Shown here: positions 1 to 64,000 of the stretch, piece after piece
Layout: the number at the start of each line of letters is the position of its first letter
Position numbering within the stretch: position 1 is the first letter of the stretch
Notes under the pieces: model-generated
The model's database searches: none
What the model was told of the DNA's origin: nothing
What the model saw: only the letters and a program-made list of their open reading frames with translations
NCBI GenBank assembly: GCA_041675045.1
Contig: JBAYUP010000001.1
Span: 24,094-88,093, forward strand
From: Minisyncoccota bacterium
GTDB taxonomy: Bacteria > Patescibacteriota > Minisyncoccia > Phycocordibacterales > UBA9973
DNA: 64,000 nucleotides
Direction of reading: 5' to 3'
Made by a program: the position numbers and the translations under genes

Positions 1-2
1 AT

Positions 3-245
3 CAACTGATAACGACTGCGAATTTTGCAACGAGCAACAAATTTCTTTCGTGGTATGTTGGTGGCCTCAACTTTCAAAGAGAACACCATCTGTACTACAA
101 GATTTCACATGTTCATTATCCAGAAATAAATGAAGAGATGAAAAAAGTTTGTGACGAGCTTCACCTGCCACAAAACGAATACCCGACACTTATTTCTGCA
201 ATCAAATCGCACATACATTACTTAAAAGTAATGGGCAAACAATAA
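3..245 (+). CDS. C-terminal fragment of a window-truncated protein (frame 3, ends ...HIHYLKVMGKQ*); function not recognised
   Basis: Open frame from the window edge to TAA at 243-245, followed by a strong terminator hairpin. Confidence 0.35.
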   Translation, partial: QLITTANFATSNKFLSWYVGGLNFQREHHLYYKISHVHYPEINEEMKKVCDELHLPQNEYPTLISAIKSHIHYLKVMGKQ

Positions 246-248
246 AAA

Positions 249-286
249 GGAGCCGTTTCTGATACAACAGAATCGGCTCCTTTTTC
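249..286 (+). terminator. Rho-independent terminator (GGAGCCG...CGGCTCC stem with extended TTCTG/CAGAA pairing, then TTTTT)
   Basis: Hairpin plus T-run seen directly in the sequence after the stop at 245. Confidence 0.7.
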
Positions 287-308
287 GAATTGAATAATAT
301 AATAAATA

Positions 309-317
309 TGCTAGTAT
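309..317 (+). promoter_or_regulatory. Extended -10 element TGcTAGTAT, likely promoter of the downstream tRNA-Pro
   Basis: The same TGnTAnnAT pattern recurs before rpsO, pcrA and tRNA-Arg in this window. An AAGGAGG at 318-324 is not followed by a start codon. Confidence 0.35.
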
Positions 318-418
318 AAGGAGGTTATTTCATACTACTGTAGAAATAGTACATCGGGATGTGGTCTGCCTACGGCAGATAAATTCCACGGTAACGTGCC
401 AGTTAAACAATAAAATAT

Positions 419-491
419 CGGGATGTGGTGTAACGGCTAACATGCCTCTTTTGGGAAGAGGTGACTCAGGGTTCGAATCCCTGCATCCCGA
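419..491 (+). tRNA. tRNA-Pro (anticodon TGG), 73 nt, CCA not encoded
   Basis: Manual cloverleaf: acceptor CGGGATG/CATCCCG, anticodon stem CCTCT/AGAGG with loop TTTGGGA, T-arm CAGGG-TTCGAAT-CCCTG. Confidence 0.85.
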
Positions 492-558
492 CAATTTCGC
501 TAACCAATAAAATGGAAATACCTCTTGTTATCTGGTATTATTGAAATACACATAAACC

Positions 559-1911
559 ATGAAAAGCCCTGATTTTCCACAAAAATTCAACCAGAAATCA
601 ATTCGAGAACACCTTGAAGATTTTGATCTAATGGAAATCAAGAATATTCAGACCCCAACGAATACAAAAGAAACTCCAAAGAGCGGAAAAGAGAAGATTT
701 TTGATTTTCTTAAATATAAAAGTCTAAAACTCAAAGAATACTTTGGCCAACTTAATCAAGCTGATTTCAATGAACTCCTAGATATTGATTTCGAAGAGCA
801 ACTACGTGAAAATCTTCCTATTAAAGGAGTGTTTTCTCCAGAAGAAGAATTAGAAATAATAAAAATCTTACCGAGAGAGCTTAAAAGAAGGTCTCTTCAA
901 ACTTTTAAAGAAAAATTAGCACGCCAGCGTGAAGCGTTGGGTACTTTACGTGTTTTTATTGAGCGAAGCATAGAATTTAATCATGATGTTCCAAGGGAAA
1001 AACTTATGGGATTGATTGAAAAGTTTAGTTCATACTACGGTTTTGATGATAACCAAAGAAAAATTTCAGAAAAACTTATCGATGGATACTACGAAAAACG
1101 CAAAGAGGTCTTGGCAATCCGCAAGCAGTTTCCTGATGACTATGAACTAATACGCAAACTCTCTGGAGTAAATCTTGGAAAAGAGGAGAAGTTAAACATC
1201 TCTGTTGGTCCAATGTCGATAGACATCGATACAGGGGAATTCAATTCTGGACAATTATATAAAAGAACAAATAGTCCAATCGCGCTTCGGTATGGTGGAT
1301 TTGCTTCTGAATCAGTAAATGGTATTTACTTTACCGTTCTTAATCGAAATGCATTTAATAGAGAGCCGAAATGGTATGGTGGTTCCAATGGTGAAAAAAT
1401 AGTGAAACATGAACAAGAGCATGAAAAAAATAAACTTTTTCAAGATATATTTAGAATAAAATTACATCGTCCAACTTTGTGGCTTAATGTTTATAAATCA
1501 GAAGAAGATTTAGAAAATAAAGAAATAATTCTGAAGGAGTTTCTGTCCGACAGTAGAGTAGTGGCACTTGAAAGAGCGAAAGATGAAATTACTGCTTCGT
1601 TGGTTGATATGGGATTACCAAAGCTTCAACAAAATCTATCGTGGCTATTTCTTGATAAAAGAAATGACTCCTATGATTACCTGGCTTACTTGCGAAACAA
1701 AGAAGAATTTAAAGATAATGCATTGTACCAAGAAACTGTCGAGAAAATGCTTGTACAGGAATATAGAGAAATAATTGAAAAAGCTGTAAATGCCTACGCA
1801 GAATTAGTAAATCAAGGTAAATATTCAATCCAAGAAGCAACAGCCCTCCTGACAGATAAACCACTAGAAACCTGGCCAAAAACAATCAAGAGATTCTTAG
1901 AATACAAATAA
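559..1911 (+). CDS. Hypothetical protein (450 aa), soluble, Lys/Glu-rich, no recognisable domain
   Basis: Long ORF from the six-frame track, ATG at 559; no family recognised by eye. Confidence 0.6.
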   Translation: MKSPDFPQKFNQKSIREHLEDFDLMEIKNIQTPTNTKETPKSGKEKIFDFLKYKSLKLKEYFGQLNQADFNELLDIDFEEQLRENLPIKGVFSPEEELEIIKILPRELKRRSLQTFKEKLARQREALGTLRVFIERSIEFNHDVPREKLMGLIEKFSSYYGFDDNQRKISEKLIDGYYEKRKEVLAIRKQFPDDYELIRKLSGVNLGKEEKLNISVGPMSIDIDTGEFNSGQLYKRTNSPIALRYGGFASESVNGIYFTVLNRNAFNREPKWYGGSNGEKIVKHEQEHEKNKLFQDIFRIKLHRPTLWLNVYKSEEDLENKEIILKEFLSDSRVVALERAKDEITASLVDMGLPKLQQNLSWLFLDKRNDSYDYLAYLRNKEEFKDNALYQETVEKMLVQEYREIIEKAVNAYAELVNQGKYSIQEATALLTDKPLETWPKTIKRFLEYK

Positions 1912-1980
1912 AAGTCTAGAAACTTGATTTTAAAAGCTTTTTTCTATAGAATCATCTATAACCATCAAACAGTTATTTAT

Positions 1981-2208
1981 ATGAGAACGTTAACCCCCAT
2001 CGAAAGAAGTTTGTTTGAGCGTGCAAAAGAGCTCAAACAAGACTTAACAGAAGACGCCTTTGTCACAGCAAGAGATGCAGCCCTAATGAGAGCCAATCCA
2101 ACGACCCAACATTTTGGGACATTAAATTCTCTTTTACTGAACTCAACATCTCCATCTGAGATGAGAAGCTTAATGGAGCAACAAGATGTTCATGACAACA
2201 TGGGGTAA
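1981..2208 (+). CDS. Small hypothetical protein (75 aa, start moved to internal Met MRTLTPIERSL...)
   Basis: Short ORF between the 450-aa gene and tRNA-Gly; weak support. Confidence 0.25.
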   Translation: MRTLTPIERSLFERAKELKQDLTEDAFVTARDAALMRANPTTQHFGTLNSLLLNSTSPSEMRSLMEQQDVHDNMG

Positions 2209-2243
2209 TTGAATTACGATGAGGATTCTTCCTCATCACCCTT

Positions 2244-2314
2244 GCGGGATTAGTTAAATGGTATAACTCTAGTTTTCCAAACTAGTGTCAGGAGTTCGAT
2301 TCTCCTATCCCGCA
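2244..2314 (+). tRNA. tRNA-Gly (anticodon TCC), 71 nt, CCA not encoded
   Basis: Manual cloverleaf: acceptor GCGGGAT/ATCCCGC, anticodon stem CTAGT/ACTAG with loop TTTCCAA, T-arm AGGAG-TTCGATT-CTCCT. The six-frame ORFs 2285..2479(+) and 2288..2515(-) overlap it and are spurious. Confidence 0.85.
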
Positions 2315-2327
2315 CAAAATGAAAAAG

Positions 2328-2350
2328 GCGACATTCGTGTCGTTTTTTTC
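2328..2350 (+). terminator. Terminator after tRNA-Gly(TCC): GCGACA-UUCG-TGTCG stem with UUCG tetraloop, then TTTTTTT
   Basis: Seen directly in the sequence. Confidence 0.7.
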
Positions 2351-2394
2351 ATTTCTATTCGCGGGATAACGAGTGAATTGCTTCACTCGTGTAG

Positions 2395-2507
2395 GAGAAT
2401 CGAAAAGCTTTTCGTTAATTGTGAGGGATATTATCCCGAACAAGTCGAAAAGGTGTACTGGTCCTGTAAGGACCGATAAGCGTACTCGCGGTCTCCTATC
2501 CCGCACT
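2395..2507. repeat. tRNA-derived repeat unit 1: starts with GGAGAATCGAAAAGC (reverse complement of the T-arm 3' half) and ends with TCTCCTATCCCGCAC (exact copy of the tRNA-Gly 3' end)
   Basis: The 15-bp direct repeat TCTCCTATCCCGCAC is at 2301-2315 and 2493-2507. GGAGAATCGAAAAGC is at 2395-2409 and 2561-2575. Internal hairpins GGGATA-T-TATCCC and GGTCC-TGTAA-GGACC. Confidence 0.6.
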
Positions 2508-2560
2508 ACAAGCAAATGAACCTAATACGAGAGTATTGGGTGATTTTGCTTGTCGCGGAG

Positions 2561-2693
2561 GAGGAGAATCGAAAAGCGCAACAGGGACCCAAACTGAAAG
2601 CTTGGGATGTGAGCTTGGGTCGCAAACACTTTGTATTTTATGAGTAAAACGAAATAAAATACTTACTGATTCATGACCGATTCTCCTATCCCC
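2561..2693. repeat. tRNA-derived repeat unit 2: GGAGAATCG ... CGATTCTCC 9-bp terminal inverted repeat around ~115 bp, ending in TATCCCC (acceptor 3' fragment)
   Basis: Second copy of the GGAGAATCGAAAAGC and TTCTCCTATCCC motifs; internal hairpin GACCCAA...TTGGGTC. Confidence 0.55.
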
Positions 2694-3183
2694 TTTCTTT
2701 TAATTGTCTCACATCTTCCAAATCAACTTGGCGAGCAAGTTTACTTTTATAAGATATTAATGAATCAATATCCTCCACGACCACTTTTTTACCATATACA
2801 TCAATCTGTACAGTGTTATTAAATTGAGCTGAGCACAATACCCATTTTCTTGTGAGTTGATTAAAGATTTTTACGTCTGCTTCAGCAATATCAATTTCTT
2901 GCCCCTCATAATTTAAAGTTAATAACTCAAGATCCCAATTTTCATCTTTATATCTCTTTGGGCCGAAAATAATATATTCTCTTGTCTCTTCAGCAATACA
3001 GGGAATATCTTTTGCCATAACAACAATATCTATGTCTGCTAATTCACGATTAACTCCATAAATTCGCGCGGCAAAACCACCCGAAATTTTGTAATTTATT
3101 TTGTTTTTTTCAAGAATATTAATAATCCACAAAAATGCCTTTTCGGTATTTCTCATAAGAAAAAAGATTACTTCTCTACTCAA
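2686..3183 (-). CDS. Nucleotidyltransferase-fold protein (Pol-beta superfamily, small Lnu/ANT-like; 165 aa)
   Basis: hG[GS]x9-13 DxD signature (ISGGFAARIYGVNRELADIDIVV) and a size typical of minimal nucleotidyltransferases. Substrate unknown. Confidence 0.5.
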   Translation of the reverse strand: MSREVIFFLMRNTEKAFLWIINILEKNKINYKISGGFAARIYGVNRELADIDIVVMAKDIPCIAEETREYIIFGPKRYKDENWDLELLTLNYEGQEIDIAEADVKIFNQLTRKWVLCSAQFNNTVQIDVYGKKVVVEDIDSLISYKSKLARQVDLEDVRQLKERG

Positions 3184-3613
3184 ACCTCACAGGAACACTA
3201 ACTGATTTATCAAATTTTGCTTCTCCTGACGGATTATCCTTTTTAAAGATTAAAGTTCCCTTTTTAACACCTGTCGGAATGGTAAATACTAGCTCCCCTT
3301 CAAATGACACAAAATCAGTTGTCATCCACTCCCCTTGCGCAGTTATGTATTTCTCTACAATACGATTCCCCTTCTCATCTACTAACTCTACAGGCGCACT
3401 TGCCTCAAAAAACCAATTTCCACGAGCCTTACCAGAAAGTTTTAATGGACTTGTTATTATTTGATCTGCTTGGGGATTATTTATAACAATATCCTTATTT
3501 TCTTGGGTATTTTGTATTTGCGTCGGTGCTTCACCTTGTTTAACATACAAAAAGACTGCAAAAACAACCAAACAAAGGATAAAAATAGAAATACAAAATC
3601 GTTTAATTGTCAT
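3176..3613 (-). CDS. Secreted or membrane-anchored Gmad2-type immunoglobulin-like domain protein
   Basis: N-terminal hydrophobic segment followed by a G.ARGNWFFEASAP...VELVDEKG pattern typical of Gmad2 (GerM-associated) Ig-like domains. Start moved to the internal ATG at 3613. Confidence 0.5.
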   Translation of the reverse strand: MTIKRFCISIFILCLVVFAVFLYVKQGEAPTQIQNTQENKDIVINNPQADQIITSPLKLSGKARGNWFFEASAPVELVDEKGNRIVEKYITAQGEWMTTDFVSFEGELVFTIPTGVKKGTLIFKKDNPSGEAKFDKSVSVPVRFE

Positions 3614-3633
3614 ATGTATAAATAATAACACTT

Positions 3634-4035
3634 TTAGAGAATAATGTGTGGAATCACAACAACCTTTGATTTTCTCTGAAATAGATCAATGTAAACCAAA
3701 AGGACATCAAATTGCCATTCCCTGTTCCCTGTTCGATTATGAATGAGGTATGTTTCAACTATTCTCTTTAGTCGTCCAAGTTTTGAGGGGTGCATATTTT
3801 CTTCCGGTCTAAATGTTTCCCGTGTAACAGTATTATTCACCCCAAAAGTATGGGAAACAGATTTTACTTCGATAAAATAAAGTTTTTTATTCTTTTCAGC
3901 AATAATATCTATTTCTCCCCATTTTCTTGTATAATTTCGTTCAAGAATATTAAAACCTTTCTTTGTAAGAAAAATAGAAGCAACATCCTCACCCAACTTC
4001 CCTATTTTTTGAGAGTTTGAGGTAAAAACTTTCAT
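3634..4035 (-). CDS. yraN: YraN family protein (UPF0102, predicted endonuclease)
   Basis: GEDVAS.FL...GF.ILERN.R...GEIDIIA......FIEVK motif matches UPF0102/YraN; a TAGGAT Shine-Dalgarno lies 6 nt before the ATG. Confidence 0.8.
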   Translation of the reverse strand: MKVFTSNSQKIGKLGEDVASIFLTKKGFNILERNYTRKWGEIDIIAEKNKKLYFIEVKSVSHTFGVNNTVTRETFRPEENMHPSKLGRLKRIVETYLIHNRTGNREWQFDVLLVYIDLFQRKSKVVVIPHIIL

Positions 4036-4070
4036 AATATCCTAATTGTTACACATGTAACCTGTAAAAT

Positions 4071-4108
4071 AAATAGCCAATCGTTTCACGTGAAACGATT
4101 GGCTATTT
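4071..4108. promoter_or_regulatory. Perfect 17-bp-arm palindrome AAATAGCCAATCGTTTC-ACGT-GAAACGATTGGCTATTT upstream of yraN
   Basis: Seen directly in the sequence; it sits in a promoter region rather than after a gene end, so an operator or cruciform is more likely than a terminator. Confidence 0.3.
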
Positions 4109-4395
4109 ATCAGACATAAAATATGTTTTATTATGATGTCTTTCTAAAAATATGCTTATTCTATAAGGGTAGATTACAAATACAGGACTCTTGGTTTATT
4201 CTATATGCGGACAAAAATATCTGTCTTTTATTAACAATAGACACATCTTTATCCACAGATTGTTGATTTTAAAGGGTTTTGCCTGTGCATAAAAGACTGA
4301 TAAAGGGCAGAGATTAAACATTAAGAATCGGCCACAATTACGAGGGGGATAAGAGAATCGGTCAACGATTCTCCGCTTACGCGCATCTCTACCAA

Positions 4396-4430
4396 TAAAA
4401 AAGAGCAATCAGACGGATTGCTCTTTTTTA
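4396..4430 (-). terminator. Terminator for the minus-strand tRNA-Gly(GCC): AAAAAAGAGCAATC-AGACG-GATTGCTCTTTTTT
   Basis: Perfect 14-bp stem flanked by A and T runs; usable in both directions. Confidence 0.7.
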
Positions 4431-4434
4431 TTGG

Positions 4435-4505
4435 TGCGGGATAGGAGAATCGAACTCCTGTCTCATCCTTGGCAAGGACGTGTTCTACCACTAAACCAAT
4501 CCCGC
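4435..4505 (-). tRNA. tRNA-Gly (anticodon GCC), 71 nt, CCA not encoded
   Basis: Minus-strand cloverleaf: acceptor GCGGGAT, anticodon stem CGTCC/GGATG (one G-U) with loop TTGCCAA, T-arm AGGAG-TTCGATT-CTCCT identical to tRNA-Gly(TCC). Confidence 0.85.
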
Positions 4506-4622
4506 ATTTGTTTATAAAATTTTAATAAACATAAGAATTATTATAAGCATTTTTTTGTGAAATTGCAATGAGGCAAAACATCAAGCAAAATAGGGAATAT
4601 TTTTTACAAATGAGTAAAATAG

Positions 4623-4631
4623 TGCTAGAAT
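4623..4631 (+). promoter_or_regulatory. Extended -10 TGcTAGAAT, promoter for the tRNA-Arg and cca unit
   Basis: TGnTAGAAT lies 22 nt upstream of tRNA-Arg. Confidence 0.4.
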
Positions 4632-4653
4632 CAATAAGTTATAAATTAACCAT

Positions 4654-4725
4654 GCACCCATGGTGAAATGGATATCACGACGGTCTTCGGAACCGTTATT
4701 GGGGGTTCGAATCCCTCTGGGTGCA
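4654..4725 (+). tRNA. tRNA-Arg (anticodon TCG), 72 nt, CCA not encoded
   Basis: Acceptor GCACCCA/TGGGTGC, D-stem GTGA/TCAC, anticodon stem ACGGT/ACCGT with loop CTTCGGA, T-arm GGGGG-TTCGAAT-CCCTC. The six-frame ORF start at 4660 lies inside this tRNA. Confidence 0.8.
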
Positions 4726-4737
4726 CAAAAAAACCAA

Positions 4738-6297
4738 ATGAGTAAGAATATCTCTATAGATAACTCAAAAATTCCTCATTATGTTACACATGTAACAGAA
4801 ATCCTCGAAAAGGCAGGTTTCGAGGTCTTTCTTGTTGGGGGATGTGTGCGAGATCTAATTATGAATAGAGAGCCTAAAGATTGGGATCTTACCACAAACG
4901 CTCTCCCAGAACAGATAATTACACTTTTTGAAAAAACCGTCTATGAAAACACCTTTGGAACAGTAGGTGTTTGTGTTCCCATTGTTTCAGGTGAAACAAT
5001 GGGTGATGTTACACCCGCCGACGCTAAAGTTTTGGCGGGCAGGTATGAAACAAAAGAAAGTGTTACACGGGAAACATATCACATTATTGAGGTTACTCCA
5101 TATAGAATTGAAGCAAAATATAGTGATTTCAGGCACCCAGATGAAGTAAAATTCAGCAAAAACATAGAAGATGACCTAAAAAGACGTGACTTTACTATAA
5201 ATGCTTTGGCTTTTAGCAATAAAGGACAAATTCTTGACCTTTATAAAGGACAAGAGGATATAAAAGACAAAGTTATTAGAGCGGTGGGGAATCCAGTAGA
5301 ACGATTTCAAGAAGATGCACTTCGTATGCTTCGGGCAGTTCGATTTGCTTCGCAACTTAATTTTGCGATTGAATATGACACCTTACAAGCAATTGTGGAT
5401 AACTCTGATTTATTGAAAAATATTTCAGCAGAAAGAATCCGTGATGAATTTGTAAAAATTATTGAATCAGAAAATGCTTCTATGGGAGTTGGAATGCTCT
5501 CAAAATTGGGATTACTAAAATATATTATTCCTGAACTCGAAGAGGGAATTGGGTGCGAACAAGGCGGTGCACATATTTATGATGTATTCGAACACTGTTT
5601 GCACGCACTTGATCATGCAACTCGTAAAAATTTCGCGACCGAGATACGTCTTTCTGCGCTCTTCCATGACATTGGTAAGCCACGTACACGTAGAAAAGGG
5701 GAGAAGAAAGCATATACATTCTATGGCCACGAGGTTATTGGCGCACGTATGGTTCAGAAAATAATGGATCGTTTGAAATTCCCACGCAAAACAACCGACC
5801 TCGTCGTCTCTATGGTACGAAATCATATGTTTTTCTCTGATACGGAACAAATTACTCTTTCAGCTGTTCGTCGTATTATTCAAAAAGTAGGGAAGGAGCA
5901 TATATGGGAATTGATGGATATTCGAGAATGCGACCGCGTAGGAATGAAAAAAGCCGAAGCACCATATCGTCTCCGAAAATACCATGCCATGATTGATGAA
6001 GTTCTGCGTGACCCAATCTCTGTCGGGCAACTCGCCCTCGACGGGGAAGTGATGATTAAAGAATTGGGAATTAAACCAAGTCCACGCATGGGATGGATAC
6101 TTCATGCGCTTCTCGAAGAAGTTCTCGATGACCCAACAAAAAATGTACGAACATATCTCGATATTCGTACACAAGAACTCAATGATTTATCAGATGATGC
6201 ACTGAAACTACTTGGAGAAAAAGCAAAAATTGCAAAAGAAGAATTAGAGGAAGAAGAAATTGCCAAAGTTCATAAAAAACATGGTGTACAGAAATAA
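4738..6297 (+). CDS. cca: CCA-adding tRNA nucleotidyltransferase (poly(A) polymerase-type head domain plus C-terminal HD domain)
   Basis: GGCVRDLIMNREPKDWDLTT head-domain motif and HD motif HALDHA...LFHDIGK. Start moved to the ATG at 4738 because 4660 lies inside tRNA-Arg. A PcnB-like poly(A) polymerase cannot be fully excluded. Confidence 0.8.
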   Translation: MSKNISIDNSKIPHYVTHVTEILEKAGFEVFLVGGCVRDLIMNREPKDWDLTTNALPEQIITLFEKTVYENTFGTVGVCVPIVSGETMGDVTPADAKVLAGRYETKESVTRETYHIIEVTPYRIEAKYSDFRHPDEVKFSKNIEDDLKRRDFTINALAFSNKGQILDLYKGQEDIKDKVIRAVGNPVERFQEDALRMLRAVRFASQLNFAIEYDTLQAIVDNSDLLKNISAERIRDEFVKIIESENASMGVGMLSKLGLLKYIIPELEEGIGCEQGGAHIYDVFEHCLHALDHATRKNFATEIRLSALFHDIGKPRTRRKGEKKAYTFYGHEVIGARMVQKIMDRLKFPRKTTDLVVSMVRNHMFFSDTEQITLSAVRRIIQKVGKEHIWELMDIRECDRVGMKKAEAPYRLRKYHAMIDEVLRDPISVGQLALDGEVMIKELGIKPSPRMGWILHALLEEVLDDPTKNVRTYLDIRTQELNDLSDDALKLLGEKAKIAKEELEEEEIAKVHKKHGVQK

Positions 6298-6300
6298 AAA

Positions 6301-6337
6301 GACCGGCCCTGCTCTGCAGTCCGGTTTTTTTATTTCT
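6301..6337. terminator. Putative terminator after cca (ACCGG...CCGGT stem, then TTTTTTT)
   Basis: Short stem plus T-run; moderate. Confidence 0.45.
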
Positions 6338-6349
6338 GTTTTGGTAATC

Positions 6350-6595
6350 TCAACATTTAAGCTGTTTAAATCTTTTCTTTGTTTCATCATGCACCAACAA
6401 GGATACAATCAGGAACAATACAGCAACACCGAACCAAACTTTTGATGCCATGGGCTGGTTTGGGTCAGAAGAAATGCTTCCAAAAATAAAACTCTTAGGA
6501 GAAAGCATCGCTGAATAAATAGCTGAGACACTGCTAATCACAGTGGACACGATGACACCAAGTATCATCAGTGCAAGTGTAATGTACTTTTTCAT
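6350..6595 (-). CDS. Small membrane protein (81 aa, two predicted transmembrane helices)
   Basis: Two hydrophobic stretches; no family recognised. Confidence 0.4.
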   Translation of the reverse strand: MKKYITLALMILGVIVSTVISSVSAIYSAMLSPKSFIFGSISSDPNQPMASKVWFGVAVLFLIVSLLVHDETKKRFKQLKC

Positions 6596-6661
6596 TCATA
6601 ATGGGATTTGTTAAATACATTATACCATAATAAATCTATACACGCAAGTTAAAAAATATCC

Positions 6662-7429
6662 TTACATCTCAAGAACAATAGGGCAGTGATCCGACCCAAA
6701 ATAATCCGAGAGAATTTTAGTACCTTGTATCTTTTTAGTTACATCAGGCGATACGAAGAAGTAGTCGATACGCCATCCAACATTGCGGTCGCGCGCACGA
6801 GTTTTCTGATCCCAATAGGTATACGCATCTTTCTTGCTAGGGTAGAAGTGACGAAAAACATCAACATACCCTGCACCAACAACTTCGTCCATCCACGCAC
6901 GTTCAACAGGAAGGAACCCAGTATTTTCTTCATTCTCTTTTGGTCGAGCGAGGTCTATCGCTTCATGAGCAGTATTCACATCACCACAAAAAATAACTTT
7001 GTATTTTTGTTTTCGTAATTTTTGGATGAAGGCAAGGAATGAATCATAAAACTCTAATTTGTATTTTAGTCGCTCTGGGCCACCTCCACCATTCGGAAAA
7101 TAACAGTTGATGAGTACAAAGTCAGCATAGTAGACGACAAGTGTCCGCCCTTCGTCATCAAACTTCTTGATGCCGATACCATATTCAACTTTTTTGGGCT
7201 CAATTTTTGAATATATCCCAACACCACTGTATCCCTTTTTTATTTTTGAATGAGAAAAATATGAATGATATCCTTTTACGTTCCGAACATCCTCTGGTAA
7301 TTGTTCGGGTTCAACTTTCGTTTCCTGTAAGCAAAGAATATCTGGTTTATATTTTGTAAAAAGGGGAGTGAAGAATCCTTGTTTTGCAGTCGCACGGAGG
7401 CCGTTTGTATTCCAAGAAATAATACGCAT
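6662..7429 (-). CDS. xth: Exodeoxyribonuclease III (AP endonuclease)
   Basis: MRIISWNTNGLRA...LCLQETK...GDVNTAHEAIDL...SDHCPIVLE are hallmark ExoIII/APE1 motifs. Confidence 0.9.
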   Translation of the reverse strand: MRIISWNTNGLRATAKQGFFTPLFTKYKPDILCLQETKVEPEQLPEDVRNVKGYHSYFSHSKIKKGYSGVGIYSKIEPKKVEYGIGIKKFDDEGRTLVVYYADFVLINCYFPNGGGGPERLKYKLEFYDSFLAFIQKLRKQKYKVIFCGDVNTAHEAIDLARPKENEENTGFLPVERAWMDEVVGAGYVDVFRHFYPSKKDAYTYWDQKTRARDRNVGWRIDYFFVSPDVTKKIQGTKILSDYFGSDHCPIVLEM

Positions 7430-7486
7430 AAAATTTAGTAAAAGTTAAAAAAATAAATAGAATAAATTTATATTACTTGATGCTCG

Positions 7487-7535
7487 CCCCGTAGGAAGTG
7501 AAATGTGCATTCGACATTACACTTTCCTACTGGGG
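7487..7535. repeat. Hairpin repeat copy 1: CCCCGTAGGAAGTG ... CACTTTCCTACTGGGG with a nested inner hairpin
   Basis: An imperfect long hairpin. A second copy with the same CCCC..AGGAA / TTCCTAC.GGGG arms is at 7902-7951. Confidence 0.45.
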
Positions 7536-7584
7536 TTCCAAGAAATAATTTTCATATATATAGAATATCATACCATCGGCAATG

Positions 7585-7613
7585 TTGACGAAACAAATAA
7601 TATATTATAGAAT
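7585..7613 (+). promoter_or_regulatory. Sigma70-like promoter TTGACG - 17 nt - TAGAAT
   Basis: Near-consensus -35 and -10 hexamers with a 17-nt spacer, about 25 nt upstream of the small ORF at 7639. Confidence 0.5.
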
Positions 7614-7638
7614 AATCTCAAACTAAAAACCCTTTGGC

Positions 7639-7821
7639 ATGAACAAGGCAAAGAAAAGTAGGAAAATTTCCTGGTTGAGTGCATCAAAAATTCATCCGTT
7701 TATCCTCGATTCTGAATATGACATACATAGTATGACTAATAGGGAACTGGATCTATTTATGATGTCGCTCACATGGTCAGCAAAAAATATCGGCGGTAAG
7801 CTGGTAGAATCAAACAATTAA
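7639..7821 (+). CDS. Small hypothetical protein (60 aa)
   Basis: It lies between a near-consensus promoter and a clean terminator, so it is a real transcription unit; whether it codes for a protein is uncertain. Confidence 0.35.
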   Translation: MNKAKKSRKISWLSASKIHPFILDSEYDIHSMTNRELDLFMMSLTWSAKNIGGKLVESNN

Positions 7822-7841
7822 CTGTATCTAAATACTCAGAA

Positions 7842-7870
7842 GGCGCTTTCTTTTCAGAAAGCGCCTTTTA
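7842..7870 (+). terminator. Terminator GGCGCTTTC-TTTTCA-GAAAGCGCC then TTTT
   Basis: Perfect 9-bp stem plus T-run. Confidence 0.7.
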
Positions 7871-7884
7871 ATTTAATTTTTGTT

Positions 7885-7999
7885 GTGAAATTTCTTATGT
7901 ACCCCACAGGAAATAAATACTCACTGCGAGCCCTCGTGATTTCCTACGGGGCAAGCATCTCTTAATTTACTTTTCACGACCGTGAAATTTCTTATGTAC
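7885..7999. repeat. 18-bp direct repeat GTGAAATTTCTTATGTAC (7885-7902 and 7982-7999) flanking hairpin copy 2 and the xer stop codon
   Basis: The second copy encodes the C-terminus of the recombinase (..VHKKFHG..). The first copy is a non-coding duplicate about 80 bp downstream, with further imperfect similarity extending about 12 more bp. Confidence 0.6.
7902..7951. repeat. Hairpin repeat copy 2: CCCCACAGGAAAT ... ATTTCCTACGGGG with nested CGAG-CCC-TCG
   Basis: Same architecture as the copy at 7487-7535. Confidence 0.45.
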
Positions 8000-8905
8000 A
8001 TCTCGTAACTGACTGTCGGTTACGTGCGTATATATTTGCGTTGTTGTGATATTCGCATGTCCGAGCATCATCTGTACCGAACGAATATCAGCACCATTTG
8101 AAAGCAAATCAGTGGCAAACGAGTGGCGAATAACGTGAGGTGTAACCTTTTTTGAAATACCAGCTTTTGTCGCATAATATTTAACGATTCGTTCAATCGA
8201 GCGGGGAGTGAGACGACCTGTCCCACCTGCACCATTACGTGAATACTGAATAAAGAGTGGCTCTGCTAAATCTTTGCGCGCTTTTAAATATGTACGAATA
8301 GCATCTTTTGCTGAAGGCGAGAGAAATACCACACGCACTTTTTCTCCTTTACCACGAATAGAAAACTCATCTTTTGATAAATCAAGATCACGATTAAGTG
8401 AGCATAATTCCGACAAACGAAGGCCTGTCGAGAAAAATAATTCGAGTATCGCCTTGTCACGAAGTGTTTTGAGTCCCTGTTCTGGCTTCACGTCATTTGT
8501 ATTAGGAGCAGAGAGAAGTCGACCAAGCTCATCACTTGAAATTAAATCAAGCGAACGCTCTTTGACTTTGGCTAAATCGATACGATCAGCGGGGAGGGAC
8601 TTGATCTCTCTCTTCATAAGATATTTGAGGAATGAACGAAGTGCAATGAGATGGTAGTTTTGGGTATTTTTCTTGAGCGTGGCTGATTGTTGTCCGCGAA
8701 CTTTCACTCCCGGTTGGCGATTCAAATGCAAACGAAATTCTCGAATCACATCATCGGTAATTTCCTTTGGGTCAATTACTTTGGAAAAGCTGAAAAAACG
8801 CGAAAGATAATAATCGTAATTAACTACGGTTTTTAAACTATTACCTTTCTCGATTTCTACATGCTCAAGAAATTCTCGTTTTAATTGTTCTATTTTTGAT
8901 GCCAT
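7967..8905 (-). CDS. xerC: Tyrosine recombinase, XerC/XerD family
   Basis: C-terminal catalytic region HVIRHSFATDLL...GADIRSVQMMLGHANITTTQIYTHV (HxxR and the Tyr nucleophile) and an N-terminal core-binding domain typical of Xer. Confidence 0.85.
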   Translation of the reverse strand: MASKIEQLKREFLEHVEIEKGNSLKTVVNYDYYLSRFFSFSKVIDPKEITDDVIREFRLHLNRQPGVKVRGQQSATLKKNTQNYHLIALRSFLKYLMKREIKSLPADRIDLAKVKERSLDLISSDELGRLLSAPNTNDVKPEQGLKTLRDKAILELFFSTGLRLSELCSLNRDLDLSKDEFSIRGKGEKVRVVFLSPSAKDAIRTYLKARKDLAEPLFIQYSRNGAGGTGRLTPRSIERIVKYYATKAGISKKVTPHVIRHSFATDLLSNGADIRSVQMMLGHANITTTQIYTHVTDSQLRDVHKKFHGREK

Positions 8906-8992
8906 AGATTCTTGTGTCGCACAATAATTATACCATTATTGTATACCCATTTACATAAGCGTATACTTGTAGATGAAAGGAGACTGCTCATT

Positions 8993-9382
8993 ATGAAATT
9001 CATGTTTTTGTTACTGTCATTTTTTTACACACAGGCTGTGTCTGCCCAGAAAACGTATCTTATTCCTCGGAGTTATACCAATTTTCATGAATACAAAATA
9101 AATCAATCACTCTATCGTGTTATGCAAACACAGTGCGGTGATAAATTGTTTTATTTTGATTCTGAAAATTCATGCTGGGAACATATTACTCTTACGGTAT
9201 GTGATACCTCTGGGTGCACAGAGGAACCAATACGCATTGGGGACTTAGATGTAGAAGGGAAGATACTGACGATCCACTACCACTATAATTGGATAGGGTT
9301 CGTACAATATATTTACCTCAATCCGCAAGGTACCCCTGACTGGCGAATGACAGCAAACCAAGAAGATTGGCAAAGATATTAA
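8993..9382 (+). CDS. Secreted hypothetical protein (signal peptide MKFMFLLLSFFYTQAVSA, Cys-containing)
   Basis: Start moved to the ATG at 8993, preceded by AAAGGAG. Signal-peptide-like N-terminus. Confidence 0.5.
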   Translation: MKFMFLLLSFFYTQAVSAQKTYLIPRSYTNFHEYKINQSLYRVMQTQCGDKLFYFDSENSCWEHITLTVCDTSGCTEEPIRIGDLDVEGKILTIHYHYNWIGFVQYIYLNPQGTPDWRMTANQEDWQRY

Positions 9383-9437
9383 TACAATCCGTATCTTTGC
9401 CAATTTTGCTTCACTTTCACGCCATAGGATAGGGGGC

Positions 9438-9466
9438 TTGCATTTTTTAGCAATATGTGCTAGTAT
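9438..9466 (+). promoter_or_regulatory. rpsO promoter: TTGCAT - 17 nt - TGcTAGTAT (extended -10), ending 9 nt before the ATG
   Basis: Spacing places the transcription start within 1-3 nt of the rpsO start codon, i.e. a leaderless or near-leaderless mRNA. Confidence 0.6.
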
Positions 9467-9475
9467 ATATAGGCA

Positions 9476-9739
9476 ATGTTAACAACAAAGAAAAAGAACA
9501 ATATTATAAAAAAGCACCAGTTGCACGATAAAGACACAGGAAGTCCTGATGTTCAGATTGCTATTTTGAGCAAACGAATCGATGAACTTGCAACTCACTT
9601 GAAGACACACAAGAAAGATAATCACTCTCGTCGCGGTCTCATCAAAATGGTTGCCGATCGCCGAGGCCATCTCAAGCATCTCGAAAAGACAGACACGAAG
9701 CGTCACGCAGTAGCAACAAAAAATATTAAAGATAAGTAA
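9476..9739 (+). CDS. rpsO: 30S ribosomal protein S15
   Basis: TGSPDVQIAILSKRIDELATHLKTHKKDNHSRRGL matches the S15 signature; the rpsO-pnp neighbourhood is conserved. Confidence 0.9.
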   Translation: MLTTKKKNNIIKKHQLHDKDTGSPDVQIAILSKRIDELATHLKTHKKDNHSRRGLIKMVADRRGHLKHLEKTDTKRHAVATKNIKDK

Positions 9740-9740
9740 T

Positions 9741-9780
9741 CAAAACGTTCTGACCTTATTCTGGTCAGAACGTTTTGATT
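9741..9780 (+). terminator. Terminator CAAAACGTTCTGACC-loop-GGTCAGAACGTTTTG
   Basis: Perfect 15-bp stem immediately after the rpsO stop. Confidence 0.7.
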
Positions 9781-9900
9781 TATACTTCTCGATCTTTGCC
9801 CTATTGGAATACTATAAGATACAGTATACTTGCAAAGGAAAGACATTTTATAAAATAGTTCCGCCACTTTTTTATTTGAGCGGATAGACACAATAATAAT

Positions 9901-10404
9901 ATGATTATAAAACATAAAGAACAACGCGTGGGGGTTTTTATCGATACATCGAATCTCTACCACAGTGCGAAAAATTTATACAAAAGAAAAGTAAACTTCG
10001 GACAAGTTTTAAAAGATGCTGTCGCTGGACGCAAACTCGTCCGTGCAATCGCCTACGTGATTACATCAGAGGGTGGGGAAGAGAAGAATTTTTTTGATGC
10101 CCTTACGAAACTCGGCATCGAAACAAAAACAAAAGAATTACAAATATTCTCTGGTGGAGCAAAGAAGGGGGACTGGGATGTCGGCATTGCGGTTGATGCT
10201 ATGAAGATGGCTCCAAAACTCGATGCAATTATTCTTGTCGCAGGAGATGGTGATTTTATCCCACTCGTAGAATACCTACAAAACACATCAGGCATCCAAG
10301 TCGAAGTTGTTTCATTCGGTAAATCATCATCAATGAAATTAAAAGAAGCCGCCGATGATTTCCTCGACCTCTCAGCAAGTCCACAGAAATATTTAATGAG
10401 ATAA
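9901..10404 (+). CDS. NYN domain (LabA-like, PIN-related) protein
   Basis: VGVFIDTSNLYHS...LVAGDGDFIPLVEYLQ...GIQVEVVSF is the typical NYN/LabA arrangement. Confidence 0.75.
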   Translation: MIIKHKEQRVGVFIDTSNLYHSAKNLYKRKVNFGQVLKDAVAGRKLVRAIAYVITSEGGEEKNFFDALTKLGIETKTKELQIFSGGAKKGDWDVGIAVDAMKMAPKLDAIILVAGDGDFIPLVEYLQNTSGIQVEVVSFGKSSSMKLKEAADDFLDLSASPQKYLMR

Positions 10405-10414
10405 ACATCCAACT

Positions 10415-10446
10415 AAACCGCACCCATTTACAAATGGGTGCGGTTT
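10415..10446 (+). terminator. Hairpin AAACCGCACCCATTT...AAATGGGTGCGGTTT after the NYN gene
   Basis: Perfect 15-bp stem with only a weak T-run. Confidence 0.5.
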
Positions 10447-10548
10447 GCTATGCTCTAGATATTACACGTAATCGGGTTATTCTCTGGACGGTTAGCGTTG
10501 AAACAAAAGTTTCAAAACTAGGGTCTGGAGATTAGCTCACATGGAAGT

Positions 10549-12675
10549 ATGCACAAGAAAGAATACGAAGTAGAAATCGGTGGTAAGAAAATTACCGCGC
10601 TTTTCAGTGATTTAGCAGACCAAGCAAATGGGTCGGTTATTTTGAAGTCAGAGGGAACCGTAGTTATGGCAACCGCAGTAATCTCAAAAGACGGGAAATC
10701 AAATCCAGGATTTTTTAATCTCACAGTAGAATATTTAGAAAAATTTTACGCTGCGGGTAAAATTCTCGGTAGTCAATTTAATCGTCGCGAGGGCAGGCCA
10801 TCTGACCAAGCAATTCTCGCTGCCCGAATGATTGACCGCACGATTCGTCCACTCTTTGACCATCACATCAAAAACGCCGTGCAGGTAATCGTCACCGTCA
10901 TCGCAATCGGCGATGCTGACCCAAAAACACTCGGCATCAATGCTACCTCACTCGCACTCCACGTGTCAGACATTCCATGGAACGGACCAATTGGTGCGGT
11001 TCATGTTAGTACAACGAAAGAAGACTCGGTTGTCACGATCAATCGCTATGTGCCAAGTGATGACGAACCAGTCTACACACTCGATCTTCTTGTGTGCGGA
11101 AAAGAACACACAATCAATATGATTGAGGCGATGGCCTTTGAGTACGGGAATGAAGTAATGGGGGAATGTTTCGAGAAGGCAGTCGTTGAAATTACAAAGT
11201 GGGAAACATTTGAAAAAATGATCGCAGGAGAAATCGGAAAAGCAAAACTTTCATTCCCTCGCCCAACTGCACCAGAAGAAATCAAAAGTCTCTTCGCAGA
11301 AAAAATCGCACCACTTCTCGATGCAAAATTAATCTCACCTGAAAGTAAGAAAGCAACTAGGGATGCAGAAACACTGTGGAATGCAATCCTTGAAGAAAAA
11401 TATGGTGACGATAAAGAAGCACTCTATGTCGGACAAGACCACATGCACCACTACCTCGACCATTCATTCCACAAAGCTGCTCTTGAAAAAGAAATGCGCG
11501 CTGATGGACGAGCCCTCGATGAAGTTCGGATGTTATACGCACAAGCTGGAGATATCTCTGATGTGTTACACGGTTCTGGAATCTTCTATCGAGGAGAAAC
11601 TCACGTGCTCTCTGTGCTCGCACTTGCAGGACCTGATGCGATGCACACCATTGATGGAATTGAATTCGCAGCAAAGAAACGATTCATGCATCACTACAAT
11701 TTCCCTCCATACTCAAGTGGTGAAACAGGTCGTGTCGGTGGAATCAATCGTCGCGAAATGGGGCATGGCTTTCTCGTTGAGAAAGCACTCACACCAGTTA
11801 TTCCAGAGAAATCATTGTTCCCATACACAATCCGTGTTGTGTCTGAATCAGTTGCATCGAACGGCTCGACATCTCAGGCATCTATCTGTGCCTCAACTAT
11901 CGCACTCATGGATGGTGGTGTGCCGATTACAAATCCTGTAGCTGGTATCTCTATCGGTGCAATGATTGATAGTGAAAATAAAAATAACTACAAACTCCTC
12001 ACTGACATTCAAGGACCAGAAGATCATTTTGGTGATATGGATTTCAAAATCGCTGGAACAAAAAACGGAATCACTGCTATTCAACTCGATGTAAAAGTTG
12101 ATGGTATCCCAACACAGATACTAAAGGAGGCTCTCGTCCGCGCTGAAAAAGCACGAATGAAAATCCTTGAAACAATCACAAAAGAAATAGCTGTTCCACG
12201 AGCTGACATATCGCCACGTGCTCCAAAGATTCTTGTAACTAAAATTAAGAAGGATCAAATCGGTATGGTCATCGGCCCTGGTGGTAAAAATATCAATGCT
12301 ATTCGCGAAGCAACGGGAACAGAAATTACTATCGAAGAAGATGGAACAATTTTTGTTACTGGCACAAACGGTGGTGCTGAAAAAGCTGTCTCAATTATCG
12401 AAGAAATGACTCACGAATATTCAATCGGAGACACTGCGACAGGTGAGGTTGTGAAACTGATGGACTTCGGCGCATTCGTACGGATAGGCAACAATACAGA
12501 GGGACTCGTGCATGTGTCAGAGATTGCCCCATTCCGTGTTGAAAAAGTTTCTGATATCCTTAAAGAAGGAGATCGTGTTCCCGTCAAAATAATTAAAGTT
12601 GACGAACGTGGACGACTTAACCTTTCTATCAAAGAAGCTGATCAAAACTTCTTTAAACCAAAAACTGATAAATAA
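10549..12675 (+). CDS. pnp: Polynucleotide phosphorylase (PNPase)
   Basis: 708 aa with two RNase PH-like halves, and KH and S1 domains at the C-terminus (S1: GEVVKLMDFGAFVRIGNNTEGLVHVSEIA). Conserved rpsO-pnp synteny. Confidence 0.95.
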   Translation: MHKKEYEVEIGGKKITALFSDLADQANGSVILKSEGTVVMATAVISKDGKSNPGFFNLTVEYLEKFYAAGKILGSQFNRREGRPSDQAILAARMIDRTIRPLFDHHIKNAVQVIVTVIAIGDADPKTLGINATSLALHVSDIPWNGPIGAVHVSTTKEDSVVTINRYVPSDDEPVYTLDLLVCGKEHTINMIEAMAFEYGNEVMGECFEKAVVEITKWETFEKMIAGEIGKAKLSFPRPTAPEEIKSLFAEKIAPLLDAKLISPESKKATRDAETLWNAILEEKYGDDKEALYVGQDHMHHYLDHSFHKAALEKEMRADGRALDEVRMLYAQAGDISDVLHGSGIFYRGETHVLSVLALAGPDAMHTIDGIEFAAKKRFMHHYNFPPYSSGETGRVGGINRREMGHGFLVEKALTPVIPEKSLFPYTIRVVSESVASNGSTSQASICASTIALMDGGVPITNPVAGISIGAMIDSENKNNYKLLTDIQGPEDHFGDMDFKIAGTKNGITAIQLDVKVDGIPTQILKEALVRAEKARMKILETITKEIAVPRADISPRAPKILVTKIKKDQIGMVIGPGGKNINAIREATGTEITIEEDGTIFVTGTNGGAEKAVSIIEEMTHEYSIGDTATGEVVKLMDFGAFVRIGNNTEGLVHVSEIAPFRVEKVSDILKEGDRVPVKIIKVDERGRLNLSIKEADQNFFKPKTDK

Positions 12676-12681
12676 CAATGT

Positions 12682-12801
12682 ATCCCGTTAGAGACCGCGG
12701 TCACGGTCTTAATACCACGGGTACAAATAAGACATTAACACAATAACTACAATGCGCAGGTATTTCACATGAATGTGATCGCGACCTGCCTCTAACGGGA
12801 T
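12682..12801 (+). promoter_or_regulatory. Inverted-repeat leader element, copy A: 5' arm ATCCCGTTAGAG (12682-12693), 3' arm CTCTAACGGGAT (12790-12801); the ATG at 12800 overlaps the 3' arm
   Basis: Perfect 12-bp inverted repeat around ~96 bp. The arms extend imperfectly (ACCGCGGTC ... GATCGCGACCTGC). Three further copies are in this window. Confidence 0.7.
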
Positions 12802-13714
12802 GGACGAAAAAACACCACAACAAAGTACCGAGCATGGCACCCCAGGAATACGAACATACGGAAGTGATATGGCTGATGCGATTCGTACAAATGAAGCGTC
12901 GGTAATTAAAATCGCACTTGCCGAACAAAAGAAAAGAGAGAGGGAAGCACTCACCCAAGTAGCCCAAGGAACAAAAACATCACGAGTGTTTCTCACACTC
13001 GGTGGCCTCATGTTTATTGTAGCTGCGATTCTTGGTGTTTCATTTGTTGTGCAACAAAAAACAAAAAAATCACTCCCCCAGGAAATCATAAGAAATCTTC
13101 CGGCGATTGTTTCATACGATGAAACACTATTTGCAGATGTTACTCCTATCACAGGAAGAGCAACAGTAGCCGATGGTATTAATAAAGAAATCTCGGATCA
13201 AACAAAGATAGGGTCTATACGGTCACTCTTCCTCACAAAACTTGTAAGTGGCACACCGAAAGTAATCACCATACAGGAATTGATTGGATTACTCGAAATG
13301 CGAATTCCTGAATCACTCCTTTCCTCATTGGCGCAAACATACATGATAGGAACATACGCACTTCCTGAAACCGATGAAACAGGCAAGCTCTACGGCAAAC
13401 AACATCTCTTTCTTTTGTTCCAAACAACTAACTACAATCAAACATACGCATCATTACTTGAATGGGAGAAGACAATGCTCGATGATATGTTCCTTCTTTT
13501 CAAAATTGATATTTCTGATAGAAAAATATTCGAAACACAATTTAAGGACACACTCATAGCAAACAAAGATGCTCGTGTTCTTGAAAAACCAAACGGTACT
13601 CCGGTCCTCTACTACATGTTCCTTGATAAAGAGACGTTTATCATAACCGATACAAAGGAAGCATTAAGAGAAATAGGATTACGATTAATCACTAAAAATA
13701 CGAAACCTCTCTAA
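12800..13714 (+). CDS. Hypothetical bitopic membrane protein (304 aa, one transmembrane helix then an extracytoplasmic domain)
   Basis: ORF begins right at the end of leader element A; hydrophobic segment LTLGGLMFIVAAILGVSFVV. Confidence 0.6.
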   Translation: MDEKTPQQSTEHGTPGIRTYGSDMADAIRTNEASVIKIALAEQKKREREALTQVAQGTKTSRVFLTLGGLMFIVAAILGVSFVVQQKTKKSLPQEIIRNLPAIVSYDETLFADVTPITGRATVADGINKEISDQTKIGSIRSLFLTKLVSGTPKVITIQELIGLLEMRIPESLLSSLAQTYMIGTYALPETDETGKLYGKQHLFLLFQTTNYNQTYASLLEWEKTMLDDMFLLFKIDISDRKIFETQFKDTLIANKDARVLEKPNGTPVLYYMFLDKETFIITDTKEALREIGLRLITKNTKPL

Positions 13715-13748
13715 TTGCAAAAGAGGTCGTGAATGATACAATACAGCT

Positions 13749-14099
13749 ATGAATACAGATACATACAAAAACAAATTACAAGAAGAGAAGAATTTACTTG
13801 AATCAGAGCTAACTCGCCTTGGACATTTCGACAAGAAATCTGAAGACTGGGAAGCGACCCCAAGTGAACAAATATTCCCAGAAGCAGATGAAAATGATCG
13901 TTCAGACCGCGCTGAAGATTTTGAAGAACGGACAGCGGTATTGAATACACTTGAAATACGATTAAACGACGTCAAAACTGCCCTCGGAAAAATTGACGCG
14001 GGAACATACGGAACATGTGAGAAATGTGGAAATCAGATTGAAGCCGACCGTCTCGAAGCAAATGGAGCGGCACGCACATGCAAAGCATGTATGGAATAA
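13749..14099 (+). CDS. DksA/TraR family C4-type zinc-finger protein
   Basis: C-terminal CEKCGNQIEADRLEANGAARTCKAC four-Cys motif with a coiled-coil N-terminus. Confidence 0.8.
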   Translation: MNTDTYKNKLQEEKNLLESELTRLGHFDKKSEDWEATPSEQIFPEADENDRSDRAEDFEERTAVLNTLEIRLNDVKTALGKIDAGTYGTCEKCGNQIEADRLEANGAARTCKACME

Positions 14100-14113
14100 A
14101 AGAGAGCGCTAAT

Positions 14114-14147
14114 AAAAAATCTCCCTATGGGAGATTTTTTATTTTTG
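14114..14147 (+). terminator. Terminator AAAATCTCCC-TAT-GGGAGATTTT then T-run
   Basis: Seen directly in the sequence. Confidence 0.65.
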
Positions 14148-14160
14148 ATATACTTTCCGT

Positions 14161-15729
14161 ATGTCATTCGCACGAATATATTCGGCGCAAACACATCTCT
14201 TAAAAGGGAAGATTGTTACTGTTGAAGTCGACATCACTCCAAACACACTTCACGCATTCACACTTGTCGGATTACCCGACAAGGCTGTCGATGAATCGAA
14301 AGATCGCATGAGTTCAGCTCTCAAGAATTCCGGCTTTCCATCTCCTAAAAATCAAAATCAAAAAATTGTTATCTCCCTCTCACCGGCGGATTTAAAAAAG
14401 GAAGGTCCGTATTTTGATTTAGCAATTGCACTTGCATATTTACTCTCATCAGGTGACATCGAATTTGATCCCGAAGGAAAAGTTTTTCTTGGTGAACTTT
14501 CTCTCAATGGTGAACTCCGTCCAATTAAAGGTGCACTTCCACTTGTCCAAGAAGCGAAGCGTGCCGGATTCAAAGAAATATTTTTACCATACGAAAACAA
14601 AGACGAAGCAGGCCTCATTGAGGGCATCACAATTTACGGAGCAAGAACACTCACCGAAGTTGTGAATCATATTTGTCTTCCAAAGAAAAATAAAAAAGGT
14701 GAAGTCATCGAACCAGAGAAACCGAAACTTACACCAACACCTCGCACGCACATTGCGCGCGGAGAAAAAATTCATGCGATTGATTTTTCAGATATTCGCG
14801 GACAAGAGGGTGCCAAACGTGGACTCTTGATTGCTGCTTCCGGAGGACACAATATCGCAATGTCAGGACCACCTGGCACTGGCAAGACGATGCTTGCTCG
14901 AGTATTCTCACACATTCTTCCTCCACTCTCTGATGAAGATATTTTAGAAGTTACTGGTATTCATTCTGTAGTTGGATTACTCGATGAGGGACTTGTCACT
15001 GAACCACCATTTCGTGCACCGCATCACACTGCAAGTTATGTATCACTCATCGGCGGAGGAGCAAACATCAAGCCGGGAGAAGTCACCCTCGCACACAAAG
15101 GAGTTCTCTTCCTCGATGAATTCCCAGAATTTGAAAAGCGTGTCCTTGAATCACTGCGCCAACCACTTGAAGATAATATAGTTTCTGTTTCGCGCGCGAA
15201 AGGTTCTGCAATTTTCCCTTCGAATTTTATTCTCGTTGCTGCCATGAATCCGTGTCCCTGCGGTAACAAGGGAAATAAGATGAAAGAATGCATTTGCAAA
15301 CCAATTGATTTAGATAGATATGCTCGTAAACTCTCTGGTCCGATTATGGATCGTATTGATATTTGGGTTACTGTCGGCGCAGTTGATTATGAAAAACTTT
15401 CTGAAGATAAACAAGAGGGTGAGAAGACAGAAATGCTAAAAGAAAAAGTGAAAAGTGCTCGGGTAATTCAAACAAAACGCTTCAAACAAGCCACACGAAA
15501 AATCACAAGCAATAGTGAAATGAATGTAAAAGAGTTAAACACGTTTGCTCCACTAACGCCCGAATTAAAACAGCTACTCAATCAAAGCGCTGAACGATTA
15601 CAACTATCGGCACGTGCATACCATCGAACAATTAAACTCGCTCGTACTATCGCTGACCTTGAGGGAAGTGAACACATCACCGCACCTCATATCCTCGAAG
15701 CATTACAATACAGACCTCGAACTAATTAG
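14161..15729 (+). CDS. comM: ComM/YifB family Mg-chelatase-like AAA+ ATPase (competence protein ComM)
   Basis: N-terminal Lon-protease-like S5 fold (MSFARIYSAQ..LKG.IVTVEVDI..), Walker A GPPGTGKT, a Cys cluster, and a size of 522 aa. Confidence 0.9.
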   Translation: MSFARIYSAQTHLLKGKIVTVEVDITPNTLHAFTLVGLPDKAVDESKDRMSSALKNSGFPSPKNQNQKIVISLSPADLKKEGPYFDLAIALAYLLSSGDIEFDPEGKVFLGELSLNGELRPIKGALPLVQEAKRAGFKEIFLPYENKDEAGLIEGITIYGARTLTEVVNHICLPKKNKKGEVIEPEKPKLTPTPRTHIARGEKIHAIDFSDIRGQEGAKRGLLIAASGGHNIAMSGPPGTGKTMLARVFSHILPPLSDEDILEVTGIHSVVGLLDEGLVTEPPFRAPHHTASYVSLIGGGANIKPGEVTLAHKGVLFLDEFPEFEKRVLESLRQPLEDNIVSVSRAKGSAIFPSNFILVAAMNPCPCGNKGNKMKECICKPIDLDRYARKLSGPIMDRIDIWVTVGAVDYEKLSEDKQEGEKTEMLKEKVKSARVIQTKRFKQATRKITSNSEMNVKELNTFAPLTPELKQLLNQSAERLQLSARAYHRTIKLARTIADLEGSEHITAPHILEALQYRPRTN

Positions 15730-16514
15730 ATTATCTTTTCTAAACGTTTTGCTTCAGCCCAGGCAAGTTCGTAGATTTTTTTCATTGCATCGGCAATTTC
15801 ACTAGACTCAATGATGATACCTAGTTTCTCACGCCATGAGGCAATCATAACTTTATTATCATAGATATTTATTTCAGGAGAAAAGTAGAATTTATCCGCC
15901 GGAACGAATGCACTTTGCCGAGCTTCATCCTTATCATGGATACTGCGCTCTATTCCTATTTCCGTTTTAGGAATAATTGCTCGAATTTCTATGCCAGCAC
16001 TTGCCCGACGTTTATAGTATTTAGGGAAATAGTTAGGAAGCGCGGCATGCATGTCATCTACTGTCGCATATGCCCGAATAGGTTCATGTGAAGTAAGTGT
16101 ATCTTCATATACTTCTACTAATCCTTCTGTTCCCTCATAGAATCGCACGCGGGGACGACCAGCAAGATTGTGCATGGATTTAAGTTCAGGAATAAGTGAT
16201 TCTGCTTTTTTTAATGCTTCATGTTTATGCCTGATATCTTCAGCAATAAATTTTTCAATATTTTCGGGAGATTCTGCGCTATATTCTTGTTTTGGCTCTT
16301 TCCCTGAAATAGAGACGAGCCCTTTTGCAGAGAGGGAATCAAGGATATCATAGCCAGTTGTACGATTTATATTAGCGCTTCGGGATATCTGAGAAACGGT
16401 TCCTCGACCAATGGAAAGAAGGGCAAGATACACTCCTGCCTCTTTCTCTGAAAGACCTATCTCTATAAGTGCCTGTTCAAGCTTTATATGCTCTTGGTTC
16501 TTGTTATTTTTCAC
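15726..16514 (-). CDS. TrmB family transcriptional regulator
   Basis: N-terminal TrmB-type helix-turn-helix (IGLSEKEAGVYLALLSIGRGTVSQISRSANINRTTGYDILDSLSAKGLV). Confidence 0.8.
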   Translation of the reverse strand: MKNNKNQEHIKLEQALIEIGLSEKEAGVYLALLSIGRGTVSQISRSANINRTTGYDILDSLSAKGLVSISGKEPKQEYSAESPENIEKFIAEDIRHKHEALKKAESLIPELKSMHNLAGRPRVRFYEGTEGLVEVYEDTLTSHEPIRAYATVDDMHAALPNYFPKYYKRRASAGIEIRAIIPKTEIGIERSIHDKDEARQSAFVPADKFYFSPEINIYDNKVMIASWREKLGIIIESSEIADAMKKIYELAWAEAKRLEKII

Positions 16515-16629
16515 CTAATAAGTATATATTATGGTCGGTATTTGTGTCAATTACTTTCCACAATTATTATTAGTAGTATTTACATACTATATTTTAATAG
16601 TAATTTTTATATATTTATGACGATATTTA

Positions 16630-16657
16630 TTGACAAAGTTATAAGATTTACTATAAT
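16630..16657 (+). promoter_or_regulatory. Near-consensus sigma70 promoter TTGACA - 16 nt - TATAAT
   Basis: In the AT-rich divergent region between the TrmB gene and the Cys-rich gene. Confidence 0.55.
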
Positions 16658-16748
16658 GAATCTCACGGGATAAATATAGGTTATTAATTTATGACTATTC
16701 TTATATCAAGAGCACCACTTCTTTTTTAGCACTATTAAATAACAAATT

Positions 16749-18434
16749 ATGACAAAAGAAAATTGTAGAACATGTACCAAAGAGTTTGAAATACGAGACG
16801 AGGACCTTGTGTTTTATGAACAAGTAAAAAGCCCATCGCCATTATATTGCCCGGATTGTCGCATGATGCGACGATTGGCATTTCGTAACGAACGCACACT
16901 TTATAAAAGAGCGTGTGATATTTGTAAAACAAATGGCGTCTCATTGTATCCAGATGGAACCCCGTTTCCAGTATATTGTCATAAGTGCTGGTGGAGTGAT
17001 AAATGGGATCCAAAAGATTTTGCAATGGACTACGATCCATCTCGTCCGTTTTTTGATCAATTCAAGGAACTTCAAAACAAGGTTCCTCGTATTGCACTTT
17101 TGGTAATTGATTCTCTCCGGTGTGATTACACAAACAATGCGGGAGAAAATAAAGATTGCTATCTAATCTTCGCTGCCGAAAATAATGAGGACTCTGCATA
17201 TTCCCGACTTATTATGAAATGTAAGAGTGTGTTTGATTGTGCCTTTGTGTACGATTCTGAACTTTGTTATGAATGTATTGATTGTAGAAATTGTTTCAAG
17301 TGTATGTATAGCGAACAATGCCAGTCATCGAGTGATCTTTATTTCTGTTATAACATGCGTGACTCGCAAAATTGTATTCTCTGTACCAATGGTCGCCATA
17401 TTTCAAATTCCATTTTGAATACTAAATATTCAAAGGAAGAATTTGAAAAGAAAAAAGCAGAAATATTTTCAAGCTACGAGAATATTGAGCAGGCAAAGAA
17501 ACAATTTGAAGAATTAAAATCACAATCAATCGTCAAATATGCATTCCAAACGAAGTGTCATAACGTAACAGGTGATTATATGTATAACTGCTATGATGGT
17601 ATACGACTTTTTGATGTATCTAATTCAAAAAATTGCTCTTATCTAGCTGATTCAGAAGATCCAATTGATTCGATGGATTGTAATAACTTCTACTTTAAGC
17701 CCGAATTCCAATACGACATGATGGGTGTACTTGGGGGATCAAAAAATAAACACGGATTTTATGTTATGTATTCAAATGAATGTGAATACTGTGACAGTTG
17801 TTATCACTCCACGAGTTTATTTGGATGTATTAGATTAAACAAAGCTAGTTATTCAATTCTCAATAAACAGTATACAAAAGACGAATACGAAAAATTGAAA
17901 ACTGAAATTATTGAATCAATGAAACAAGACGGAACCTATGGTCAATTTTTCCCCCCGGAAATGTCTCCATTCGGATTTAATGAGACATTGGGTAAAGAAT
18001 ATTTCCCAATTACTCGTGATGAGGCAATTAAAAAAGGATTTCGCTGGCAAGAACAAACAAGTGGAACCTTCGGCAAAGAAACAATAGCAGAAAAAAATGT
18101 GCCAAATACTTCAGGGAAAATATCTGACACGATTCTTTCGGAAATTTTCGCCTGCAATGAGTGTGGTAAAAATTTCCGACTTACTCAGATGGAAATTGAA
18201 TTTTATACACGCATGGGTCTCCCAATACCGCATAAAGATTTTGAATGCCGACATCAAAATCGGATGGGTAAGAGAAATCCACGAAAACTTTGGAGTCGTT
18301 CGTGCATGTGCAAACATGAAAACCACATCAATCATGAAAATAAATCATGCAAGGGAAATTTTGAGACAAGTTATAGTCCAGAAAGAAAAGAAGTTGTGTA
18401 TTGTGAACAATGTTATCAACAGGAAATTTCTTAA
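16749..18434 (+). CDS. Cysteine-rich protein (561 aa, about 50 Cys in repeated CxxC and CxC arrangements), family unknown
   Basis: CRTC, CPDC, CDIC, CHKC, then the dense block CYECIDCRNCFKCMYSEQC...CILCTNG, then ECEYCDSCYH, CNECGKN, CMCKHENH...CEQC. No radical-SAM CxxxCxxC motif was seen. Confidence 0.6.
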   Translation: MTKENCRTCTKEFEIRDEDLVFYEQVKSPSPLYCPDCRMMRRLAFRNERTLYKRACDICKTNGVSLYPDGTPFPVYCHKCWWSDKWDPKDFAMDYDPSRPFFDQFKELQNKVPRIALLVIDSLRCDYTNNAGENKDCYLIFAAENNEDSAYSRLIMKCKSVFDCAFVYDSELCYECIDCRNCFKCMYSEQCQSSSDLYFCYNMRDSQNCILCTNGRHISNSILNTKYSKEEFEKKKAEIFSSYENIEQAKKQFEELKSQSIVKYAFQTKCHNVTGDYMYNCYDGIRLFDVSNSKNCSYLADSEDPIDSMDCNNFYFKPEFQYDMMGVLGGSKNKHGFYVMYSNECEYCDSCYHSTSLFGCIRLNKASYSILNKQYTKDEYEKLKTEIIESMKQDGTYGQFFPPEMSPFGFNETLGKEYFPITRDEAIKKGFRWQEQTSGTFGKETIAEKNVPNTSGKISDTILSEIFACNECGKNFRLTQMEIEFYTRMGLPIPHKDFECRHQNRMGKRNPRKLWSRSCMCKHENHINHENKSCKGNFETSYSPERKEVVYCEQCYQQEIS

Positions 18435-18469
18435 ATAAAAAAACCCTCCATGATGGAGGGTTTTTTTTG
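18435..18469. terminator. Bidirectional terminator AAAAAAACCCTCCAT-G-ATGGAGGGTTTTTTTT
   Basis: Lies between the convergent genes 16749..18434(+) and 18476..18859(-). Confidence 0.75.
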
Positions 18470-18475
18470 TATATT

Positions 18476-18859
18476 TTATTTATTATAGAGTGCGCGGATT
18501 TTGCTACCTGCGATTCCATCAGCGACTAATCCTTGAGCTTTCTGGAATTCTTTAAGTGCATCGAGAGTTACCGCACCGAATCGTCCTGTTGCCTTACTGT
18601 TTGCGAGTGCTTTGGCAGCGGGTCCGGTATTTTTCTTTATGAGAAATTTCTGTAACGCAAGAACATCGTTCCCCGTCATTCCCATTTTTAAATTACGAAC
18701 AGTTGCTTTCTTTTTTGTTGTTTTTGGTTTTGGAGAATGGGGGGCAGTGTTCAGAGTAATTAATGGTGGATTTGTAATTAATCTCTCTGCTGAAACGCCG
18801 AACGGAATTCCTATAATTAAAGAAAAAACTATAAAGAATGTAATATTTTTTTTAGTCAT
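18476..18859 (-). CDS. Secreted peptidoglycan-binding domain protein (PG_binding_1-like)
   Basis: Signal peptide, then the pattern MGMTGNDVLALQKFL...GRFGAVTLDALKEFQKAQGLVADGIAG. Confidence 0.7.
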   Translation of the reverse strand: MTKKNITFFIVFSLIIGIPFGVSAERLITNPPLITLNTAPHSPKPKTTKKKATVRNLKMGMTGNDVLALQKFLIKKNTGPAAKALANSKATGRFGAVTLDALKEFQKAQGLVADGIAGSKIRALYNK

Positions 18860-20054
18860 TGCCTAATCCTCGAGTGTTAACTTTTAAATTACGATATGGG
18901 TGCTTTGCTCCACGGACCTCAAAGTGAACGTGAGGGCCAGTAGATTTACCAGTTGATCCAACATATCCAATGATTTCTCCTTGTTTCACTTCTTGACCAT
19001 TCTTAACAGCAACTTTTGTCATGTGACCAAAGAGCCCCTGCGCGCCATTATCAAAATTTTGTACAACATACTTTCCATATCCACCGTTGTATCCGGCATC
19101 GCGAGCAATAAGGATTACACCGTCGCGTGGAGCATAAATCGGTGTCCCGATTGGAGCAGCGAGGTCACTACCGTTTGCGCCATGGATTTTTTGAGAGATG
19201 CGACCAACGCCATTAGGTAAAATCCAAATATACCCTTCTAGATTTGCAGCGTCTGGCGTTATATTTTCTTCGTCATCTTTTGTGGTATCAACTGTCGGTG
19301 AAGTATTTGTCTGTACAGGCGCAGTTTCAACAATAGGTTCTGTCTTTTGAACTTGCACAACTACTTCCTCCTTCTTTGGTTCTTCAACTTTCGGAGCAAT
19401 AATCTCTTCTTTCTTAGGGGCAGGAGCTTCTTTTTTGGCAATTTCGCCACCTGGCACAACAATCACATCACCAATCTGCAAATCAGATGCTTTAGTAATA
19501 CTGTTGTATTCAGCGATATCGGCTTTGTCTGCACTGTACTTCTTGGCAATACTTTCAAGAGTGTCACCTTTTTTGACAGTGTGAGCAACGCCTTTAATAG
19601 GCAAAATGGCCAATGTTTGACCCACTTTCAAAAGATCTTTACCTGTTAAATCAGCATTTGAAGAAATAATAGTATTCTTTGAAACATTGAATTTCTTGGC
19701 AATACCATCCAAAGTATCGCCCTTTTTAACTGTATATGCCGTAATCGGAGCAGATGATGCGTACTTTTGGATATCAAAATTAACTCCGAGAGCACTATTA
19801 ACTGAAAGTAGTCCTTCTTCGTCTTCAATAATACCGACAATTGGCTCATCTTTGAGATTCTTTGTATCAGGATTCACCGATGAAGATGATTCAAGGAGGG
19901 CCATTGTTTGAGAATTCTTTGTTGTAAGGTTTTCTTCAGAGGCCTGAGTTTCTTGCCCAAAAAGATTGAGTAGCCCAGAGAAAAATCCAGCATGGGCTTG
20001 ATTTGGAGTAAATGATATGACGGAAAGGGCAAAAACGAACAAAGAGACCTTCAT
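18852..20054 (-). CDS. Secreted LysM-LysM-M23 family metallopeptidase (cell-wall hydrolase)
   Basis: Two LysM repeats (YTVKKGDTLDGIAKKF.., HTVKKGDTLESIAKKY..) and an M23 core (...HGANGSDLAAP..GYNGGYGKYVV..HVHFEV). Start moved to the Met in front of the signal peptide MKVSLFVFALSV; the longer frame reaches 20147. Confidence 0.85.
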   Translation of the reverse strand: MKVSLFVFALSVISFTPNQAHAGFFSGLLNLFGQETQASEENLTTKNSQTMALLESSSSVNPDTKNLKDEPIVGIIEDEEGLLSVNSALGVNFDIQKYASSAPITAYTVKKGDTLDGIAKKFNVSKNTIISSNADLTGKDLLKVGQTLAILPIKGVAHTVKKGDTLESIAKKYSADKADIAEYNSITKASDLQIGDVIVVPGGEIAKKEAPAPKKEEIIAPKVEEPKKEEVVVQVQKTEPIVETAPVQTNTSPTVDTTKDDEENITPDAANLEGYIWILPNGVGRISQKIHGANGSDLAAPIGTPIYAPRDGVILIARDAGYNGGYGKYVVQNFDNGAQGLFGHMTKVAVKNGQEVKQGEIIGYVGSTGKSTGPHVHFEVRGAKHPYRNLKVNTRGLGND

Positions 20055-20298
20055 AGGGAAGGACTTAAGAAATAACGATATTTTCATCAAAGGACTTTTT
20101 CCCAAACGAGAAGAGCCGTTCGAATCTTTAGAGTTTTTTAAATGCATAATGAGGTGGGATGAGCGGAATTGCTGTAAAATAAGGGGATTTTTGAGTTTCG
20201 GGGTAGGGAATCGTGGTTACGAGGGTCCCATCTATAAAGCGTAGCCCATGGGGGAATATTAGTCAATAGAGTAATGCACACGATATACACAGGCCCCA

Positions 20299-20333
20299 CC
20301 CCCTGGCAAAAATGGGGCATTTTTGCCAGGGGG
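20299..20333. promoter_or_regulatory. Perfect 35-bp palindrome CCCCCTGGCAAAAATG-GGG-CATTTTTGCCAGGGGG in a divergent promoter region
   Basis: 16-bp perfect arms with GC-rich ends in an AT-rich intergenic region, about 28 bp upstream of the ATG at 20361. Not at any gene end, so an operator or cruciform is more likely than a terminator. Confidence 0.4.
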
Positions 20334-20360
20334 CTATATTTATTGTATTATTTAATCATA

Positions 20361-22733
20361 ATGAAACTCGAAAGAAGAAATTGGGATACATCGGAAATAA
20401 TTAAACCCCTTGAAGAACACGCAGTGTTCATAAAAAGTCTTCTTGATATAGATGACGTCCCTCCAAAAGAGAAAAAAGGTCACATACAATTAGATGATTT
20501 CAATAAAAGAATTGTAAATGCCATTATAGAAGAGGGGATAAAGGGTAATTTGGATAAAGCTCAAAAAATCCTCGAACAAAAACTGAAGGTTGAAGAAGCA
20601 AATGGGGGTAAAAATAAACTACCCGAAAAAGTAGTATCTGAAATTATCCCAACAATCAAAGACTACTTTGAGGAAAATAATGAAAAAATCAAACAAGACC
20701 TTTCAGCCCCTGAAAAGAAACAACCCTTAGCTGAGAAGCTCAAAAATATCGACTCAACAACAAAGGCTCCTGACATACAAAATAGTGTTCAGGTATCCCC
20801 TAGAGAAGTAAAAGAAGTCCGGAAATCAGGCAATTTAAAGGAGACAGGGCGAATTGATTTCTTAGATCAAATTGTCCCTCAAGAAATAGGGGAAAATCTG
20901 CCCAAATCCGAGATACCAACAGGAAAAACCTCCGAAGGGGTAATTAGTGTTGTTACAGATAAAAACGGTGGAATTAAATTACATACAAATGAAGCTGTAA
21001 AAAGTATTAAAAATAAAGAAATTAAGGGTGGCTCAGTCATTATTCTTCCAGAGAAAAATGAGAATATTATTATTGACCATATCACTAAAGAAGGAGGTAA
21101 GAATTTTATTTATTTTCATACCACAACCCCCAAAGGAGACTATAAACTAAGTGATGTAATGGAAAGCGATGCATTTGCTGAAAAGATTAGAAAAGATGAG
21201 GGATATATCAAAAGATCTCTTTTAAAAATAAATCCTGAAGACAATTCAAATATCTCAGAAAACCCACCTGAAAAAGAAGTTAGTGATATAATAAAACCAT
21301 CTATGGAAAAAAATATTCCTAACAACTCTCCAGAATCGAATAAATTTTCAGCACTAGAAAAAGAAGCTGAAAAAATAAAATTACAGTATACAAATGAACT
21401 CAAGCGTGAATTTAAAAATAACCACAACGATCCTGTCGTTAAGGCCTTTGATGAGAATCCTGATTTATGGATACGTGCAGAAATTGCAAACAGAATCTTT
21501 CGCCTTGAAAAATCAATTAAAAAAGCAAAGACAGGCACAGAACGACAGGTACTACAAAACAGAATTATTTCATTAGAAGAAAAAATTCCTCCTATTGAAT
21601 ATGTATTAAAAAAAGATGCCTTAAAAGAAATAAAAGGTGGTGACGTACTTTTGATTACTGAAAATGGTAATACTGTTGAATATAAAATTATCTCGATAGA
21701 CACTGAAAAAGTGCGTTTCCAGAAAGAAGGTCAAACATTGATAAGCTTTCTCTCGCCCAAGGCAATGGAGAATTTTCTCCTTGACCCAGCAGTTTCATTT
21801 ATAAATGAAAGAACTCGGCAGTCTTCTGATGCCAAAAAAGAAAAGGAGGGGGAAGCTAACATGAGTAAAGTTTCAGAAAATGCCAGCATTGGACCAAATG
21901 AAAACACTGAATCAAAAGATGCAACACGCGATGAAGCCATAATGCAGAACAATTATGAGCAAAGATCGGCAGAATATGAACGCCGACTAGAAGAAAATGA
22001 CAGGCAACAAATAGAAATTTCTAATCAACTACGCGAAACAGGCAAACAAGAATCTTCCCCAGAAAAATCAATAATTCGAGATAATTTATGGAAACGATTG
22101 AATCAATTAGTGCAGGAAGAAGAAGAAATAACAGAAGAATGGATTGCTGAGGATAAAAAACAAAAACCTTTCGCCTATTTTGTTGCCAATCAGGTAGATA
22201 AATTTATGTTAGAACATCTGACTCACAAAGGAGCAACATCACTCGATTTACGTTTTTTGAAAGATGACTCAGAAGAAAACTTTGAGTGTATCTCGCAATT
22301 CCCAATACGTGATTCAGGAGAAAACAATGAATATTATGCTGAGTATTTTGAATATAACATAGCTGGTTTTAGAAAAACCCTTGAAGACATAGATGTGATT
22401 CGAACAAAGGATGGATTCGACATACACAGCAATAACACAAGGTACATGATTACTGGACCTGATGGAACGCATGAAATTAATATTAAAGGATACGATGAGG
22501 CAACGCGCATTTATAAAGAAGCGACAAAGAAATATTTACAAAAAATGAGACGAGAGTTTGAATCTTCTCCTGAAAACCAAGAAAATATACAAACCGATTC
22601 AACCACTGAAGACAAAAAACCTGAAGAAAATAAAGAAACGGAAGAAGAAAAAATCGCGAGAGTAGTACGTGAGATAGACGAAGAGTACACTCGAAAAAAG
22701 AAGGAAATAATTGAATCATTTCTCAAAAAATAA
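20361..22733 (+). CDS. Large hypothetical protein (790 aa), highly charged Lys/Glu-rich, coiled-coil-like, no signal peptide
   Basis: Start moved to the ATG at 20361 (MKLERRNWD) downstream of the palindrome. No recognisable domain. Confidence 0.6.
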   Translation: MKLERRNWDTSEIIKPLEEHAVFIKSLLDIDDVPPKEKKGHIQLDDFNKRIVNAIIEEGIKGNLDKAQKILEQKLKVEEANGGKNKLPEKVVSEIIPTIKDYFEENNEKIKQDLSAPEKKQPLAEKLKNIDSTTKAPDIQNSVQVSPREVKEVRKSGNLKETGRIDFLDQIVPQEIGENLPKSEIPTGKTSEGVISVVTDKNGGIKLHTNEAVKSIKNKEIKGGSVIILPEKNENIIIDHITKEGGKNFIYFHTTTPKGDYKLSDVMESDAFAEKIRKDEGYIKRSLLKINPEDNSNISENPPEKEVSDIIKPSMEKNIPNNSPESNKFSALEKEAEKIKLQYTNELKREFKNNHNDPVVKAFDENPDLWIRAEIANRIFRLEKSIKKAKTGTERQVLQNRIISLEEKIPPIEYVLKKDALKEIKGGDVLLITENGNTVEYKIISIDTEKVRFQKEGQTLISFLSPKAMENFLLDPAVSFINERTRQSSDAKKEKEGEANMSKVSENASIGPNENTESKDATRDEAIMQNNYEQRSAEYERRLEENDRQQIEISNQLRETGKQESSPEKSIIRDNLWKRLNQLVQEEEEITEEWIAEDKKQKPFAYFVANQVDKFMLEHLTHKGATSLDLRFLKDDSEENFECISQFPIRDSGENNEYYAEYFEYNIAGFRKTLEDIDVIRTKDGFDIHSNNTRYMITGPDGTHEINIKGYDEATRIYKEATKKYLQKMRREFESSPENQENIQTDSTTEDKKPEENKETEEEKIARVVREIDEEYTRKKKEIIESFLKK

Positions 22734-22773
22734 TATAAGGAAGCGTGCATCTTCACTGTAGTAAATGGTATTG

Positions 22774-22802
22774 ACAAAAGGCAATAAGTATGCTAGTCTT
22801 TA
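22774..22802 (+). promoter_or_regulatory. Candidate promoter TTGACA - 17 nt - TAGTCT (with TGc)
   Basis: Weak -10; positioned about 28 nt upstream of the ATG at 22830. Confidence 0.3.
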
Positions 22803-22829
22803 GTTAAACAAATTTTAAATACCATACAC

Positions 22830-23504
22830 ATGAAAAAAATCCTTATTTTCTTGATGGTTTCTATCGTAACCACAAGTATTTTCGGCCAGAGAGGGCAATA
22901 CCCTGTTCCCTCTGTAACTCCTGACACACTTCAACCTGCTGCTCCCAAAAGAGATTATGTAGGCGAAGCAAACAAGTACACAGATGAAGCTATAAAAACT
23001 GCCATCTGGGAAACTAAAAAATCCCTGATGGAGTCCAACAAGCGGGTGCTGCAATCTCTTAAAGACTCCATGGCTAAAGCAAACAAAGCAAACATGGCAG
23101 TGATGGAAGACATCGGAAAACTAAGAATTCAGACAGCCGATGAAGTATCTGGAATTGAATACCGGATGTCGGGTAAAATCAAAAATGTTGCCAAAGATGT
23201 ACAGAATACTCAAAAAAGTATTACAACACTTGATAAGTCCTTAAATACAACAAAAAAGGACTTTGCCAAAAAAGATTCACTTACTCGTGTTGCACTTGCA
23301 AAACAAAGCAACAAAACGGATTCAGCATTTAATGCAATCAACGCCATTACAAAAATGCAAAATGGTATTCAAGAGTCAATCACCAATCAGGGAGAACGAA
23401 TGAACTCTTGGGGACTCGGACTGACATTAGGAATGATTGCGATAGTACTGCTTGGCTTAGGTGTATGGAGAAGAGTTGGTGCGCATTTACCACAGAAAGG
23501 ATAA
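22830..23504 (+). CDS. Secreted coiled-coil protein with a C-terminal transmembrane anchor (224 aa)
   Basis: Signal peptide MKKILIFLMVSIVTTSIFG, heptad-like central region, C-terminal hydrophobic LGLTLGMIAIVLLGLGVW. Confidence 0.55.
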   Translation: MKKILIFLMVSIVTTSIFGQRGQYPVPSVTPDTLQPAAPKRDYVGEANKYTDEAIKTAIWETKKSLMESNKRVLQSLKDSMAKANKANMAVMEDIGKLRIQTADEVSGIEYRMSGKIKNVAKDVQNTQKSITTLDKSLNTTKKDFAKKDSLTRVALAKQSNKTDSAFNAINAITKMQNGIQESITNQGERMNSWGLGLTLGMIAIVLLGLGVWRRVGAHLPQKG

Positions 23505-23526
23505 GTGCTACTAAAATTTATGTTTA

Positions 23527-23566
23527 TCAGCTGGAACAAGATTTATTCTGTTCCAGCTGATTTTCG
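23527..23566 (+). terminator. Terminator TCAGCTGGAACA-loop-TGTTCCAGCTGA then TTTTCGTTT
   Basis: Perfect 12-bp stem. Confidence 0.7.
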
Positions 23567-23635
23567 TTTATAGACAATGTATAGGTATATTAGTATAATA
23601 CTAAAACAGATAATCTATATATTTTAAAAAGATTT

Positions 23636-24100
23636 ATGACTCAAGAAACACTCCAAAATACATCAATCAAAGATGCTTTCGACGCACTTGATGCGGAAAT
23701 GCAAAAAAAATTAACTGAAAAATTAAAAACAGAGGGTGTTTCAGATGGTACTATTGAAAAAGTAAAGACTGATCTATCAGAAAAATATACCCACAATAGA
23801 CAAATGGAGGAAGTGCGAAGTGCACTTCATGAAGAGTACGACAAAAAAACACACCACACAAAAGAGGAAATTGCACAATATCACTATATTCAGGACTTAA
23901 AGAGAATTGAAAAGATTAGAGAAGAATTCCCACTTCTTGAGGAAAAACAAAAAAGAACACCAATATGGCGTATTGGCGAAATTATGCGAATAAAAAAACA
24001 AAGAAAGGAAATGGTAAATTTGTATACGAAACTCACGCGAGCCGTCAGGAAATATGAGCTCAAAAAAAATGAAGCTGATTTATTCAACAAAAAACACTAA
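23636..24100 (+). CDS. Hypothetical charged protein (154 aa)
   Basis: ORF only; lies directly upstream of the 1443-aa gene. Confidence 0.5.
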   Translation: MTQETLQNTSIKDAFDALDAEMQKKLTEKLKTEGVSDGTIEKVKTDLSEKYTHNRQMEEVRSALHEEYDKKTHHTKEEIAQYHYIQDLKRIEKIREEFPLLEEKQKRTPIWRIGEIMRIKKQRKEMVNLYTKLTRAVRKYELKKNEADLFNKKH

Positions 24101-24109
24101 TTACAATAT

Positions 24110-27100
24110 ATGCCATCTCCACTAGAAGAACTGAAAAGTAATCCTGAACACCGTTCTGCAAAAGAACAGGAACTTAAGCAATCAATTGAAAGTGATTCAT
24201 ATCACGAAGATACTTTAGCAAAAGTAAGGCAATTAGATATTTCAGATGAACTAAAAAAGAAAGATGAGATAAAATTTAAAACAACCAAAGAAGAACTCGA
24301 TAAATCTTTCAAAAAGGGTACCCTTGTTGATGAGAATACACTTAAAAGAGTGTTTGAGAGAATTCATCTTGATGAAAAAGATGTTGAGAAAGTTCCTGAA
24401 TTAAACAATCTTAACGAAGAACAGGCGGTACTTGTAGCAGAGCTTGCATCACAAGATATTCTTGCAAACGTAAAGAAACTTGGCCAAGAACGATTTGAAA
24501 AAGAAAATAAAATAGATTTTTCTTTAAATCCAAAAAAGTGGAGCCCCTCAGTTATTACAAAGACATGGAATAAAGCTTGGAAATCTATTTCCATAAGTAA
24601 GTCAGAGAAAGCGGTACTAAGAGACGTCCAACATGGACAAATTAAACCCGATACTGAAGTCATAAAAAGACTTGTAAAAAAAATAACAGACAATGATTTA
24701 AAAGTTATCAAGAAAGAAGGTAAGTCTGTTATCGAATTTATAGAAGCCACAAATAGCTCTGAAAAAAATAAAAAAATATTCGATTCATATAATGCAATTG
24801 CTAATGAATTTTCTCGCATGCCTGATGCATGGAGGAATGAAAAAGCAGCAAAAAGTACAGACAGAGCCTTCAAAACAGAAAACCATAAAAAATATAATAT
24901 TCTTAAAGATAGATATGCCGAGGCAACAAAGAGTGTCGTAAACGCAAAAACAGAAGAGTACAAAAAACAAGGCCTCGATGAAAAAGAAGCTGCAAAAAAA
25001 GCATCGATTGAAATGAATCGAGCAGGGCTGAAGGTAAGCATGCTTCAATTTGAAAACACAAACCCTGATGCTATTGCTGAACTTGATAGAATTAAAAATG
25101 AAAGCAGTTGGGGGCGTCTTTTGTGGAATAAAGAAACCTCATGGAGAAGCATATATGTAATTAGTGGAATTACTGCACGTAGCGTAGCCACAACAACTCT
25201 TGGTGCAATGACAGGACCACTTGTTGCCTCAATTATTGGAGGAGCACGGGCATTAAGAAAAGCAAACCAAAAAATAAATACCGCGTTTCTAGAGGGACGC
25301 CAAATGAAGTCATTTGTAGAAATGACTTCCGAAGAAAGAATCAAACTACGTGGAGGTCTTACTTATGACGAAAATGGAGATATTAAAAAAGATGAAAAAG
25401 GATTTGTTGTTCTAGGATCAGAAGGGAAAGGACTTCTTGATAACAAGAACGAGAAGAAAGGATTTCTCTCAAAAGCACTGGATGGAAAAGATGTGAACAC
25501 TAGAGAAGTAGCTTCATTTATTGATGCAGATAGTCAAATTAACCGACTAACAAATCTAAAAAATAAACTTGAAAGCCAAGAATATCTAGAAAAGGCAAAG
25601 AGAACAAAAAGATACGAAGGAGATGATGGAGATTTAGCAATAAAAGAAGACCTCCTTTTTCAGATTCGTAATCGTATTGATTATATTGATCAAAAACACA
25701 AAGCGGGTCTTATTAACTATGGTACAAAAGACCCTGCGGGTGAAAACTATGAACTCTTAAAATTGATGGGTGAACTTGAGTTATACACTGCCCCAGATCT
25801 AACAATTGCCCCTGATGGAGAAACAGAGATTGAAAAAGTAGCACGTCTAACGTTAAACAAGAGAATAGAAAACCATAATAATTTACTAGGGAAAATTGTT
25901 AAAGAACACGAAGAACGTTTTGCGGAAAAACGAACAGACTTTGCAACAAGTGAAATGCTCCGCGGAGCAACGATTGGTGCAACCTACTCATTAATAGGAT
26001 TAAAAATACATGACTGGTTCAGCGAAGCACCAACTGTAACTCAAGAAATAGAGAATACAAATGAAGTAACTACACCTAGTGATACTCCAAACACAACAAC
26101 ACCCGCCACAACTCCTGTTACTTCAGAAAAAACGCCACCACAATGGGGTAGCAATAAAACAGAAAATCCTGCTCCAGCATTCGAGCCAATCAAAACAGTT
26201 GGAGAAATCCACAAGCCAATCGAAGTACAACTCTCAAGCAAAGGTTCTATTCAAACATTCCTCGACCTTAAAGAAAAACTTCGCCTCGAATACGGCAAAG
26301 ACCTCGCTCATGCACCAGCGAGTGTTCAACACATCATGAATACGAACGCGACAAAACTCGCCGAGGAATTCAACATGTACAACCCGACTGATGTTGATGA
26401 GAGTATGATGGCACCGGCAGGTTCAAAATTCATCATTGATGAAAAAGGAAACTTCTCATACCAAGAGTTGGGTGCAAAAGATGCAACCATCCTTGAAGAG
26501 GGAACATCTGCAAAAGGAACTGGTGAATATAAAGGCAAGATGTTTGATTACGACAAAGCAAAAACTCTCAAGGTTGAAACAGCACAGAACGTGGGTACTT
26601 CGACACCAGAAACACCTCAAACAAATACAGCTAATATCCCATCACAAACAGCAGAAACAGGGGCACCCACACAGGGACTTCACCAGAACATTGATGAGAT
26701 ATTCCCATCTGATCAAGAGGTGCGAGATGGTATTGCCAGAGACCACTTCCGTTCACTTGTTAATTCGCATTATGAAAACATCCAAGGTGAAGCATGGAAG
26801 AACCTACCTCAGGCAGATAAAAATGCTGAAGTTTGGATGGGGGAAAAATTTGGAAAAGTTAATGTTGGGCAAAAAGCAGATGGAACGCCTACTATTGGAG
26901 ACTTCATTGAACCATCTCAAAATCTCGGCATCGACTTAAAATCAGTACCAGTCGCTGAGGCAATCAAGACAAATGCAACTGTTGCTTCAGGAATCGCTGA
27001 TCTCCAAAAGATTGCCCGTGCGCAATTAGGGTACGACATGGTAATCGATAAAAATGAATCTACTTCGAGTTACATTCATAGAGTTTTCACCGCACTTGAA

Positions 27101-28441
27101 TCTGCATCCCAAGAACAACCTGAGGCCCCAGCATTAGAAGAGGAAATAAATCGCATGGGTAGACCAGGGAAAATCCTACCGGGTGACTATATGGCAGACC
27201 AATCCCAAGAAGAATACATGGGCGAGACATCTGTAAATCAAACAGAAGTGTCAGCATCTACTTCTTCAGAAGCAAATCCGGCAGGTGAAGATGGTGGACT
27301 AGGAAGAGCAGAGAAGGGTCCTGGTAATGGAAAAGTATACATAGAGACACAAGAGGAGCCTAAAAATCCAATCAAATGGGAAAAGTATCGCGACCATAAA
27401 ATAATAACCGCTGATGATGTAAAAGGACGAAATGAAGTCATTGGTATTTCGCCAAACACAAACGACAGAGGGGTCACCTATCGTGATTGGAATCGTACGT
27501 TCGATAACCAAATCGTTGATCCAGAAGCTGACAATGTAAAATTTGGTTCATACAACCAATACGAAACAGAGCGAGAACTCCAGCTTCTTTTCGGTAAAGG
27601 TGAAAAAGTAGGCAATGAAGTACACATGACATATTTCCGCCATCAACCCGAATGGAAAACAGTTAGCAAAATTCCAGCCCGATACTTTTATAATGAAATC
27701 TTTGGTATGGAATATTTGAGCCATTACCCAAGAGAAATTTCTGATGCACAACTCAAAATACTCAAGGATGCGGGACTCATTAGAGAAGTTAATTTTGCAG
27801 ATCCAACAACAGGCACAGTGACACAATTAAAACAATTTACTCACCACGCAGAACTCGCTCGTCTTGCACAAGCATACAGACATATCAACCCAGACGAAGC
27901 ACAGCCATATCCAAATGAAACAATCGAAGACTACGTAGGTCGCCTTATGAAGAAAGTTCACCAAACACAGGATGGCTCATTCTTTGCACGCAAGCACGAT
28001 ATTAATTTTGATGAAGCAGGACAGAGCATGCAACAGCAAGCCCCAACACAACAAATGCCAGTCTATACTCCAGACAACCCTGGAATAATTTCGCCAACAC
28101 GCGGAATTTATAATACGGGAGGATCTTCACCTTCATACGGACCAAGTAATTATGGCCCATCCTACTACGGCCCACAGGGTAATTATAATCCTCAGTATGG
28201 TCCTCAGGGATTCAATACGGGATCGACACGAGGTGATGTGATTGTTGGAGGAGTAGGTGTAGCGCAAGTAGCACTCAATGAAGGAGTGAACGCAATAAAT
28301 GGAAATACTCAGACCGGCGGAGGAAAACGTATCCTCAACTCAGCAGTGCAAACAGGAGTCCAGATTGGAGTAAATGGAATCATGCGACAAATATTTGGAA
28401 ATGGAGGGGGATACTATGGCGGTGGTTCAAATTGGCAATAA
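24110..28441 (+). CDS. Giant hypothetical protein (1443 aa) with one central transmembrane segment and a C-terminal Gly/Tyr/Asn/Gln-rich low-complexity tail
   Basis: TM-like SIYVISGITARSVATTTLGAMTGPLVASIIGGA. Tail YGPSNYGPSYYGPQGNYNPQYGPQGF...GGGYYGGGSNWQ. Confidence 0.7.
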   Translation: MPSPLEELKSNPEHRSAKEQELKQSIESDSYHEDTLAKVRQLDISDELKKKDEIKFKTTKEELDKSFKKGTLVDENTLKRVFERIHLDEKDVEKVPELNNLNEEQAVLVAELASQDILANVKKLGQERFEKENKIDFSLNPKKWSPSVITKTWNKAWKSISISKSEKAVLRDVQHGQIKPDTEVIKRLVKKITDNDLKVIKKEGKSVIEFIEATNSSEKNKKIFDSYNAIANEFSRMPDAWRNEKAAKSTDRAFKTENHKKYNILKDRYAEATKSVVNAKTEEYKKQGLDEKEAAKKASIEMNRAGLKVSMLQFENTNPDAIAELDRIKNESSWGRLLWNKETSWRSIYVISGITARSVATTTLGAMTGPLVASIIGGARALRKANQKINTAFLEGRQMKSFVEMTSEERIKLRGGLTYDENGDIKKDEKGFVVLGSEGKGLLDNKNEKKGFLSKALDGKDVNTREVASFIDADSQINRLTNLKNKLESQEYLEKAKRTKRYEGDDGDLAIKEDLLFQIRNRIDYIDQKHKAGLINYGTKDPAGENYELLKLMGELELYTAPDLTIAPDGETEIEKVARLTLNKRIENHNNLLGKIVKEHEERFAEKRTDFATSEMLRGATIGATYSLIGLKIHDWFSEAPTVTQEIENTNEVTTPSDTPNTTTPATTPVTSEKTPPQWGSNKTENPAPAFEPIKTVGEIHKPIEVQLSSKGSIQTFLDLKEKLRLEYGKDLAHAPASVQHIMNTNATKLAEEFNMYNPTDVDESMMAPAGSKFIIDEKGNFSYQELGAKDATILEEGTSAKGTGEYKGKMFDYDKAKTLKVETAQNVGTSTPETPQTNTANIPSQTAETGAPTQGLHQNIDEIFPSDQEVRDGIARDHFRSLVNSHYENIQGEAWKNLPQADKNAEVWMGEKFGKVNVGQKADGTPTIGDFIEPSQNLGIDLKSVPVAEAIKTNATVASGIADLQKIARAQLGYDMVIDKNESTSSYIHRVFTALESASQEQPEAPALEEEINRMGRPGKILPGDYMADQSQEEYMGETSVNQTEVSASTSSEANPAGEDGGLGRAEKGPGNGKVYIETQEEPKNPIKWEKYRDHKIITADDVKGRNEVIGISPNTNDRGVTYRDWNRTFDNQIVDPEADNVKFGSYNQYETERELQLLFGKGEKVGNEVHMTYFRHQPEWKTVSKIPARYFYNEIFGMEYLSHYPREISDAQLKILKDAGLIREVNFADPTTGTVTQLKQFTHHAELARLAQAYRHINPDEAQPYPNETIEDYVGRLMKKVHQTQDGSFFARKHDINFDEAGQSMQQQAPTQQMPVYTPDNPGIISPTRGIYNTGGSSPSYGPSNYGPSYYGPQGNYNPQYGPQGFNTGSTRGDVIVGGVGVAQVALNEGVNAINGNTQTGGGKRILNSAVQTGVQIGVNGIMRQIFGNGGGYYGGGSNWQ

Positions 28442-28764
28442 TTATTTATCTTTATAAAAATATGTTTGATAGAATACACAAAATTGTTCTCTCTGCACTT
28501 GGAATCGCCTCACACACAGAAGCGGAACAAAAAAAGGTTCTTGAAAAAATAGGCCCGATGCTCTATCAGGCAATTATGACGCGTACGCTTCTCGAAATGG
28601 AAGAAGAGGACAAGAATACATTTACAGAAATGATGTCCAAAAATCCGAGCCCTGAAATTATGTTTACCTTTCTCACAGAAGCCTGCCCAGAAATAGATGA
28701 TATTGCAAAAGAAGAGGCAGCTCGAGCACGGGAAGAACATAAAAATATCTTAGCTGTCGCATAG
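28432..28764 (+). CDS. Small hypothetical protein (110 aa or shorter), overlaps the end of the giant gene
   Basis: ORF only; an alternative start lies at about 28462. Confidence 0.35.
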   Translation: MAIIIYLYKNMFDRIHKIVLSALGIASHTEAEQKKVLEKIGPMLYQAIMTRTLLEMEEEDKNTFTEMMSKNPSPEIMFTFLTEACPEIDDIAKEEAARAREEHKNILAVA

Positions 28765-28775
28765 ACACATAAAAA

Positions 28776-28803
28776 ACCGCAGGACAAGCCATGCGGTTTT
28801 TTG
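28776..28803. terminator. Bidirectional terminator ACCGCA-loop-TGCGGT with T-runs on both strands
   Basis: Lies between convergent genes. Confidence 0.6.
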
Positions 28804-28828
28804 TTGAATAAAAAGAGCGAGCGATGAA

Positions 28829-29437
28829 TTACTTTACTCCGCGAGCGTTTTTGAAGCTCGGAGGAATTTTTTCTTTCACCATTTGAAGGGTAGCATTTGC
28901 TTTCCCGTCAATAAAATAAGCTTTGGTCCCATTCTTGCAATTAAGATACAAAAAGGTTCCATCTGGAGTTAGAGCTAAAGGAAAATCTGCGATAATACCG
29001 GGAGTAAAAGGCTGAGTGTTAATTTGGTAACCGGTTAATTCATACGTTTTTGTTTCTACATCAAGAGTAAAACAAAGAACGGGAATACTGTCGCCAGCAT
29101 CAAACTTAACCCACACGTTGTCACCATCCAACCCAATAATTTGTCCATACACATCAGATCCAATGGTGAAGTGAGCAAAATTACCTTCCTGTAAACGATT
29201 TTCCTTAAAGGAAACAATGTTTGTCTTTGCTGGTGGAGCGATAAGCTCAACCTGCTTTGACACACGGAATCCAGCACCAAGGGCTTTCAATTCTGCGTCT
29301 GTAAATTTATCGCGATAGTCCTTAATAAAGTCCTCTACGATAAAGTCTCTGGAAACACTTTTGCTGTGACCAGTGCGATACGATCGGCAAGATATGCAAA
29401 ACGTGCATATCACTGCCAAAATGATGATATTTTTCAT
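28829..29437 (-). CDS. Putative lipoprotein (202 aa)
   Basis: Signal peptide ending in a lipobox-like ...FCISC; mature region rich in beta structure. Confidence 0.55.
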   Translation of the reverse strand: MKNIIILAVICTFCISCRSYRTGHSKSVSRDFIVEDFIKDYRDKFTDAELKALGAGFRVSKQVELIAPPAKTNIVSFKENRLQEGNFAHFTIGSDVYGQIIGLDGDNVWVKFDAGDSIPVLCFTLDVETKTYELTGYQINTQPFTPGIIADFPLALTPDGTFLYLNCKNGTKAYFIDGKANATLQMVKEKIPPSFKNARGVK

Positions 29438-29518
29438 TTACTTATAATTTTTTCGAATTTTGTAATATTATATACCTTTTTTGTCTTTTTGTCAAGGTCA
29501 AAAGACCTTGTAAAACCG

Positions 29519-29527
29519 TGCTATTAT
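29519..29527 (+). promoter_or_regulatory. Extended -10 TGcTATTAT ending 8 nt before the pcrA ATG (leaderless-type promoter)
   Basis: Preceded by the hairpin CAAGGTC-AAAA-GACCTTG at 29494-29511. Confidence 0.45.
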
Positions 29528-29535
29528 AGGGTGAT

Positions 29536-31467
29536 ATGGACTATTTAGAATCTTTAAATAACAAGCAAAAAGAGGCAGTTTTATACACCGATGGTCCACT
29601 TCTCATAGTTGCGGGGGCAGGGGCAGGAAAAACCAAGACAATTACTCACCGAATTATCCATCTTATCCACCAAGGAGTCGCCCCAGAATCAATACTCGCA
29701 GTAACCTTTACAAATAAAGCGTCAAAAGAAATGCGAGAACGGGTGCTCGCTCTTCTCGACAAGCCAATCCACGGCGGGCCAGTCTATGGAATGGGTAAGG
29801 GGATTCCATTTGTTTCAACTTTTCACTCGCTCGGTGTGAATATCATTAAAGAACACGCGCACCTCTTAGGCCTAACCAAACACTTCGCAATTGCAGATGA
29901 ACACGATGCGCTCGTTATCATCAAAGATGCGATGAAGGCACGCGACATCGACCCGAAACAATATGAACCGCGAAAAATAAAAAGTATTATTTCAAAAGCA
30001 AAAGGAGACTTTGTTACTGTTGATGCATTCAGTGCGAGCGTCTCAAGCGCACTACAATCAGTTGTTGCGACAATCTGGCGTGAATACGAGCGCGCACTCA
30101 AAGCTGAAAAAGCACTCGATTTTGATGACCTTCTTCTTGAAACAGTTATTCTTCTAAAAAAATATCCAGAGATAAAACATGCATACCAAGAACGGTGGAA
30201 ATATATCCACATCGATGAGTATCAAGATACCAATGAAGTCCAATATGAGCTCGTGAAATTACTCGTAAACAAGAATGAGAATCTCTGTGTTGTTGGTGAC
30301 ACTGATCAAAATATTTATAGTTGGCGTGGTGCAAATATCAAGAACATGCTCCACTTTGAAAAAGATTACCCTAATGCAAAAATAATTCTACTTGAGCAAA
30401 ACTACCGCTCAACAAAAAATATTATCGAAGCAGCAAATAGTATCATTGAGAAAAATCAGTACCGTGTGCCAAAAAATCTTTTCACAGAAAATGCCATTGG
30501 GGAACATATCACAATATATGAAGCGTACGACGAATCTCATGAGGCCGAATTTGTTGCTGATACAATCACAGAACTCCTTCGTGAAAATGATGTTGAGGAT
30601 ATTGCGATTCTCTATCGTGCGAACTTCCAATCACGTGCCCTCGAAGAAGCATTACTCGCAAAACAAATTCCGTATCAAGTGCTTGGTGTAAAATTCTTTG
30701 AACGAAAAGAAATCAAAGATGTGCTTTCCTATATCCGTGCATCGCTCAATCGTGAGAGTTTGTCTGATATTAAACGTATTATCAATATCCCAGCGCGTGG
30801 TATTGGCAAAGTAACCCTTGTAAAGCTTTTTGCAAATCAATTCTCTGATTTACCAGCAGGCATGCAAAACAAAATATCATTATTCTATAAGCTTTTAGAT
30901 GATATTAATGAATATTCGATTACTCATCTTCCGTCAGAGATAATTAAATACGTCATCGATAAAAGTGGACTAGAACAAGAACTTACACACGGCACAACAG
31001 ACGAACAGGAGCGCCTAGAAAACATAAAAGAGTTAGTAACACTTGCGACAAAATACGACACGATGCCACAAGGCGACGGTCTCGAAAAATTACTCGAAGA
31101 TGCATCTCTTGCAAGCGATCAAGATTCACTTATTCACGAAAAGAGAAATGGTGTTCGATTAATGACCGTACACGCATCAAAAGGACTTGAATTTAAATAT
31201 GTATTCATCACAGGACTTGAGCAGGATTTATTCCCGCACTCACGTGGTGGGTCAAAAAAAGAAGACCAAGAAGAAGAGCGTCGACTTTTCTATGTAGCTC
31301 TTACGAGAGCAGAACATAAATTGTATATCTCATACGCACAACTTCGGACTATCTTTGGAATGAAACAAGTAACAACGCCGAGTGAATTTCTGGCAGATAT
31401 TCCTGACCATCTCACAGAATTCGAACAAGGTCGCGCACGTAACGGAGAACGAATCGTCTACATTTAA
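29536..31467 (+). CDS. pcrA: ATP-dependent DNA helicase, UvrD/PcrA/Rep family (SF1)
   Basis: Motif I AGAGAGKTKTITHRI, motif II IHIDEYQDTN, motifs III-VI present (VGDTDQNIYSWRGA, ...VHASKGLEF.., LFYVALTRA). Confidence 0.9.
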   Translation: MDYLESLNNKQKEAVLYTDGPLLIVAGAGAGKTKTITHRIIHLIHQGVAPESILAVTFTNKASKEMRERVLALLDKPIHGGPVYGMGKGIPFVSTFHSLGVNIIKEHAHLLGLTKHFAIADEHDALVIIKDAMKARDIDPKQYEPRKIKSIISKAKGDFVTVDAFSASVSSALQSVVATIWREYERALKAEKALDFDDLLLETVILLKKYPEIKHAYQERWKYIHIDEYQDTNEVQYELVKLLVNKNENLCVVGDTDQNIYSWRGANIKNMLHFEKDYPNAKIILLEQNYRSTKNIIEAANSIIEKNQYRVPKNLFTENAIGEHITIYEAYDESHEAEFVADTITELLRENDVEDIAILYRANFQSRALEEALLAKQIPYQVLGVKFFERKEIKDVLSYIRASLNRESLSDIKRIINIPARGIGKVTLVKLFANQFSDLPAGMQNKISLFYKLLDDINEYSITHLPSEIIKYVIDKSGLEQELTHGTTDEQERLENIKELVTLATKYDTMPQGDGLEKLLEDASLASDQDSLIHEKRNGVRLMTVHASKGLEFKYVFITGLEQDLFPHSRGGSKKEDQEEERRLFYVALTRAEHKLYISYAQLRTIFGMKQVTTPSEFLADIPDHLTEFEQGRARNGERIVYI

Positions 31468-31469
31468 TT

Positions 31470-32339
31470 ATGAACCATCGAGCAAAAAAATCTTTTGAGC
31501 TAAAACCATTTCAAAAAAGAAATGGTTCGCCCGAACTTTCTTTTAGAAAAAAGAAAGCTTTAGGGCAAAATTTTCTTAAATCAAAAGAAGCTCTTTTGAT
31601 GATGTGTAGTGCTGGAGATGTAGGGGAGAACGACACGATTGTTGAAATTGGTCCCGGTAAAGGAGCACTAACAGAAAAGGTACTTGAACGAGCGGACAAG
31701 GTGATTGCTGTTGAAAAAGACCGTGACCTTATTCCGATTCTGTCGGAACGATTTGATGCTGAACTCATAGAGGAAAAATTGTTACTTGTAGAAGAGGATA
31801 TCCTTACATTCAATCCTAAAAGCCACGGATTAAAAGCTCGTGGATATAAAATTATTGCAAACATTCCTTACAACATAACGGGTGCGATTATCAAACGATT
31901 TCTTTCTGAAACAATTCAGCCGGAGCGAATGGTGCTTTTGGTTCAGAAAGAGGTAGCGGAACGAATCGTCGCCCGTGACGGCAAAGAAAGTATCCTGTCG
32001 CTTTCAGTTAAGGCATATGGTACACCGACATATAAAATGAAAGTAGGGAAGCGATTTTTCTCACCAGCACCAAAGGTGGATTCAGCTATTATTGCAATAA
32101 CATCGATAAATAAAGACAATTTTAAAAACACACACGACGAGGAGTGGTTTTTTACCATAATAAAAGCTGGTTTTGCCCATAAACGGAAAGTTCTCCGCAA
32201 AAATCTTGAAGAAGTTGCTCTGCTTTCTGATATTGATAAGGCCTTTGCAAACCTTGAAATTGATGAGCGGACACGTGCCGAGGACATCAATTTTCCTACA
32301 TGGCTCGAACTAGCCAAACTTCTCAACAAAAACATATAG
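31470..32339 (+). CDS. rsmA: 16S rRNA (adenine1518/1519-N6)-dimethyltransferase RsmA/KsgA
   Basis: GQNFL motif, SAM-binding VEIGPGKGALT, and the NIPYNIT motif. Confidence 0.9.
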   Translation: MNHRAKKSFELKPFQKRNGSPELSFRKKKALGQNFLKSKEALLMMCSAGDVGENDTIVEIGPGKGALTEKVLERADKVIAVEKDRDLIPILSERFDAELIEEKLLLVEEDILTFNPKSHGLKARGYKIIANIPYNITGAIIKRFLSETIQPERMVLLVQKEVAERIVARDGKESILSLSVKAYGTPTYKMKVGKRFFSPAPKVDSAIIAITSINKDNFKNTHDEEWFFTIIKAGFAHKRKVLRKNLEEVALLSDIDKAFANLEIDERTRAEDINFPTWLELAKLLNKNI

Positions 32340-32372
32340 GATAATCGAAATGGAAATTGTATACTATATGGT

Positions 32373-32822
32373 ATGAAGCATATTTTCCCTCTTTTTTCAC
32401 TTTTGTTTTCTTTTTTTATATTAATAATTACCCCAGCCAATACTCAAGCGGCAACACCTTCGCTATCTAAAAGCTTTGGGGGGAGAGTGTATCTCGCACC
32501 TATCCCAGGGATTACATGCAATGGAGCGGGAAGACTCATGCTTCTCAGTAGTAATGCGAACTCGATTTTAAGTACCGTTGGGTCACAAGGATCGATGAGC
32601 TCATCTGAAGCAAAGGGATTTGTTAAAAATCTTCATGGGGCACTACCAATATATGCGAGTAACCCACAAAAATCGCCAACGCCAGGCGGACAAATTCTAG
32701 GAAGAAAAAGTATTATCCCTGACATGCAAACATGCTACATACCAACTCCGGCAGGCCCTGTGTATATCCCTATACTAAAGACAGCTCCACTCACTAATTC
32801 AAATTACCAAGTTTCGCGTTAA
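32373..32822 (+). CDS. Secreted hypothetical protein (149 aa); first gene of the T4SS-like cluster
   Basis: Signal peptide MKHIFPLFSLLFSFFILIITPANTQA. An extended -10-like TGTATACTAT ends 8 nt before the ATG. Confidence 0.5.
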   Translation: MKHIFPLFSLLFSFFILIITPANTQAATPSLSKSFGGRVYLAPIPGITCNGAGRLMLLSSNANSILSTVGSQGSMSSSEAKGFVKNLHGALPIYASNPQKSPTPGGQILGRKSIIPDMQTCYIPTPAGPVYIPILKTAPLTNSNYQVSR

Positions 32823-32827
32823 TCTGT

Positions 32828-33721
32828 ATGCGTTTAAAAATTAAACGAGAATATCTACCGAGTGACGAATTCATAGCGAGAATTATTATTCTCGCGGTTG
32901 TTATTGGAATTCTCGTTGGACTCTATTATCTTGGTGGTTTTGTTATTAAGAAAATAAAAACGAGACAGTCAAAAGTAAACATCGCTGAACTTGTGACAAA
33001 AGACTCTAATAGAAATGATATCCCTGATTGGGAAGAATCATTGTGGGGACTCGATCCCACAAAAAATGGGGCGAAAAATAAAGAAATCATCACAGAAAAA
33101 AAGAAAGCCCTCGCGGAAGGTATTGATGGTGCAGGGAAGCCACTTACAGAAAGCGATAAAATGGCACGAGAGTTCTTTGCCCTTGTAACGTCTCTTCAAG
33201 AAAGTGGTAATTTAAATGAGGAATCCATTGGCCTTATTGCAGATGCTATTAGTGAAAAAGCTGTGGCAATACCAATCCCTAATATCTACACAAGTGATTC
33301 AATCAAAACAACGGCTACAAATTTAACATCAATAAAGACCTTCTATACTGCATTTAAAAAACTGGGGACAGCATACAATGACAGGGATATTGGAGAAGAG
33401 CTTATTTTTATCGCTCAAGGTGCCGATAACAATGACACTCAAGCTCTCTATGCAGCAAAAACAATCGCACAATCATACAAATCATTCGCCGAAGAACTAG
33501 TAAGAATCCCAGCAGTACCAACATCTCTTGCAAATCTTGTTGTTGAATTAGCGAATAATTACTACAAAACAGGTGCTTCAATAGAAGAAATGACGAAACT
33601 TGCCGACGATGAACTCGCTGGAATGAGAGGCCTCGTAAACTACAACCAATATTCAATAGCACTTGTTAAAAACCTAGAAACAATGAGAACTTTTTTCATC
33701 AGAAATGGTATACTAAAATAA
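32828..33721 (+). CDS. Membrane-anchored hypothetical protein (297 aa)
   Basis: N-terminal transmembrane helix IARIIILAVVIGILVGLYYLGGFVI. Confidence 0.5.
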   Translation: MRLKIKREYLPSDEFIARIIILAVVIGILVGLYYLGGFVIKKIKTRQSKVNIAELVTKDSNRNDIPDWEESLWGLDPTKNGAKNKEIITEKKKALAEGIDGAGKPLTESDKMAREFFALVTSLQESGNLNEESIGLIADAISEKAVAIPIPNIYTSDSIKTTATNLTSIKTFYTAFKKLGTAYNDRDIGEELIFIAQGADNNDTQALYAAKTIAQSYKSFAEELVRIPAVPTSLANLVVELANNYYKTGASIEEMTKLADDELAGMRGLVNYNQYSIALVKNLETMRTFFIRNGILK

Positions 33722-33728
33722 CATTAGC

Positions 33729-36500
33729 ATGAGAAAACACTTTGCCCACAACATCAAAGCATCGTTCACACTATGCACTCTAGTTGTTTTATTTCTCAAT
33801 ATCTCAATCGTGGAAGGAGCAACAGAAGCAGTGGATCCTCGAAAGGGAATTTATGTTGATGATTCATCTTTGTACAGAGCAAATTCAAAAAATATTGCTG
33901 ACTCAGGATTATTTACGACAGTCCCTGGGTGTAACAATATTGGAAATAAAGTACAGAAATCTATTGGTGGTATCTTAAACAACGACCCGACGAGTTTCGT
34001 GACTCTTGCTGATTCTATTGGAGACCTTACAGGAGATAATGTTACCACACAAGATATGGCAGCGAATTCTGCACTTAAGGATATTCTTAATTCTACAAAA
34101 GAAGACCAATTCCGTAGTGAATGTATGGACGGCATTGGATACCAACTCGCAAAAAAACAACTTGCGAGTATTACAAACAAAATTATCAGCGGGGCAGTAG
34201 TTGGAAATAATGGTGATTCAATGTTTAAAGATGAATCATCACTCCTAGAGAGTATTCAAAATAAAGAAATTTCACGCGTAGCAAAAACATTCGGCACATC
34301 TACAGACACGAATGCCTATCCATTTGGAAAAGAATATTCACGTGGACTCATCACTTCTACACGAGCCCAAAATAATTTTGAGGAATCAATGAAATCAGAT
34401 CTTTCTCAATATGGTGGAATACAGGGAGCTTCTAAAAATTTTAATTGGGATAAGTGGATGAATATTACTCAGAATGTTCAGAATAATTATCTCGGACACA
34501 CTGTTGCTGTCAGTCAGCATCTTACAGATTCAATAAATCAAAAAACTCAAGTCCAACGTGATGAATTAAATCAAAACAGTGGTTTTCTCTCACAAAAAAA
34601 ATGTGTTGAGTATTATCCTTCGACATCAAGTGGCACTATTGCCCCTGGAGGTGGGACATACAATACAGGACAAGGTGCATGTAAAAGATGGCAAGTGCTC
34701 ACACCAGGAAGTATTATTGCACAACAACTATTTGCTGTAGTGACTTCTCCTATTCGCCAACTCGAACTTGCTGATGGTGTCAACGAAACATTAAGTGGAG
34801 TATTCAATAAACTTGTTAATAAACTCGGGCTTCAGGGGTTATTCGGTGTTTCCTCATTTGCAACACGACAGGGTAGCTACACCGTAGGGGGAGATAGTAT
34901 TAGTTCATCATTCGGCTCATCAACTGGATTTGGTTTTGGATCAAGTTTCGGTAGCAGTACAGGTGACGGTGATGCAATTATCTCAGTCAACAGAGGTAAT
35001 GGATGGTACGAAGGAGATGAACCGTTTGACCTCACAAAAGACCTCGGCAACACCTACCTTCGTGAAAAACCAAAATACCTTGGCACATGGAACGCCTCAA
35101 CAAACAAGACAACCCCAACAGCAGAATCAGGAGAAGAAGCTACATCTCTTGCGCCAGGGATTGGAATAAAAAACACATATTATGTTGTCTCAACTGGAGG
35201 TAATACTGAAATAAACATCCCCGAAACTTGTTTTCCTGTTTTGTACGCAGACGGATCAACATCACAATGCTGGAAGCGAGGGAATATCCTTATTTTTGAT
35301 GGGGAAAGATGGCTCAAAGCTCATTATTTTAACGGGAGAAACGATGGTAGTGGATTCAAGGTAATCCCAGGCGAAAACGGAGAAGCAGAAAGTACTCTTG
35401 TTGATTTACTCAAAAGCCCACGACTTAAAATAATCGACAAAAAAGGTGTCATTCAGACACAGTACGATTATCTAAAGGCGATTAAAGCATCAATGCGAGA
35501 ATTACCTAATATCATGCCAGCTCTTGGTGAACTTGATTATTGCATTCCAGGACCAAACCCAAGCTGGTACGAGAGTGCGGAACTGGCGGGGGAAGCACTT
35601 AGTGGATACATTAGCAAGATACAAATTGACCCGAACACTCTTCAGATTATTGGCCCACCACCTGCACAATACAAAACACAATATTTTGGCTCGAAGCCAT
35701 GGAAACAATTAAATCCAAAGAAATTTGAAACACTCTTTCAAAACTATTTCGGTGTTGACCCTAATCAATTTGCCTCAACATTCATGAACTCAATTATGAG
35801 CACCACAGCTAGTGGTAATACTGGATTCAGTGGTAACATTGTGGGCGACATTGTAGGGGGACTTTTAGGAACTAATAATAGTAGCGGGCCAAGTCCATCA
35901 GAAATTGCATTTCAACAGGCATACGCAGAAGCACAAGAAATCCTTGAAGCAGAAAAAGAAGCAGCAATTACAATTATTGGAAATCAATTACAATCATACA
36001 AAGGAGCATCAGACGCAATCTATGGACAGGGTGGTGTTATGACAACAGAGCTTCTCATCAACCCCGACACAGAAGAAGCAACAGAAAATCCAAACTATCT
36101 CCCAATGGCGCAAGCAGGCATGGCACTTACGAGAGATATTCGTCTCTATGATGTAAATATTGATGAGGCAACACAAGACTACAAAGACCTCATTGATGAG
36201 AGTGTTGCAAATATTTACAAACTTAATCTTATTAAAACGAAAGTTGATAAGATTGTAAAAGCAGCTCAAGCACGTCGCTCAAAAGAACTTCCTGCTAACA
36301 CAATCCCAGACGATTGTTTGATGTATGAACAAATTAGTTATATTAATGGAGGGATAACAACAGGCGACCTAAACACAATAAATGGCGACTTAAGTGGTGG
36401 TGGAACAGGAGGAGGAGTCACAGGTGTGGGAGGTGGGGTAATTTATACTAATGGAACAGGAGGGGTAACAGGAGCTGGGGCTGGAGTAGGAGGACAATAA
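33729..36500 (+). CDS. Large secreted hypothetical protein (923 aa) with a Gly-rich C-terminal tail
   Basis: Signal peptide. C-terminus GGGTGGGVTGVGGGVIYTNGTGGVTGAGAGVGGQ. Confidence 0.6.
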   Translation: MRKHFAHNIKASFTLCTLVVLFLNISIVEGATEAVDPRKGIYVDDSSLYRANSKNIADSGLFTTVPGCNNIGNKVQKSIGGILNNDPTSFVTLADSIGDLTGDNVTTQDMAANSALKDILNSTKEDQFRSECMDGIGYQLAKKQLASITNKIISGAVVGNNGDSMFKDESSLLESIQNKEISRVAKTFGTSTDTNAYPFGKEYSRGLITSTRAQNNFEESMKSDLSQYGGIQGASKNFNWDKWMNITQNVQNNYLGHTVAVSQHLTDSINQKTQVQRDELNQNSGFLSQKKCVEYYPSTSSGTIAPGGGTYNTGQGACKRWQVLTPGSIIAQQLFAVVTSPIRQLELADGVNETLSGVFNKLVNKLGLQGLFGVSSFATRQGSYTVGGDSISSSFGSSTGFGFGSSFGSSTGDGDAIISVNRGNGWYEGDEPFDLTKDLGNTYLREKPKYLGTWNASTNKTTPTAESGEEATSLAPGIGIKNTYYVVSTGGNTEINIPETCFPVLYADGSTSQCWKRGNILIFDGERWLKAHYFNGRNDGSGFKVIPGENGEAESTLVDLLKSPRLKIIDKKGVIQTQYDYLKAIKASMRELPNIMPALGELDYCIPGPNPSWYESAELAGEALSGYISKIQIDPNTLQIIGPPPAQYKTQYFGSKPWKQLNPKKFETLFQNYFGVDPNQFASTFMNSIMSTTASGNTGFSGNIVGDIVGGLLGTNNSSGPSPSEIAFQQAYAEAQEILEAEKEAAITIIGNQLQSYKGASDAIYGQGGVMTTELLINPDTEEATENPNYLPMAQAGMALTRDIRLYDVNIDEATQDYKDLIDESVANIYKLNLIKTKVDKIVKAAQARRSKELPANTIPDDCLMYEQISYINGGITTGDLNTINGDLSGGGTGGGVTGVGGGVIYTNGTGGVTGAGAGVGGQ

Positions 36501-36501
36501 A

Positions 36502-38001
36502 ATGGAAACAAATTCACACAAAAGAAGTAGGGCATTTATTATAACGTTCATCGCGGTTATTATTCTTTTAATTGTTGGGTACTTCCTTCTCTTCAAAGAT
36601 GGTGGTGTGTTTAGCACAAAGGGAACTTCAAGTGAACAAAAGAGCTTCTTTCCCCTCCTTGGTTCATCAAAGAAAAAAGCAGAGAAAGTTGAAACTCCAA
36701 CTGCACCAGATGGAACACCAATCAACACAGAGACAACAGTCGACGGCGCAGTGCCACTTTTTAATCCAGTCCCTGGCCCAAACGGAAAAGAACCACGTGT
36801 AACTCTCTCTGCAACACCAAAAATCCTTGATGCAAAAGGCGGAAATGTAAAACTAACATGGAAAGGAGAGAATGTGTCCTCATGTATCCCGAGTTGGACA
36901 GGTAAGCGAATTGCTCAAACAAGCGGAACATCAAACGAACTCACTGTTAAGAAAACGAGACTATTTTCAATTGCATGTACAAACGGAATCACAACAACAG
37001 GAGCCACTGTTCAGGTATCTGTAGTGGGATCTTCAACGCTTGGTATCGCACTTTTTGCGAATCCAGATGTTCTCGATAGCGCCGGAAAAGTAAAACTCTC
37101 ATGGACAAGTAATAATTCAGTCAAAGCATGTACTCCGAGTTGGACTAATCGAAAAAATGACTCTGAGGGAGATGCGACAGTCACGGTGAATGAATCAAAA
37201 ACATTTTCAATCAACTGTACTGACGGCACAACATTTGAAATTGCCGAAGTTGATGTCATTGTCACAGAATTTTACTCAAACATTAGAGAATGTAATGACG
37301 GACTTGATAACGATGGAGACAAAACAACAGATATGGCCGACTCAAGCTGTCATACTGATTTTGATGCTACAAACGAGGCAACGTACAACCCTCGAATTAG
37401 TCCTGAATCAAGATCTCCAGTATCTCAAGCAGACGACCATTGTAAAGCACTCGATGAAAACCCTCTGAAGTTTACTGACGCAGAAAAAAGAGAGCTCGAC
37501 AAACTCCTCCGTCAATTCTACAGAGTGGCACCTAAACTCAAGACACAAGATGATGTCCTTGCTGAATATGGGGCTCGGGAAGGATATATTGATTTATACA
37601 AAGAAGCGCGAGACCTCACTCAGCAATGTTTTGGACAACGTTATCCTGTAGAGAATAATGTAAACAGGGTTGCTGTTGGTGCGACACCAAACTACACTGG
37701 CCCACAAGAAACAAAAACAAATCCATACTACCAGCCAGCAGGAATCATAAATTCACCAACATATATTACTGAGGCCTACCAAGATTCCAAGTTTAAAAAA
37801 TGGGAAAACAAGGTTATCCAACTTCACTTAGATGCTATTGCAAAACTAGATGTGAAAATCATAAATGCGACGACAAATTCCAAAAAGGCACTCTTTACTG
37901 CACTTCGTAATTATGAACAAAACAAACTTAATAACTTCACAGACCTTGCACGACGAAGAAATGAGTTCATCCGCATTCAAGAAATTCTCCAAATTTGGTA
38001 G
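36502..38001 (+). CDS. Membrane-anchored protein with tandem Ig-like Cys-pair repeats (499 aa)
   Basis: N-terminal transmembrane helix, two ~100-aa repeats (..KLTWKGENVSSCIPSW.. / ..KLSWTSNNSVKACTPSW..), and a Cys-rich C-terminal domain. Confidence 0.6.
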   Translation: METNSHKRSRAFIITFIAVIILLIVGYFLLFKDGGVFSTKGTSSEQKSFFPLLGSSKKKAEKVETPTAPDGTPINTETTVDGAVPLFNPVPGPNGKEPRVTLSATPKILDAKGGNVKLTWKGENVSSCIPSWTGKRIAQTSGTSNELTVKKTRLFSIACTNGITTTGATVQVSVVGSSTLGIALFANPDVLDSAGKVKLSWTSNNSVKACTPSWTNRKNDSEGDATVTVNESKTFSINCTDGTTFEIAEVDVIVTEFYSNIRECNDGLDNDGDKTTDMADSSCHTDFDATNEATYNPRISPESRSPVSQADDHCKALDENPLKFTDAEKRELDKLLRQFYRVAPKLKTQDDVLAEYGAREGYIDLYKEARDLTQQCFGQRYPVENNVNRVAVGATPNYTGPQETKTNPYYQPAGIINSPTYITEAYQDSKFKKWENKVIQLHLDAIAKLDVKIINATTNSKKALFTALRNYEQNKLNNFTDLARRRNEFIRIQEILQIW

Positions 38002-38047
38002 TTTTCCTCTGCAAGAAGGATGAAAAGGGGATTTCTTATTTAAAAAT

Positions 38048-38056
38048 TGGTATAAT
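38048..38056 (+). promoter_or_regulatory. Extended -10 TGGTATAAT immediately upstream of leader element B
   Basis: It ends 10 nt before the 5' arm of the inverted repeat, so a transcript would begin about at the arm. Confidence 0.45.
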
Positions 38057-38066
38057 AATCGAGTGA

Positions 38067-38216
38067 ATCCCGTTAGAGATTTTTTATGTCATATATGTAA
38101 CGGGAGGTGCATTAGCATACTTATTAAAATTATTGTATTTATTTAAAATGTATACGCCCCATGCAAAAATTGGATAATTTTAGAAAAAAAAACGATGGGG
38201 CTATCTCTAACGGGAT
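38067..38216 (+). promoter_or_regulatory. Inverted-repeat leader element, copy B: 5' arm ATCCCGTTAGAGAT (38067-38080), 3' arm ATCTCTAACGGGAT (38203-38216); the ATG at 38215 overlaps the 3' arm
   Basis: Perfect 14-bp inverted repeat around ~122 bp of AT-rich sequence. An internal partial arm GTAACGGGAGG lies at 38097-38107. Confidence 0.7.
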
Positions 38217-41142
38217 GAAGAAAATTCTACCGTATATATTTTTTATTGCGATATGTGTGAACATATTCACGCCTTTTTCTGCCATCCAATCAACTCCTCT
38301 CGTTGCTGAGGCAGCTCTTGATACAACCCTTGCTGGATATCAAAATGCATTCAACAAAATTAAAAGTGGTGTCACCCTAAATCAATCAGCAGTAACGTCA
38401 GCTGGTGGGATTATTGCTGATTTTCATATTGTTCTTGATACAGGATTAGCGTTGGGGGCAAACACAGAAGATATATATAATCACGTAGAAGCTCAAGGTA
38501 GAAATTTTGGAATCGGAGACACCGGCACTAATTTATACAGCACAAATGCTTTTGTTCTTGTTGTGAAAGACGCACTAACTGGACAAGTGGGTTTTGTGGA
38601 CGTCACACCTCGACTAATGATTGATGGTTCAAATAAAAGCTTGGCGGACAAAAGACCAAATGGGCCAGTCCGAAGCGAAACGGATGTAAGTATCAGCACA
38701 AGTCAATTCCCCCAGCTTACTCCTGGTAAAGACTACACCGCGACACTTTACTACCAAGCAGCTGGTGGAATAGGAAGTGGAGAGGGTAAAGGATATGGTG
38801 AATCAATACCAGGGTTATCTTCAAACAAAGACTACTTTGCAATTACCAGCCCGACCCCCTTCAAGACAGCAACCCCAACAAGTGGTGGCGGGACAGGAGT
38901 TGAAGGAACGCTCGGTACTGGTAAATCGACAGTAGTTGATTCCCAGGCTTCTCTTGATCCAATGCCAGGGTGTTCGATACTCGGAATGGGAGACGAGAAT
39001 GGATCAATTGTTGGATGCGCAGCTCAAATAATATATTACGTTATCTTTGTTCCAACATCATATCTCTTTGCGCTTGCCGGTCAATTTTTCGACTGGACAT
39101 TTGCATACTCTATTAGCGATGAATCATATCGAATTCCTTTTGTTGTTCAGGGGTGGGGAATCCTCCGTGATTTCGTTAACATGTTCTTTATCTTTGTTTT
39201 GCTCTATATTGCATTTCGTACAATACTCGGTGTTCATGGTGCAAAAACAAAAGACTTAATTATAAATGTCATCATTATTGGTCTTTTAATAAACTTTAGT
39301 TTATTTACAACACAAGTTATTGTTGATGCTTCAAATATTTTAGCGAGAGTATTCTATAGCGATGATGCCATTAGACTTACAGAGGGTCAGAATCGTGGAG
39401 CACTTGATGCAGCAGGAACAACAGCGGGTCCAAATGGGGAAATCCAATTATCTGCTGCCCTCATAGATAAGGTCAACCCCCAAAATCTTATCTTAAATTC
39501 AAAAAAGGTTAATGACTTCGGAACAACAGGAAATGATGTCGCCCAAAATAATAACGAAGATAGCGCAAACAGCATTGGAGCTGGGTCATTTATCTTAATC
39601 ACTATCCTTGCTATCGCTATTAATATCGTTGGCCTAATAACATTCCTCTCTGTTGGACTTATTTTCGTTGCTCGCGTAATCGGACTTTGGTTTGCGATGA
39701 TTTTTGCACCTATTGCATTCTTTAGTTATACCGTGCCGAGTCTAGCGAATAACAAAATATTTGGCATCCATCACTGGATTGAAGAGCTTTTAAAAATGGC
39801 ATTCTTGGCACCAATATTTATATTCTTCTTGTATCTTATCTTGCAATTCCTTGAGGGTCTTAATTTTATAAACCAAGGAGACCAAACAGGGGTGAAGTGG
39901 GTTATCGCTATCGTTGTACCGTTTATTTTCATAATGGTTCTTTTGCAACAAGCAAAAAGTATCGCACAAAAACTCTCAGGGGAACTCGGACAAAGAATTA
40001 CAGGGGCGCTCTCCACTGTTGGTGGTGTTGGACTTGGACTTGCAACAGGTGGCGCTGCCCTTGCAATGAGAGGGTCAGTTGGTAGAATCATGAATAAGCT
40101 AAACACAAATGACACACTAAATAATTGGGCCTCTGGAAAAACAGCGAGTGGTAAGGCAATGAGCGGAGGGCTAGGCTCATGGGCACTTCAAAGAGCGGCT
40201 ATTCTAGGAAAGAAAACTACTACTGCGGGAGCTAAGGGAAGTTTTGATTTCCGACAAACAGGATTAGCTGGTGGTATGTCTGGTGCACTTGGTGTCGATA
40301 TGGGCAAATACACAAACTATGTCGGACTTGGGACAAAAAGTGGGCTTGGCGGATATGCAAATGCACAGGCAAAAAAGATTGAGAAAGAAGAAACATTTGC
40401 AAAAAGTCTGGGATACGACCACGCAAAAGATCATGCCTTACAAGAAAAAATTGATGCTCGTAAAAAAGCAATTACTGATGCTGAAAAAATTCGTGATATG
40501 GCAAAAGCAACACTTACTGCAGATCCAAATAATGCTGAATCCAAAAAATCTTACGCGACAGCTTTGGCAAATGTTACCGCACTTAAATCTGGAGGCATGT
40601 ATGTAAATGATGCTGGAATTAAGCTAAACATAAAAGAAAGTCTCGCTGATTTTGAAAAAGCACAGGCAACTAACAAAACTGGTCGTGAACGAGAATTTTA
40701 TCTCTATAAACGACGACAATCTGGAAAAATCTACAACGAGAGTCATGGATTAAAACGTGACAGTGAAGATAACATAACTTCATTTGGCCACCCAGTATCA
40801 AGTGGAGCACAAGCAGGTAAACAATTTGCCAAGGAATTTGTTGAAGGATTTGGAAAAGGAGCAGTTGCAGGTGGTGCTGTGGGTATGTGGGCTGGACCCG
40901 CAGGTGCAGTAGCAGGTGCTGGTGCTGGTGGATTATTTATGGCAGTTCGAAATGTAGTTAATTACAGTGGAACAACCAATAGAAAGATTGGAGAAGCCCA
41001 CAATCCAAAACCAGGAAAATTTGAAGATTCTTATAAGCCAGGTTCAGCGCCGGCTCCGTCTGGGGGACACGACGATCACGGAGCTGGGCATGACGATCAT
41101 GGGGGAGGACACGACGATCACGGAGGTGGAGGGCATCACTAA
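38215..41142 (+). CDS. Large polytopic membrane protein (975 aa): signal peptide, soluble N-domain, at least 8 transmembrane helices, Gly/Ala-rich and His-rich C-terminus; candidate VirB6/TrbL/PrgH-like channel subunit
   Basis: Topology and position upstream of the VirB3-like and VirB4 genes. Start moved to the ATG at 38215 (MKKILPYIFFIAI signal peptide) because the six-frame start at 38161 lies inside the leader element. Assignment by synteny and topology only. Confidence 0.5.
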   Translation: MKKILPYIFFIAICVNIFTPFSAIQSTPLVAEAALDTTLAGYQNAFNKIKSGVTLNQSAVTSAGGIIADFHIVLDTGLALGANTEDIYNHVEAQGRNFGIGDTGTNLYSTNAFVLVVKDALTGQVGFVDVTPRLMIDGSNKSLADKRPNGPVRSETDVSISTSQFPQLTPGKDYTATLYYQAAGGIGSGEGKGYGESIPGLSSNKDYFAITSPTPFKTATPTSGGGTGVEGTLGTGKSTVVDSQASLDPMPGCSILGMGDENGSIVGCAAQIIYYVIFVPTSYLFALAGQFFDWTFAYSISDESYRIPFVVQGWGILRDFVNMFFIFVLLYIAFRTILGVHGAKTKDLIINVIIIGLLINFSLFTTQVIVDASNILARVFYSDDAIRLTEGQNRGALDAAGTTAGPNGEIQLSAALIDKVNPQNLILNSKKVNDFGTTGNDVAQNNNEDSANSIGAGSFILITILAIAINIVGLITFLSVGLIFVARVIGLWFAMIFAPIAFFSYTVPSLANNKIFGIHHWIEELLKMAFLAPIFIFFLYLILQFLEGLNFINQGDQTGVKWVIAIVVPFIFIMVLLQQAKSIAQKLSGELGQRITGALSTVGGVGLGLATGGAALAMRGSVGRIMNKLNTNDTLNNWASGKTASGKAMSGGLGSWALQRAAILGKKTTTAGAKGSFDFRQTGLAGGMSGALGVDMGKYTNYVGLGTKSGLGGYANAQAKKIEKEETFAKSLGYDHAKDHALQEKIDARKKAITDAEKIRDMAKATLTADPNNAESKKSYATALANVTALKSGGMYVNDAGIKLNIKESLADFEKAQATNKTGREREFYLYKRRQSGKIYNESHGLKRDSEDNITSFGHPVSSGAQAGKQFAKEFVEGFGKGAVAGGAVGMWAGPAGAVAGAGAGGLFMAVRNVVNYSGTTNRKIGEAHNPKPGKFEDSYKPGSAPAPSGGHDDHGAGHDDHGGGHDDHGGGGHH
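41064..41139 (+). repeat. Tandem 21-bp coding repeat (CACGACGATCACGGAGNTGGG x3) encoding GHDDHGx repeats at the C-terminus of the VirB6-like protein
   Basis: Seen directly in the sequence: ...GGHDDHGAGHDDHGGGHDDHGGGGHH*. Confidence 0.7.
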
Positions 41143-41153
41143 AAAAATAAATT

Positions 41154-41939
41154 ATGGAACAACAAGAAGAAATAAAAAAAGCAATACAAGAAAGATTTGA
41201 AAACCTGCAACCAGAAATACAGGATGCAATTATGTCATCAAATTACGAAAAAGAACTTTATGACATAAGTCAAAAATATAAACTCAACATTGAACAAATG
41301 GGTCAACTTGAGCTAAATACAACTCTCGTTATGCTTGGGAACACTCATCCAGATGAATATGTAGATGAACTTGTTACTGATTTAAAAATAAAAAAAGAAG
41401 ATGCTCTAGCTATTTCAAATGACGTAAATGAACGCATTATGAAAAATATTCGTGAAATTTTAAAAAAAAACTTTGAAAAAGAAGATGAGGAGGAGAGTGC
41501 TTCTAAGGAAGTACCCGTACCACCTCAAAACCCCATTCTTCCGACAGAAGCAACCGTAAAAACGGAAACTGCATTAAAAACAAACCTCACCACCCCACTC
41601 CCAAAAACCCAATCAGGGATTCTTGCCAATGCTGGTATTGAAATGATGGAAGATATGAAAACAAATACAAAAGATGGCGAAGACATTTCAAAAAAAGAGG
41701 GTGGGGTTCTCTCAGAATCAGGAATTAATGTAATTGATGATGCTCCTCGTCCTTCATCACATGTATTCGCAAGTAATATGACCCGCAAAAATACCCTTGA
41801 TGGTATAGAAAACCCAACAAGAACAAACCCAAATATTGCGATGGAAAAACTTCAAAATCCAACAACAAGTACCCAATCGACAACAAACTACTCAATCCCT
41901 AGAATGAGTGGTGACCAGTATCGCGAGCCAATTGAATAA
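41154..41939 (+). CDS. Hypothetical soluble protein (261 aa), acidic and Thr/Pro-rich in the C-terminal half
   Basis: ORF within the T4SS-like cluster. Confidence 0.5.
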   Translation: MEQQEEIKKAIQERFENLQPEIQDAIMSSNYEKELYDISQKYKLNIEQMGQLELNTTLVMLGNTHPDEYVDELVTDLKIKKEDALAISNDVNERIMKNIREILKKNFEKEDEEESASKEVPVPPQNPILPTEATVKTETALKTNLTTPLPKTQSGILANAGIEMMEDMKTNTKDGEDISKKEGGVLSESGINVIDDAPRPSSHVFASNMTRKNTLDGIENPTRTNPNIAMEKLQNPTTSTQSTTNYSIPRMSGDQYREPIE

Positions 41940-41959
41940 ACGCGTGATACAATAGATAC

Positions 41960-42370
41960 ATGCAATTCAAAGTTCCACAATTCATAGATATTGAGGACAA
42001 ACTCTTTGGACCATTTACCTTCCGTCAGTTTGCCTATCTGGCAGGTGGCGCTGGGATGATATTTGTTCTCTATAAAGTCCTTCCATTTTGGATTGCTGTT
42101 ATTTTGATAATTCCCGTTGCTGGACTTGCACTTGCACTTACATTTTATAGAATCAACAACAAGCCTTTTATTTATTACTTACAAGCAGGTATTTCCTACG
42201 CTATCGGAGATAAATTATATGTATGGAAACAACGACTTGTAAAACCAACACTCAAAAAAGAAGAGCCCACTCCGACACCAAAAACAAATACCGTACCGAT
42301 GATGTCTGGAAGTAAACTTTCCGACCTTGCATGGAGTTTAGATGTAGAAACGAAAGAAAATAAAGAATAA
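41960..42370 (+). CDS. Small two-transmembrane-helix protein, VirB3/PrgI-like candidate
   Basis: 136 aa, two hydrophobic helices (FAYLAGGAGMIFVLYKVLPFWIAVILIIPVAGLALALTF), immediately upstream of VirB4 as in the conserved VirB3-VirB4 pair. Confidence 0.45.
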   Translation: MQFKVPQFIDIEDKLFGPFTFRQFAYLAGGAGMIFVLYKVLPFWIAVILIIPVAGLALALTFYRINNKPFIYYLQAGISYAIGDKLYVWKQRLVKPTLKKEEPTPTPKTNTVPMMSGSKLSDLAWSLDVETKENKE

Positions 42371-42451
42371 AAATGTTATACTTTATACTGTATCATTCAT
42401 CCATAATTAGTAACCTGCCTACCGGCAGGTAGGTTCGTAATTATTTTTCCT

Positions 42452-43090
42452 ATGGCACTAGACGCTCGAGCTACACAAGAATTTGTTCCAATCAAAGAAG
42501 TTCGCGATGGAATCATCGTCTTAAAAGACGGGGGACTGCGAGCTGTTTTGATTGCTTCTTCAATCAATCTATCTCTTAAATCATCAGACGAGCAAGTAGC
42601 GATCATTAATCAATTCCAGAATTTCTTAAACGGACTTGATTTCCCGACACAAATTGTTATTCAGTCACGACGTCTTGATATCCGACCATACCTATTGTTA
42701 CTTGAAAATCGCATCAAAGAACAGGTTGAGCCCCTTATAAAAATTCAAACTCGAGAATATATCAGTTTTATTCGTTCTTTTACAGACGAAGTAAACATCA
42801 TGACAAAAACATTCTTCGTTGTAGTGCCCTATACTCCAACAATCTTAAATACAGGGGGTGGGATAATCGACGGATTACTTGGTGGCAATAAACAGAAAAA
42901 TACTGGCAAACAAGGAGATGTCGCAGATTTTGAAGAAAAGAGATCTCAGCTTGATCAACGTGTTAACGTTATCACTGGTGGTCTTGGTGGTCTTGGTATT
43001 CGTAGTTCACAACTTAAAACAGAAGAGGTTGTTGAGTTATTCTACAAAACATTTAATCCTGGTGACATAAGTCAGGGTATTCAATTATAG
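42452..43090 (+). CDS. VirB4/TrbE/CagE family ATPase, N-terminal domain encoded as a separate ORF (212 aa)
   Basis: N-terminal pattern FVPIKEVRDGIIVLKDGGLRAVLIASSINLSLKS matches the characteristic VirB4 N-terminus (..DGSl.avl.v.G..f.l). Stop TAG at 43088-43090, followed by leader element C. Confidence 0.6.
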   Translation: MALDARATQEFVPIKEVRDGIIVLKDGGLRAVLIASSINLSLKSSDEQVAIINQFQNFLNGLDFPTQIVIQSRRLDIRPYLLLLENRIKEQVEPLIKIQTREYISFIRSFTDEVNIMTKTFFVVVPYTPTILNTGGGIIDGLLGGNKQKNTGKQGDVADFEEKRSQLDQRVNVITGGLGGLGIRSSQLKTEEVVELFYKTFNPGDISQGIQL

Positions 43091-43098
43091 GTATATGA

Positions 43099-43222
43099 AT
43101 CCCGTTAGAAGTCGCGAACGCGTTATAATATAATGGATAGAAGTAATATGAAAATAAACCCAACAATTAAAAAAATAATTTCAGTAAGCTGCGAAAAGAT
43201 CGCGCTCTACTTCTAACGGGAT
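43099..43222 (+). promoter_or_regulatory. Inverted-repeat leader element, copy C: 5' arm ATCCCGTTAGAAGT (43099-43112), 3' arm ACTTCTAACGGGAT (43209-43222); the ATG at 43221 overlaps the 3' arm
   Basis: Perfect 14-bp inverted repeat around ~96 bp, sitting exactly between the two VirB4 ORFs. TATAAT at 43124-43129 inside the element. Confidence 0.7.
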
Positions 43223-45062
43223 GAATATATTTTCATCATTTTTTGGCAAAAAAGAAACACAAACAACAGGACAATCTGGCCCGGCTGTTATGCCGGTACT
43301 TCCAACCGAAATCTACCGCGCAGCAACACTAGAACTGCAGGATATTATTGCACCTTCAGCTCTTCAAATTACGCCGAAGGCACTCAACCTGGGAGATAAA
43401 ATCACACGAACATTTTTCGTGATTTCCTATCCAAGATTTTTAACAGATAATTGGTTTTCACCAATTGTTAACCTTGATAAAGTTTTTGATGTATCAATTA
43501 ATATTCATCCTATTGAAACAGGGGATATTCTTCGCTCATTCCAGAAAAAGGTTGCTGAAGTACAAAGTCAAATTTCAATACGTGAATCAAAAGGTCTCGT
43601 TCGTGATCCAATGCTTGATACTGCATATCGCGATCTTGAAGCGCTTCGTGATAGCTTGATGCAAGCCCAAGAAAAAATGTTTGATGTTGGGTTATACATC
43701 ACCGTTTACGCCGACAATGATTCTGATTTATTTAAAATTGAAAGTGAAATCAAGTCATTACTCGAATCAAAGCTTGTTTATTTGAAACCAGCACTCTTCC
43801 AGCAAGGGGAGGCATTTAAAAGTGTTATTCCGCTCGGCATGGATATTCTTGGTATCCATCAAAAACTTAACACGGAGCCACTTTCAAGCTTGTTCCCATT
43901 TGTATCATTCGACCTTACTTCAGATAAAGGTATTTTGTATGGAGTAAATCGCCACAACTCAAGTTTGATTATTTTCGACCGCTTTTCACTTCCGAACTAT
44001 AATTCTATTACTTTTGCGACATCTGGTGCTGGTAAATCATATGCAACAAAACTTGAAGTTATCCGAACACTTATGTTTGATACTGAAGTAATTGTTATTG
44101 ACCCAGAACGCGAATATGAATATCTAGCTGAAGCAATGGGCGGAAGATATTTCAACATTGCTCTTTCTTCTGATCACCATATCAATCCATTTGATTTACC
44201 TATCCCAAGTCCTGATGAGACAGGAGCGGATGTGCTTCGCTCAAATACCATTAACCTTGTCGGACTATTCCGTATCATGCTTGGTGGGCTCACCCCAGAA
44301 GAAGATTCAATCATCGACCGTGCCATTACTGAAACATACGCGATGAAGGACATTACACCTAATTCCAACTTTGCAAACATTGAACCACCACTTCTTACTG
44401 ATTTTGAAATGGTTCTTGCTGGCATGGAGGGAAGTGAGTCAGTTATTCAACGTCTTGCGAAATACACTCGTGGGTCATGGTCATCATTCCTTAACCAGCC
44501 ATCAAACGTAGATATTAATAGAAAATTTGTTGTTTTCTCGGTACGCGATATGGAAGACGAACTGAAACCAGTGGCAATGTATATCGTAACTCACTATATC
44601 TGGAACGCTGTTCGCAAAAACATTAAAAAACGTCTCCTTGTGGTAGATGAGGCATGGTGGATGATGAAATCAGAAGACACTGCGTCGTTCCTTTATTCAA
44701 TCGCAAAACGAGGCCGAAAATATTACCTTGGACTTGCTACCATCACTCAAGACGTGGGTGACTTCATGAAAAGCCCGTATGGTATCCCGATTGTTACAAA
44801 CTCATCAATCCAGCTTCTACTAAAACAATCCCCATCAACAGTTGATACCCTCCAAAAAACCTTTAATTTAACAGACGAAGAGAAATACCTCCTCTTGGAA
44901 GCAAATGTAGGAGAGGGAATATTCTTTGCTGGTTTGAAACACGTAGCTGTTAAAACAGTTGCCTCATATACCGAAGATCAGATTATTACCTCTGACCCAT
45001 CTCAAATCCTAGCAATCAAAAAAGCTCGAGATGAACTCATTGCCTCTGGTGGTGTAAAATAG
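43221..45062 (+). CDS. VirB4/TrbE/CagE family type IV secretion ATPase, central and C-terminal ATPase portion (613 aa)
   Basis: Walker A FATSGAGKSYATK, Walker B LLVVDEAWWMM, conserved ..GLATITQD.. region. Together with 42452..43090 it totals 825 aa, the normal VirB4 length. Confidence 0.85.
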   Translation: MNIFSSFFGKKETQTTGQSGPAVMPVLPTEIYRAATLELQDIIAPSALQITPKALNLGDKITRTFFVISYPRFLTDNWFSPIVNLDKVFDVSINIHPIETGDILRSFQKKVAEVQSQISIRESKGLVRDPMLDTAYRDLEALRDSLMQAQEKMFDVGLYITVYADNDSDLFKIESEIKSLLESKLVYLKPALFQQGEAFKSVIPLGMDILGIHQKLNTEPLSSLFPFVSFDLTSDKGILYGVNRHNSSLIIFDRFSLPNYNSITFATSGAGKSYATKLEVIRTLMFDTEVIVIDPEREYEYLAEAMGGRYFNIALSSDHHINPFDLPIPSPDETGADVLRSNTINLVGLFRIMLGGLTPEEDSIIDRAITETYAMKDITPNSNFANIEPPLLTDFEMVLAGMEGSESVIQRLAKYTRGSWSSFLNQPSNVDINRKFVVFSVRDMEDELKPVAMYIVTHYIWNAVRKNIKKRLLVVDEAWWMMKSEDTASFLYSIAKRGRKYYLGLATITQDVGDFMKSPYGIPIVTNSSIQLLLKQSPSTVDTLQKTFNLTDEEKYLLLEANVGEGIFFAGLKHVAVKTVASYTEDQIITSDPSQILAIKKARDELIASGGVK

Positions 45063-45090
45063 TAATACGCTCATTGTTTCCACCTCGTAA

Positions 45091-46101
45091 TTGTCATATA
45101 ATAAAAGGGTGAATACTCGCATTCTCGGAATACAGAATATCATCTTCGGACTTTTATTTGTCTGTGTGTTTTTTGGACTACAGGTACACGCTGAAGATAT
45201 CGCAAGTGCGGATATTGAGGTAAACGTAACGCCACAAAACCCTGAACCGTACCAAGACGTTACTGTTGATGTAGCAAGCTTTGCTACTGATATGAATACT
45301 GCATATATAGAATGGCTTGATGCGGGGAAAATTGTTCTCTCTGGAACAGGAAGGACAGCATACACAACAAAAACAGGTGGGCCAGATAGTCCTACAAACA
45401 TAACAGTCAGCGTAACTCCAGCAGGCGGGGGAGGAAAGGTTACAAAAAAGATTACTATTTACTCTTCGGATATTGAAGTATTCTGGGAAGCCATTGATGG
45501 ATATACTCCGCCATTTTACAGAGGAAAGTCTTTTTCTTCATCAGAAGGTAGAGTAAAAGTTGTTGCAATACCGAACACGACGACAGGAAAAGGAAAGACG
45601 GGAAACATTGCATACTCATGGAGAGAAAACGATACGGCCGTACCAAGTGCGGGTGGATACAAAAAAGATTCTTTTATATATCAAAACGATGTAATAAACT
45701 CAAGCGACTCAATCTCAGTAAGTGCATCATCGACTGACGGACTATACAACGCATCAAAAACTATTTCAATTCCCGTTGTAAAACCACAAATAATTTTCTA
45801 TAAAAAATCACCGAACACTGGGACAGAATATAGCCAAGCACTCTTTAATGAAAGTTCTCTTACTAATGAAGTAACGACCATCGTCGCAGAGCCTTACTTT
45901 TTGAACATACGAGGAGCAAGGTCTTCAGTGTACAACCATGACTGGGAAATAAACGGGGAAGCCGTTTCAACTCCATCACGATCACGCGAATTAACCATCA
46001 AAACAGAATCACAAGGTGGGTATGCAACAATTCGTCTCACCATAGAGGGGATTGATTCACTTTTCCAAAAAATAACTAATACTCTTAAAATAAATCTATG
46101 A
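45091..46101 (+). CDS. Secreted hypothetical protein with beta-rich Ig-like repeats (336 aa)
   Basis: Signal peptide IFGLLFVCVFFGLQVHA; repetitive beta-strand-like segments. Confidence 0.55.
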   Translation: MSYNKRVNTRILGIQNIIFGLLFVCVFFGLQVHAEDIASADIEVNVTPQNPEPYQDVTVDVASFATDMNTAYIEWLDAGKIVLSGTGRTAYTTKTGGPDSPTNITVSVTPAGGGGKVTKKITIYSSDIEVFWEAIDGYTPPFYRGKSFSSSEGRVKVVAIPNTTTGKGKTGNIAYSWRENDTAVPSAGGYKKDSFIYQNDVINSSDSISVSASSTDGLYNASKTISIPVVKPQIIFYKKSPNTGTEYSQALFNESSLTNEVTTIVAEPYFLNIRGARSSVYNHDWEINGEAVSTPSRSRELTIKTESQGGYATIRLTIEGIDSLFQKITNTLKINL

Positions 46102-47315
46102 GAAAAAAATACGTTATAAAAGTTGCACAGGTGCTCGTTCTCTTCTTGTGTGTAATACAATTCACGGGAATCACCACAGAACACGCAGGTGCTGCGGGGA
46201 AGTGGTATTACCAAAACCCATTTGCAACTGATGGTAAAACGTACTTCGGTCCATACGATACAAAAGAAGCGTGTGTTAATGGAGCAAAAGGTACATCATT
46301 TGTAAATTCATGTGTAGAAGATACAGGGAATATTCCTGCATCAAAAATACATTTTGTAGGAGTTCCAAATGATGGAACAACAGGAACACGTACATACACT
46401 CCACCCTCTTCAGATACAGACTACAAGCTCATAAGCCCTCAAACAGAGACCCCTGTATATAAAAAAACGTATCGATTACTTGCTCCAATTGGAGACCTAA
46501 CATGTATTGAGAATGGGGAGGGTGAGTCAAATCCTGGGTGTGTTACTGGAAATGTAGGTACTTATCTAAATATTATTTTTAGAATCGCCATTGGACTCGC
46601 AGCTGCTCTCGCAGTAGTGATGATTGTTGTATATTCTATTGCTTATATGGGCAATGAATCAGTTTTTGGCAAGAACGAAGCCAAAAGCAATATCCTCTCA
46701 TCAATCGGTGGACTTCTCATCGCACTTGGTGCATACGCCCTTCTCGCAAGCATTAATCCGGATCTCGTGGGAACAAGTGGAGCAACAATAGATCAAGTAG
46801 AAGCACAAGTAAGCCCCGATCAACCTCAAGTAGTTGGAAGTGGCGGAAAATATGTTGGTACTAATTATGTAAAAGGCCAGAGTTGGCCATCAGACAGTGT
46901 TGACCGTTTAACACTTTCCTCACTTGGTATTAATGTTAGTACTCCACCATGTACAACCGTCGGGCAAACAGGGTGTACAACGGTATTTCAACTTAATACT
47001 GCATTTGTCTCAAAGTTAAAAAATAACTGTAAAAATTGTGATATTGTCATCACCGAGGGAACAGGATTCTGGAAACATGCCGCAAGTACCAAGAAAATAC
47101 ACTATCCCGGGGGATGGACTGTTGACCTAAGAAAAACAACAACCTTGACTAATTACATACACAGCTTGCCTAAAGTACATAAAGCAAAATGGTTCAAAGG
47201 GGCAGGAGCAAACTGTTACTCAACTAGAGATGGACTTGGTATTATTGAAGAAGAAGACCATTTCCACGCATTTAGTTTGACGGGTCAATGTAACGCAAAT
47301 AAACAAGGAATGTAA
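46098..47315 (+). CDS. Membrane protein with a signal peptide, a Cys-pair N-domain, a two-helix hydrophobic hairpin and a Cys-pair C-domain (405 aa); possible VirB2/TrbC-pilin-like or VirB8-like component
   Basis: Central hairpin LNIIFRIAIGLAAALAVVMIVVYSIAYM ... ILSSIGGLLIALGAYALLASI resembles a pilin-type two-helix core. The assignment is speculative. Confidence 0.45.
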   Translation: MRKKYVIKVAQVLVLFLCVIQFTGITTEHAGAAGKWYYQNPFATDGKTYFGPYDTKEACVNGAKGTSFVNSCVEDTGNIPASKIHFVGVPNDGTTGTRTYTPPSSDTDYKLISPQTETPVYKKTYRLLAPIGDLTCIENGEGESNPGCVTGNVGTYLNIIFRIAIGLAAALAVVMIVVYSIAYMGNESVFGKNEAKSNILSSIGGLLIALGAYALLASINPDLVGTSGATIDQVEAQVSPDQPQVVGSGGKYVGTNYVKGQSWPSDSVDRLTLSSLGINVSTPPCTTVGQTGCTTVFQLNTAFVSKLKNNCKNCDIVITEGTGFWKHAASTKKIHYPGGWTVDLRKTTTLTNYIHSLPKVHKAKWFKGAGANCYSTRDGLGIIEEEDHFHAFSLTGQCNANKQGM

Positions 47316-47316
47316 T

Positions 47317-48579
47317 ATGCCACGAAAAACCCTTATCATTTTTATAATAGCTTTTATCCTCGCTGGACTTATTGGCTGGGGTGTATATTCATACCTGACA
47401 GCTCCAACACAAACAGTGGGCACAGAAGAATCTGGTACAGGGGGATTCCTATCTTTTCTTAACCCATTCGCAAAAGACAGCTCTCAAACAGGAAATGGAA
47501 GTGATTTACTTGGGGGTGGAAACGGCACCCAAGAAACATCATCTCCATTCAGAAAGATTACCGAGTTCGCAGTTGCTGGAGGAATATTTCTTAATGACAC
47601 ACGAAGTGTTGCTATACCTGAAACAATAGATGCCTCTGGTACAGTGATTCCCCAAACTGAAACATTTGAAGTTGCGCCATCGCTTCGATATGTTGATAAA
47701 ACAACAGGACATATTAACCAAATGTATCTTGATACAAAAATCGCCGGCAAAATTTCAAACGTAACAATTCCCGCAATTCATGAAGTAATCTTCGGCAATA
47801 ACGCCCGCACGGCTATTTATAGATACCTTGATCAAGATGGAGCAACTATCAACAGTTTTATGGCGACACTGGGAGCAGAAGCAGGGGAATTCCTCCAAGA
47901 TAATATCGTGGATATAAGCATCTCTCCTGATGGAACAAAAATATTCTACCTTGTAAAAGATTCATCTGGAATTAAAGGATTTATTCGAGGATTTGAAGAA
48001 ACAAAAACAACACAGATATGGACATCATCATATAGTGAATGGGTTTCCCAATGGGCAACACCAAATACTATCTTTCTCACAACAAAATCATCAGGATATA
48101 TTGACGGTGCAGTGTTTTCTCTTGATGTGACAAAAGGAACATTTAAAAAAATCCTAGGAGGCGTACGAGGGCTCACCACACTCGTTGACCCAACAGGCAC
48201 ACGATTGCTTTATGGAGTTAACACTGACCTTGGAATGAAAATGGGAATACTAAACATCACAGAAAAAACAGTTGTTGACCTCAACGTAAATGGCTTACCA
48301 GAAAAATGTTTGTGGAATAAGAGTGGTACAAATTTTTATTGTGCAGTACCAGAGTCAATGACGGGGGGAGTATATCCTGACGTATGGTACCAAGGCGTAG
48401 CATCATTTAATGATCGTTTTATAAAGGGTAACGCCTTCTCTGGAGAACTCATTTATTTTGCTGATTCAAACAACGACACTCTTGTAGACGCAACAAAACT
48501 TTCTTTTGATATAAGCGAAAAAACACTCTTCTTCATAAACAAAAAGGACTCCACATTGTGGGCCCTTTTGGTTGAGTAA
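47317..48579 (+). CDS. N-terminally anchored periplasmic protein with beta-propeller-like repeats (420 aa)
   Basis: Transmembrane helix LIIFIIAFILAGLIGWGVYSYL; repeated ..DGTK.FY.. and ..DG.. strand motifs reminiscent of TolB-like propellers. Confidence 0.5.
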   Translation: MPRKTLIIFIIAFILAGLIGWGVYSYLTAPTQTVGTEESGTGGFLSFLNPFAKDSSQTGNGSDLLGGGNGTQETSSPFRKITEFAVAGGIFLNDTRSVAIPETIDASGTVIPQTETFEVAPSLRYVDKTTGHINQMYLDTKIAGKISNVTIPAIHEVIFGNNARTAIYRYLDQDGATINSFMATLGAEAGEFLQDNIVDISISPDGTKIFYLVKDSSGIKGFIRGFEETKTTQIWTSSYSEWVSQWATPNTIFLTTKSSGYIDGAVFSLDVTKGTFKKILGGVRGLTTLVDPTGTRLLYGVNTDLGMKMGILNITEKTVVDLNVNGLPEKCLWNKSGTNFYCAVPESMTGGVYPDVWYQGVASFNDRFIKGNAFSGELIYFADSNNDTLVDATKLSFDISEKTLFFINKKDSTLWALLVE

Positions 48580-48587
48580 TTTAAATT

Positions 48588-49052
48588 TTATTCTCCAATA
48601 TATTTGATAACTACTTTTCGATTCGGACCATACCCTTCGGACTCAGTCTTGATATCTTTTGCGTTTTCAAGGAAGAGGTGAACGATTCTTCGTTCATGAG
48701 CTGGCATTGGGTCAATTTCAATATTGCTTTTAAAATATCGGGCTCGTTCAGCCATCATGTGAGCAACTGTCTTTAGATTATCAAATTGTTTTTTCTGATA
48801 CCCATTCACATCAACAAAAAGTTTCGCAGTTGATTCTTCTTCTCCACCATTTGTTTTCTCAAGAATCTTTCGAACAAGATAATTAAGGGAACGAAGAGTC
48901 TCACCATCACGACCAATAATAAATCGAGAATCAGGAGTAGTAATCATACACCAAAGCATACCGTTTTCTTCAGAAAATTCGCATGATGAAAGCTCACACG
49001 CTGTGTGACGGAAAATATCTTCAATAACCGTTTGGATTGCTTTCTCATTCAT
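48588..49052 (-). CDS. jag: Jag/KhpB-like RNA-binding protein (KH plus R3H domains)
   Basis: KH motif IIGRDGETLRSLNYLV and R3H motif ..ERRIVH..., adjacent to yidC as in the conserved oriC-region cluster. Confidence 0.8.
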   Translation of the reverse strand: MNEKAIQTVIEDIFRHTACELSSCEFSEENGMLWCMITTPDSRFIIGRDGETLRSLNYLVRKILEKTNGGEEESTAKLFVDVNGYQKKQFDNLKTVAHMMAERARYFKSNIEIDPMPAHERRIVHLFLENAKDIKTESEGYGPNRKVVIKYIGE

Positions 49053-49058
49053 ACTAAT

Positions 49059-49790
49059 TTATGCCAATGTACGGCGAACGTGCCATTCCTGAATAATAGT
49101 GAATATATTACTGATAATCCAATAAAGCGCAATAGCAGCTGAGATTTGGTAGGCGATAAAGGCAACAAACACTGGTAATACATACCGCACATTTAATTGC
49201 ATACTATCAGCAAGCTGTTCTTGGAATGTCTTTGGTTCTTCCTGGGCCTGCTCAGTTACAACCTCAACCTTCTTTGGTTTCAAAGGAGCCGCGAGTTTAC
49301 CCTGGATAAACTGTGAGATACCAGCCAATAGCGCAAAAACAATGCTCTTGCCATGCAAATCAACCAAACCGAGGAAATGTGTATTTATGTTTTCTGGAGC
49401 ACTAATAAATGAATAGAGTGGTGTAACATCAAATGATAGTCCTTTATAAAAAACATAATACAGTGCAAAAATAACTGGTAGTTGAAGCAAAATAACAAGA
49501 CATCCTGAAAAAGGATTTACGTTGTATTTTTTATATAATTCAAAGGTTTTTTTCGCTTGTTCTTCTTTATTTGGGAATTCCTTTTTGAGCGCTTTTAATT
49601 CTGGCTCAATACGCTTCATTAAAACCTGACTACGTATAGACTTTTTTGTTAAAGGGGAGAGTAAAAACTTAATAAAAATTGTTAAAATAATAATAGCAAA
49701 ACCAATATCTCCAAATGTAACCTTATCTACAATAAAAATAAGAGTATTGTAGATTGGCTCATAGAAAAATGTATTCCATAGTGATGACAT
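49059..49790 (-). CDS. yidC: Membrane protein insertase YidC (short Oxa1-type form)
   Basis: 243 aa with 5 transmembrane helices, the conserved ..NPFSGCLVILLQLPVIFALY.. core, and synteny with yidD-rnpA-rpmH. Confidence 0.85.
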   Translation of the reverse strand: MSSLWNTFFYEPIYNTLIFIVDKVTFGDIGFAIIILTIFIKFLLSPLTKKSIRSQVLMKRIEPELKALKKEFPNKEEQAKKTFELYKKYNVNPFSGCLVILLQLPVIFALYYVFYKGLSFDVTPLYSFISAPENINTHFLGLVDLHGKSIVFALLAGISQFIQGKLAAPLKPKKVEVVTEQAQEEPKTFQEQLADSMQLNVRYVLPVFVAFIAYQISAAIALYWIISNIFTIIQEWHVRRTLA

Positions 49791-49860
49791 TTTTTCATTG
49801 TATAGTAAAAAACCCCTTAAAGAAAGGGTTGATTTTATTTAAATCCATTGTCATCGCTTG

Positions 49861-50067
49861 CTACAAGAGGGGATCAAAACGATTTTTCTGCCAAGGGTGG
49901 CAACGAAAAATTCTTCGTATACTCAAAGCAAATCCTTTTAAAAATCCATATTTTATAAAGGCTTCTTTGGAATACTCAGAACATGTGGGGATAAAAACAC
50001 ACGCAGAGTGCGCCCTTGAAGGAGTTTTTTGATATAGAGTTATTAGAAAAATAGCTATATTTTTCAT
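49861..50067 (-). CDS. yidD: Membrane protein insertion efficiency factor YidD
   Basis: CVFIPTCSEYSKEAFIKYG....RIFRCHPW..G.DPL matches the YidD signature (C..PSCSEY...RCHP..GG.DP). Confidence 0.8.
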   Translation of the reverse strand: MKNIAIFLITLYQKTPSRAHSACVFIPTCSEYSKEAFIKYGFLKGFALSIRRIFRCHPWQKNRFDPLL

Positions 50068-50070
50068 CGG

Positions 50071-50400
50071 TTATTTCACAAAATGAGCTTTTTGAAGGAG
50101 ATTAGTAATTTCTTTTGTTATTTCAGAGAAATCTACGGTTTTGGCCTCTTTTTTAAAGAAAAAAATACCAGAAAGAGAAGGGAGGGTGATGTTTTTACGA
50201 AGCGCATTATAACCTTTTCTTCGAAGGCTATTCCGGTCATGCGCCTTTTTAAAAACGGCTTTTGGCACAACACATGCATAACGCGGGCCAGCATTATCAG
50301 CCAAAAAACGAAAAGAAAAAAGCGGGGAATGGACTGTTTTTCCGTCTTTCATAATAGACATAAACACATCCTTGGTAACCCGCTTTTTCTTTTGGAGCAT
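50071..50400 (-). CDS. rnpA: Ribonuclease P protein component RnpA
   Basis: 109 aa, basic, with the RNR-like motif ..HDRNSLRRKGYNALR... Start moved to the ATG at 50400; the longer six-frame ORF to 50493 overlaps rpmH out of frame. Confidence 0.8.
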   Translation of the reverse strand: MLQKKKRVTKDVFMSIMKDGKTVHSPLFSFRFLADNAGPRYACVVPKAVFKKAHDRNSLRRKGYNALRKNITLPSLSGIFFFKKEAKTVDFSEITKEITNLLQKAHFVK

Positions 50401-50413
50401 TGATTTATATAGT

Positions 50414-50554
50414 TTATTTAGCGATTGAGACCTTTTTTCGACCCTTTGCTCTCCGTCGAGCAGTAACCTTTCGGCCACCAGGAGTCTTGGCACGAGAAAG
50501 AAAACCGTGTGTTTTCGCTCGTTTTCGCTTGTTTGGATTATATGTTTGAGACAT
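50414..50554 (-). CDS. rpmH: 50S ribosomal protein L34
   Basis: The hand translation [46 protein letters not shown] is an unmistakable L34. It is 46 aa, below the 60-aa cut-off of the ORF track. Confidence 0.9.
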
Positions 50555-50727
50555 ACGAAGAATATATACTATAATCGCTTATTATGCAATGCTTTTCAGC
50601 TAATTCTATTATCCACAGGTTATAAACAGGGTAATCCAGATGTTTGATTACAGGGACTTTTTAAATCAGAGTATACTGTAGTGTACAAAAGAAATTTTAG
50701 AAAATTATCACTTAACATACTAACAGG
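50555..50727. promoter_or_regulatory. oriC-region intergenic between rpmH and dnaA, with a perfect DnaA box TTATCCACA at 50609-50617
   Basis: Consensus 9-mer seen directly. A degenerate box lies nearby (GGTAATCCAGA). The rpmH-dnaA intergenic is a classic oriC location. Confidence 0.6.
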
Positions 50728-52080
50728 ATGAACACAAAAGAACTTTGGAATAACTGCCTTTCTGAAATTGAAACAAGTATTTCAAAAGCAAACTTTACAA
50801 CATGGTTTAAAAACACCTCTATCGCAAAAGAAGATGGGGGAATACTCTACATCGGTGTTCCAAATGAGTTCGTTAAAGATTGGTTATACAACAAGTTTCA
50901 TAAACTTATTTTAAAAACCCTCATGAATTATGAAGAGGGAGTTCGTGGTATTGAATATGTAATTCATAAACATGATGGAAAAGAAAGATCAACAGAAAAC
51001 GATGTCTCCAAAATTGTTCTTGGTCTAAACAAAGAATTACCATTAAACGACCTCTATACAAACAAAGACGATAACCTTAACCCTAAATACAACTTTAATT
51101 CATTTATTGTTGGGCCGTTTAACGAGCTTGCATACGCTGTTGCACAAGCAATTATTACTAACCCTGGCACAAGTTACAACCCATTTTTTGTATATGGGGG
51201 AACAGGGCTTGGTAAAACACACATGATTCAAGCGATTGGAAACACAATCAAAGTAAAACATCCATCAAAAAAAATATATTATGTGAGTCTGGAAAAATTC
51301 ACCATTGACTATGTTAATTCAATCCAAAACAAAAACCCAAACTCATTCAAAGAAAAATATAGAAAATACGATGCAATCATTATAGATGATATTCAGTTCA
51401 TTACAGGAAAAGACAAAACACAAGAAGAATTGTTTCATCTTTTTAATATTTTCTATGAAAACAATAAGCAAATTATCTTTTCATCTGATAAACACCCTAA
51501 TTTTATTCAAGGATTAGAAGAGCGCCTCCAGTCACGATTTGCATCAGGTATGACCGTACAAATAACTGAACCAGACTATGAATCAAGAATAGCTATAATT
51601 AAAGCTAAGTTTGAACAAACAAACTGTTTAATAGAACAAGAGGTCATTGAATATCTCGCGGAAGCCCTTGAAGGAAATATCCGAGAATTAGAGGGAAGTC
51701 TTAATTCTGTTGTAATGCAATCACAACTAAAAAACAAAGCGCTCTCTATTACAGAAGTAAAAACACTTATAAAAAATAACATTAAACCGAAGAAAACTGT
51801 TGCAATTAAAGATGTTGTTGTTGTAATTGCTGAATATTACAATATTCCAGAAAGTGTTATTTATGAAAAAACTCGCCGAAAAGAGATTGTTCATGCACGT
51901 CAGGTTGCAATGTATATCCTCCGTGAAGACTTTAACATCTCGTATCCACTGATTGGTCAGAAAATGGGTGGTAGAGACCACACAACAGTAATTCATTCCC
52001 ATCTGAAGATAAAAGACGACCTCAAAACAGACCCTTCACTTCTTCAAGAAATCGAAAAAATTAGAATTTTGTTTAAATAG
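50728..52080 (+). CDS. dnaA: Chromosomal replication initiator DnaA
   Basis: AAA+ Walker A GGTGLGKTHMIQAIGN, Walker B IIDDIQF, and a C-terminal DNA-binding domain (..HTTVIHSHLKIKDDL..). Confidence 0.95.
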   Translation: MNTKELWNNCLSEIETSISKANFTTWFKNTSIAKEDGGILYIGVPNEFVKDWLYNKFHKLILKTLMNYEEGVRGIEYVIHKHDGKERSTENDVSKIVLGLNKELPLNDLYTNKDDNLNPKYNFNSFIVGPFNELAYAVAQAIITNPGTSYNPFFVYGGTGLGKTHMIQAIGNTIKVKHPSKKIYYVSLEKFTIDYVNSIQNKNPNSFKEKYRKYDAIIIDDIQFITGKDKTQEELFHLFNIFYENNKQIIFSSDKHPNFIQGLEERLQSRFASGMTVQITEPDYESRIAIIKAKFEQTNCLIEQEVIEYLAEALEGNIRELEGSLNSVVMQSQLKNKALSITEVKTLIKNNIKPKKTVAIKDVVVVIAEYYNIPESVIYEKTRRKEIVHARQVAMYILREDFNISYPLIGQKMGGRDHTTVIHSHLKIKDDLKTDPSLLQEIEKIRILFK

Positions 52081-52292
52081 AAAAAGTGCCTGTGGAAAAA
52101 GAAAGAATTATATGTGAATAAATTGTTTATAAGCTCTCAAGAAAAAGATATCCATGAGTAATCCACAAACAACTTATTTTAAGTTTTACATAATGACCCA
52201 AAACAGCTTACAAAATAACAACCAAAAGTAATCCACATATCCCCAGGACTAATAGTAGTAATAATGTATTTAATAAATAATAATAAACATAT
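52081..52292. promoter_or_regulatory. dnaA-dnaN intergenic with DnaA-box-like 9-mers (TAATCCACA at 52159-52167 and 52229-52237; TGTGGAAAA at 52091-52099) and an AT-rich putative unwinding stretch at 52255-52290
   Basis: One-mismatch boxes on both strands plus AATAATGTATTTAATAAATAATAATAAACATAT directly before dnaN. Confidence 0.55.
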
Positions 52293-53390
52293 ATGAAAGT
52301 AGAATGCTCCATAGAAAAAATAAAATCAGCACTCACACTCGTTGAACGCCTCACTGGTAAAAATTTAACTCTTCCTGTTTTAGGTTCTGTTCTTTGGGTT
52401 GCTACTGACAAGGTATTAAAATTAAGATCAACAAACCTTAGTATTGGTATAGAAGTTCGCATACCTGCAAAAATAGAGAAAGAAGGCATCGTTGCTATTC
52501 GAGGGGATGTTCTTTCTTCACTCTTCTCAATTTTTTCTGGTGATTCAAAATCAACATTCGAGTTAGTAAATGACAATCTTCTTGTTAAAACAAAAACAAG
52601 TACTATTTTATTAAAAAGTATTCCACATGATGATTTCCCAACTATTCCACTTCTTTCTGGGGAAGACATTACACTACCAGCACATAAAATAATTGAAGGA
52701 ATGCGGTCTGTTGTGTATGCTGCTTCTGTTTCAGAAGTTAAACCCGAAATTGGGAGTGTATATATTTATCCAGAAGATGATACTCTTGTTTTTGTTTCAA
52801 CAGATTCGTTTCGTTTAGCAGAGAAAAAAATAAAAATAAAACAAAAGCTTTCTTTTGATGGGATACTCATTCCACTTAAGAATGCAGTTGAAATTATAAA
52901 AGTTTTTGACCATATTGAAGATGATGTTGTTGTTACTCTTCAGAAAAATCAAATATCATTTACAACAGAAAACATATACCTAACCTCTCGAGTTGTTGAT
53001 GGTGCCTTCCCTGATTACAAACAAATAATTCCTAAAAAATCTACAACAAAAGCAACAATCTTGAAACAAGACTTTATTTCATCTCTTAAGATTTCGAATA
53101 TTTTTTCAGATAAGTTTAATCAAATAACAATAACGGTTGATCCTGAAGAAAAAGTTTTTGAAGTAGAGGCAAAAAATACTGATATTGGGGAAAATACAAC
53201 CTTTGTTGCGGGGTCGTTTTCTGGAGAATCAGTTTCAGCTAATTTTAATTATCGCTATATTGTGGATTGTTTCCCTTCGCTTTCTGGGGATAGTATTGCT
53301 CTTGAATTAAACGGCAGTAATAAACCAATGATAATTCGTCCAGTGGGGGATGTTTCTTTTATGTATCTTGTAATGCCAATGAATAGATAA
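52293..53390 (+). CDS. dnaN: DNA polymerase III beta sliding clamp
   Basis: 365 aa with a three-domain clamp pattern; N-terminus MKVECSIEKIKSALTLVERLTGKNLTLPVLGSVL is typical. Confidence 0.9.
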   Translation: MKVECSIEKIKSALTLVERLTGKNLTLPVLGSVLWVATDKVLKLRSTNLSIGIEVRIPAKIEKEGIVAIRGDVLSSLFSIFSGDSKSTFELVNDNLLVKTKTSTILLKSIPHDDFPTIPLLSGEDITLPAHKIIEGMRSVVYAASVSEVKPEIGSVYIYPEDDTLVFVSTDSFRLAEKKIKIKQKLSFDGILIPLKNAVEIIKVFDHIEDDVVVTLQKNQISFTTENIYLTSRVVDGAFPDYKQIIPKKSTTKATILKQDFISSLKISNIFSDKFNQITITVDPEEKVFEVEAKNTDIGENTTFVAGSFSGESVSANFNYRYIVDCFPSLSGDSIALELNGSNKPMIIRPVGDVSFMYLVMPMNR

Positions 53391-53397
53391 AATTCAA

Positions 53398-53664
53398 ATG
53401 GATTATGAACATATAACACAATTTCTCTCAAAGTTTAAAAAATTTCTCTCTGATGATGAGGACGTAAAAAAACGTATCGCCACAGTGATAAGTAAACATA
53501 TTTCTTTTGAGATTGATCCAAAAATAATAAAGCTACACAAAACAACAATTTCTATTTTAGGGTCACCAACACTCAGAAATGAAATTTTTATACACGAACA
53601 AGGTATTCTTTCTGATATAAAAGAAATAGTACCAGAGCGAGTATTTTTAAAAATTTCACGCTAG
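53398..53664 (+). CDS. Small protein (88 aa), possibly DUF721/DciA-like
   Basis: Position directly after dnaN and the pattern ..KLHKTTISILGSPTLRNEIFIHEQGILSDIKEI resemble DUF721 proteins. Weak. Confidence 0.35.
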   Translation: MDYEHITQFLSKFKKFLSDDEDVKKRIATVISKHISFEIDPKIIKLHKTTISILGSPTLRNEIFIHEQGILSDIKEIVPERVFLKISR

Positions 53665-56180
53665 TTATTTTCTACAAAAAATTGTATAGAGGCCTCTCCT
53701 TTGTTTCCAAGACTATCATACCCAATAACTTTAATGGTGTTTGTTTGCCCAAGAGAAGATATTGAACTTGGTGTGAATGAAAACACATACGGCTCGTTTT
53801 TAATTGAGGTTATATATGTATTGTTTACAAAAACATCTATTTTTTTAATAGAGCTTTTACTTTGAGAAAGGATAGACACAGAAATTGTCTGGTTCTTTTT
53901 ATAGACTTCATTTGTTACTCCAGAAATAGTAAATGTTGGACGAGAACTTTCTGTGTGAATTGTGTCGTACCCCACTGGGATATGTGATGTTGTTATTGTT
54001 GGGTATCTATTTTTATTTGAAGCCCACCAGTTTTGCACACCATTTTCCCAGCTCGCATATTGGGAATCCTTTTGGGGGTTTGTTGGTTTAGGTCCAAGAG
54101 GGTTGTCTTTGTTTATCCAATGAAGAATAGTGTGAACATTCGTAACTGATGTTTCTTGTCTCATATCAACAGGAGTGAATTCAGTTGCTAGTTTGCCAGA
54201 AACTTTATCTGTGACGAATGTTTCTCCTCCTTGCCAGAATCCACGTAGAATTGGGGGTAAAGACTGGTCTATTGGGTCTGGGGCATCAAATGATTCACGA
54301 GGAAGATTCTTTAGCGCAGCAGAGATAACTCCATTCCAAATTGGACCAGCAAGGGCCGCACCACCTTTTTTCATTGGTGTATTGTCATTATTACCAACCC
54401 AAACACCAACAGCGACTGAAGGGGTGTATCCGATTGTCCACGCGTCCTTGTTGTTGTTTGTGGTTCCTGTTTTAACCGCAACTTCGTGGCCTGGAACAAC
54501 AAGAGGTGAATTCGCTCCAAATGTGGGTGTTCGTGCGGTGTTATCAGAAAGGATGTCAGAAAGAATTCTTGTAATATTTGGTTCAAGTACCTGGTATGAC
54601 CTGTCCTCTGCTTGTTCAAGGATGTTTCCATTTCCATCTTCAACAGAGAGTACTGCTTGGTAGGGATTACGCACACCATTATTTGCAAATACACTATATA
54701 CAGATGTCATATCTAAGAGTGTAGTTTCTCCACCTCCAATCACCAACGATAGCCCGTATCGGTCGGGTTCATTGAGACTTGATATTCCAAGGTCGTGCGC
54801 TAGTTTAATAGAATCTTTTACTCCAACAAGATAAAGTGTTTTTACTGCAATAACGTTGATTGATTGAGCAAGGGCATTTTTAAGTGTCATTGGTCCACGA
54901 AACGCATCGTCATAATTATCTGGCATATAACACTCGGCATTTTTGACGAGAGGTTTGCCATTTGGACTACAGGATGGGTTGAACTCTGTTTTTACATCAA
55001 AGAGTGTTGTATTGGCGGTGTAGCCCTTTTTAAATGCCTCTGCGTAGACGATTGGCTTGAATGATGAACCTGGTTGGCGAAGTGCGGTTGCCACATTAAA
55101 GTTTCCATCGATTGTTTTATCAAAATAATCACGAGACCCAATCATTGATAAAATCTGACCTGTTTTTGGATCAATAACAACAACAGCCGCATTTTCCCCG
55201 TTCCAATTTGTTTCATTTTGTTTTGCATTTGCAAGGGTAATTTCCTCGGCTTTCTTTTGAAGTTCGTAATCAATTGTAGTAACAACTTTTAGTCCGCCAA
55301 CATCAAGTGCTTCTGGGCCATATTTTTTCTCTAAGTAATCTTTTACAAAGAAAACAAAATGAGGAGCTGCGATGTGTGTTGGTTGCGCTGGCATGAAGGT
55401 GACTTTTTCAAGTAACGCATTTTTATATTCATCTTCAGTAATAAACTTAAGATCCACCATTCTTTTTAGGACAAGATTTTTACGTTCCTCAAGTCTCTCT
55501 CTGTTTTTCCCATATGGTGAATAATATGTCGGACCATTTGGAATTGCCGCCATATATGCTGATTCGGCGAGTGTCATGTCGAGAGGTTCTTTTCCAAAGA
55601 ATGCTTTTGATGCTTCTTCAATTCCGTAAATATTGCCACCGTACGGAGCTTCATTTAAATAGAGAGCAAGAATATCATCTTTGCTCATAACTTTTTCGAG
55701 TTTAACGGCGAGTATCCACTCTTTAATTTTTCTCGTGACAGAGCGCTTACTTGTGAGAAGGGTATTTTTTATGAGCTGTTGAGTGATTGTTGATCCACCT
55801 TGTACACGCTTACCTGTGATTTTCGCCCACACTGTTGCACGAATAATAGAGGTAATACGGATACCTTTGTGTTTGTAGAATTCAGAGTCTTCAATTGCTA
55901 CTGTCGCGTTTTTAATATTTGTTCCCATTTCTTCATAGGGGACAATTGTACGCTTAATATCCTGATGAACATCATAAAGTAAGATTGTTCCAGTGCGGTC
56001 ATATATTTTTGTAGAACTTTGAACTTTTCGTTCAGTGAATGATTTGAAGTCAGGGAGTCTCAAAAGGGAAATCCAAATAATAAAAATACCAGCAAACAGA
56101 ATCGCGGTGCCAACTATCAATAATATCCAGCTTTCGCGGGAGTGTTGTTTAAAATACGTGAGATATTTATGCATATACAA
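53661..56180 (-). CDS. Class A penicillin-binding protein (PBP1A: glycosyltransferase 51 plus transpeptidase) with a C-terminal extension
   Basis: GT51 motifs EDSEFYKHKGI and RQGGSTITQQLIKN; transpeptidase SxxK (..SSFKP..), SxN and KTGT motifs; N-terminal transmembrane anchor. Confidence 0.9.
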   Translation of the reverse strand: MYMHKYLTYFKQHSRESWILLIVGTAILFAGIFIIWISLLRLPDFKSFTERKVQSSTKIYDRTGTILLYDVHQDIKRTIVPYEEMGTNIKNATVAIEDSEFYKHKGIRITSIIRATVWAKITGKRVQGGSTITQQLIKNTLLTSKRSVTRKIKEWILAVKLEKVMSKDDILALYLNEAPYGGNIYGIEEASKAFFGKEPLDMTLAESAYMAAIPNGPTYYSPYGKNRERLEERKNLVLKRMVDLKFITEDEYKNALLEKVTFMPAQPTHIAAPHFVFFVKDYLEKKYGPEALDVGGLKVVTTIDYELQKKAEEITLANAKQNETNWNGENAAVVVIDPKTGQILSMIGSRDYFDKTIDGNFNVATALRQPGSSFKPIVYAEAFKKGYTANTTLFDVKTEFNPSCSPNGKPLVKNAECYMPDNYDDAFRGPMTLKNALAQSINVIAVKTLYLVGVKDSIKLAHDLGISSLNEPDRYGLSLVIGGGETTLLDMTSVYSVFANNGVRNPYQAVLSVEDGNGNILEQAEDRSYQVLEPNITRILSDILSDNTARTPTFGANSPLVVPGHEVAVKTGTTNNNKDAWTIGYTPSVAVGVWVGNNDNTPMKKGGAALAGPIWNGVISAALKNLPRESFDAPDPIDQSLPPILRGFWQGGETFVTDKVSGKLATEFTPVDMRQETSVTNVHTILHWINKDNPLGPKPTNPQKDSQYASWENGVQNWWASNKNRYPTITTSHIPVGYDTIHTESSRPTFTISGVTNEVYKKNQTISVSILSQSKSSIKKIDVFVNNTYITSIKNEPYVFSFTPSSISSLGQTNTIKVIGYDSLGNKGEASIQFFVENN

Positions 56181-56236
56181 TATATGATACCATAGCGTTT
56201 GTCTGTGCGGACAAAGATTTTTAATTATGATAAAGT

Positions 56237-57436
56237 ATGACTATGACAGAAGAAGATATACTACAAGACATAGTAACGCGCGGGGTTGCCAATATATACC
56301 CATCAAAGGGTTTTGTCGAGGCAAAAATACGTCGTGGCGAGAAGCTTACCATCTACCTTGGTATTGACCCAACGGGGCCTACTCTCCATTTAGGTAACGC
56401 CATTCCCATGAAAAAGCTCGCTGATTTCCAAAAGGCTGGCCACAAGGTAATTCTCCTTATGGGTGATTTTACCGCAATGATTGGTGACCCTACAGACAAA
56501 TCATCGGCTCGGGTACAGTTAACACACAAACAGGTTCTAGCTAACCTTAAAAATTACAAGAAACAAGCATCAAAACTTCTTTCTTTCTCAGGTAGAAATA
56601 AAGCAGAAATAAAATTTAATTCAAAATGGCTTGGCAAAATGAATTTTGCTGATGTTCTTTCTCTTGCTTCTCAAATGACGGTTCAACAAATGCTTGAACG
56701 CGATATGTTTGAACGACGTATCGAAGAAGGGAAACCAATTTTTATTCATGAATTTATGTATCCTCTGATGCAAGGATATGATTCTGTTGCAATGAATGTT
56801 GATGGGGAAGTTGGGGGCAATGACCAAACATTCAACATGCTCTGTGGTCGGGATCTTTTGAAATCAATGAAGAATAAAGAAAAGTTTGTTCTCACATTGA
56901 AACTTCTCGAAGACAGTACTGGTAAAAAAATGGGTAAAACTGAAGGGAACATGGTGGCACTTTCTGATACCCCCGAAGAAATGTATGGGAAGGTGATGAG
57001 CTGGTCTGACGGAATGATCATTCCTGGTTTTGAATTATGTACAAATGTTCCACTATCTGAAATTTTGGAAATATCTAAATCTCTCGAATCAAATTCAGTG
57101 AATCCGCGTGACATAAAAATGAAACTCGCTCGGACGTTGGTCGCCTTATATCACACTGAAGCAAAGGCCCAGAGTGCCGAAGAAAATTTTATCTCTACCT
57201 TTCAGAAACATGAAATACCAAGTGACATGATTGAGATAAAGATTCACGAAGGGGACCTCTTGGCAGATGTGTGCGTCACTCATAATGTAGTGAAATCAAA
57301 AACTGAATTTAATCGCTTTGTGGAAAATGGTGCGATTACCGATCTCCAGAAAAATGAAAAAATAAATGACCCTAAAATACGGGCCACAAAAACAGAATAT
57401 AAAATAGGAAAAACACGATTTATTCGTCTTGTATAA
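56237..57436 (+). CDS. tyrS: Tyrosine--tRNA ligase
   Basis: HIGH-type motif (..PTGPTLHLGN), KMSKS-type KMGKT, the ..FQKAGHKVILLMGDFTAMIGDPT pattern specific to TyrRS, and a C-terminal S4-like domain. Confidence 0.9.
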   Translation: MTMTEEDILQDIVTRGVANIYPSKGFVEAKIRRGEKLTIYLGIDPTGPTLHLGNAIPMKKLADFQKAGHKVILLMGDFTAMIGDPTDKSSARVQLTHKQVLANLKNYKKQASKLLSFSGRNKAEIKFNSKWLGKMNFADVLSLASQMTVQQMLERDMFERRIEEGKPIFIHEFMYPLMQGYDSVAMNVDGEVGGNDQTFNMLCGRDLLKSMKNKEKFVLTLKLLEDSTGKKMGKTEGNMVALSDTPEEMYGKVMSWSDGMIIPGFELCTNVPLSEILEISKSLESNSVNPRDIKMKLARTLVALYHTEAKAQSAEENFISTFQKHEIPSDMIEIKIHEGDLLADVCVTHNVVKSKTEFNRFVENGAITDLQKNEKINDPKIRATKTEYKIGKTRFIRLV

Positions 57437-57476
57437 CAAAACTCTCCTCGAGATATCTCGAGGAGAGTTTTGTTAT
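57437..57476. terminator. Bidirectional terminator CAAAACTCTCCTCGAG-ATAT-CTCGAGGAGAGTTTTG
   Basis: Perfect 16-bp stem between tyrS(+) and the minus-strand genes. Confidence 0.8.
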
Positions 57477-57658
57477 AGGTAGTCAGCGGTGCTTCCATCG
57501 AGACCAGCAAATTCTTCTGCAAGGTCATCATCTTCACCCGCAAAGACATCTTCTTCTGGGTCGTCTTCGAGAGCATCATCTCCCACATCACTTATGAGAT
57601 CTAATTCTTCTTCAGCGTCTAATTCAACACCTTTTATTTCTTCGTCGTCGTAGCTCAT
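57473..57658 (-). CDS. Small, extremely acidic hypothetical protein (61 aa, about 50% Asp/Glu)
   Basis: ORF only; its stop codon lies inside the terminator stem. Could be a real acidic protein or a chance ORF. Confidence 0.3.
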   Translation of the reverse strand: MSYDDEEIKGVELDAEEELDLISDVGDDALEDDPEEDVFAGEDDDLAEEFAGLDGSTADYL

Positions 57659-57758
57659 ATATTCTCTAAAACTATGAATGTAAAATTATTATAATAAATT
57701 ATTTGTAGCAAAATATTATTTTCTTTGCAATATCTAAAAAAGTACTTAAAACAAAGGG

Positions 57759-58241
57759 TTATTTTGTAAATCTTTCGCACGCAAGACACGTAAGCCCAAT
57801 AGCGATGGCATCAAGCTCATCATCAGAGCGAATTTGTTTTTCTATTTGTATAAGTTTTGGAACCATGTTCATAACCATTTGTTTATCTGCCTTACCGTAT
57901 CCAGTTACTGCGACCTTGATTTGCGGTGGTGTGTATTCGAAAATATCAAGACCATTACGTGATGCACTATAGATGATAACTCCACGTGCTTCAGATACTC
58001 CCATGACTGTCTTTTGATTGCTAGTAAAATAAAGTTTTTCGATGGCGAGTGCTACAGGGGTGTACTCTTGTATGATACGTTCTACTTCGGTACCAATTTG
58101 AGTGAGTCGCTCAGGGAAGGGAATCTTGGCTGATGTCTTAAAGCATTCTGAAAAAACTAGTATATCTTTTTGTTTCGGTTGGCGTTCGATAACTGCAACA
58201 CCAACACGTTCAAACCCAGGATCAATTGCAAGAAGTTTCAT
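57759..58241 (-). CDS. ruvC: Crossover junction endodeoxyribonuclease RuvC
   Basis: MKLLAIDPGFERVGVAV.. start and catalytic acidic residues in a ~160-aa frame. Confidence 0.9.
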   Translation of the reverse strand: MKLLAIDPGFERVGVAVIERQPKQKDILVFSECFKTSAKIPFPERLTQIGTEVERIIQEYTPVALAIEKLYFTSNQKTVMGVSEARGVIIYSASRNGLDIFEYTPPQIKVAVTGYGKADKQMVMNMVPKLIQIEKQIRSDDELDAIAIGLTCLACERFTK

Positions 58242-58330
58242 AAAACCATTATAACAAAAGGGGATGTCGATAATACTTGACTTTATAGACTATATAATGT
58301 ATAATACCCTGAAATATAAAGCATGAAAGA

Positions 58331-58804
58331 ATGAAAAAAATTATTATGTTGCTGATGCTTTCAAGTTTGATTGCGTCAGGAGCTTTTGCTCAAACTTCTT
58401 CCTGTGATACTTTGGTAAAAAACGGGAAAATTCTTGAAGCTACCTTTTTACAAAGGGTTGATTCTACGAAAGCACTTTTTAAGAATGATGCGACAGTAAT
58501 TGAACTTCGGATTCCAAGTCTCGCTAAAAACGAAAGTGGAAGAATTGTGTATGTTCGTGAAATTATAACTTACGTATCGTTTCATGATACCGTAATCGAA
58601 ATGAAGGGATATAAATTTATCGCGATAAAACATCCAATTGCAAACCCTATGGACGTATCAGCATGGTATTGGAAATCAGAATGGGAAAAAAAGCAAAAAG
58701 AAGAACAAGAGTTACTTCGATACATCACAAATCCTTCTTCATCTTACCCTCCTACGCCTTACTATTATTGTCCACCAAAAGGAGTTTCTATTGGAAACAA
58801 TTAA
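58331..58804 (+). CDS. Secreted hypothetical protein (157 aa)
   Basis: Signal peptide MKKIIMLLMLSSLIASGAFAQ. Confidence 0.5.
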   Translation: MKKIIMLLMLSSLIASGAFAQTSSCDTLVKNGKILEATFLQRVDSTKALFKNDATVIELRIPSLAKNESGRIVYVREIITYVSFHDTVIEMKGYKFIAIKHPIANPMDVSAWYWKSEWEKKQKEEQELLRYITNPSSSYPPTPYYYCPPKGVSIGNN

Positions 58805-58818
58805 ATTGCACTAAAAAA

Positions 58819-58858
58819 GAAAAGCACCGAAGTCACATTTGAATTCAGGTGCTTTTTA
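58819..58858. terminator. Bidirectional terminator (AGCACC...GGTGCT stem with an inner TGAATTCA palindrome), with T-runs on both strands
   Basis: Lies between the convergent 58331..58804(+) and ruvB(-). Confidence 0.6.
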
Positions 58859-59842
58859 TTTTGGGTCAAACCCTAAATGTTCATATCCTTTATTTGTGAC
58901 AGTTCGTCCACGAGGGCCACGTTCTAAGAGTCCAAGTTGAATGAGGTACGGCTCAATAACTTCTTCAATGGTTGCCTCTTCTTCACTTGTGGCAGCCGCG
59001 ATTGTTTTCAGTCCCACTGGCCCGCCATTAAATTTTTCGATGATTACATGGAGCACTCGACGGTCTGATGCAGAAAGTCCAAGTTCGTCTATCTCAAGAA
59101 GTGCGAGAGCTTTTTTTACTGATTCTTTGGTGAGTGGTGTTTTGTGGACCTGTGCGTAATCACGACAACGCTTTAAGAAATAGTTTGCAGTACGTGGAGT
59201 AAAGCGTGCACGAGAAGCAATTTCTTCAAGTGCGTGGTCTTCAATCTCTACGCCAAGAATTTGAGCCGAGCGAGCGAGAATTTTTTTGATTTCATCGTGT
59301 GTATAAAATTCAAGACGAAACACACCCCCAGAGAATCGTGATCGAAGGGGGGAGGAGAGAAGTGCAATTCGTGTTGTTGCTGCGATGAGGGTAAACGGTG
59401 GAAGTTCTAATTGTATTGTACGTGCAGATGGTCCCTTGCCGATAATAATATCGAGCACACCACTCTCCATAGCAGGGTAGAGAACCTCTTCTACCATTTT
59501 ATTAAGACGATGAATCTCGTCGATAAAGACAATATCTCCCGGAGCTAAGTTTGTCAGGATTGAAGCAAGGTCTCCAACTTTTTCGATTGCTGGGCCAGAG
59601 GTTATTTTGATTTGCCGACGAGTTTCGTGGGCGATAAGGTGGGCGAGAGTTGTTTTTCCTAGTCCTGGGGGACCGTAAAATAATATATGTTCAGCAGGGT
59701 GGGCACGTTCTTCTGCTGCCGTGAGGAGGATTTTGAGGTTTGCTTTGATATTTTCCTGTCCAATATATTCATCCCAAATGTTTGGACGCAATGTTTGGTC
59801 GAGGAAGCCCTCGTCTTTGGTTGTAGGTGTGGTACTTGACAT
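58856..59842 (-). CDS. ruvB: Holliday junction branch-migration ATPase RuvB
   Basis: Walker A GPPGLGKTTLA, Walker B FIDEIHRL, sensor motifs, and a winged-helix C-terminus. Confidence 0.95.
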   Translation of the reverse strand: MSSTTPTTKDEGFLDQTLRPNIWDEYIGQENIKANLKILLTAAEERAHPAEHILFYGPPGLGKTTLAHLIAHETRRQIKITSGPAIEKVGDLASILTNLAPGDIVFIDEIHRLNKMVEEVLYPAMESGVLDIIIGKGPSARTIQLELPPFTLIAATTRIALLSSPLRSRFSGGVFRLEFYTHDEIKKILARSAQILGVEIEDHALEEIASRARFTPRTANYFLKRCRDYAQVHKTPLTKESVKKALALLEIDELGLSASDRRVLHVIIEKFNGGPVGLKTIAAATSEEEATIEEVIEPYLIQLGLLERGPRGRTVTNKGYEHLGFDPK

Positions 59843-59864
59843 TATTATTTGTATATGCTATACT
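59836..59864 (+). promoter_or_regulatory. Consensus sigma70 promoter TTGACA - 17 nt - TGcTATACT on the plus strand, overlapping the ruvB start codon divergently
   Basis: Perfect -35, 17-nt spacer and extended -10. Predicted transcription start at about 59871, pointing into an ORF-free region. Confidence 0.55.
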
Positions 59865-59870
59865 TCCTCC

Positions 59871-60246
59871 AGAAATTACATACAGTTCAATTATAGCATC
59901 AAGCGCGAAGAGGACATAAATCTCTAAGCAATCGGCCACGTGCTCTATATGCGTGCGTAGGACGCCCTGGTTTCTATTTATATTTACTGGGACTATCCTG
60001 TAATCGTATATTACTTTAGTTACGCATGTTCCTAAAGGATTGTTTAGAGATTTATGTTCTCTTTTAAAGGAAAGAACGGTCCCATCCCGGTTTGATTTGT
60101 TGTTTTACCGGAATAATTATTTAGCCATAATGACTGTTAGCAAAACTTTCCTTACTTCACCATATTCTGTGTGGGGGTTTGATGAATCGTGAAGAAAAGC
60201 AGAACAGGCCTCGCAACTTCGGTTGCGGGGCTTCTTTATTTTTTAT
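59871..60246 (+). ncRNA. Candidate non-coding RNA (~375 nt) defined by the consensus promoter and a UUCG-tetraloop terminator; class not identified
   Basis: No ORF longer than about 13 codons starts downstream of the promoter. Hairpins inside include CCGGTTTGATTTGTTGTTTTACCGG. An AGGAAAG motif is present, but no convincing RNase P P4, tmRNA tag or SRP domain IV match was found by eye. Confidence 0.4.
60208..60246. terminator. Terminator CCTCGCAAC-UUCG-GTTGCGGGG then CTTCTTTATTTTTT
   Basis: 9-bp stem with one G-U pair, a UUCG tetraloop and a U-rich tail on the plus strand. It could also serve pilB on the minus strand. Confidence 0.7.
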
Positions 60247-60266
60247 AAAAAGAGAGTGAGAAGAGA

Positions 60267-61967
60267 TTACTCCTCATAAAAATCAACCACACTACCGACT
60301 TCGTCGTAGGAGGTGATACCTTTTAGGATTTTGACGATGCCGTCTTCGCGCATGTCGAGGTATCCTTGGTGTGAAGCAATTTCTTTGATTTCTCGTTCAC
60401 TCGGATTGTTAGGAATTATTTTTTCAATATCAGCTGTTTTTATAATTGCTTCGAATACTCCAATTCGTCCTTTGTATCCTGTGTTATTACACTCACCACA
60501 ACCGACAGCCCCATATATTTTTAGGGAAGCATTTGTATCAACTCCATATTTTGAAAAATCTTTATTGTGAGCTATTGCGTTATCAGTTATTTTTTTGATT
60601 ATTTTAATTTGTTCTTCTGTGGCTGGGATTTCTTTTCTACAGTTGAGACAAAGTTTTCGAACAAGACGCTGGGCAATAGAAAGAGAGAGTGCTGATACCA
60701 ATATCTTTGGATTAACATCAAGATCAATCAAGCGCGGGATAACACCTGCTGCGTTGTTTGTGTGAAGTGTCGAGAAAACCAAGTGACCAGTGAGTGCGGA
60801 TTCAACTGCGATTTTTGCTGTTTCGCTATCACGAACTTCTCCCACCATGATCACATCAGGGTCTTGGCGGAGCGATGAACGCAAACCCTCGAGGAATGTA
60901 TACCCCTTCTCACTTTCTGTTTGTGTTTGGGTTATTCCTGGTAAGTGGTATTCAATAGGGTCTTCGATTGTGATTATTTTTATTTCAGGAGAATATATTT
61001 TCTGTAAGAACGAGTAGAGGGTTGTTGTTTTACCACTTCCTGTTGGACCAGTAAGGAGAATCATACCATTCGGCTTTTTAATCTCACGCATAAAAACTTC
61101 AAACAAAGATGGTTCAATACCAAGATCCTCAATCTTTACACGAATTGATTTCGGATTAAGAATACGCATAACGATAGACTCTCCGTATGCACCAGGAATA
61201 AGTGAGACACGCAAACTGATTTCCTCTTCGTCGAGGAATATACTAAAGCGCCCATCTTGAGCAACTGCCGAAGCAGTGATTTTGAGACCTGCTAAAAGTT
61301 TGATTCGAGAATTTAGGAATTTATGAATCGCTGGTGGTATCTCCATGATTTCATGTAGGATTCCATCGAGACGAAATCGTAACCGAACGGTATTTTCTTC
61401 TGGTTCAAAGTGTAGGTCAGAGGCGTTGATAGCAATGGCTCCAGCCAGTGCTATTTCGAGAATATGTGAAGTTGTGTGCGTTGCGTCTTGTTCAGCACGT
61501 TCAATAGCTTTTTTAATATCATCGATATTTTTAATATCCTTCATGATGTCTTTTAATGCAGAGCCAGAGACAGAGATAGCACCTGCTCGTGATTCAGATG
61601 CGTATGAAAGCTCGGTGTAGCGTTCCCATGCTTTCGCCAAGCTCGTGCCCGATGCCATGTAAAAGTGGGGGATGTATCCATGTTCAGTGAAATACTTTTT
61701 TAATTCAACGAGTGTTTCTGCGTGTGGAGCACGTACGGCAATATGTAAATCTTTACCAGTGAGTTTAAATGGTGCAATTCCGAGTGCCTCAGCTTCTTTT
61801 TGGGGGATAGAACGAAGAGCTTCGTTCTCGATAGGGATATTTGCGAGATTTATTGGTTGAACATCATACTTCGCTTCAGCGAGAATTTGCACCAAGTCCT
61901 CCTCTTCTTGTCTTTTGAAGTCATCGAGGTCTTTTTGTTGTTTCTCGTCATTAAAATGAATGGTCAT
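60267..61967 (-). CDS. pilB: GspE/PilB family secretion ATPase (type IV pilus assembly ATPase PilB-like)
   Basis: Walker A LLTGPTGSGKTTTLYS, Asp box, Walker B ..VIMVGEVRD.., His box ..GHLVFSTLHTN.., C-terminal tetracysteine CLNC...CGEC, and an N-terminal GspE_N-like domain. Confidence 0.9.
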   Translation of the reverse strand: MTIHFNDEKQQKDLDDFKRQEEEDLVQILAEAKYDVQPINLANIPIENEALRSIPQKEAEALGIAPFKLTGKDLHIAVRAPHAETLVELKKYFTEHGYIPHFYMASGTSLAKAWERYTELSYASESRAGAISVSGSALKDIMKDIKNIDDIKKAIERAEQDATHTTSHILEIALAGAIAINASDLHFEPEENTVRLRFRLDGILHEIMEIPPAIHKFLNSRIKLLAGLKITASAVAQDGRFSIFLDEEEISLRVSLIPGAYGESIVMRILNPKSIRVKIEDLGIEPSLFEVFMREIKKPNGMILLTGPTGSGKTTTLYSFLQKIYSPEIKIITIEDPIEYHLPGITQTQTESEKGYTFLEGLRSSLRQDPDVIMVGEVRDSETAKIAVESALTGHLVFSTLHTNNAAGVIPRLIDLDVNPKILVSALSLSIAQRLVRKLCLNCRKEIPATEEQIKIIKKITDNAIAHNKDFSKYGVDTNASLKIYGAVGCGECNNTGYKGRIGVFEAIIKTADIEKIIPNNPSEREIKEIASHQGYLDMREDGIVKILKGITSYDEVGSVVDFYEE

Positions 61968-62108
61968 CCCGTTTAGAAGCAGGTCGCGGTCAATAGAGCG
62001 ACACTACTTAAGTTATGTATAATTTTTGTATTTATATTGAACATTTTTTCTTATTTTTTAACTGCGACCACGCCTGCCTGCCGGCAAAGGCAGGGCTTCT
62101 AACGGGAG
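61965..62108 (-). promoter_or_regulatory. Inverted-repeat leader element, copy D (minus strand): 5' arm CTCCCGTTAGAAG (plus 62096-62108), 3' arm CTTCTAAACGGGAT (plus 61966-61979), abutting the pilB ATG at 61967-61965; a minus-strand TATAAT lies at 62127-62122
   Basis: Same arm sequence as copies A-C, with one extra A in the 3' arm. About 116 bp of interior with the hairpin GCCTGCC...GGCAGGC. GCGACCTG precedes the 3' arm as in copy A. Confidence 0.65.
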
Positions 62109-62152
62109 TCATATAGGCCTTATTATATCTTACCGAGAGGTAAACAAGGTAC

Positions 62153-62181
62153 TTGACATTTGCATCAAAATATGCTAACAT
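62153..62181 (+). promoter_or_regulatory. Promoter TTGACA - 17 nt - TGcTAACAT for the plus-strand gene at 62207, divergent from the pilB leader
   Basis: Consensus -35, 17-nt spacer, extended -10. Confidence 0.5.
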
Positions 62182-62206
62182 AGGGCAAAATCGAAATTGA
62201 CAGAAA

Positions 62207-63079
62207 ATGAAAAAAATAGTTTTAATGATGCTTGTGATCCTAGGTTGGTCACATGCACAGGCGCAAAGGTTACCTGTTTTGAATTACGGACTCTATTCTT
62301 TCGAGGATGTGCGCGACAGTCTTGTTTTTCCAAATACTCCTAAGGCAAAATCATGGAGAAAAGTGGTGATAGCAAACATTAATTCTCAATTAAGGTTAGC
62401 GGGAAGTACTCCTGTTTTAACTGAGAGTAACTTTGCTTCATACATGACACCTACGTATGTATGGGAAGAAGAAAGAACGTGGGATCCAGGAGAGTATGAG
62501 AATTCTGGGTGGAATCCAAGGACTCAAAAAGTAGAAATGTTTTTAAGCACATCTGGTTTTAAGGGGTTTGTTGGGGTTTTCCATTACGATAATATCGCAA
62601 TGGCATTCTACCGAAACACTTGTGTAAATGTACTTAAGGGTCCGTTTTGGCTTGTGCCAAGTATCCCTAAAGCTCCAACTTCTAATCCAATGGCAAAAGC
62701 CGCGGAGAAGGAAAAAGAGGAGAAGGTTACATTTGTAATATTGTCTCAAACTCCATCATGTAATCATGGTGGAATGATGGTGCAAAGAGTTACGGGTGGA
62801 AACTACTTTAGTCTTAATTTGGGGATTAGTGTGGTTAATACACCAAACACAAATTTCAGTGGTCAAAGTGCTCCATTTGTTATTTATCCAACCAGGAAAT
62901 TGCGTCAAGGTGGTCCAGTATGGGCTCCTGGGCACGCAGCAAATTCTGGCAACCCCCAAAACGTACAAGGCTTCAGTGCTTTATTAAATCCCGGCAATCC
63001 AGCAGGAGTTAATGGGGTCCTAAGCCCAAACCCAGTTAATGCTCTTGGTTTTGCTGCAGACCCAAGCAATTATGAGTAG
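62207..63079 (+). CDS. Secreted hypothetical protein (290 aa)
   Basis: Signal peptide MKKIVLMMLVILGWSHAQA. Confidence 0.55.
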   Translation: MKKIVLMMLVILGWSHAQAQRLPVLNYGLYSFEDVRDSLVFPNTPKAKSWRKVVIANINSQLRLAGSTPVLTESNFASYMTPTYVWEEERTWDPGEYENSGWNPRTQKVEMFLSTSGFKGFVGVFHYDNIAMAFYRNTCVNVLKGPFWLVPSIPKAPTSNPMAKAAEKEKEEKVTFVILSQTPSCNHGGMMVQRVTGGNYFSLNLGISVVNTPNTNFSGQSAPFVIYPTRKLRQGGPVWAPGHAANSGNPQNVQGFSALLNPGNPAGVNGVLSPNPVNALGFAADPSNYE

Positions 63080-63209
63080 CTCTTTTTGGTTTTAGTAAAG
63101 AAAGTTTTGGGACGGATTCGTTCGTCCCTTACTTTTTTAAGCTTTTAACGCTTGTCCGTTGAAGGTTTAAAATTGTAAGTTAATAATTTATTAGAATATG
63201 AAAAATTAT

Positions 63210-64000
63210 ATGAAAAAAATAATCAGTGCAGTATTTGGTTTTGCGATTATGTTCGCAGGACAGAGTGTTTTTGCTGCGTCTCCTCTTTGGAACAGTGCTT
63301 CAAATGACTGTCCAACGGTGAACATCGCAAACTACTCAACACAGGTTGGCTATGGCAATCCATGTTGGAATAGTACTTCTGTAAGCGCAAGCGCAGGAGA
63401 CAGTATCAACGTTCGTGTGTATTATCATAATGCAAGTGACTTGCTTGGGTACCCAATCAATGCGACAAATGTTCGTGTTGTGTTGAATGCTTCATCAGGG
63501 TCATCAACGAATCATTCTATCTCAGGTCAGATTGTTTCTGATCAGGGATCAATCCCATTTGGTCCAGTGAATGTGACACTTTCAAGTGCACAGACACTTT
63601 CATTTGGTGGTACTCGTTGGTATCCAAATCAGGGTAGCCAAGCTTCTCTTCCTTTTGGGCAGAGTGGTTCTGAAATTATAAACGGTAACGGTCTTCGTCT
63701 TGGTACTGTTGCTCCTGGATGGTCAACTCAAGGTTCAGTGGTGGTCGCTTTTGCAGTTGGTAACACACAAACTGCAAGTTGTTCAGTATCTATTAATGCA
63801 AATCAGACATCTGTTACATCTGGTAATCCAGCAACACTTTCATGGACTTCAAATAACTGTACTTCTGCGACCATTTCTGGCCCGACAGGAACAATCAGTA
63901 ATTCATTGAATGGTTCACAAGTTGTATATCCTACATCTACATCGACATATACAATTACTGGAAACAATTCAAATGGTGTCTCACAGACACAAAGTGTCAC
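63210..64000 (+). CDS. Secreted hypothetical protein, 5' portion only (continues past the window end)
   Basis: ATG at 63210 (alternative 63198), signal peptide MKKIISAVFGFAIMFAGQSVFA. The frame stays open to position 64000, Ser/Thr/Asn-rich. Confidence 0.5.
   Translation, partial: MKKIISAVFGFAIMFAGQSVFAASPLWNSASNDCPTVNIANYSTQVGYGNPCWNSTSVSASAGDSINVRVYYHNASDLLGYPINATNVRVVLNASSGSSTNHSISGQIVSDQGSIPFGPVNVTLSSAQTLSFGGTRWYPNQGSQASLPFGQSGSEIINGNGLRLGTVAPGWSTQGSVVVAFAVGNTQTASCSVSINANQTSVTSGNPATLSWTSNNCTSATISGPTGTISNSLNGSQVVYPTSTSTYTITGNNSNGVSQTQSV

What the first reader, a model, noticed from the sequence alone, without database searches (positions are those of the whole stretch)
2244..4505. Two inward-facing tRNA-Gly genes bracket a 2.1 kb segment containing tRNA 3'-end and T-arm fragment repeats and a yraN-Gmad2-nucleotidyltransferase operon
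tRNA-Gly(TCC) (+, 2244-2314) and tRNA-Gly(GCC) (-, 4435-4505) share identical acceptor and T-arm sequences, and both 3' ends point into the intervening segment. Immediately downstream of the first tRNA there are two ~115-135 bp units. Each begins with GGAGAATCGAAAAGC, the reverse complement of the T-arm 3' half. Each ends with the exact tRNA 3' end (TCTCCTATCCCGCAC, 15/15) or a near-copy of it (TTCTCCTATCCCC). Unit 2 is bounded by a 9-bp inverted repeat (GGAGAATCG...CGATTCTCC), as if a T-arm had been expanded by about 110 nt. Repeated tRNA 3'-end cores are the classic footprint of serial site-specific integration and excision at a tRNA gene; here the remnants are tiny, so they may be decayed attachment sites, miniature tRNA-derived mobile elements, or small structured RNAs. 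The inverted tRNA pair also makes the 2.1 kb segment potentially invertible by homologous recombination.
Basis: seen in the sequence. Interest (0 to 1): 0.5.

Follow-up and report, generated by a model that had tools for sequence, protein, structure and literature searches.

The report
Structured elements shadowing tRNA genes
The "tRNA fragment repeats" are copies of an apparently undescribed 110-150-nt folded element that sits just behind tRNA and tmRNA genes of every kind in one group of ultra-small bacteria (Paceibacteria); each copy ends in an exact duplicate of its own tRNA's 3' end, and its function is still unknown.

Summary
The repeats are not classical attachment-site scars. "Unit 1" is an intact 146-nt structured element, A (2361-2506). 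"Unit 2" is a degenerate variant, B (2555-2693). A third remnant, C (4345-4374, minus strand), lies behind tRNA-Gly(GCC).

A covariance model built from A and six relatives finds 154 copies in related genomes and metagenomes. Of these, 135 lie within 300 nt downstream of a co-oriented tRNA or tmRNA gene, covering all 20 isotypes. In 83 of those 135, the element's 3' end repeats at least 12 nt of that tRNA's 3' end; a random-tRNA control gives 0 of 154.

The 5' part carries the Watson-Crick complement of that repeat, split by a hairpin. One strand therefore folds into an acceptor-like helix stacked on a T-stem-like helix, capped by a conserved three-way junction with strong covariation.

Copies are patchy (24% of tRNAs), often tandem or decayed. 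They are usually separated from the tRNA by a terminator, and gene conversion makes them alike.

I found no Rfam family, phage match or paper. My best reading (about 0.45) is a dispensable, self-perpetuating cassette bounded by direct repeats at tRNA 3' ends. The main rival (about 0.3) is a host tRNA-like RNA. Inversion of the 2.1-kb segment was not observed.

The parts
2244..2315 (+). tRNA-Gly(TCC). Its last 15 nt (2301-2315) are direct repeat DR1.
   Evidence: ARAGORN; Rfam tRNA, 70.5 bits.
2317..2354 (+). Spacer T1: an intrinsic-terminator-like hairpin (A-run, GC stem, T-run) between the tRNA and element A.
   Evidence: Inverted repeat I11. The spacer folds at -18.4 kcal/mol. The same kind of spacer occurs in 50 of 75 tRNA-element pairs.
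2361..2506 (+). Element A, an intact family member. P1 5' strand 2361-2368. P2 hairpin 2369-2390. P3 5' strand 2393-2402 (complement of the T-loop and the T-stem 3' strand). P4 2407-2414 paired with 2446-2453, holding a variable hairpin at 2415-2445. Junction TGTACTG 2454-2460. P5 2461-2473. CGAT 2474-2477. Optional hairpin 2478-2491. Direct repeat DR2 2492-2506, identical to the tRNA 3' end.
   Evidence: Covariance model, 115.8 bits, E 8e-35. Fold -61.9 kcal/mol, z = -6.6. Coordinates. G+C is 0.44-0.47 against about 0.32 for the surroundings.
2520..2551 (+). Spacer T2: a terminator-like hairpin between A and B.
   Evidence: Terminator scan. It aligns with the spacer that precedes the B-type element in L004.
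2555..2693 (+). Element B, a degenerate or divergent variant. It has a 9-bp P3 (GGAGAATCG 2563-2571 paired with CGATTCTCC 2678-2686), a decayed 3' repeat (CGATTCTCCTATCCCC), and a different interior.
   Evidence: Fold z = -3.1. The model gives only 11 bits. L004 has an 88% identical ortholog behind tRNA-Gly(TCC).
2503..3172 (.). Strain-variable segment: GCAC + T2 + B + the nucleotidyltransferase-like gene. It is absent from about 98% identical strains. In those strains A's truncated repeat (TCTCCTATCCC) joins directly to position 3173.
   Evidence: L208, L211 and L212 compared with the window.
2686..3156 (-). Small nucleotidyltransferase-like ORF (156 aa as called in the source record). Its stop codon lies inside the reverse complement of B's 3' repeat.
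   Evidence: Weak Lnu(A)-like match. No Pfam match. Gene call.
3176..3613 (-). Gmad2-domain protein.
   Evidence: Pfam PF10648, E 4e-13; gene call.
3634..4035 (-). YraN/UPF0102 protein, in conserved synteny with tRNA-Gly(GCC), tRNA-Arg, cca, xth and xer.
   Evidence: Pfam PF02021, E 6e-19; synteny.
4345..4374 (-). Remnant C: only the P3 hairpin (GGAGAATCG TTGAC CGATTCTCT) plus TATCCCC survives.
   Evidence: Repeats I5, I12 and D16. It aligns with the 3' end of a full element at the same position in L002.
4391..4435 (-). Perfect 20-bp-stem terminator directly after tRNA-Gly(GCC).
   Evidence: Inverted repeat I3; fold.
4435..4505 (-). tRNA-Gly(GCC). Its 3' 27 nt are identical to those of tRNA-Gly(TCC).
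   Evidence: Rfam 69.1 bits; ARAGORN.

Best explanation
SHOWN. The repeats belong to a large family of 110-150-nt elements, apparently undescribed, that lie directly downstream of and co-oriented with tRNA genes (all 20 isotypes) and tmRNA genes in one clade of Paceibacteria.

Each unit has three features:
(i) It ends with an exact copy of the last 15-21 nt of the tRNA just upstream, from the 3' half of the T-loop through the T-stem and acceptor 3' strands, the discriminator and the next C.
(ii) Near its 5' end it carries the perfect Watson-Crick complement of that copy, in two pieces separated by a hairpin (P2). The split falls exactly where a tRNA's D and anticodon arms leave the acceptor/T-stem stack.
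(iii) The T-loop is replaced by a conserved three-way junction (GAAAG, P4 with a variable tip, GUACUG, P5 with a YGUAR loop).

One strand therefore folds into a mimic of the top half of 'its' tRNA. In the window, A is intact, B is a decayed variant and C is a remnant.

INFERRED (how it works). The unit behaves as a dispensable, self-perpetuating cassette bounded by direct repeats at tRNA 3' ends.
- It is gained, lost and tandemly duplicated precisely between the two copies of the tRNA 3' end.
- Gene conversion among copies makes them alike.
- Conversion from the adjacent tRNA, plus selection or template-switch correction of the hairpin arms, keeps it matched to that tRNA.
- What selection preserves is the single-strand fold. 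An unidentified trans-acting factor presumably recognises it, either as DNA or as RNA where the unit is co-transcribed.
For: Family and structure.
- The model finds 51, 56 and 57 matches in the three sets of loci; 154 of them were analysed.
- 89.9% of cells are paired, against 63.6% in shuffles and 41-53% in slid controls. There are 369 double-change cells against 117 in shuffles.

Association with tRNA genes.
- 135 of 154 copies have a co-oriented tRNA or tmRNA within 300 nt upstream, and 11 more lie at locus edges. This covers all 20 tRNA isotypes plus tmRNA, and 37 anticodons.
- The longest exact match to the upstream tRNA 3' end has a median of 15 nt and is at least 12 nt in 83 of 135. A random-tRNA control gives 0 of 154.
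- The left edge of the repeat clusters at 15 and at 18-19 nt.
- The 5' strand follows the perfect complement of the tRNA 3' strand, not the tRNA's own 5' strand, in 9 of 10 decided cases. In the Ala case G3:U70 becomes A:U.

Cassette-like behaviour.
- Only 36 of 150 tRNAs are occupied in loci not chosen for the element, and 0 of 79 in distant CPR lineages.
- Presence or absence falls exactly between the repeats at the tRNA-Arg/cca junction and at tRNA-Gly(GCC).
- Identical tandem copies occur (L004, L013, L128).
- In mixed arrays the copy nearest the tRNA is the most intact (window, L015, L028, L114).
- Many copies are decayed or truncated.
- In L034, 165 nt are identical between two loci while both repeats stay locus-specific.
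- L026 and L027 share modules in a mosaic pattern.
- Three different configurations follow A's repeat among strains.

Evidence that co-transcription is not required.
- 50 of 75 units are separated from the tRNA by an 18-49-nt spacer that is nearly always an intrinsic terminator.
- GU versus AC mismatches run 61:35 in stems, against 173:8 in the same genomes' tRNA stems.
- There is no consistent downstream gene.
Against: - No transposase, integrase, reverse transcriptase or HUH enzyme is linked to any copy. The window has only a Xer-like recombinase, in conserved synteny.
- No copy was confirmed in viral contigs or phage genomes.
- A simple copy-and-paste mechanism cannot explain how the internal complement becomes matched to each new tRNA.
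- Copies at the same tRNA persist across deep divergence with compensatory changes. One contig has four intact but mutually divergent copies behind four tRNAs. That looks like purifying selection on resident copies.
- Some units must be transcribed: they lie between tRNA-Arg and the cca start codon.
- GU still exceeds AC, and the element is G+C-rich like an RNA gene.
- The L034 case is better explained by gene conversion than by fresh insertion.
Confidence: 0.45

Rival explanations
1. Host-functional tRNA-like RNA. The unit is transcribed, either with the tRNA or by read-through. It folds as an anticodon-less mimic of the tRNA top half. The tRNA machinery (RNase P at the P1 5' end, 3' trimming, CCA addition) handles it. 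It serves the cell as a processing or punctuation signal between a tRNA and its neighbour, as a decoy or sponge for factors that bind the acceptor/T-arm, or as a partner that can pair with the tRNA 3' end. Identity to the tRNA is kept because the function needs it.
For: - Covariation is strong, and loop and junction nucleotides are conserved.
- The topology copies a tRNA: the 3' strand is continuous, and the 5' strand is interrupted where the D and anticodon arms would be.
- The element tracks changes in its tRNA's T-stem on both arms (L004 versus L008).
- Intact but divergent copies sit behind 4 of 4 tRNAs in L096.
- 18 of 75 units abut the tRNA, and in L013 the junction is ...GCACCA|G.
- Units lie inside the tRNA-Arg-cca transcript.
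- G+C is raised, and GU exceeds AC.
- The family is retained in very small genomes.
Against: - Two thirds of units lie behind a terminator.
- Occupancy is only 24% and differs between close relatives.
- Decayed and truncated copies are common.
- GU/AC asymmetry is far weaker than in tRNAs.
- The Ala identity pair is destroyed, and the discriminator is often paired. Aminoacylation mimicry is therefore unlikely.
- No known requirement explains exact identity of 15-21 nt.
Confidence: 0.3
2. RNA-mediated (target-primed) insertion. A nick on the antisense strand within the T-loop-coding DNA exposes a 3' end. That end anneals to the tRNA-like 3' end of the element RNA and primes its reverse transcription. 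Second-strand cleavage at a variable point downstream then duplicates the target from the T-loop onward.
For: - The left edge of the repeat is fixed at T-loop positions (15 or 18-19 nt). The right edge occasionally extends 14 to more than 60 nt past the tRNA (L002, L009).
- Both repeats are always of the local tRNA type.
- 5'-truncated copies share the 3' end (L054, L003, L126, L015).
- The conserved T-loop would be a universal target, shared by tRNA and tmRNA genes.
Against: - No reverse transcriptase or endonuclease was found near any copy.
- A survey of complete Patescibacteria genomes reports no group II introns in this phylum (PMC13011429).
- In most pairs the repeat stops at the tRNA end.
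- This mechanism would not re-match the internal complement to a new tRNA.
- Several long 'extensions' are simply tandem arrays (L004, L013).
Confidence: 0.1
3. Classical att scars: leftovers of serial integrase-mediated integration and excision of genomic islands or prophages at tRNA-Gly.
For: Direct repeats of the tRNA 3' end start in the T-loop. That is a known integrase crossover sublocation, and tRNA and tmRNA genes are the classical targets (established knowledge; the repeats are seen).
Against: - No integrase or cargo lies between the repeats in any of more than 130 cases, and no distant repeat partners exist.
- The interval has a constant size and a conserved, covarying fold.
- It contains the complement of the repeat, which att scars do not need.
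- No viral or phage carriers were found.
Confidence: 0.03
4. Chance similarity, an assembly artefact, or tandem tRNA pseudogenes that are simply decaying.
For: Tandem repeats can break assemblies (there is a run of N in L004). P1 and the outer part of P3 resemble the tRNA's own stems.
Against: - The same architecture appears in more than 100 independent assemblies and samples.
- The source sequence is reproduced 100% in a second sample.
- The core (P2, P4, P5) has no counterpart in tRNAs.
- The 5' strand is the complement of the 3' strand, not a copy of the tRNA 5' strand.
- The control for the 3'-end match gives 0 of 154.
Confidence: 0.02

Closest known systems
Direct repeats (attL/attR) left by integrative elements at tRNA and tmRNA genes
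   Same: Both duplicate the tRNA 3' end starting in the T-loop. Both use tRNA and tmRNA genes as the sites. In both, gain and loss occur exactly between the repeats.
   Different: The interval here is only 100-190 bp, with no integrase or cargo. It is a conserved, covarying fold that contains the complement of the repeat. It occurs behind tRNAs of all isotypes within single genomes.
Integron attC sites and cassette arrays
   Same: Both are defined by a conserved single-strand fold rather than by sequence. Both form arrays next to one fixed site, with a short shared core at each junction. In mixed arrays here the copy nearest the tRNA is the most intact, which would fit newest-proximal order as in integrons.
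   Different: There is no IntI, no GTTRRRY core and usually no ORF cargo. The 'core' is the 3' end of whichever tRNA is adjacent. The fold is branched (P2, P4, P5).
REP/REPIN and other miniature palindromic repeats (MITEs; the PATEs of IS200/IS605)
   Same: These are also short, structured, multi-copy, non-coding intergenic repeats with patchy distribution, decayed copies and concerted evolution. In IS200/IS605, internal guides pair with the flanking target.
   Different: No RAYT or TnpA partner was found. The ends are not a fixed family sequence but are matched to each tRNA over 15-21 nt. The position and orientation behind tRNA genes are strict.
tRNA-like processing elements (plant mitochondrial t-elements, mascRNA, the tmRNA tRNA-like domain)
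   Same: Both have an acceptor-like helix stacked on a T-stem-like helix without an anticodon arm, and both could be handled by RNase P and the CCA-adding enzyme.
   Different: There is no T-loop here; a three-way junction replaces it. The discriminator is often paired. The sequence is matched to the neighbouring tRNA. The unit is usually behind a terminator. No Rfam model matches.
Retroviral/LTR-retrotransposon primer-binding site
   Same: Both have about 18-21 nt complementary to the 3' end of a specific tRNA, from the T-loop to the acceptor end.
   Different: The complement here is split by a hairpin. It is paired in cis with a same-sense copy. It lacks the CCA complement and is not part of a retroelement.

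Membership tests
Any Rfam 15 RNA family | A match at or above the family's gathering score | tested here: not met
   Only tRNA and tmRNA matched. With E up to 10 over 2200-4560, nothing credible lies over 2361-2700.
Integrase-generated att repeats at tRNA genes | A direct repeat of the tRNA 3' portion flanks the inserted DNA | tested here: met
   15-21-nt exact repeats.
Integrase-generated att repeats at tRNA genes | An integrase gene and element cargo lie between the repeats, or are recognisable as remnants | tested here: not met
   The intervals are 100-190 bp of conserved fold. There are no far repeat partners within 9 kb except the second tRNA-Gly. The only recombinase in the window is a syntenic Xer-like gene 3.5 kb away.
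Integron attC / cassette array | An IntI integrase and attI lie next to the array, with R''/R' core sites (RYYYAAC / GTTRRRY) | tested here: not met
   No IntI-like gene adjoins the arrays. The junction sequence is the tRNA 3' end, not GTTRRRY.
Integron attC / cassette array | Recombination uses a folded single strand | not testable with these tools
   The only evidence is indirect: stems are almost purely Watson-Crick and strand asymmetry is weak.
REPIN/RAYT or IS200/IS605-derived miniature elements | A cognate HUH (Y1) transposase gene is in the genome, typically flanked by the repeats | tested here: inconclusive
   None is in the 64-kb window, and none was noticed beside elements. Whole genomes were not available.
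tRNA-like RNase P / CCA-enzyme substrates (t-elements, mascRNA, tmRNA TLD) | An acceptor-like stem coaxial with a T-arm that carries a T-loop, and a free discriminator/3' end | tested here: not met
   The acceptor-like and T-stem-like helices are present. The T-loop is replaced by the P4/P5 junction, and P1 often pairs the discriminator and the next C.
tRNA-like RNase P / CCA-enzyme substrates | Processing by RNase P, RNase Z or the CCA-adding enzyme | not testable with these tools
   No expression or biochemical data are available.
tRNA pseudogene (tandem duplicate) | The 5' acceptor strand and internal arms derive from the tRNA | tested here: not met
   Where the tRNA has a G:U pair, the 5' strand follows the perfect complement of the 3' strand (9 versus 1). 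The interior (P2, P4, P5) is shared across all tRNA types.
The new tRNA-trailing element family (model R1) | A significant model match, a co-oriented tRNA upstream, and a 3' end identical to that tRNA | tested here: met
   Element A: 115.8 bits, 43 nt behind tRNA-Gly(TCC), 15/15 identity. Element B: only 11 bits with a decayed repeat, so it is a degenerate member.

The most novel reading that the evidence does not exclude
This is a new class of genetic element: a structured unit programmed by the tRNA 3' end. It shadows essentially any tRNA or tmRNA gene in a clade of CPR bacteria. It is kept sequence-matched to its tRNA by an unknown mechanism, either a new way of targeting or duplicating tRNA 3' ends through a folded single strand, or a new family of tRNA-specific tRNA-mimic RNAs with a cellular role.
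Probability: 0.4. Interest if true: 0.9.

Novelty: categorically new. Interest (0 to 1): 0.8.

Why it matters
tRNA and tmRNA gene 3' ends are the classic landing sites for mobile DNA, and tRNA mimicry is a recurring theme in RNA biology.

Here a single conserved fold is attached to tRNA genes of every specificity, and each copy is matched over 15-21 nt to its own tRNA. The organisms have about 1-Mb genomes with little room for junk.

If the element is mobile or self-perpetuating, it points to an unrecognised mechanism that reads or copies tRNA 3' ends. It would also explain why tRNA neighbourhoods in these genomes are rearrangement and strain-variation hot spots.

If it is a functional RNA, it is a new, abundant class of tRNA-linked RNA in the Candidate Phyla Radiation, which has no genetics and few known non-coding RNAs.

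In practical terms, these units will confuse tRNA, pseudogene and island predictors, and they break assemblies.

Tried and rejected
1. Known RNA families. Rfam at gathering score and at permissive E-values gave nothing. By eye I also considered a tmRNA piece, the SRP Alu domain (GGUG...CCUGUAA), hammerhead or other small ribozymes, a K-turn, a T-box and Y RNA. None fits the junction order or has model support.

2. Phage or island origin. Two pattern scans of viral contigs gave only chance hits, none credible with the model; the single model match was weak (15.4 bits) and looks like chance. The patterns catch only 10-20% of known copies, so this is a weak negative. A distant BLAST against phage genomes found no match.

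3. Cargo-bearing versions. I searched 9 kb around 433 tRNAs for far copies of their 3' ends. The only ones found were the paralogous tRNA-Gly.

4. Nearest-neighbour analysis of cores as evidence of transposition between tRNA types. I rejected this because gene conversion and mosaicism confound it.

5. The 98.4% identity of T1+A between the window and L205, next to a gene only 77% identical, first looked like recent transfer. I rejected this too. L206 and other strains show that 97-98% is the species background, and it is the protein block between the two tRNAs that is hypervariable.

6. Inversion of the 2.1-kb segment. It was not seen in any relative or strain. L205's terminator after A resembles the one behind tRNA-Gly(GCC), but the contig ends there.

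7. Literature. Six full-text searches and one paper on tRNA introns in Patescibacteria (PMC13011429) turned up no description of such elements.

Full report
**1. The observation**

The window comes from a Candidatus Paceibacterota genome. The source contig is ENA ERZ27247358 k141_139993, and it is 100% identical to the window. The closest named relatives are Paceibacterota and Nomurabacteria metagenome-assembled genomes.

tRNA-Gly(TCC) lies at 2244-2315 (+) and tRNA-Gly(GCC) at 4435-4505 (-). Both are genuine tRNAs. They share an identical 27-nt 3' end and face inward.

The repeated motifs are real.
- GGAGAATCGAAAAGC occurs twice, against 0.25 expected.
- The 15-mer TCTCCTATCCCGCAC occurs in both tRNAs and at 2492.
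- All exact copies of GGAGAATCG in 64 kb lie in this locus.

The region 2300-2700 has a G+C content of 0.44-0.47, against about 0.32 around it.

**2. Anatomy in the window**

GCGGGATA (2361-2368) pairs with TATCCCGC in the 3' repeat. AGGAGAATCG (2393-2402) pairs with CGAT...TCTCCT. A 9-bp hairpin, P2 (2369-2390), sits between the two 5' segments.

The interior forms a three-way junction. It consists of P4 (with a variable tip), the junction TGTACTG, and P5 (GTCCTGTAAGGAC). The fold has an energy of -61.9 kcal/mol and z = -6.6. I call this unit element A (2361-2506).

Element B (2555-2693) keeps a 9-bp P3 and the junction motifs. Its interior is different and its 3' repeat is decayed.

A third piece, C (4345-4374, minus strand), is only the P3 hairpin.

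Intrinsic-terminator-like hairpins separate the tRNA from A and A from B. Another lies between tRNA-Gly(GCC) and C.

**3. A is a member of a large family**

I used the neighbouring CCA-adding enzyme to fetch 68 related loci. BLAST found fragments of A in several of them.

Seven sequences aligned with obvious compensatory changes, and I built a covariance model from them. The model found 51 matches in these loci, often 2-6 per locus.

The model confirmed 56 and 57 elements in those stretches.

On the 56-sequence alignment:
- 89.9% of cells are paired, against 63.6% in shuffles and 41-53% when partners are slid.
- 23 of 27 pairs show a change on both sides.
- 369 cells show a change on both sides, against 117 in shuffles.

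P2 is not part of the model's structure. It is a hairpin of about 9 bp, most often with a CUGC loop.

Rfam 15 has no matching family. Six full-text searches and a recent survey of tRNA introns in Patescibacteria (PMC13011429) do not mention the element.

**4. The defining property**

Of 154 elements, 135 have a co-oriented tRNA or tmRNA gene within 300 nt upstream. Another 11 lie at a locus edge.

The upstream genes cover all 20 isotypes and 37 anticodons. They also include tmRNA (L131).

Whatever the tRNA, the 3' end of the element repeats that tRNA's 3' end.
- The median exact match is 15 nt.
- The match is at least 12 nt in 83 of 135 cases. Paired with random tRNAs, the figure is 0 of 154.
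- The repeat starts at discrete T-loop positions, giving peaks at 15 and at 18-19 nt. It normally ends at the discriminator plus one C.

The conserved "AATCGAA" motif is simply the complement of the T-loop. It covaries with the T-loop: tRNA-Arg has CGAGT and its element has ACTCG.

Where a tRNA has a G:U pair in its acceptor stem, the element's 5' strand follows the perfect complement of the 3' strand rather than the tRNA's 5' strand. This holds in 9 cases against 1, with 3 ties. The Ala G3:U70 pair becomes A:U.

The 3' copy is therefore the master sequence and the 5' arms are fitted to it. The element also tracks evolutionary changes in its tRNA's T-stem on both arms (L004 versus L008).

**5. 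Dynamics**

Occupancy is patchy. In loci chosen through cca rather than through the element, 36 of 150 tRNAs carry a unit. None of 79 do in more distant CPR lineages.

Orthologous sites differ between relatives. Presence and absence fall exactly between the two repeat copies.
- At the tRNA-Arg/cca junction, the cca start codon lies about 10 nt after the tRNA in the window. In L054 and L026 it lies about 10 nt after the element's repeat.
- C in the window aligns with the 3' end of a full element in L002.

Other dynamic features:
- Identical tandem copies occur (L004 with an assembly gap, L013, L128).
- In mixed arrays the copy nearest the tRNA is the best preserved (window, L015, L028, L114).
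- Truncated forms exist. Some lack P1's 5' strand (L054, L003, L126) and some consist of only P5 plus the repeat.
- A and B are different subtypes. L004 has only the B type, with its terminator, behind the same tRNA. The array is therefore not a simple duplication.

Gene conversion is evident. In L034, two tRNA-Gly loci share 165 identical nt, while the 5' part of the spacer is 17% diverged and both repeats remain locus-specific. L026 and L027 share modules in a mosaic pattern.

**6. RNA or DNA?**

Fifty of 75 units are separated from their tRNA by an 18-49-nt spacer that is almost always a textbook bidirectional terminator. Eighteen abut the tRNA.

Stems are almost purely Watson-Crick. G:U mismatches only modestly exceed A:C (61 against 35), whereas tRNA stems of the same genomes give 173 against 8.

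These points argue that many copies are not under RNA-level selection, or that the fold matters in DNA.

Other points argue the opposite way.
- Units between tRNA-Arg and cca must be transcribed.
- Four intact but mutually divergent copies lie behind four tRNAs on one contig.
- G+C content is raised, as in RNA genes.

No reverse transcriptase, transposase or HUH gene is present in the window. The only recombinase is a syntenic Xer-like gene. No copy was confirmed in viral or phage data.

**7. Interpretation**

The family, its fold, its strict placement and its tRNA-matched ends are shown. How it works is inferred.

I favour, at about 0.45, a dispensable, self-perpetuating cassette bounded by the two copies of the tRNA 3' end.
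- It is gained, lost and duplicated between the repeats.
- Gene conversion makes copies alike.
- Conversion plus selection or template-switch correction of the hairpin arms keeps it matched to its tRNA.
- An unknown factor recognises the fold.

The main rival, at about 0.3, is a host tRNA-like RNA that acts in processing or punctuation, as a decoy, or as a partner for the tRNA 3' end.

A target-primed, RNA-mediated insertion at a T-loop nick would explain three things: the fixed left edge of the repeat, its occasional long right extension, and the 5'-truncated copies. It has no enzyme to support it (about 0.1).

Classical integrase scars and artefacts are essentially excluded.

**8.

In every relative with the same inward-facing tRNA-Gly pair, YraN keeps its orientation (L004, L006, L015, L025). 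The same is true in a 97-98% identical strain (L206).

The locus is nevertheless recombinationally active.
- The Gly(GCC)/Arg and Pro/Gly(TCC) blocks are flipped in many relatives.
- Among near-identical strains, three different sequences follow A's repeat. The window has T2-B-nucleotidyltransferase. L208, L211 and L212 have a direct junction to the end of Gmad2. L205 has a terminator resembling the one behind tRNA-Gly(GCC).

The nucleotidyltransferase-like gene is thus strain-variable and is not a fixed part of a yraN-Gmad2 operon.

**9. Verdict**

It exposes what appears to be an undescribed, widespread class of tRNA-matched structured elements. The mechanism and function remain open.

Noticed in passing
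window 2503-3172; L208, L211, L212: A 670-bp segment is absent from about 98% identical strains in three other samples. It holds GCAC, spacer T2, element B and the nucleotidyltransferase-like gene. In those strains A's truncated repeat TCTCCTATCCC joins directly to position 3173, 3 nt past the Gmad2 stop.
   Followed up: partly
window 492-2243 versus L205 759-2536: The block between tRNA-Pro and tRNA-Gly(TCC) is only 77% (450-aa protein of unknown family) and 52% (75-aa ORF) identical to a contig whose flanks are about 98% identical: the 88 nt upstream of tRNA-Pro on one side and T1+A on the other. The two tRNAs themselves are 100% identical. This looks like a hypervariable allele exchanged between the two tRNA genes.
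   Followed up: partly
L205 2800-2842 versus window 4391-4435: In L205 the sequence after element A's repeat is a terminator about 85% similar to the one behind tRNA-Gly(GCC) in the window. Recombination between the inverted repeat copies would produce this. The contig ends there, so it is unresolved.
   Followed up: partly
window 4408-4418 versus L206 about 4452-4458: The loop of the perfect 20-bp terminator behind tRNA-Gly(GCC) is reverse-complemented between the window (CCGTCTG) and a near-identical strain (CAGACGG). This is a hairpin-loop flip.
   Followed up: no
window 4654-4726 and 4741-6297: The cca gene starts 14 nt after tRNA-Arg(TCG), so it must be co-transcribed with the tRNA. The 545-aa ORF listed from 4660 runs through the tRNA and is an artefact. 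In relatives an element sits between the tRNA and cca.
   Followed up: partly
L001-L068: The order YraN-tRNA-Gly(GCC)-tRNA-Arg-cca-xth-xer is conserved across Paceibacteria. The tRNA pairs, however, are inverted or swapped in many genomes (for example L026 versus L027 at 87% cca identity). In L012 and L046 the positions of Gly(TCC) and Gly(GCC) are exchanged.
   Followed up: partly
L131 10050-10170 (-) and tmRNA 10211-10594 (-): One family member trails a tmRNA gene, behind a terminator. Its 5' strand is complementary to the tmRNA 3' end.
   Followed up: yes
L150 12592-12914 and 14318-14633; also L097, L182, L136, L197: A structured sequence of about 320 nt with covarying hairpins ends in ...GACAC and has no Rfam match. 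In L150 it occurs as inverted repeats flanking an XRE regulator and a pilin-like gene. One copy sits where tRNA-Tyr should be, in front of an otherwise orthologous terminator and Tyr-type element.
   Followed up: partly
L021 2856-2924, L038 3711-3780, L083 1582-1684: The P4-P5 core also occurs with a different outer frame. These copies have no T-loop complement and sometimes no tRNA upstream, which suggests the core is a separable module.
   Followed up: no
window 2478-2491; L014, L112, L103, L176, L182: An optional small hairpin (consensus about RYGUACUCRYGG) is inserted between the inner and outer parts of P3's 3' strand in a subset of elements, including A.
   Followed up: no
window 33000-48600 and 50728-53390: A run of large ORFs with no Pfam match lies around a TraG-like ATPase (43221-45062). 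dnaA and dnaN lie at 50.7-53.4 kb, so the window includes the dnaA/dnaN region, where the replication origin usually lies. PNPase and a NYN-domain protein are at 9.9-12.7 kb.
   Followed up: no

Follow-up and report, generated by a model that had tools for sequence, protein, structure and literature searches.

Type IV secretion systems (T4SSs) of the kind analysed here are already known in Patescibacteria (CPR) and the system has been published earlier (Wang 2023; Quinonero-Coronel 2025). In Southlakia epibionticum the T4SS is essential for epibiotic growth (PMC10633639, PMC12857230). The Paceibacteria T4SS comprises VirB4, TrsD, PrgI, VirB6 and a VirB2-like protein, has no relaxase and is found near dnaA, dnaN, rnpA and ksgA (PMC12102498). 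We analysed a 64-kb stretch of a Paceibacteria genome (the window) and found in it a T4SS cluster of monoderm type (MPF_FATA-like) whose members include VirB4, a large polytopic subunit and a PrgI/VirB3-like protein; these three bear out the Gram-positive-type cluster proposed in a preliminary description of the sequence. As in the systems of the Patescibacteria clade (PMC12102498; S. epibionticum SEML1_0006-0019, PMC10633639), VirB4 is accompanied by a separate TrsD ORF and by PrgI/VirB3, a polytopic VirB6 candidate and a VirB2-like pilin are present, and there is no relaxase or T4CP nearby. Unlike those systems, which have arrays of 2-11 small pilins, the locus has one pilin-like gene, which is fused to a cell-wall hydrolase-type domain, and sequence profiles fail to detect its VirB6 candidate. 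Neither PMC12102498 nor PMC10633639 names counterparts of a further seven conserved genes.

The co-directional block of about 16 kb reported in the preliminary description was confirmed as 13 ORFs on the + strand (32373-48579; ORF listing), with lengths, in order, of 149, 297, 923, 499, 993/975, 261, 136, 212, 613, 336, 405 and 420 aa. Gaps between ORFs are 0-28 nt or small overlaps except at 38001-38215 (element B), 42370-42452 (a terminator-like hairpin) and 43090-43221 (element C). The features are as follows.

32373..32822, +, 149-aa protein, signal-like at its N-terminus (ORF listing)
32828..33721, +, conserved accessory protein of 297 aa with a single membrane helix at the N-terminus (same position in 59 loci)
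33729..36500, +, 923-aa secreted protein; cysteines conserved, tail rich in Gly (orthologues in 62 loci)
36502..38001, +, 499-aa N-terminally anchored surface protein (ORF listing, tblastn)
38068..38214, +, palindromic mobile-element copy of 147 nt (element B) with termini TCCCGTTAGA...TCTAACGGG
38215..41142, +, 975-aa polytopic membrane protein (hydropathy) of extended-VirB6 architecture, candidate for a VirB6-like channel subunit
41154..41939, +, soluble 261-aa protein encoded between the VirB6-like gene and PrgI, probably cytoplasmic (in 68 loci)
41960..42370, +, 136-aa PrgI/VirB3-like protein with two TM helices (Pfam PF12666 PrgI)
42412..42435, +, GC hairpin with a T-rich tail after it, between PrgI and TrsD, resembling a terminator or attenuator (consensus match only)
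42452..43090, +, 212-aa TrsD-like protein homologous to the VirB4 N-terminal domain (NCBIfam matches)
43100..43220, +, palindromic mobile-element copy of 121 nt (element C), inserted at the start codon of virB4
43221..45062, +, 613-aa VirB4-family ATPase, central and P-loop domains (NCBIfam conju_CD1110)
45091..46101, +, 336-aa N-terminally anchored extracellular protein (alignment)
46098..47315, +, 405-aa chimera of a pilin core and a LAS-type domain
47317..48579, +, 420-aa N-terminally anchored extracellular protein, conserved (47 orthologues), last gene of the block

The block is flanked by uvrD/ksgA upstream and by convergent jag/yidC/rnpA downstream. Window translations place dnaA and dnaN beyond rnpA, with dnaA confirmed in an orthologous locus only. 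The T4SS block adjoins the replication origin, and its position beside dnaA/dnaN/rnpA/ksgA is that reported for the Paceibacteria T4SS (PMC12102498). Within the region, the hairpin at 42412..42435 is the best terminator-like site. When each window ORF was compared by tblastn with 83 related loci, gene order was the same in practically all loci of sufficient length to contain the block, so the order is not due to chance. The synteny uvrD-ksgA-(13 genes)-jag-yidC-rnpA is strict and was kept in about 50 of the 83 loci, as the preliminary description had proposed checking; all syntenic loci belong to Patescibacteria and are mostly labelled Paceibacteria or Nomurabacteria. The presence of 13 intact ORFs in the same order at the same site, from ksgA to jag, in about 50 species-level genomes points to long purifying selection and vertical descent. 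It also largely refutes the reading of the block as the decayed remnant of a plasmid or integrated conjugative element, with relaxase and coupling protein lost and the rest no longer functioning as a unit. That reading draws on the origin of the VirB4, PrgI and TrsD families in monoderm conjugative elements, on small mobile elements at two start codons and on a tyrosine recombinase 24 kb upstream. However, the GC content of the block matches that of its surroundings, its borders carry no integrase or att-like repeats, and a cultivated relative cannot do without the system (PMC10633639); we consider a remnant very improbable.

VirB4 scored 372 bits against NCBIfam conju_CD1110 (cutoff 325; model positions 183-732 of 752), matched Pfam P-loop_TraG (E 1e-25) and aligned with residues 228-772 of pCF10 PrgJ at 25% identity over 555 aa (E 1e-41); Walker A (TSGAGKS) and Walker B (LLVVDEAW) motifs can be read from the translation. 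The preceding 212-aa ORF matched the N-part of VirB4_plasma (E 2.4e-9), the TrsD/TraD family (E 5e-6) and positions 2-74 of CD1110 in NCBIfam, and its orthologues bear PF26593 TraC-like. The two-helix protein proposed earlier as VirB3/PrgI-like exceeded the Pfam cutoff for PF12666 PrgI (37.7 bits, cutoff 27; E 3e-9) and also matched TcpE (E 1e-4); its orthologues are annotated PrgI. With PrgI, TrsD and, via orthologues, T4SS_pilin/TrbC (see below), T4SS profile matches extend beyond VirB4, the opposite of the outcome that the preliminary description had named as counting against a T4SS.

Elements B and C are palindromic mobile elements of about 120-150 nt that lie exactly at start codons, and longer relatives encode a GIY-YIG nuclease. 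Element B is flanked by GTGAA on the left and ATGAA on the right, the latter being the start codon of the polytopic gene; it also occurs in an 81%-identical relative (L001/L002), and its family has at least 120 metagenomic copies. Element C is flanked by duplicated ATGAA (43095-43099 and 43221-43225), folds stably as RNA (z = -4.6) and faces an empty site, GGTATATGAGTATATTTTC, in the close relative L001. Related elements occupy the same TrsD|VirB4 junction in other genomes. We rejected element C as the cause of the split between TrsD and VirB4: both are separate ORFs in 63 of 63 related loci (median gap 4 nt), so the split is natural and element C is an insertion into it. The two ORFs correspond to the VirB4 N-domain and the VirB4 ATPase of the preliminary description. 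Because the two elements place the VirB6-like and VirB4 start codons within strong hairpins, expression in this genome is not assured.

The polytopic protein consists of a signal/anchor, an extracellular domain of about 230 aa, some 7-8 TM helices (residues ~260-580) by hydropathy, and a cytoplasmic tail of about 370 aa that ends in a His-rich HDDHGG repeat. The 993-aa call adds 18 codons, all inside element B, and orthologues start with MKK at position 38215, so the start is best set there (975 aa), in agreement with the preliminary description. The protein belongs to a large family confined to Paceibacteria. It gave no sequence match to VirB6, TrbL or PrgH (Pfam, PDB profile), and hhalign against pCF10 PrgH returned a probability of 0.15%. 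An AF2 model of the core (pLDDT 61) was searched with Foldseek against 350,542 PDB chains, and the best two matches were TrwI/VirB6 of R388 (8rt9_F and 8rtd_L; for 8rt9_F, E 0.047 and TM 0.53 on target). Since there is no sequence match and the assignment depends on E 0.047 with a pLDDT-61 model, the VirB6-like identity is suggestive only. Of the VirB6/PrgH-like subunit first proposed, the large polytopic protein stands; the VirB6/PrgH assignment finds no support in sequence, and the fold match is modest.

The 405-aa protein joins a VirB2-like T4SS pilin core and a diverged domain of LAS type in one chain. A signal peptide is followed by an extracellular N-domain of about 120 aa, the VirB2/TrbC-like two-helix core (residues ~150-220) and a C-domain of 165 aa with Cys pairs, which is a putative zinc peptidase of the VanY/hedgehog fold. 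In the window itself the pilin core stays under the Pfam cutoff; of 36 positional orthologues, 31 carry T4SS_pilin and 7 TrbC, and the core recurs in 36 of 38 scanned proteins that share the C-domain. No Pfam VanY or M15 match was obtained for the 405-aa protein, but the LAS pattern H...H-x7-D...E-x2-H-x-H is conserved in its C-domain, and motif and fold both support the assignment. Positional orthologues bear VanY, Amidase_2, NlpC/P60, YkuD or SLT in place of the LAS-type domain, and one locus (L084) has pilin and VanY as separate genes. Because of these orthologous domains a putative cell-wall hydrolase is very likely present in the block, and the earlier statement that there is none is very probably wrong. 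The same protein had been listed as a pilin or VirB8-like candidate; the pilin part holds, whereas no VirB8-like protein was identified. The publications consulted on Patescibacteria T4SS do not mention the fusion or the swapping of enzyme heads.

A pilin core, six conserved secreted or anchored proteins and the lack of a coupling protein would also suit a machine that chiefly assembles a pilus or adhesin and translocates no substrate, in which VirB4 and the VirB6-like protein only erect a fibre or anchor host-attachment proteins; Patescibacteria T4SSs are potentially able to elaborate conjugative pili (PMC12857230). However, the sole pilin-like gene encodes globular domains (~120 and ~165 aa) at both ends of the hairpin, which fits poorly with helical packing of the VirB2 type, and a separate type IV pilus system (PilB, 60267-61967) is the established adhesion device of relatives (PMC12857230). 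We regard such a machine as unlikely.

For seven of the 13 block proteins no fold or role could be assigned. The 149-aa protein is the least conserved member, found by tblastn in only 6 of 83 loci, and has no Pfam, NCBIfam or PHROG match; a gene for 133-165 aa fills its slot in L003 and L085. The 923-aa protein is the largest conserved extracellular component, and its orthologue alignment contains invariant Cys and motifs such as ELDYCIPGPNPNW; none of 25 orthologues has a Pfam match and there is no PDB sequence match. The 499-aa protein varies greatly in length among relatives (241-1324 aa) and shows only a weak, sub-threshold match to an acidic double-disulfide repeat. No family match was found for the 297-aa protein, and no family or PDB match for the 261-aa protein (orthologue median 351 aa), the highly conserved 336-aa protein (59% mean column identity) or the 420-aa protein.

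No relaxase or coupling protein (VirD4/T4CP) was found among all ORFs of at least 120 aa in the window. The cluster is thus probably not conjugative, as first proposed and as in published Patescibacteria T4SS. The same absence would fit a DNA or nucleotide importer like archaeal Ced or Helicobacter ComB, bringing host DNA into a nucleotide-auxotrophic epibiont with no export. Import has been hypothesized (PMC12102498), comM and recombination genes (ruvB, ruvC) lie within the same 64 kb, and there is a weak partial likeness to CedB (29.6 bits vs a 700-bit cutoff). However, the CedB and CedD matches are far under their cutoffs and cover the P-loop region only, no CedA-like or ComB-specific component was found, and a fusion of pilin and wall hydrolase is foreign to known importers. 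S. epibionticum can do without comEC-dependent DNA uptake but not without its T4SS (PMC12857230), which sets the T4SS apart from the ComEC competence pathway and still allows other import routes. An importer therefore seems improbable.

A chromosomal Patescibacteria T4SS-like machine, working as outlined below, is the best explanation as a whole, and we consider it highly probable. In the cytoplasmic membrane the 975-aa protein would form a VirB6-like platform or channel, to which PrgI would tether TrsD and VirB4. VirB4 would use ATP hydrolysis to pull the pilin-like two-helix protein out of the membrane and to assemble a surface structure. The enzyme domain on the pilin core, which is LAS-type here and VanY, amidase, NlpC/P60, YkuD or SLT elsewhere, may cleave peptidoglycan and so open a way through the wall of the cell itself, that of its host, or both. 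The extracellular part would consist of the six conserved proteins that are secreted or anchored. Extrapolating from one Saccharibacteria strain, the Paceibacteria apparatus would most likely serve contact-dependent macromolecule transfer between epibiont and host rather than conjugation.

Among classical systems, staphylococcal pGO1/pSK41 Trs (TrsC-TrsD-TrsE) represents the only subclass in which, as here, a separate TrsD related to the VirB4 N-terminus is encoded immediately before the VirB4 gene (PMC12102498). Unlike the block, the conjugative plasmid pGO1 has a relaxase and a coupling protein, and it has no recognizable VirB6 homologue (PMC12102498), whereas a VirB6 candidate is present here. 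Gram-positive conjugation systems lack the VirB2-like pilin core found here (PMC12857230). Enterococcus pCF10 Prg/Pcf (MPF_FATA; PrgH-PrgI-PrgJ-PrgK-PrgL) shares with the block the order polytopic protein, PrgI, VirB4 and wall hydrolase, the PrgJ-related VirB4 (25% identical), the PrgI family and a monoderm architecture without outer-membrane core proteins. In contrast to pCF10, the block has no PcfC (VirD4), relaxase or PrgB adhesin, splits VirB4 into TrsD and ATPase, inserts a soluble protein between the polytopic gene and PrgI, and is chromosomal and vertically inherited; its polytopic protein (975 aa) cannot be aligned with PrgH (266 aa). The C-domain of the 405-aa protein shares the H...H-x7-D...E-x2-H-x-H motif with LAS zinc peptidases (VanY/VanX/MepA/LdcB, hedgehog N-domain fold), bona fide VanY domains fill its orthologous positions, and its gene, downstream of virB4, takes the operon position of PrgK. 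VirB1 and PrgK do not belong to the LAS peptidases but are glycosidases or CHAP enzymes. Unlike the LAS, VirB1 and PrgK enzymes, the domain is joined here to a pilin-type helical hairpin instead of a single anchor helix.

The block comprises 13 co-directional ORFs on the + strand (32373-48579), most of which lie 0-28 nt apart or have small overlaps. The larger gaps, the main proteins and the flanking genes are:

29536-31467, uvrD, upstream of the block
31470-32339, ksgA/rsmA, upstream of the block (translation read)
38001-38215, larger gap containing the short palindromic element B
38215-41142, + strand, polytopic protein (975 aa)
41960-42370, + strand, PrgI
42370-42452, larger gap containing the region's best terminator-like hairpin
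42452-43090, + strand, TrsD-like ORF (212 aa)
43090-43221, larger gap containing the short palindromic element C
43221-45062, + strand, VirB4 (613 aa)
46098-47315, + strand, 405-aa protein
jag, yidC and rnpA, downstream of the block on the opposite strand; rnpA at 50071-50493 (translation read)
50728-52080, dnaA, beyond rnpA (translation read)
52293-53390, dnaN, beyond dnaA (translation read)

Related loci have identical flanks, Pfam-labelled there, and the GC content of the block (0.38-0.41) is that of the rest of the window, whose other ORFs have housekeeping functions (PNPase, CCA-adding enzyme, ComM, PBP1, a class Ib aminoacyl-tRNA synthetase of the TyrRS/TrpRS type, RuvB, RuvC and PilB). 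The oriC-gene flanks, the matching GC content and the housekeeping neighbours place the block in the chromosomal origin region, not on a plasmid or island. A sigma-70 promoter scan of the block gave matches no more numerous than in shuffled sequence. The hairpin between PrgI and the TrsD-like ORF (42412-42435, GC-rich and followed by a T-rich tract), the best terminator-like site of the block, is a possible internal attenuator. The same 64 kb also hold a PilB-type type IV pilus ATPase (60267-61967, - strand) and ComM (14161-15729), so that type IV pilus/competence machinery, distinct from the T4SS, is encoded near the origin as well. Two tRNA-Gly genes (TCC/GCC, 2243-2325 and 4424-4506) form an 83-nt inverted pair, 76% complementary and 2.1 kb apart. 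The CCA-adding-enzyme ORF (545 aa when called from 4660) shares its opening codons with a tRNA-Arg gene (4654-4726), and the true start of the enzyme gene must therefore lie further downstream.

Conservation was scanned with one genome per species, and 80 loci encode the polytopic protein. When all window ORFs were compared by tblastn, the order uvrD-ksgA-(149)-297-923-499-polytopic-261-PrgI-TrsD-VirB4-336-405-420-jag-yidC-rnpA (numbers are ORF lengths in aa) was kept in essentially every locus extending far enough, which bears out the preliminary description of the block as a real co-directional cluster. Only the 149-aa ORF is poorly conserved. One related locus (L084) carries an IS200-type Y1 transposase gene between uvrD and ksgA and a gene for a 99-aa '23S rRNA intervening sequence protein' between PrgI and TrsD (the two insertions being covered by L084 1353-2030 and 14592-14891); small selfish genes thus accumulate in the intergenic joints of the conserved cluster.

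The 405-aa protein was aligned and scanned as a set of 36, made up of the window copy and positional orthologues from 35 other Paceibacteria loci. Its two-helix core is invariant across the alignment, and most orthologues are recognized as pilins.

Pfam domains in the 405-aa protein and its positional orthologues (n = 36)
T4SS_pilin: 31/36 proteins, scanned individually
TrbC/VirB2: 7/36 proteins, scanned individually
VanY, at the C-terminus, a domain different from the C-domain of the window protein: 12/36 proteins
Amidase_2: 3/36 proteins
NlpC/P60: 3/36 proteins
Amidase_5: 3/36 proteins
YkuD: 2/36 proteins
SLT-type lysozyme: 1-2/36 proteins

The window copy's own core falls under the T4SS_pilin cutoff (E 0.01, 16.3 bits), and the invariant core residues are common to it and to the orthologues that match T4SS_pilin/TrbC. 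The earlier proposal of this two-helix-core protein as a pilin candidate is upheld by the T4SS_pilin and TrbC matches of its positional orthologues. The accompanying statement that the block has no cell-wall hydrolase very probably does not hold, since orthologues of the same protein carry VanY, amidase, NlpC/P60, YkuD or SLT domains and the window copy has a LAS-type motif. In L084 two neighbouring genes encode the pilin (246 aa) and VanY (127 aa) separately.

The C-domain of the window protein (165 aa) had no match in Pfam, none in the PDB by phmmer, and no significant PDB match when its model was searched with Foldseek; VanY and Peptidase_M15 of Pfam failed to match the window protein and its two closest relatives even at E <= 10. 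A word-indexed search found three relatives of the domain and an exhaustive search 324 representatives. T4SS_pilin precedes it at the N-terminus in 36 of 38 proteins (37 sampled relatives and the window protein). Across 24 diverse sequences the domain has two conserved Cys pairs, H88, H96, D104, H149 and H151 are invariant, and E146 is nearly so. The resulting pattern, H-x7-D ... E-x2-H-x-H, is that of LAS zinc peptidases. From this motif, the fold ranking and the positional equivalence to VanY, the best reading of the C-domain is a putative peptidoglycan peptidase. The signal peptide, the cysteine pairs and a lysine-rich loop between the helices suggest that both globular domains of the 405-aa protein face outward. 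Separately, two genes 12 kb upstream of the cluster (18476-20147, - strand) encode a 431-aa LysM-LysM-Peptidase_M23 protein and a 127-aa PG_binding_1 protein. M23/LysM domains on VirB1-like proteins were noted in a 2025 survey (PMC12102498), and the LysM/M23 protein could serve the T4SS as a further enzyme of wall remodelling.

When every ORF of the block was compared with Pfam, NCBIfam and PHROGs, only PrgI, TrsD and VirB4 gave matches. VirB4 matches the NCBIfam VirB4-like conjugal transfer ATPase of the CD1110 family (conju_CD1110; 372 bits against a cutoff of 325, model positions 183-732 of 752) and Pfam P-loop_TraG (E 1e-25), and aligns with residues 228-772 of pCF10 PrgJ (25% identity over 555 residues, E 1e-41). 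Its Walker A (TSGAGKS) and Walker B (LLVVDEAW) motifs, read from the translation, are intact. PrgI/VirB3 (136 aa) matches Pfam PF12666 with 37.7 bits against a gathering cutoff of 27. The TrsD-like ORF is recognized, always under the curated cutoffs, by TrsD/TraD (E 5e-6) and by the N-terminal portions of VirB4 models, and its orthologues are labelled PF26593 TraC-like; BLASTP against PrgJ gave no match, and its link to VirB4 N-domains is through HMMs only.

In the window the junction between the TrsD-like ORF and VirB4 is broken by the 121-nt palindromic element C, with ATGAA duplicated on both sides. We considered whether the element had split a once-single virB4, as the description of VirB4 in two pieces would suggest. 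This was rejected: the TrsD-like (210-240 aa) and ATPase (586-632 aa) ORFs are separate in 63/63 related loci (median gap 4 nt), and the stop codon of the upstream ORF comes before the element. The closest relative, whose polytopic protein is 81% identical, has an uninterrupted junction that reads ...TTATAGGTATATGAGTATATTTTC. The separation is natural, and element C was inserted into a pre-existing junction.

Element C belongs to a family with three members in the window:

12683-12799, element A
38068-38214, element B
43100-43220, element C

All three have the termini TCCCGTTAGA...TCTAACGGG and end exactly at a start codon. A terminus scan found at least 120 metagenomic copies/contigs (L087-L206) of this palindromic family, ~117-150 nt in length. 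Among the matches listed, 120 of 128 copies can be placed in an orientation whose right end forms ATG, and this ATG opens an ORF of at least 60 codons in 105/120 copies compared with 10/240 control frames; the oriented flanks of these matches, ATGR / A-TCCCG...CGGG-AT / GRA, are consistent with a 5-bp ATGRA duplication. The elements would survive at start codons because this duplication restores the ORF. Their interiors are highly variable. Beyond the fixed termini, three stem pairs covary, with both sides changed in 21-25 of 53 copies and at most two breaks per pair, and the predicted folds of the elements are far stronger than those of shuffled sequence. The AUG of the downstream gene sits inside a 14-18-bp stem, without a Shine-Dalgarno sequence. 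At gathering thresholds, Rfam gave four tRNAs only and no match for elements A-C. Integron attC-like sites were rejected as an identity for the elements, because the GTT/AAC core order is reversed relative to the attC consensus.

Longer relatives with the same termini are found in other loci:

L010, 15521-15798, 278 nt
L041, 12923-13200, 278 nt
L047, 15588-15865, 278 nt
L014, 12303-12580, 278 nt
L189, 22-296, 275 nt

Their product is an 84-aa GIY-YIG protein of the UPF0213 type (E 7.6e-9 to PDB 1zg2); its stop codon falls within the terminal repeat on the right. These longer elements are probably the autonomous parent of the short ones, and in our reading the short copies derive, as non-autonomous forms, from a small GIY-YIG mobile element. 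In three other genomes a 278-nt element occupies the TrsD/VirB4 junction, the site of element C in the window, and diverged ~120-nt copies are present there in L028, L050/L051 and L056; the junction looks like an insertion hotspot. A widespread hairpin-element family on the start codons of tiny genomes, with a GIY-YIG nuclease encoded by some members, may be of independent interest.

The polytopic protein has an N-terminal signal/anchor, a ~230-aa extracellular domain, ~7-8 membrane helices (residues ~260-580) and a cytoplasmic tail of ~370 aa terminating in HDDHGG repeats. Three 21-nt repeats encoding GGHDDHG are found at the end of the tail (41062-41129), and the majority consensus of 28 relatives also has a His/Gly-rich end (HGGGGHH), suggesting that a metal-binding tail is conserved. 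The family comprises 287 matches at E <= 1e-5, and the named ones are all from Patescibacteria bar a few evidently mis-binned contigs. Neither a Pfam scan of the protein and 27 relatives nor a profile of 28 relatives run against all PDB sequences gave VirB6, TrbL or PrgH. NCBIfam gave no match for the protein, and the PF19590 label precomputed for a few relatives did not recur in the Pfam scan. Alignment of the core with pCF10 PrgH by hhalign indicated no relation (probability 0.15%). An AlphaFold2 model of the core was of moderate quality (pLDDT 61, pTM 0.54). When it was searched with Foldseek against 350,542 PDB chains, the best two matches were TrwI/VirB6 chains of the R388 T4SS (E 0.047 and 0.12 for this pLDDT-61 query, probability 1.0, TM 0.53-0.56 on target); all later matches had TM <= 0.36 on target. 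The protein had been described as VirB6/PrgH-like. The fold comparison hints at the VirB6 half of that description, and the sequence searches provide no link to VirB6, TrbL or PrgH. We regard the protein as a likely VirB6-like candidate, on the strength of the predicted model. Its architecture fits the 'extended VirB6' class (PMC12857230). With the VirB6 slot held by a protein invisible to sequence profiles, surveys would report VirB6 as scarce.

The accessory proteins are genuine and under constraint; mean column identity, for example, is 59% for the 336-aa family and 52% for the 420-aa family. Profiles of the 336-, 420-, 261- and 923-aa families had no match among PDB sequences, those of the 336-, 420- and 261-aa families finding no VirB8, TraM, TcpC or PrgL chain; Pfam gave no match for 25 orthologues of the 923-aa protein. 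The Paceibacteria T4SS can be described as a fixed 13-gene module in which seven proteins, conserved yet unannotated, are candidate parts of an extracellular apparatus. Four more co-directional ORFs (819, 224, 154 and 1443 aa; 20274-28441) lie directly upstream of uvrD and are without family match. The tail of the 1443-aa protein is Gly/Tyr/Asn-rich and resembles that of the 923-aa protein, and a 1433-aa counterpart occupies the same place in the closest relative. These ORFs may encode additional surface proteins tied to the T4SS.

In type IV secretion, VirB3 tethers VirB4, which drives pilin extraction and assembly; VirB6 is an inner-membrane platform with binding sites for VirB2, and VirB1 or PrgK opens the wall. 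By analogy with this established biology, the VirB6-like protein, PrgI, TrsD and VirB4 would form a cytoplasmic-membrane engine. The pilin-hydrolase chimera would be the client of the engine and supply local wall lysis, and the secreted and anchored proteins would form the external part that touches the host. Less probable rival readings are an importer, a machine that builds only a pilus or adhesin, and a decayed ICE. As head, the window protein has a hitherto unclassified LAS-like domain, and its counterparts in other species have VanY, Amidase_2, NlpC/P60, Amidase_5, YkuD or SLT. A speculative extension, which we put forward tentatively and consider rather improbable as a whole, is that the Paceibacteria T4SS 'pilin' is a modular, weapon-like subunit: a VirB2-type hairpin handled by VirB4 and the VirB6-like protein would display an exchangeable peptidoglycan-cleaving head where the two cells touch, so as to break through the host wall, with the choice of head tracking host wall chemistry.

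The system itself is already known, and the window cluster fits the published Patescibacteria T4SS point by point. The T4SS of Southlakia epibionticum (SEML1_0006-0019), which is essential to epibiotic growth, is similar to Gram-positive conjugation systems, except that it includes pilins and has neither coupling protein nor relaxase (Wang et al., 2023; PMC10633639). In a survey of 3,035 genomes (Quinonero-Coronel et al., 2025; PMC12102498), VirB4 was present in ~80% and formed a Patescibacteria clade within MPF_FATA. TrsD was the commonest companion of virB4, and PrgI/VirB3, VirB2-like pilins and, in few cases, VirB6 were also encoded close by; there were hardly any relaxases, the locus in Paceibacteria and Microgenomatia was close to dnaA, dnaN, rnpA, ksgA and rpmH, and VirB1 homologues were tied to virB4 mainly in Paceibacteria (PMC12102498). 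A 2025 FEMS review treats the Patescibacteria T4SSs as a new T4SS subgroup (PMC12857230). What is new here is that a very probable wall hydrolase, supposedly missing, is fused to the pilin core and that its enzymatic head is swapped between species. The T4SS literature searched mentions neither a pilin-hydrolase fusion nor enzymatic-head exchange, and a VirB2-VirB1 chimera is undescribed there for any T4SS. The fusion offers a concrete, testable handle on how epibionts pass a cell wall.

Within the 64 kb we found no relaxase and no VirD4/TraG/TcpA coupling protein (all ORFs of at least 500 aa and most of at least 120 aa were scanned), in agreement with the preliminary description; nor did the block or the rest of the 64 kb yield a VirB8-like protein or PrgB-type adhesin. 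The T4SS-like interpretation was largely right, and the hydrolase and the VirB4 split call for correction. The archaeal Ced import system (CedB ATPase with CedA/A1/A2) is a poor comparison: the window ATPase scores 29.6 bits against CedB (cutoff 700) and 13 bits against CedD (cutoff 600), over the P-loop segment only. The window C-domain shares with LAS (M15/VanY) peptidases the metal-binding H-x(6-7)-D and the C-terminal H-x-H, but not a Pfam VanY/Peptidase_M15 match. Conjugative Gram-positive T4SSs (pCF10/pIP501/pGO1) possess a relaxase and a VirD4/TcpA-type coupling protein, whereas the window is without both. With the T4SSs of the Patescibacteria clade, the cluster has in common a monoderm (MPF_FATA) VirB4, a separate TrsD, PrgI/VirB3, a VirB2-like pilin, the lack of a linked relaxase or coupling protein within the 64 kb, and a site near dnaA, dnaN, rnpA and ksgA.

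Follow-up and report, generated by a model that had tools for sequence, protein, structure and literature searches.

Within the 64-kb window (the whole stretch of DNA that was analysed), a PrgI/VirB3-like gene of 136 residues (41960..42370, + strand; Pfam PrgI, 3.1e-9) heads a conserved PrgI - TrsD-like - VirB4 block, an order that is also found in relatives and as trsC-trsD-trsE in pSK41. It is followed on the same strand by ORF1 (42452..43090, 212 residues, stop codon TAG at 43088-43090), which encodes a TrsD-like or 'TraC-like' protein, and by ORF2 (43221..45062, 613 residues), which encodes the VirB4 ATPase proper with its Walker A and B motifs. The 130 nt between the two ORFs (43091-43220) are occupied by an inverted repeat. 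Re-reading of the sequence returned these coordinates, the combined length of 825 residues and the 130-nt gap exactly as an earlier, sequence-only reading had given them, and the motifs that it had placed in the downstream ORF (FATSGAGKSYATK as Walker A, and LLVVDEAWWMM) were both read there. The inverted repeat that it had described in the gap was likewise borne out, the arms pairing in a fold that is more stable than those of shuffled sequences.

ORF2 is assigned as the VirB4 ATPase from its Walker motifs and a family score above the curated cutoff (CD1110 VirB4-like model, positions 183-732 of 752, 5.6e-111, 372 bits with the cutoff at 325). It matches the VirB4 C-terminal domain of PDB 4ag5 (1e-37), its relatives align starting at residue 1, and it is collinear with pSK41 TrsE (672 aa) to near the N-terminus, ORF2 residue 41 corresponding to TrsE residue 36 (2e-29). 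On the 894-position NCBIfam VirB4_plasma model, ORF1 aligns with positions 103-233 (2.4e-9) and ORF2, collinear after it, with positions 292-885; ORF1 also matches the CD1110 VirB4 model (NCBIfam), at positions 2-74. Collinear as they are with full-length proteins, the two ORFs together are predicted to make up one VirB4 unit.

The assignment of ORF1 itself is more remote. Its precomputed annotation is PF26593 'TraC-like', and its position, as a gene of ~200 aa directly 5' of virB4 and 3' of a VirB3-like gene, is that of TrsD/TraD. It scores against the NCBIfam TrsD/TraD model NF041427 at E 5e-6 with 26.4 bits, where the curated cutoff is 200, and aligns end to end with pSK41 TrsD in a collinear but weak match (hhalign E 3.7e-4). 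ORF1 is accordingly classed by sequence as a remote TrsD/TraD homologue that the curated NF041427 rule would leave outside the family. Since comparison of a 41-sequence ORF1 profile with PDB sequences matched nothing meaningful, a fold search was needed. The AF2 model (pLDDT 85.8) gave R388 TrwK/VirB4 chains as all of its best 14 PDB matches in Foldseek, with a TM-score (query) of up to 0.60. Homologues of ORF1 number 7928, the best 120 of them all being 212-219 aa long, so that they exist in thousands as stand-alone proteins; a fused protein of 898 aa, P0193, exists in a distant relative. The proposal that ORF1 is a VirB4 N-terminal domain is thus supported by the NCBIfam alignments, the AF2 fold and the fused P0193, but not through the Pfam model that had been named for it: the Pfam library search gave ORF1 no match at E <= 0.01, CagE_TrbE_VirB included. 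We assign ORF1, on alignment and modelled fold, as a stand-alone TrsD-like protein homologous to the VirB4 N-terminal domain.

The comparison of relatives for a fused or split VirB4 and for the element, which the sequence-only reading had called for, covered 80 related Paceibacteria loci. ORF1 and ORF2 are separate in all 80; in 64 the gap is -4 to 15 nt and free of the element, and the closest strains have an empty site. The two genes adjoin or overlap in most relatives (ATGA, or TAA-N-ATG), and the junction of every element-free relative already contains a stop codon and a distinct ATG. Both proteins are 75-93% identical across species and are therefore under purifying selection. The same split is seen in pSK41, where trsD (227 aa) precedes the 672-aa VirB4-like gene, and TrsD, which is remotely homologous to the VirB4 N-terminus and usually lies beside VirB4 in Patescibacteria, adjoins it in 1,664 Patescibacteria assemblies (PMC12102498). 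As judged from these loci, the split is ancestral and the two-gene arrangement of TrsD and VirB4 is the normal, published state in Patescibacteria; the same layout is already published for the Gram-positive conjugation systems of the pGO1/pSK41 type. Intron, ribosomal bypass and frameshift were dropped as explanations because ORF1 and ORF2 are separate genes in all relatives.

The inverted repeat belongs to element C, a 122-bp MITE-like insertion (43100..43221, + strand) with the ends T-CCCGTTAGAAGT...ACTTCTAACGGG-A, which lies between two copies of a TGAA target duplication (left 43096-43099, right 43222-43225) and whose terminal A (43221) doubles as the first base of the ORF2 ATG. Its arms, AUCCCGUUAGAAGU (43099-43112) and ACUUCUAACGGGAU (43209-43222), pair in a perfect 14-bp stem accompanied by an inner helix, and the 152-nt stretch that contains the element folds at -36.9 kcal/mol (z = -4.4), with none of 200 shuffles equally stable. 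The left duplicated start codon (ATG 43095-43097) opens a 12-codon ORF, MNPVRSRERVII (43095..43133, + strand), whose stop codon TAA (43131-43133) shares its last A with the next ATG (TAATG, 43131-43135); from that ATG an internal ORF of 27 codons, MDRSNMKINPTIKKIISVSCEKIALYF (43133..43216, + strand), runs to a TAA in the right arm (43214-43216), 4 nt before the ORF2 ATG. At the virB4 junction of strains L081-L084 the empty site reads TAGgtatATGAGTATATTT, and four contigs in which ORF1 is 99% identical carry the empty site TAGgtatATGAGT within flanking DNA that is 93-96% identical. By this comparison element C inserted very recently, into a pre-existing ORF1/ORF2 junction and exactly at the virB4 start codon, and its last A together with the duplicated TG probably rebuilds that codon. 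The idea that the element brings a promoter was dropped because the promoter scan found no sense-strand promoter-like site inside element C, the counts equalling shuffled expectation. Rfam returned tRNAs and noise only, both at the gathering threshold over the whole window and in E-value mode over 42900-43400; a group I or II intron was rejected on this result, on a length of 122 nt that is too short and on a location outside coding sequence.

Four copies of the element lie in the window, each at a start codon, the three besides C at unrelated genes. Element A (12683..12800, + strand) follows the PNPase stop (12675) and precedes a 304-aa ORF whose ATG is at 12800, with flanks TGTA and TGGA. 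Element B (38068..38215, + strand), with arms of the GIY-YIG type described below (TCCCGTTAGAGAT...ATCTCTAACGGG), sits at the ATG (38215) of a gene for a 975-aa secreted protein and has the flanks GTGAA on the left and ATGAA on the right, a TGAA duplication. Element D (61967..62107, - strand) sits at the start codon (ATG, 61967) of a gene for a PilB/GspE-type ATPase (61967..60267), with TGAC duplicated and an internal ORF of 23 codons that stops at the right-arm TAA. Exact matches to the 12-mer TCTAACGGGATG number three on the + strand, all of them preceded at a distance of 100-140 nt by the reverse complement, and with up to two mismatches it gives 13 matches against 3.5 expected, a count that none of 100 shuffles reached. 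More than 140 further copies were found in other CPR contigs, and a scan of a metagenome collection returned at least 120 loci.

Family members share the ends T-CCCGTTAGA...TCTAACGGG-A, with 14-bp arms of which the outer 10 nt are identical in all copies, and come in two length classes, one of ~100-135 nt and the other of 276 nt. Of 150 copies, 81 have an exact 4-nt flanking repeat and 110 one with no more than a single mismatch, and the duplicated sequence varies by site (TGAA, TGAC, TGGG, TGAG, TGCA); the duplication may be counted as 4 or 5 nt, the G-TAAA sites fitting a 5-nt repeat. In copies ending in T..A the repeats are TGNN, and a long ORF begins with its ATG directly at the element's end (offset 0). 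Those ending in C..G have the form ATGAA-C...G-TGAA and produce a GTG start, so that in this sister subfamily a terminal G, instead of A, would rebuild the start codon with the duplicated TG. Interiors are unconserved, with 59 sequence clusters among 60 copies. Among arm mismatches, sense-strand G-U pairs are no more frequent than A-C pairs (54 versus 66, in a crude alignment that makes the comparison weakly informative), so the hairpin looks like a by-product of the DNA inverted repeats rather than a selected RNA structure. Terminal inverted repeats, a target duplication that varies by site, and presence/absence polymorphism between orthologous sites (L081-L084 and 64 of the 80 loci lacking the insertion) are the features by which MITEs are recognized, and element C is classed from them as a non-autonomous member of a family of small mobile elements that land on start codons. 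This location could in part reflect the survival of harmless insertions, not targeting. In the literature searched, no account of the element was found.

The 276-bp form is the only protein-coding form found. It has the same ends and target duplications as the short form and encodes solely an 84-aa GIY-YIG nuclease of the UPF0213 type, whose ORF fills it completely (Pfam GIY-YIG, 7e-17; PDB 1zg2 UPF0213, 7.6e-9; weak match to a group I intron endonuclease model). The gene is always co-directional with its host gene and stops at the right-arm TAA, 4-5 nt upstream of the host ATG, and in 92-aa variants the start codon is the duplicated host ATG, in frame. At least five host genes carry this form (virB4, prgI, a 352-aa gene, a 196-aa gene and a T4CP-like gene). 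A homing endonuclease gene was rejected on these five or more unrelated host genes, the many more that carry the short form, and the target duplications.

The interiors, unrelated as they are, retain a bias in reading frame. The right-arm TAA closes the longest of the open frames in 41 of the 60 diverged copies (binomial p = 3e-8), and this frame has a median open length of 26 codons versus 10.5 and 15 in the other frames; the element length is 1 mod 3 in 33 copies, and 21 are open from the duplicated ATG all the way to the right-arm TAA. The C..G/GTG copies have no frame bias. AG-armed copies share the peptide M..NIK(I/F)NN(L/I)TKQ....CF. A conserved micropeptide is disfavoured across the 60 copies as a whole, and because their interiors are unrelated, the view that the open frame matters is preferred to the view that the peptide matters. 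The genome is without Shine-Dalgarno sequences, making coupling or leaderless initiation plausible. We infer from the frame statistics that ribosomes translate across the insert and then return to the host gene. They would begin at the left (original) ATG or an internal one, traverse the insert while opening the hairpin, terminate at UAA and re-initiate at the rebuilt AUG, which lies 4 nt downstream. It is these statistics that suggest the relay, and copy C needs a two-step version of it, in which ATG 43095 would lead to TAATG 43131-43135 and then through TAA 43214 to ATG 43221. With such a relay VirB4 synthesis would remain coupled to TrsD synthesis, and the element may be tolerated because it is translated.

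Several other readings of the repeat were weighed against an insertion of this kind. That the element broke a single-gene VirB4 in two, by pseudogenisation or as a rescued split, could draw on its position exactly between the halves and on the fused 898-aa homologue in a distant relative, but it is refuted by the empty sites and by element-free relatives in which stop and separate ATG are already present, and purifying selection on both ORFs and the same split in pSK41 leave it with practically no probability. Of the options raised in the sequence-only reading, a naturally two-part VirB4 therefore stands, by the 80 loci, by TrsD and TrsE of pSK41 and by publication, while the element as part of that design does not, as 64 of the loci and the closest strains lack it; a mobile inverted-repeat element that probably supplies the A of the ATG is upheld, but not the splitting of a gene, since the junction pre-existed, and there is no pseudogenisation. 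A dedicated regulatory leader (riboswitch-like or a translational operator) for the VirB4 ATPase half alone would account for a stem that sequesters the first two bases (A and U) of the start codon, for the fold z-score and for the same motif before three other genes. It is largely refuted by the absence of the element from most relatives and from strains whose ORF1 is 99% identical, by the flanking target duplications, the unconserved interior, the arms without G-U bias and the functionally unrelated host genes, and we consider it very unlikely; no Rfam family matches, and a structured cis-regulatory RNA was rejected on this result, the interior and the missing orthologous copies. The short conserved inverted repeats 5' of several genes, some of them with surface or secretion functions, might also suggest an invertible promoter switch (inverton) for the downstream genes. 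This idea was dropped because of the target duplications, the empty sites and an interior orientation that is constant among copies at the virB4 site; with no recombinase associated and no sense-strand promoter-like site in copy C, its probability is negligible. Finally, in line with the processing site that the sequence-only reading had raised as an option, the mRNA hairpin could be a site for an endonuclease such as RNase III, uncoupling the cistrons and perhaps yielding a near-leaderless virB4 mRNA, alongside the relay or instead of it. The perfect 14-bp stem with its inner helix, the apparent use of leaderless or SD-less initiation and the precedent of the Neisseria Correia elements, for which RNase III cleavage of the mRNA has been described, speak for such cleavage; a cut within the stem, however, would not put the AUG at the 5' end, the open-frame bias would be left unexplained, and the arms have no RNA-specific (G-U over A-C) pairing bias, making this an improbable though not negligible account.

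How the family moves admits a further alternative. GIY-YIG enzymes are known as homing or repair nucleases and are not known to be transposases, and the 276-bp partner with identical ends encodes no known transposase class; the 84 residues of its product form a catalytic domain with no obvious DNA-binding part. The protein could travel as a passenger or act as a homing nuclease, with another enzyme moving the MITEs. An unseen transposase, with the GIY-YIG gene as a homing-endonuclease-like passenger in a subset of copies, would also agree with the absence of a GIY-YIG gene from the 64-kb window and with the unrelated flanking repeats around other small GIY-YIG genes in CPR contigs. Against it stand the exact agreement of ends and duplications in a form filled by the nuclease ORF, the lack of any longer form with the same ends, transposase-bearing included, in 1.8 Mb of element-rich DNA, and deletion derivatives of the nuclease form such as element B; we think it rather unlikely. 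In the preferred reading the GIY-YIG nuclease itself would mobilise both the short and the 276-bp forms. Taken as a whole, an ancestral two-gene VirB4, a recent mobile insertion at its start codon, and the inferred relay with GIY-YIG mobility are in our view probably the best explanation. More tentatively, and as a serious possibility only, the CCCGTTAGA elements may be an undescribed class of bacterial transposable element, aimed at start codons and with an 84-aa GIY-YIG protein as its sole product. Insertion would duplicate 4 bp of TGNN and make up a new start codon, ATG or GTG, with the help of the terminal A or G; the element ORF would borrow the host gene's promoter and start codon, and the fixed TAA-CGGG-ATG junction would return ribosomes to the host gene.

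These results remove a misreading of the locus, in that VirB4 here is neither broken nor specially regulated. They point to widespread elements in tiny, tightly packed CPR genomes that insert at start codons and are apparently built for read-through translation. The false upstream ATGs and short reading frames that they create at gene starts will misguide gene calling and the annotation of start sites in CPR genomes. Should the 84-aa GIY-YIG protein prove to be the mobility enzyme, a nuclease class would be added to the known kinds of bacterial transposase; if the relay is true, a natural mobile element would preserve host expression by termination-restart coupling; and if the class is indeed a new one, its insertions would be nearly silent in compact, Shine-Dalgarno-free CPR genomes.

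In gene order the locus resembles pGO1/pSK41, where a VirB3-like gene, a ~210-aa TrsD-like gene and a ~610-670-aa VirB4 gene (TrsD/TraD and TrsE/TraE) follow one another, but ORF1 lies far below the TrsD cutoff (26 versus 200 bits) in comparison with pSK41-type systems and with the T4SS of PMC12102498. In the Patescibacteria T4SS of that paper, which makes no mention of the element, the genes are described without the mobile element that separates them here. The 84-aa protein shares the GIY-YIG catalytic domain of I-TevI, the Seg proteins and UPF0213/YhbQ, the nearest solved structure being that of UPF0213 BH0048. It differs from GIY-YIG homing endonucleases in consisting of 84 aa only, with no DNA-binding domain, and in its association with inverted repeats and target duplications at many unrelated sites; unlike intron-borne members, it is accompanied by no intron here (Rfam negative). 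Correia elements are 100-150 bp long, with terminal inverted repeats, a short target duplication and many gene-adjacent copies; they are co-transcribed, form mRNA hairpins and vary in presence between strains. The present element is like them and like other bacterial MITEs in all these respects, and unlike Correia elements in inserting exactly at start codons and rebuilding the codon from its own last base, in keeping an open frame through the insert, and in having a GIY-YIG nuclease, not a DDE transposase, as its sole coding relative. Rickettsia palindromic elements, small, palindromic and selfish, are tolerated because they are translated with host genes, lying in frame within coding regions as part of the protein, whereas the present element precedes the start codon and has a frame of its own that ends 4 nt upstream.

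ORF1 (42452-43090, plus strand, 212 aa, stop codon TAG at 43088-43090) and ORF2 (43221-45062, plus strand, 613 aa, with motifs FATSGAGKSYATK and LLVVDEAWWMM) are separated by a 130-nt gap that holds the inverted repeat AUCCCGUUAGAAGU / ACUUCUAACGGGAU, a layout that the sequence-only reading had described correctly. ORF2 contains P-loop_TraG and AAA_10 domains (Pfam search), matches the crystal structure 4ag5 of the VirB4 C-terminal domain (1e-37), and lies above the curated cutoff for the CD1110 VirB4-like family over model positions 183-732 of 752 (NCBIfam). For ORF1 the local Pfam search gave no match, and its earlier assignment as the VirB4 N-terminal domain is borne out by NCBIfam models and by fold: it aligns with positions 103-233 of a VirB4 model that has 894 positions, and matches the CD1110 model over its first 74 positions as well as the TrsD/TraD family (NCBIfam), while the best 14 PDB matches of its AlphaFold model (pLDDT 85.8) are R388 TrwK/VirB4 chains. 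Both parts are fused via a Pro/Ala-rich linker in P0193, a distant 898-aa relative, and a PrgI/VirB3-like gene (Pfam) directly precedes the pair. ORF1 and ORF2 are thus a VirB4 encoded by two genes. Just 5' of the ORF1 ATG, after the PrgI-like gene, is a terminator-like hairpin (42412-42435).

The hairpin closed by the two arms of the inverted repeat between ORF1 and ORF2 has a z of -4.4 relative to shuffled sequences. Four contigs with an ORF1 99% identical to that of the window carry the empty site TAGgtatATGAGTATATTT where the window reads TAGgtatATGAAT[CCCG...CGGG]ATGAATATATTT, with flanks that are 93-96% identical in DNA, and by this comparison the repeat is a recent insertion. Element copies of 116-126 nt occupy the same junction in 8 of 80 related Paceibacteria loci and 276-bp copies in a further 3. 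One option of the sequence-only reading was that such an insertion had split the VirB4 gene; we reject the element as the cause, since ORF1 and ORF2 are already separate in 80/80 loci, 64 of which have a gap of -4 to 15 nt (typical junction caaTAAtATGgga). Another of its options, a naturally two-part VirB4, agrees with the same 80 loci. The 30 nt 5' of the insertion are identical to the empty-site strains, and the first ~36 nt of ORF2 (43221-43260) show ~5 differences from them (vs L081:3530-3570), compared with ~4% over the whole gene; these differences may represent a tract co-converted from the element donor or merely a variable N-terminus. At the same junction in another related locus (L065:6660-7141) there is an unrelated 480-nt insert flanked by AT-rich inverted repeats, which codes for a 118-aa 23S rRNA-intervening-sequence protein (PF05635, 9.5e-27).

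The junction copy (copy C) belongs to a dispersed family. The sequence TCTAACGGGATG, preceded at a distance of 100-140 nt by its reverse complement, is found three times on the window plus strand and a fourth time on the minus strand, and at every copy (4/4) a long ORF begins at the ATG. Scanning metagenome contigs for the pattern gave at least 120 matching loci. The 150 copies share the structure N-CCCGTTAGA...TCTAACGGG-N' (N/N' being T/A or C/G); of their flanking 4-nt direct repeats, 81 are perfect and 110 have no more than one mismatch. T..A copies are flanked by TGNN repeats and their final A completes, at offset 0, the long-ORF ATG; at start codons, C..G copies give the reading ATGAA-C...G-TGAA, which leaves the host gene with a GTG start. 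This pattern favours a 4-bp target duplication, with the start codon's first base coming from the element. C..G copies at G-TAAA sites, where the duplication may be 5 bp, are found on GTTGAC (-35-like) sequences or, in lineages with SD sequences, in 5' regions. By length the copies fall into two groups, one of about 100-135 nt and one of 276 nt, with no element longer than 276 nt seen across 1.8 Mb. Secretion or pilus genes often lie directly downstream of elements in the window and in related loci. The host gene of copy D (60267-61967, minus strand) encodes a PilB/GspE-type ATPase (Pfam T2SSE, 1.8e-115), and in the gene for the 975-aa secreted protein with copy B at its start three 21-nt repeats (41062-41129) encode C-terminal GHDDHG-type motifs.

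The 276-bp form is filled by an 84-aa GIY-YIG ORF (Pfam 7e-17) with a match to the UPF0213 structure 1zg2. A search with this protein retrieved 994 proteins (E <= 1e-10); the 120 top-ranked ones are 83-92 aa long and 79-100% identical. The form is co-directional with and 4-5 nt upstream of the host gene, at no fewer than five different host genes, and the 92-aa variants start at the duplicated host ATG. Copy B appears to derive from the 276-bp form by deletion. Other small CPR GIY-YIG genes (L180:2053-2271, L180:2691-2930 and L154:2561-2722) are bracketed by unrelated inverted repeats, such as ACCCCGCACCACTTTT...AAAAGTGGTGCGGGGT, which hints that GIY-YIG genes with inverted repeats form a broader class.

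Among known categories, an Rfam family was rejected (no element match in Rfam), as was an intron; an inverton was rejected on the target duplications, empty sites, constant orientation and lack of a sense-strand promoter. The element is MITE-like and unusual both in its targeting and in its coding partner. A literature search found no description of it, which is not proof of absence, and it has a substantial chance of being a new class of transposon. The window holds further repeats. A 34-nt inverted repeat (79% complementary, 7464-7974), not of the CCCGTTAGA family, surrounds ~440 nt of intergenic DNA with a ~60-codon ORF and a terminator-like hairpin, and a separate hairpin lies at 7487-7535. 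A 26-nt inverted repeat (92% complementary, 59908-60063, arms 104 nt apart) 5' of the minus-strand gene starting at 59842 may represent either a leader or a further MITE-like element. At 57432-57477 a 46-nt palindrome without mismatch or spacer (23 + 23) overlaps the end of an ORF stopping at 57436 and lies upstream of the minus-strand ORF 57759..58241.

Across ~45 window gene starts there are no Shine-Dalgarno sequences, and many have a -10-like box (TAyAAT/TATACT) 6-8 nt 5' of the ATG (for example 13749, 14161, 32373, 41960, 49790 and 58241, the last two on the minus strand); initiation is therefore likely leaderless or coupled, and the pattern suggests that transcripts with no or almost no leader are common in the genome. 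Among 60 diverged T..A copies located at start codons, 41 have as their longest open frame the one that ends at the right-arm TAA (TAA-CGGG-ATG; p = 3e-8), 33 have a length of 1 mod 3, and in 21 a frame from the duplicated ATG is open across the entire insert. The bias is absent from C..G/GTG copies, and an RNA-specific pairing bias was looked for in the arms and not seen. We infer that an element with an open frame would act as a translational relay: translation through the insert would melt the hairpin, and ribosomes would restart at the host AUG after the insert's TAA, so that VirB4, as we propose, would stay coupled to TrsD. Copy C would be a two-step version, in which ATG 43095 opens 12 codons that end in a stop overlapping the following start (TAATG), and 27 further codons lead through TAA-cggg-ATG into ORF2.

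The two-gene TrsD + VirB4 split itself is the old, normal state. ORF1 has thousands of homologues, of which the best 120 are all 212-219 aa, and stand-alone homologues predominate among 50%-identity representatives. The architecture is already known from published work, in which TrsD is described as remotely homologous to the VirB4 N-terminus and as the most abundant Patescibacteria T4SS component, with VirB4 association for 1,664 of 2,272 TrsD homologues found (PMC12102498, 2025). Plasmid pSK41 has the same layout as the window, with a trsC-like gene, trsD (227 aa) and then a 672-aa VirB4-like gene, to which the ORF2 alignment begins at the N-terminus.
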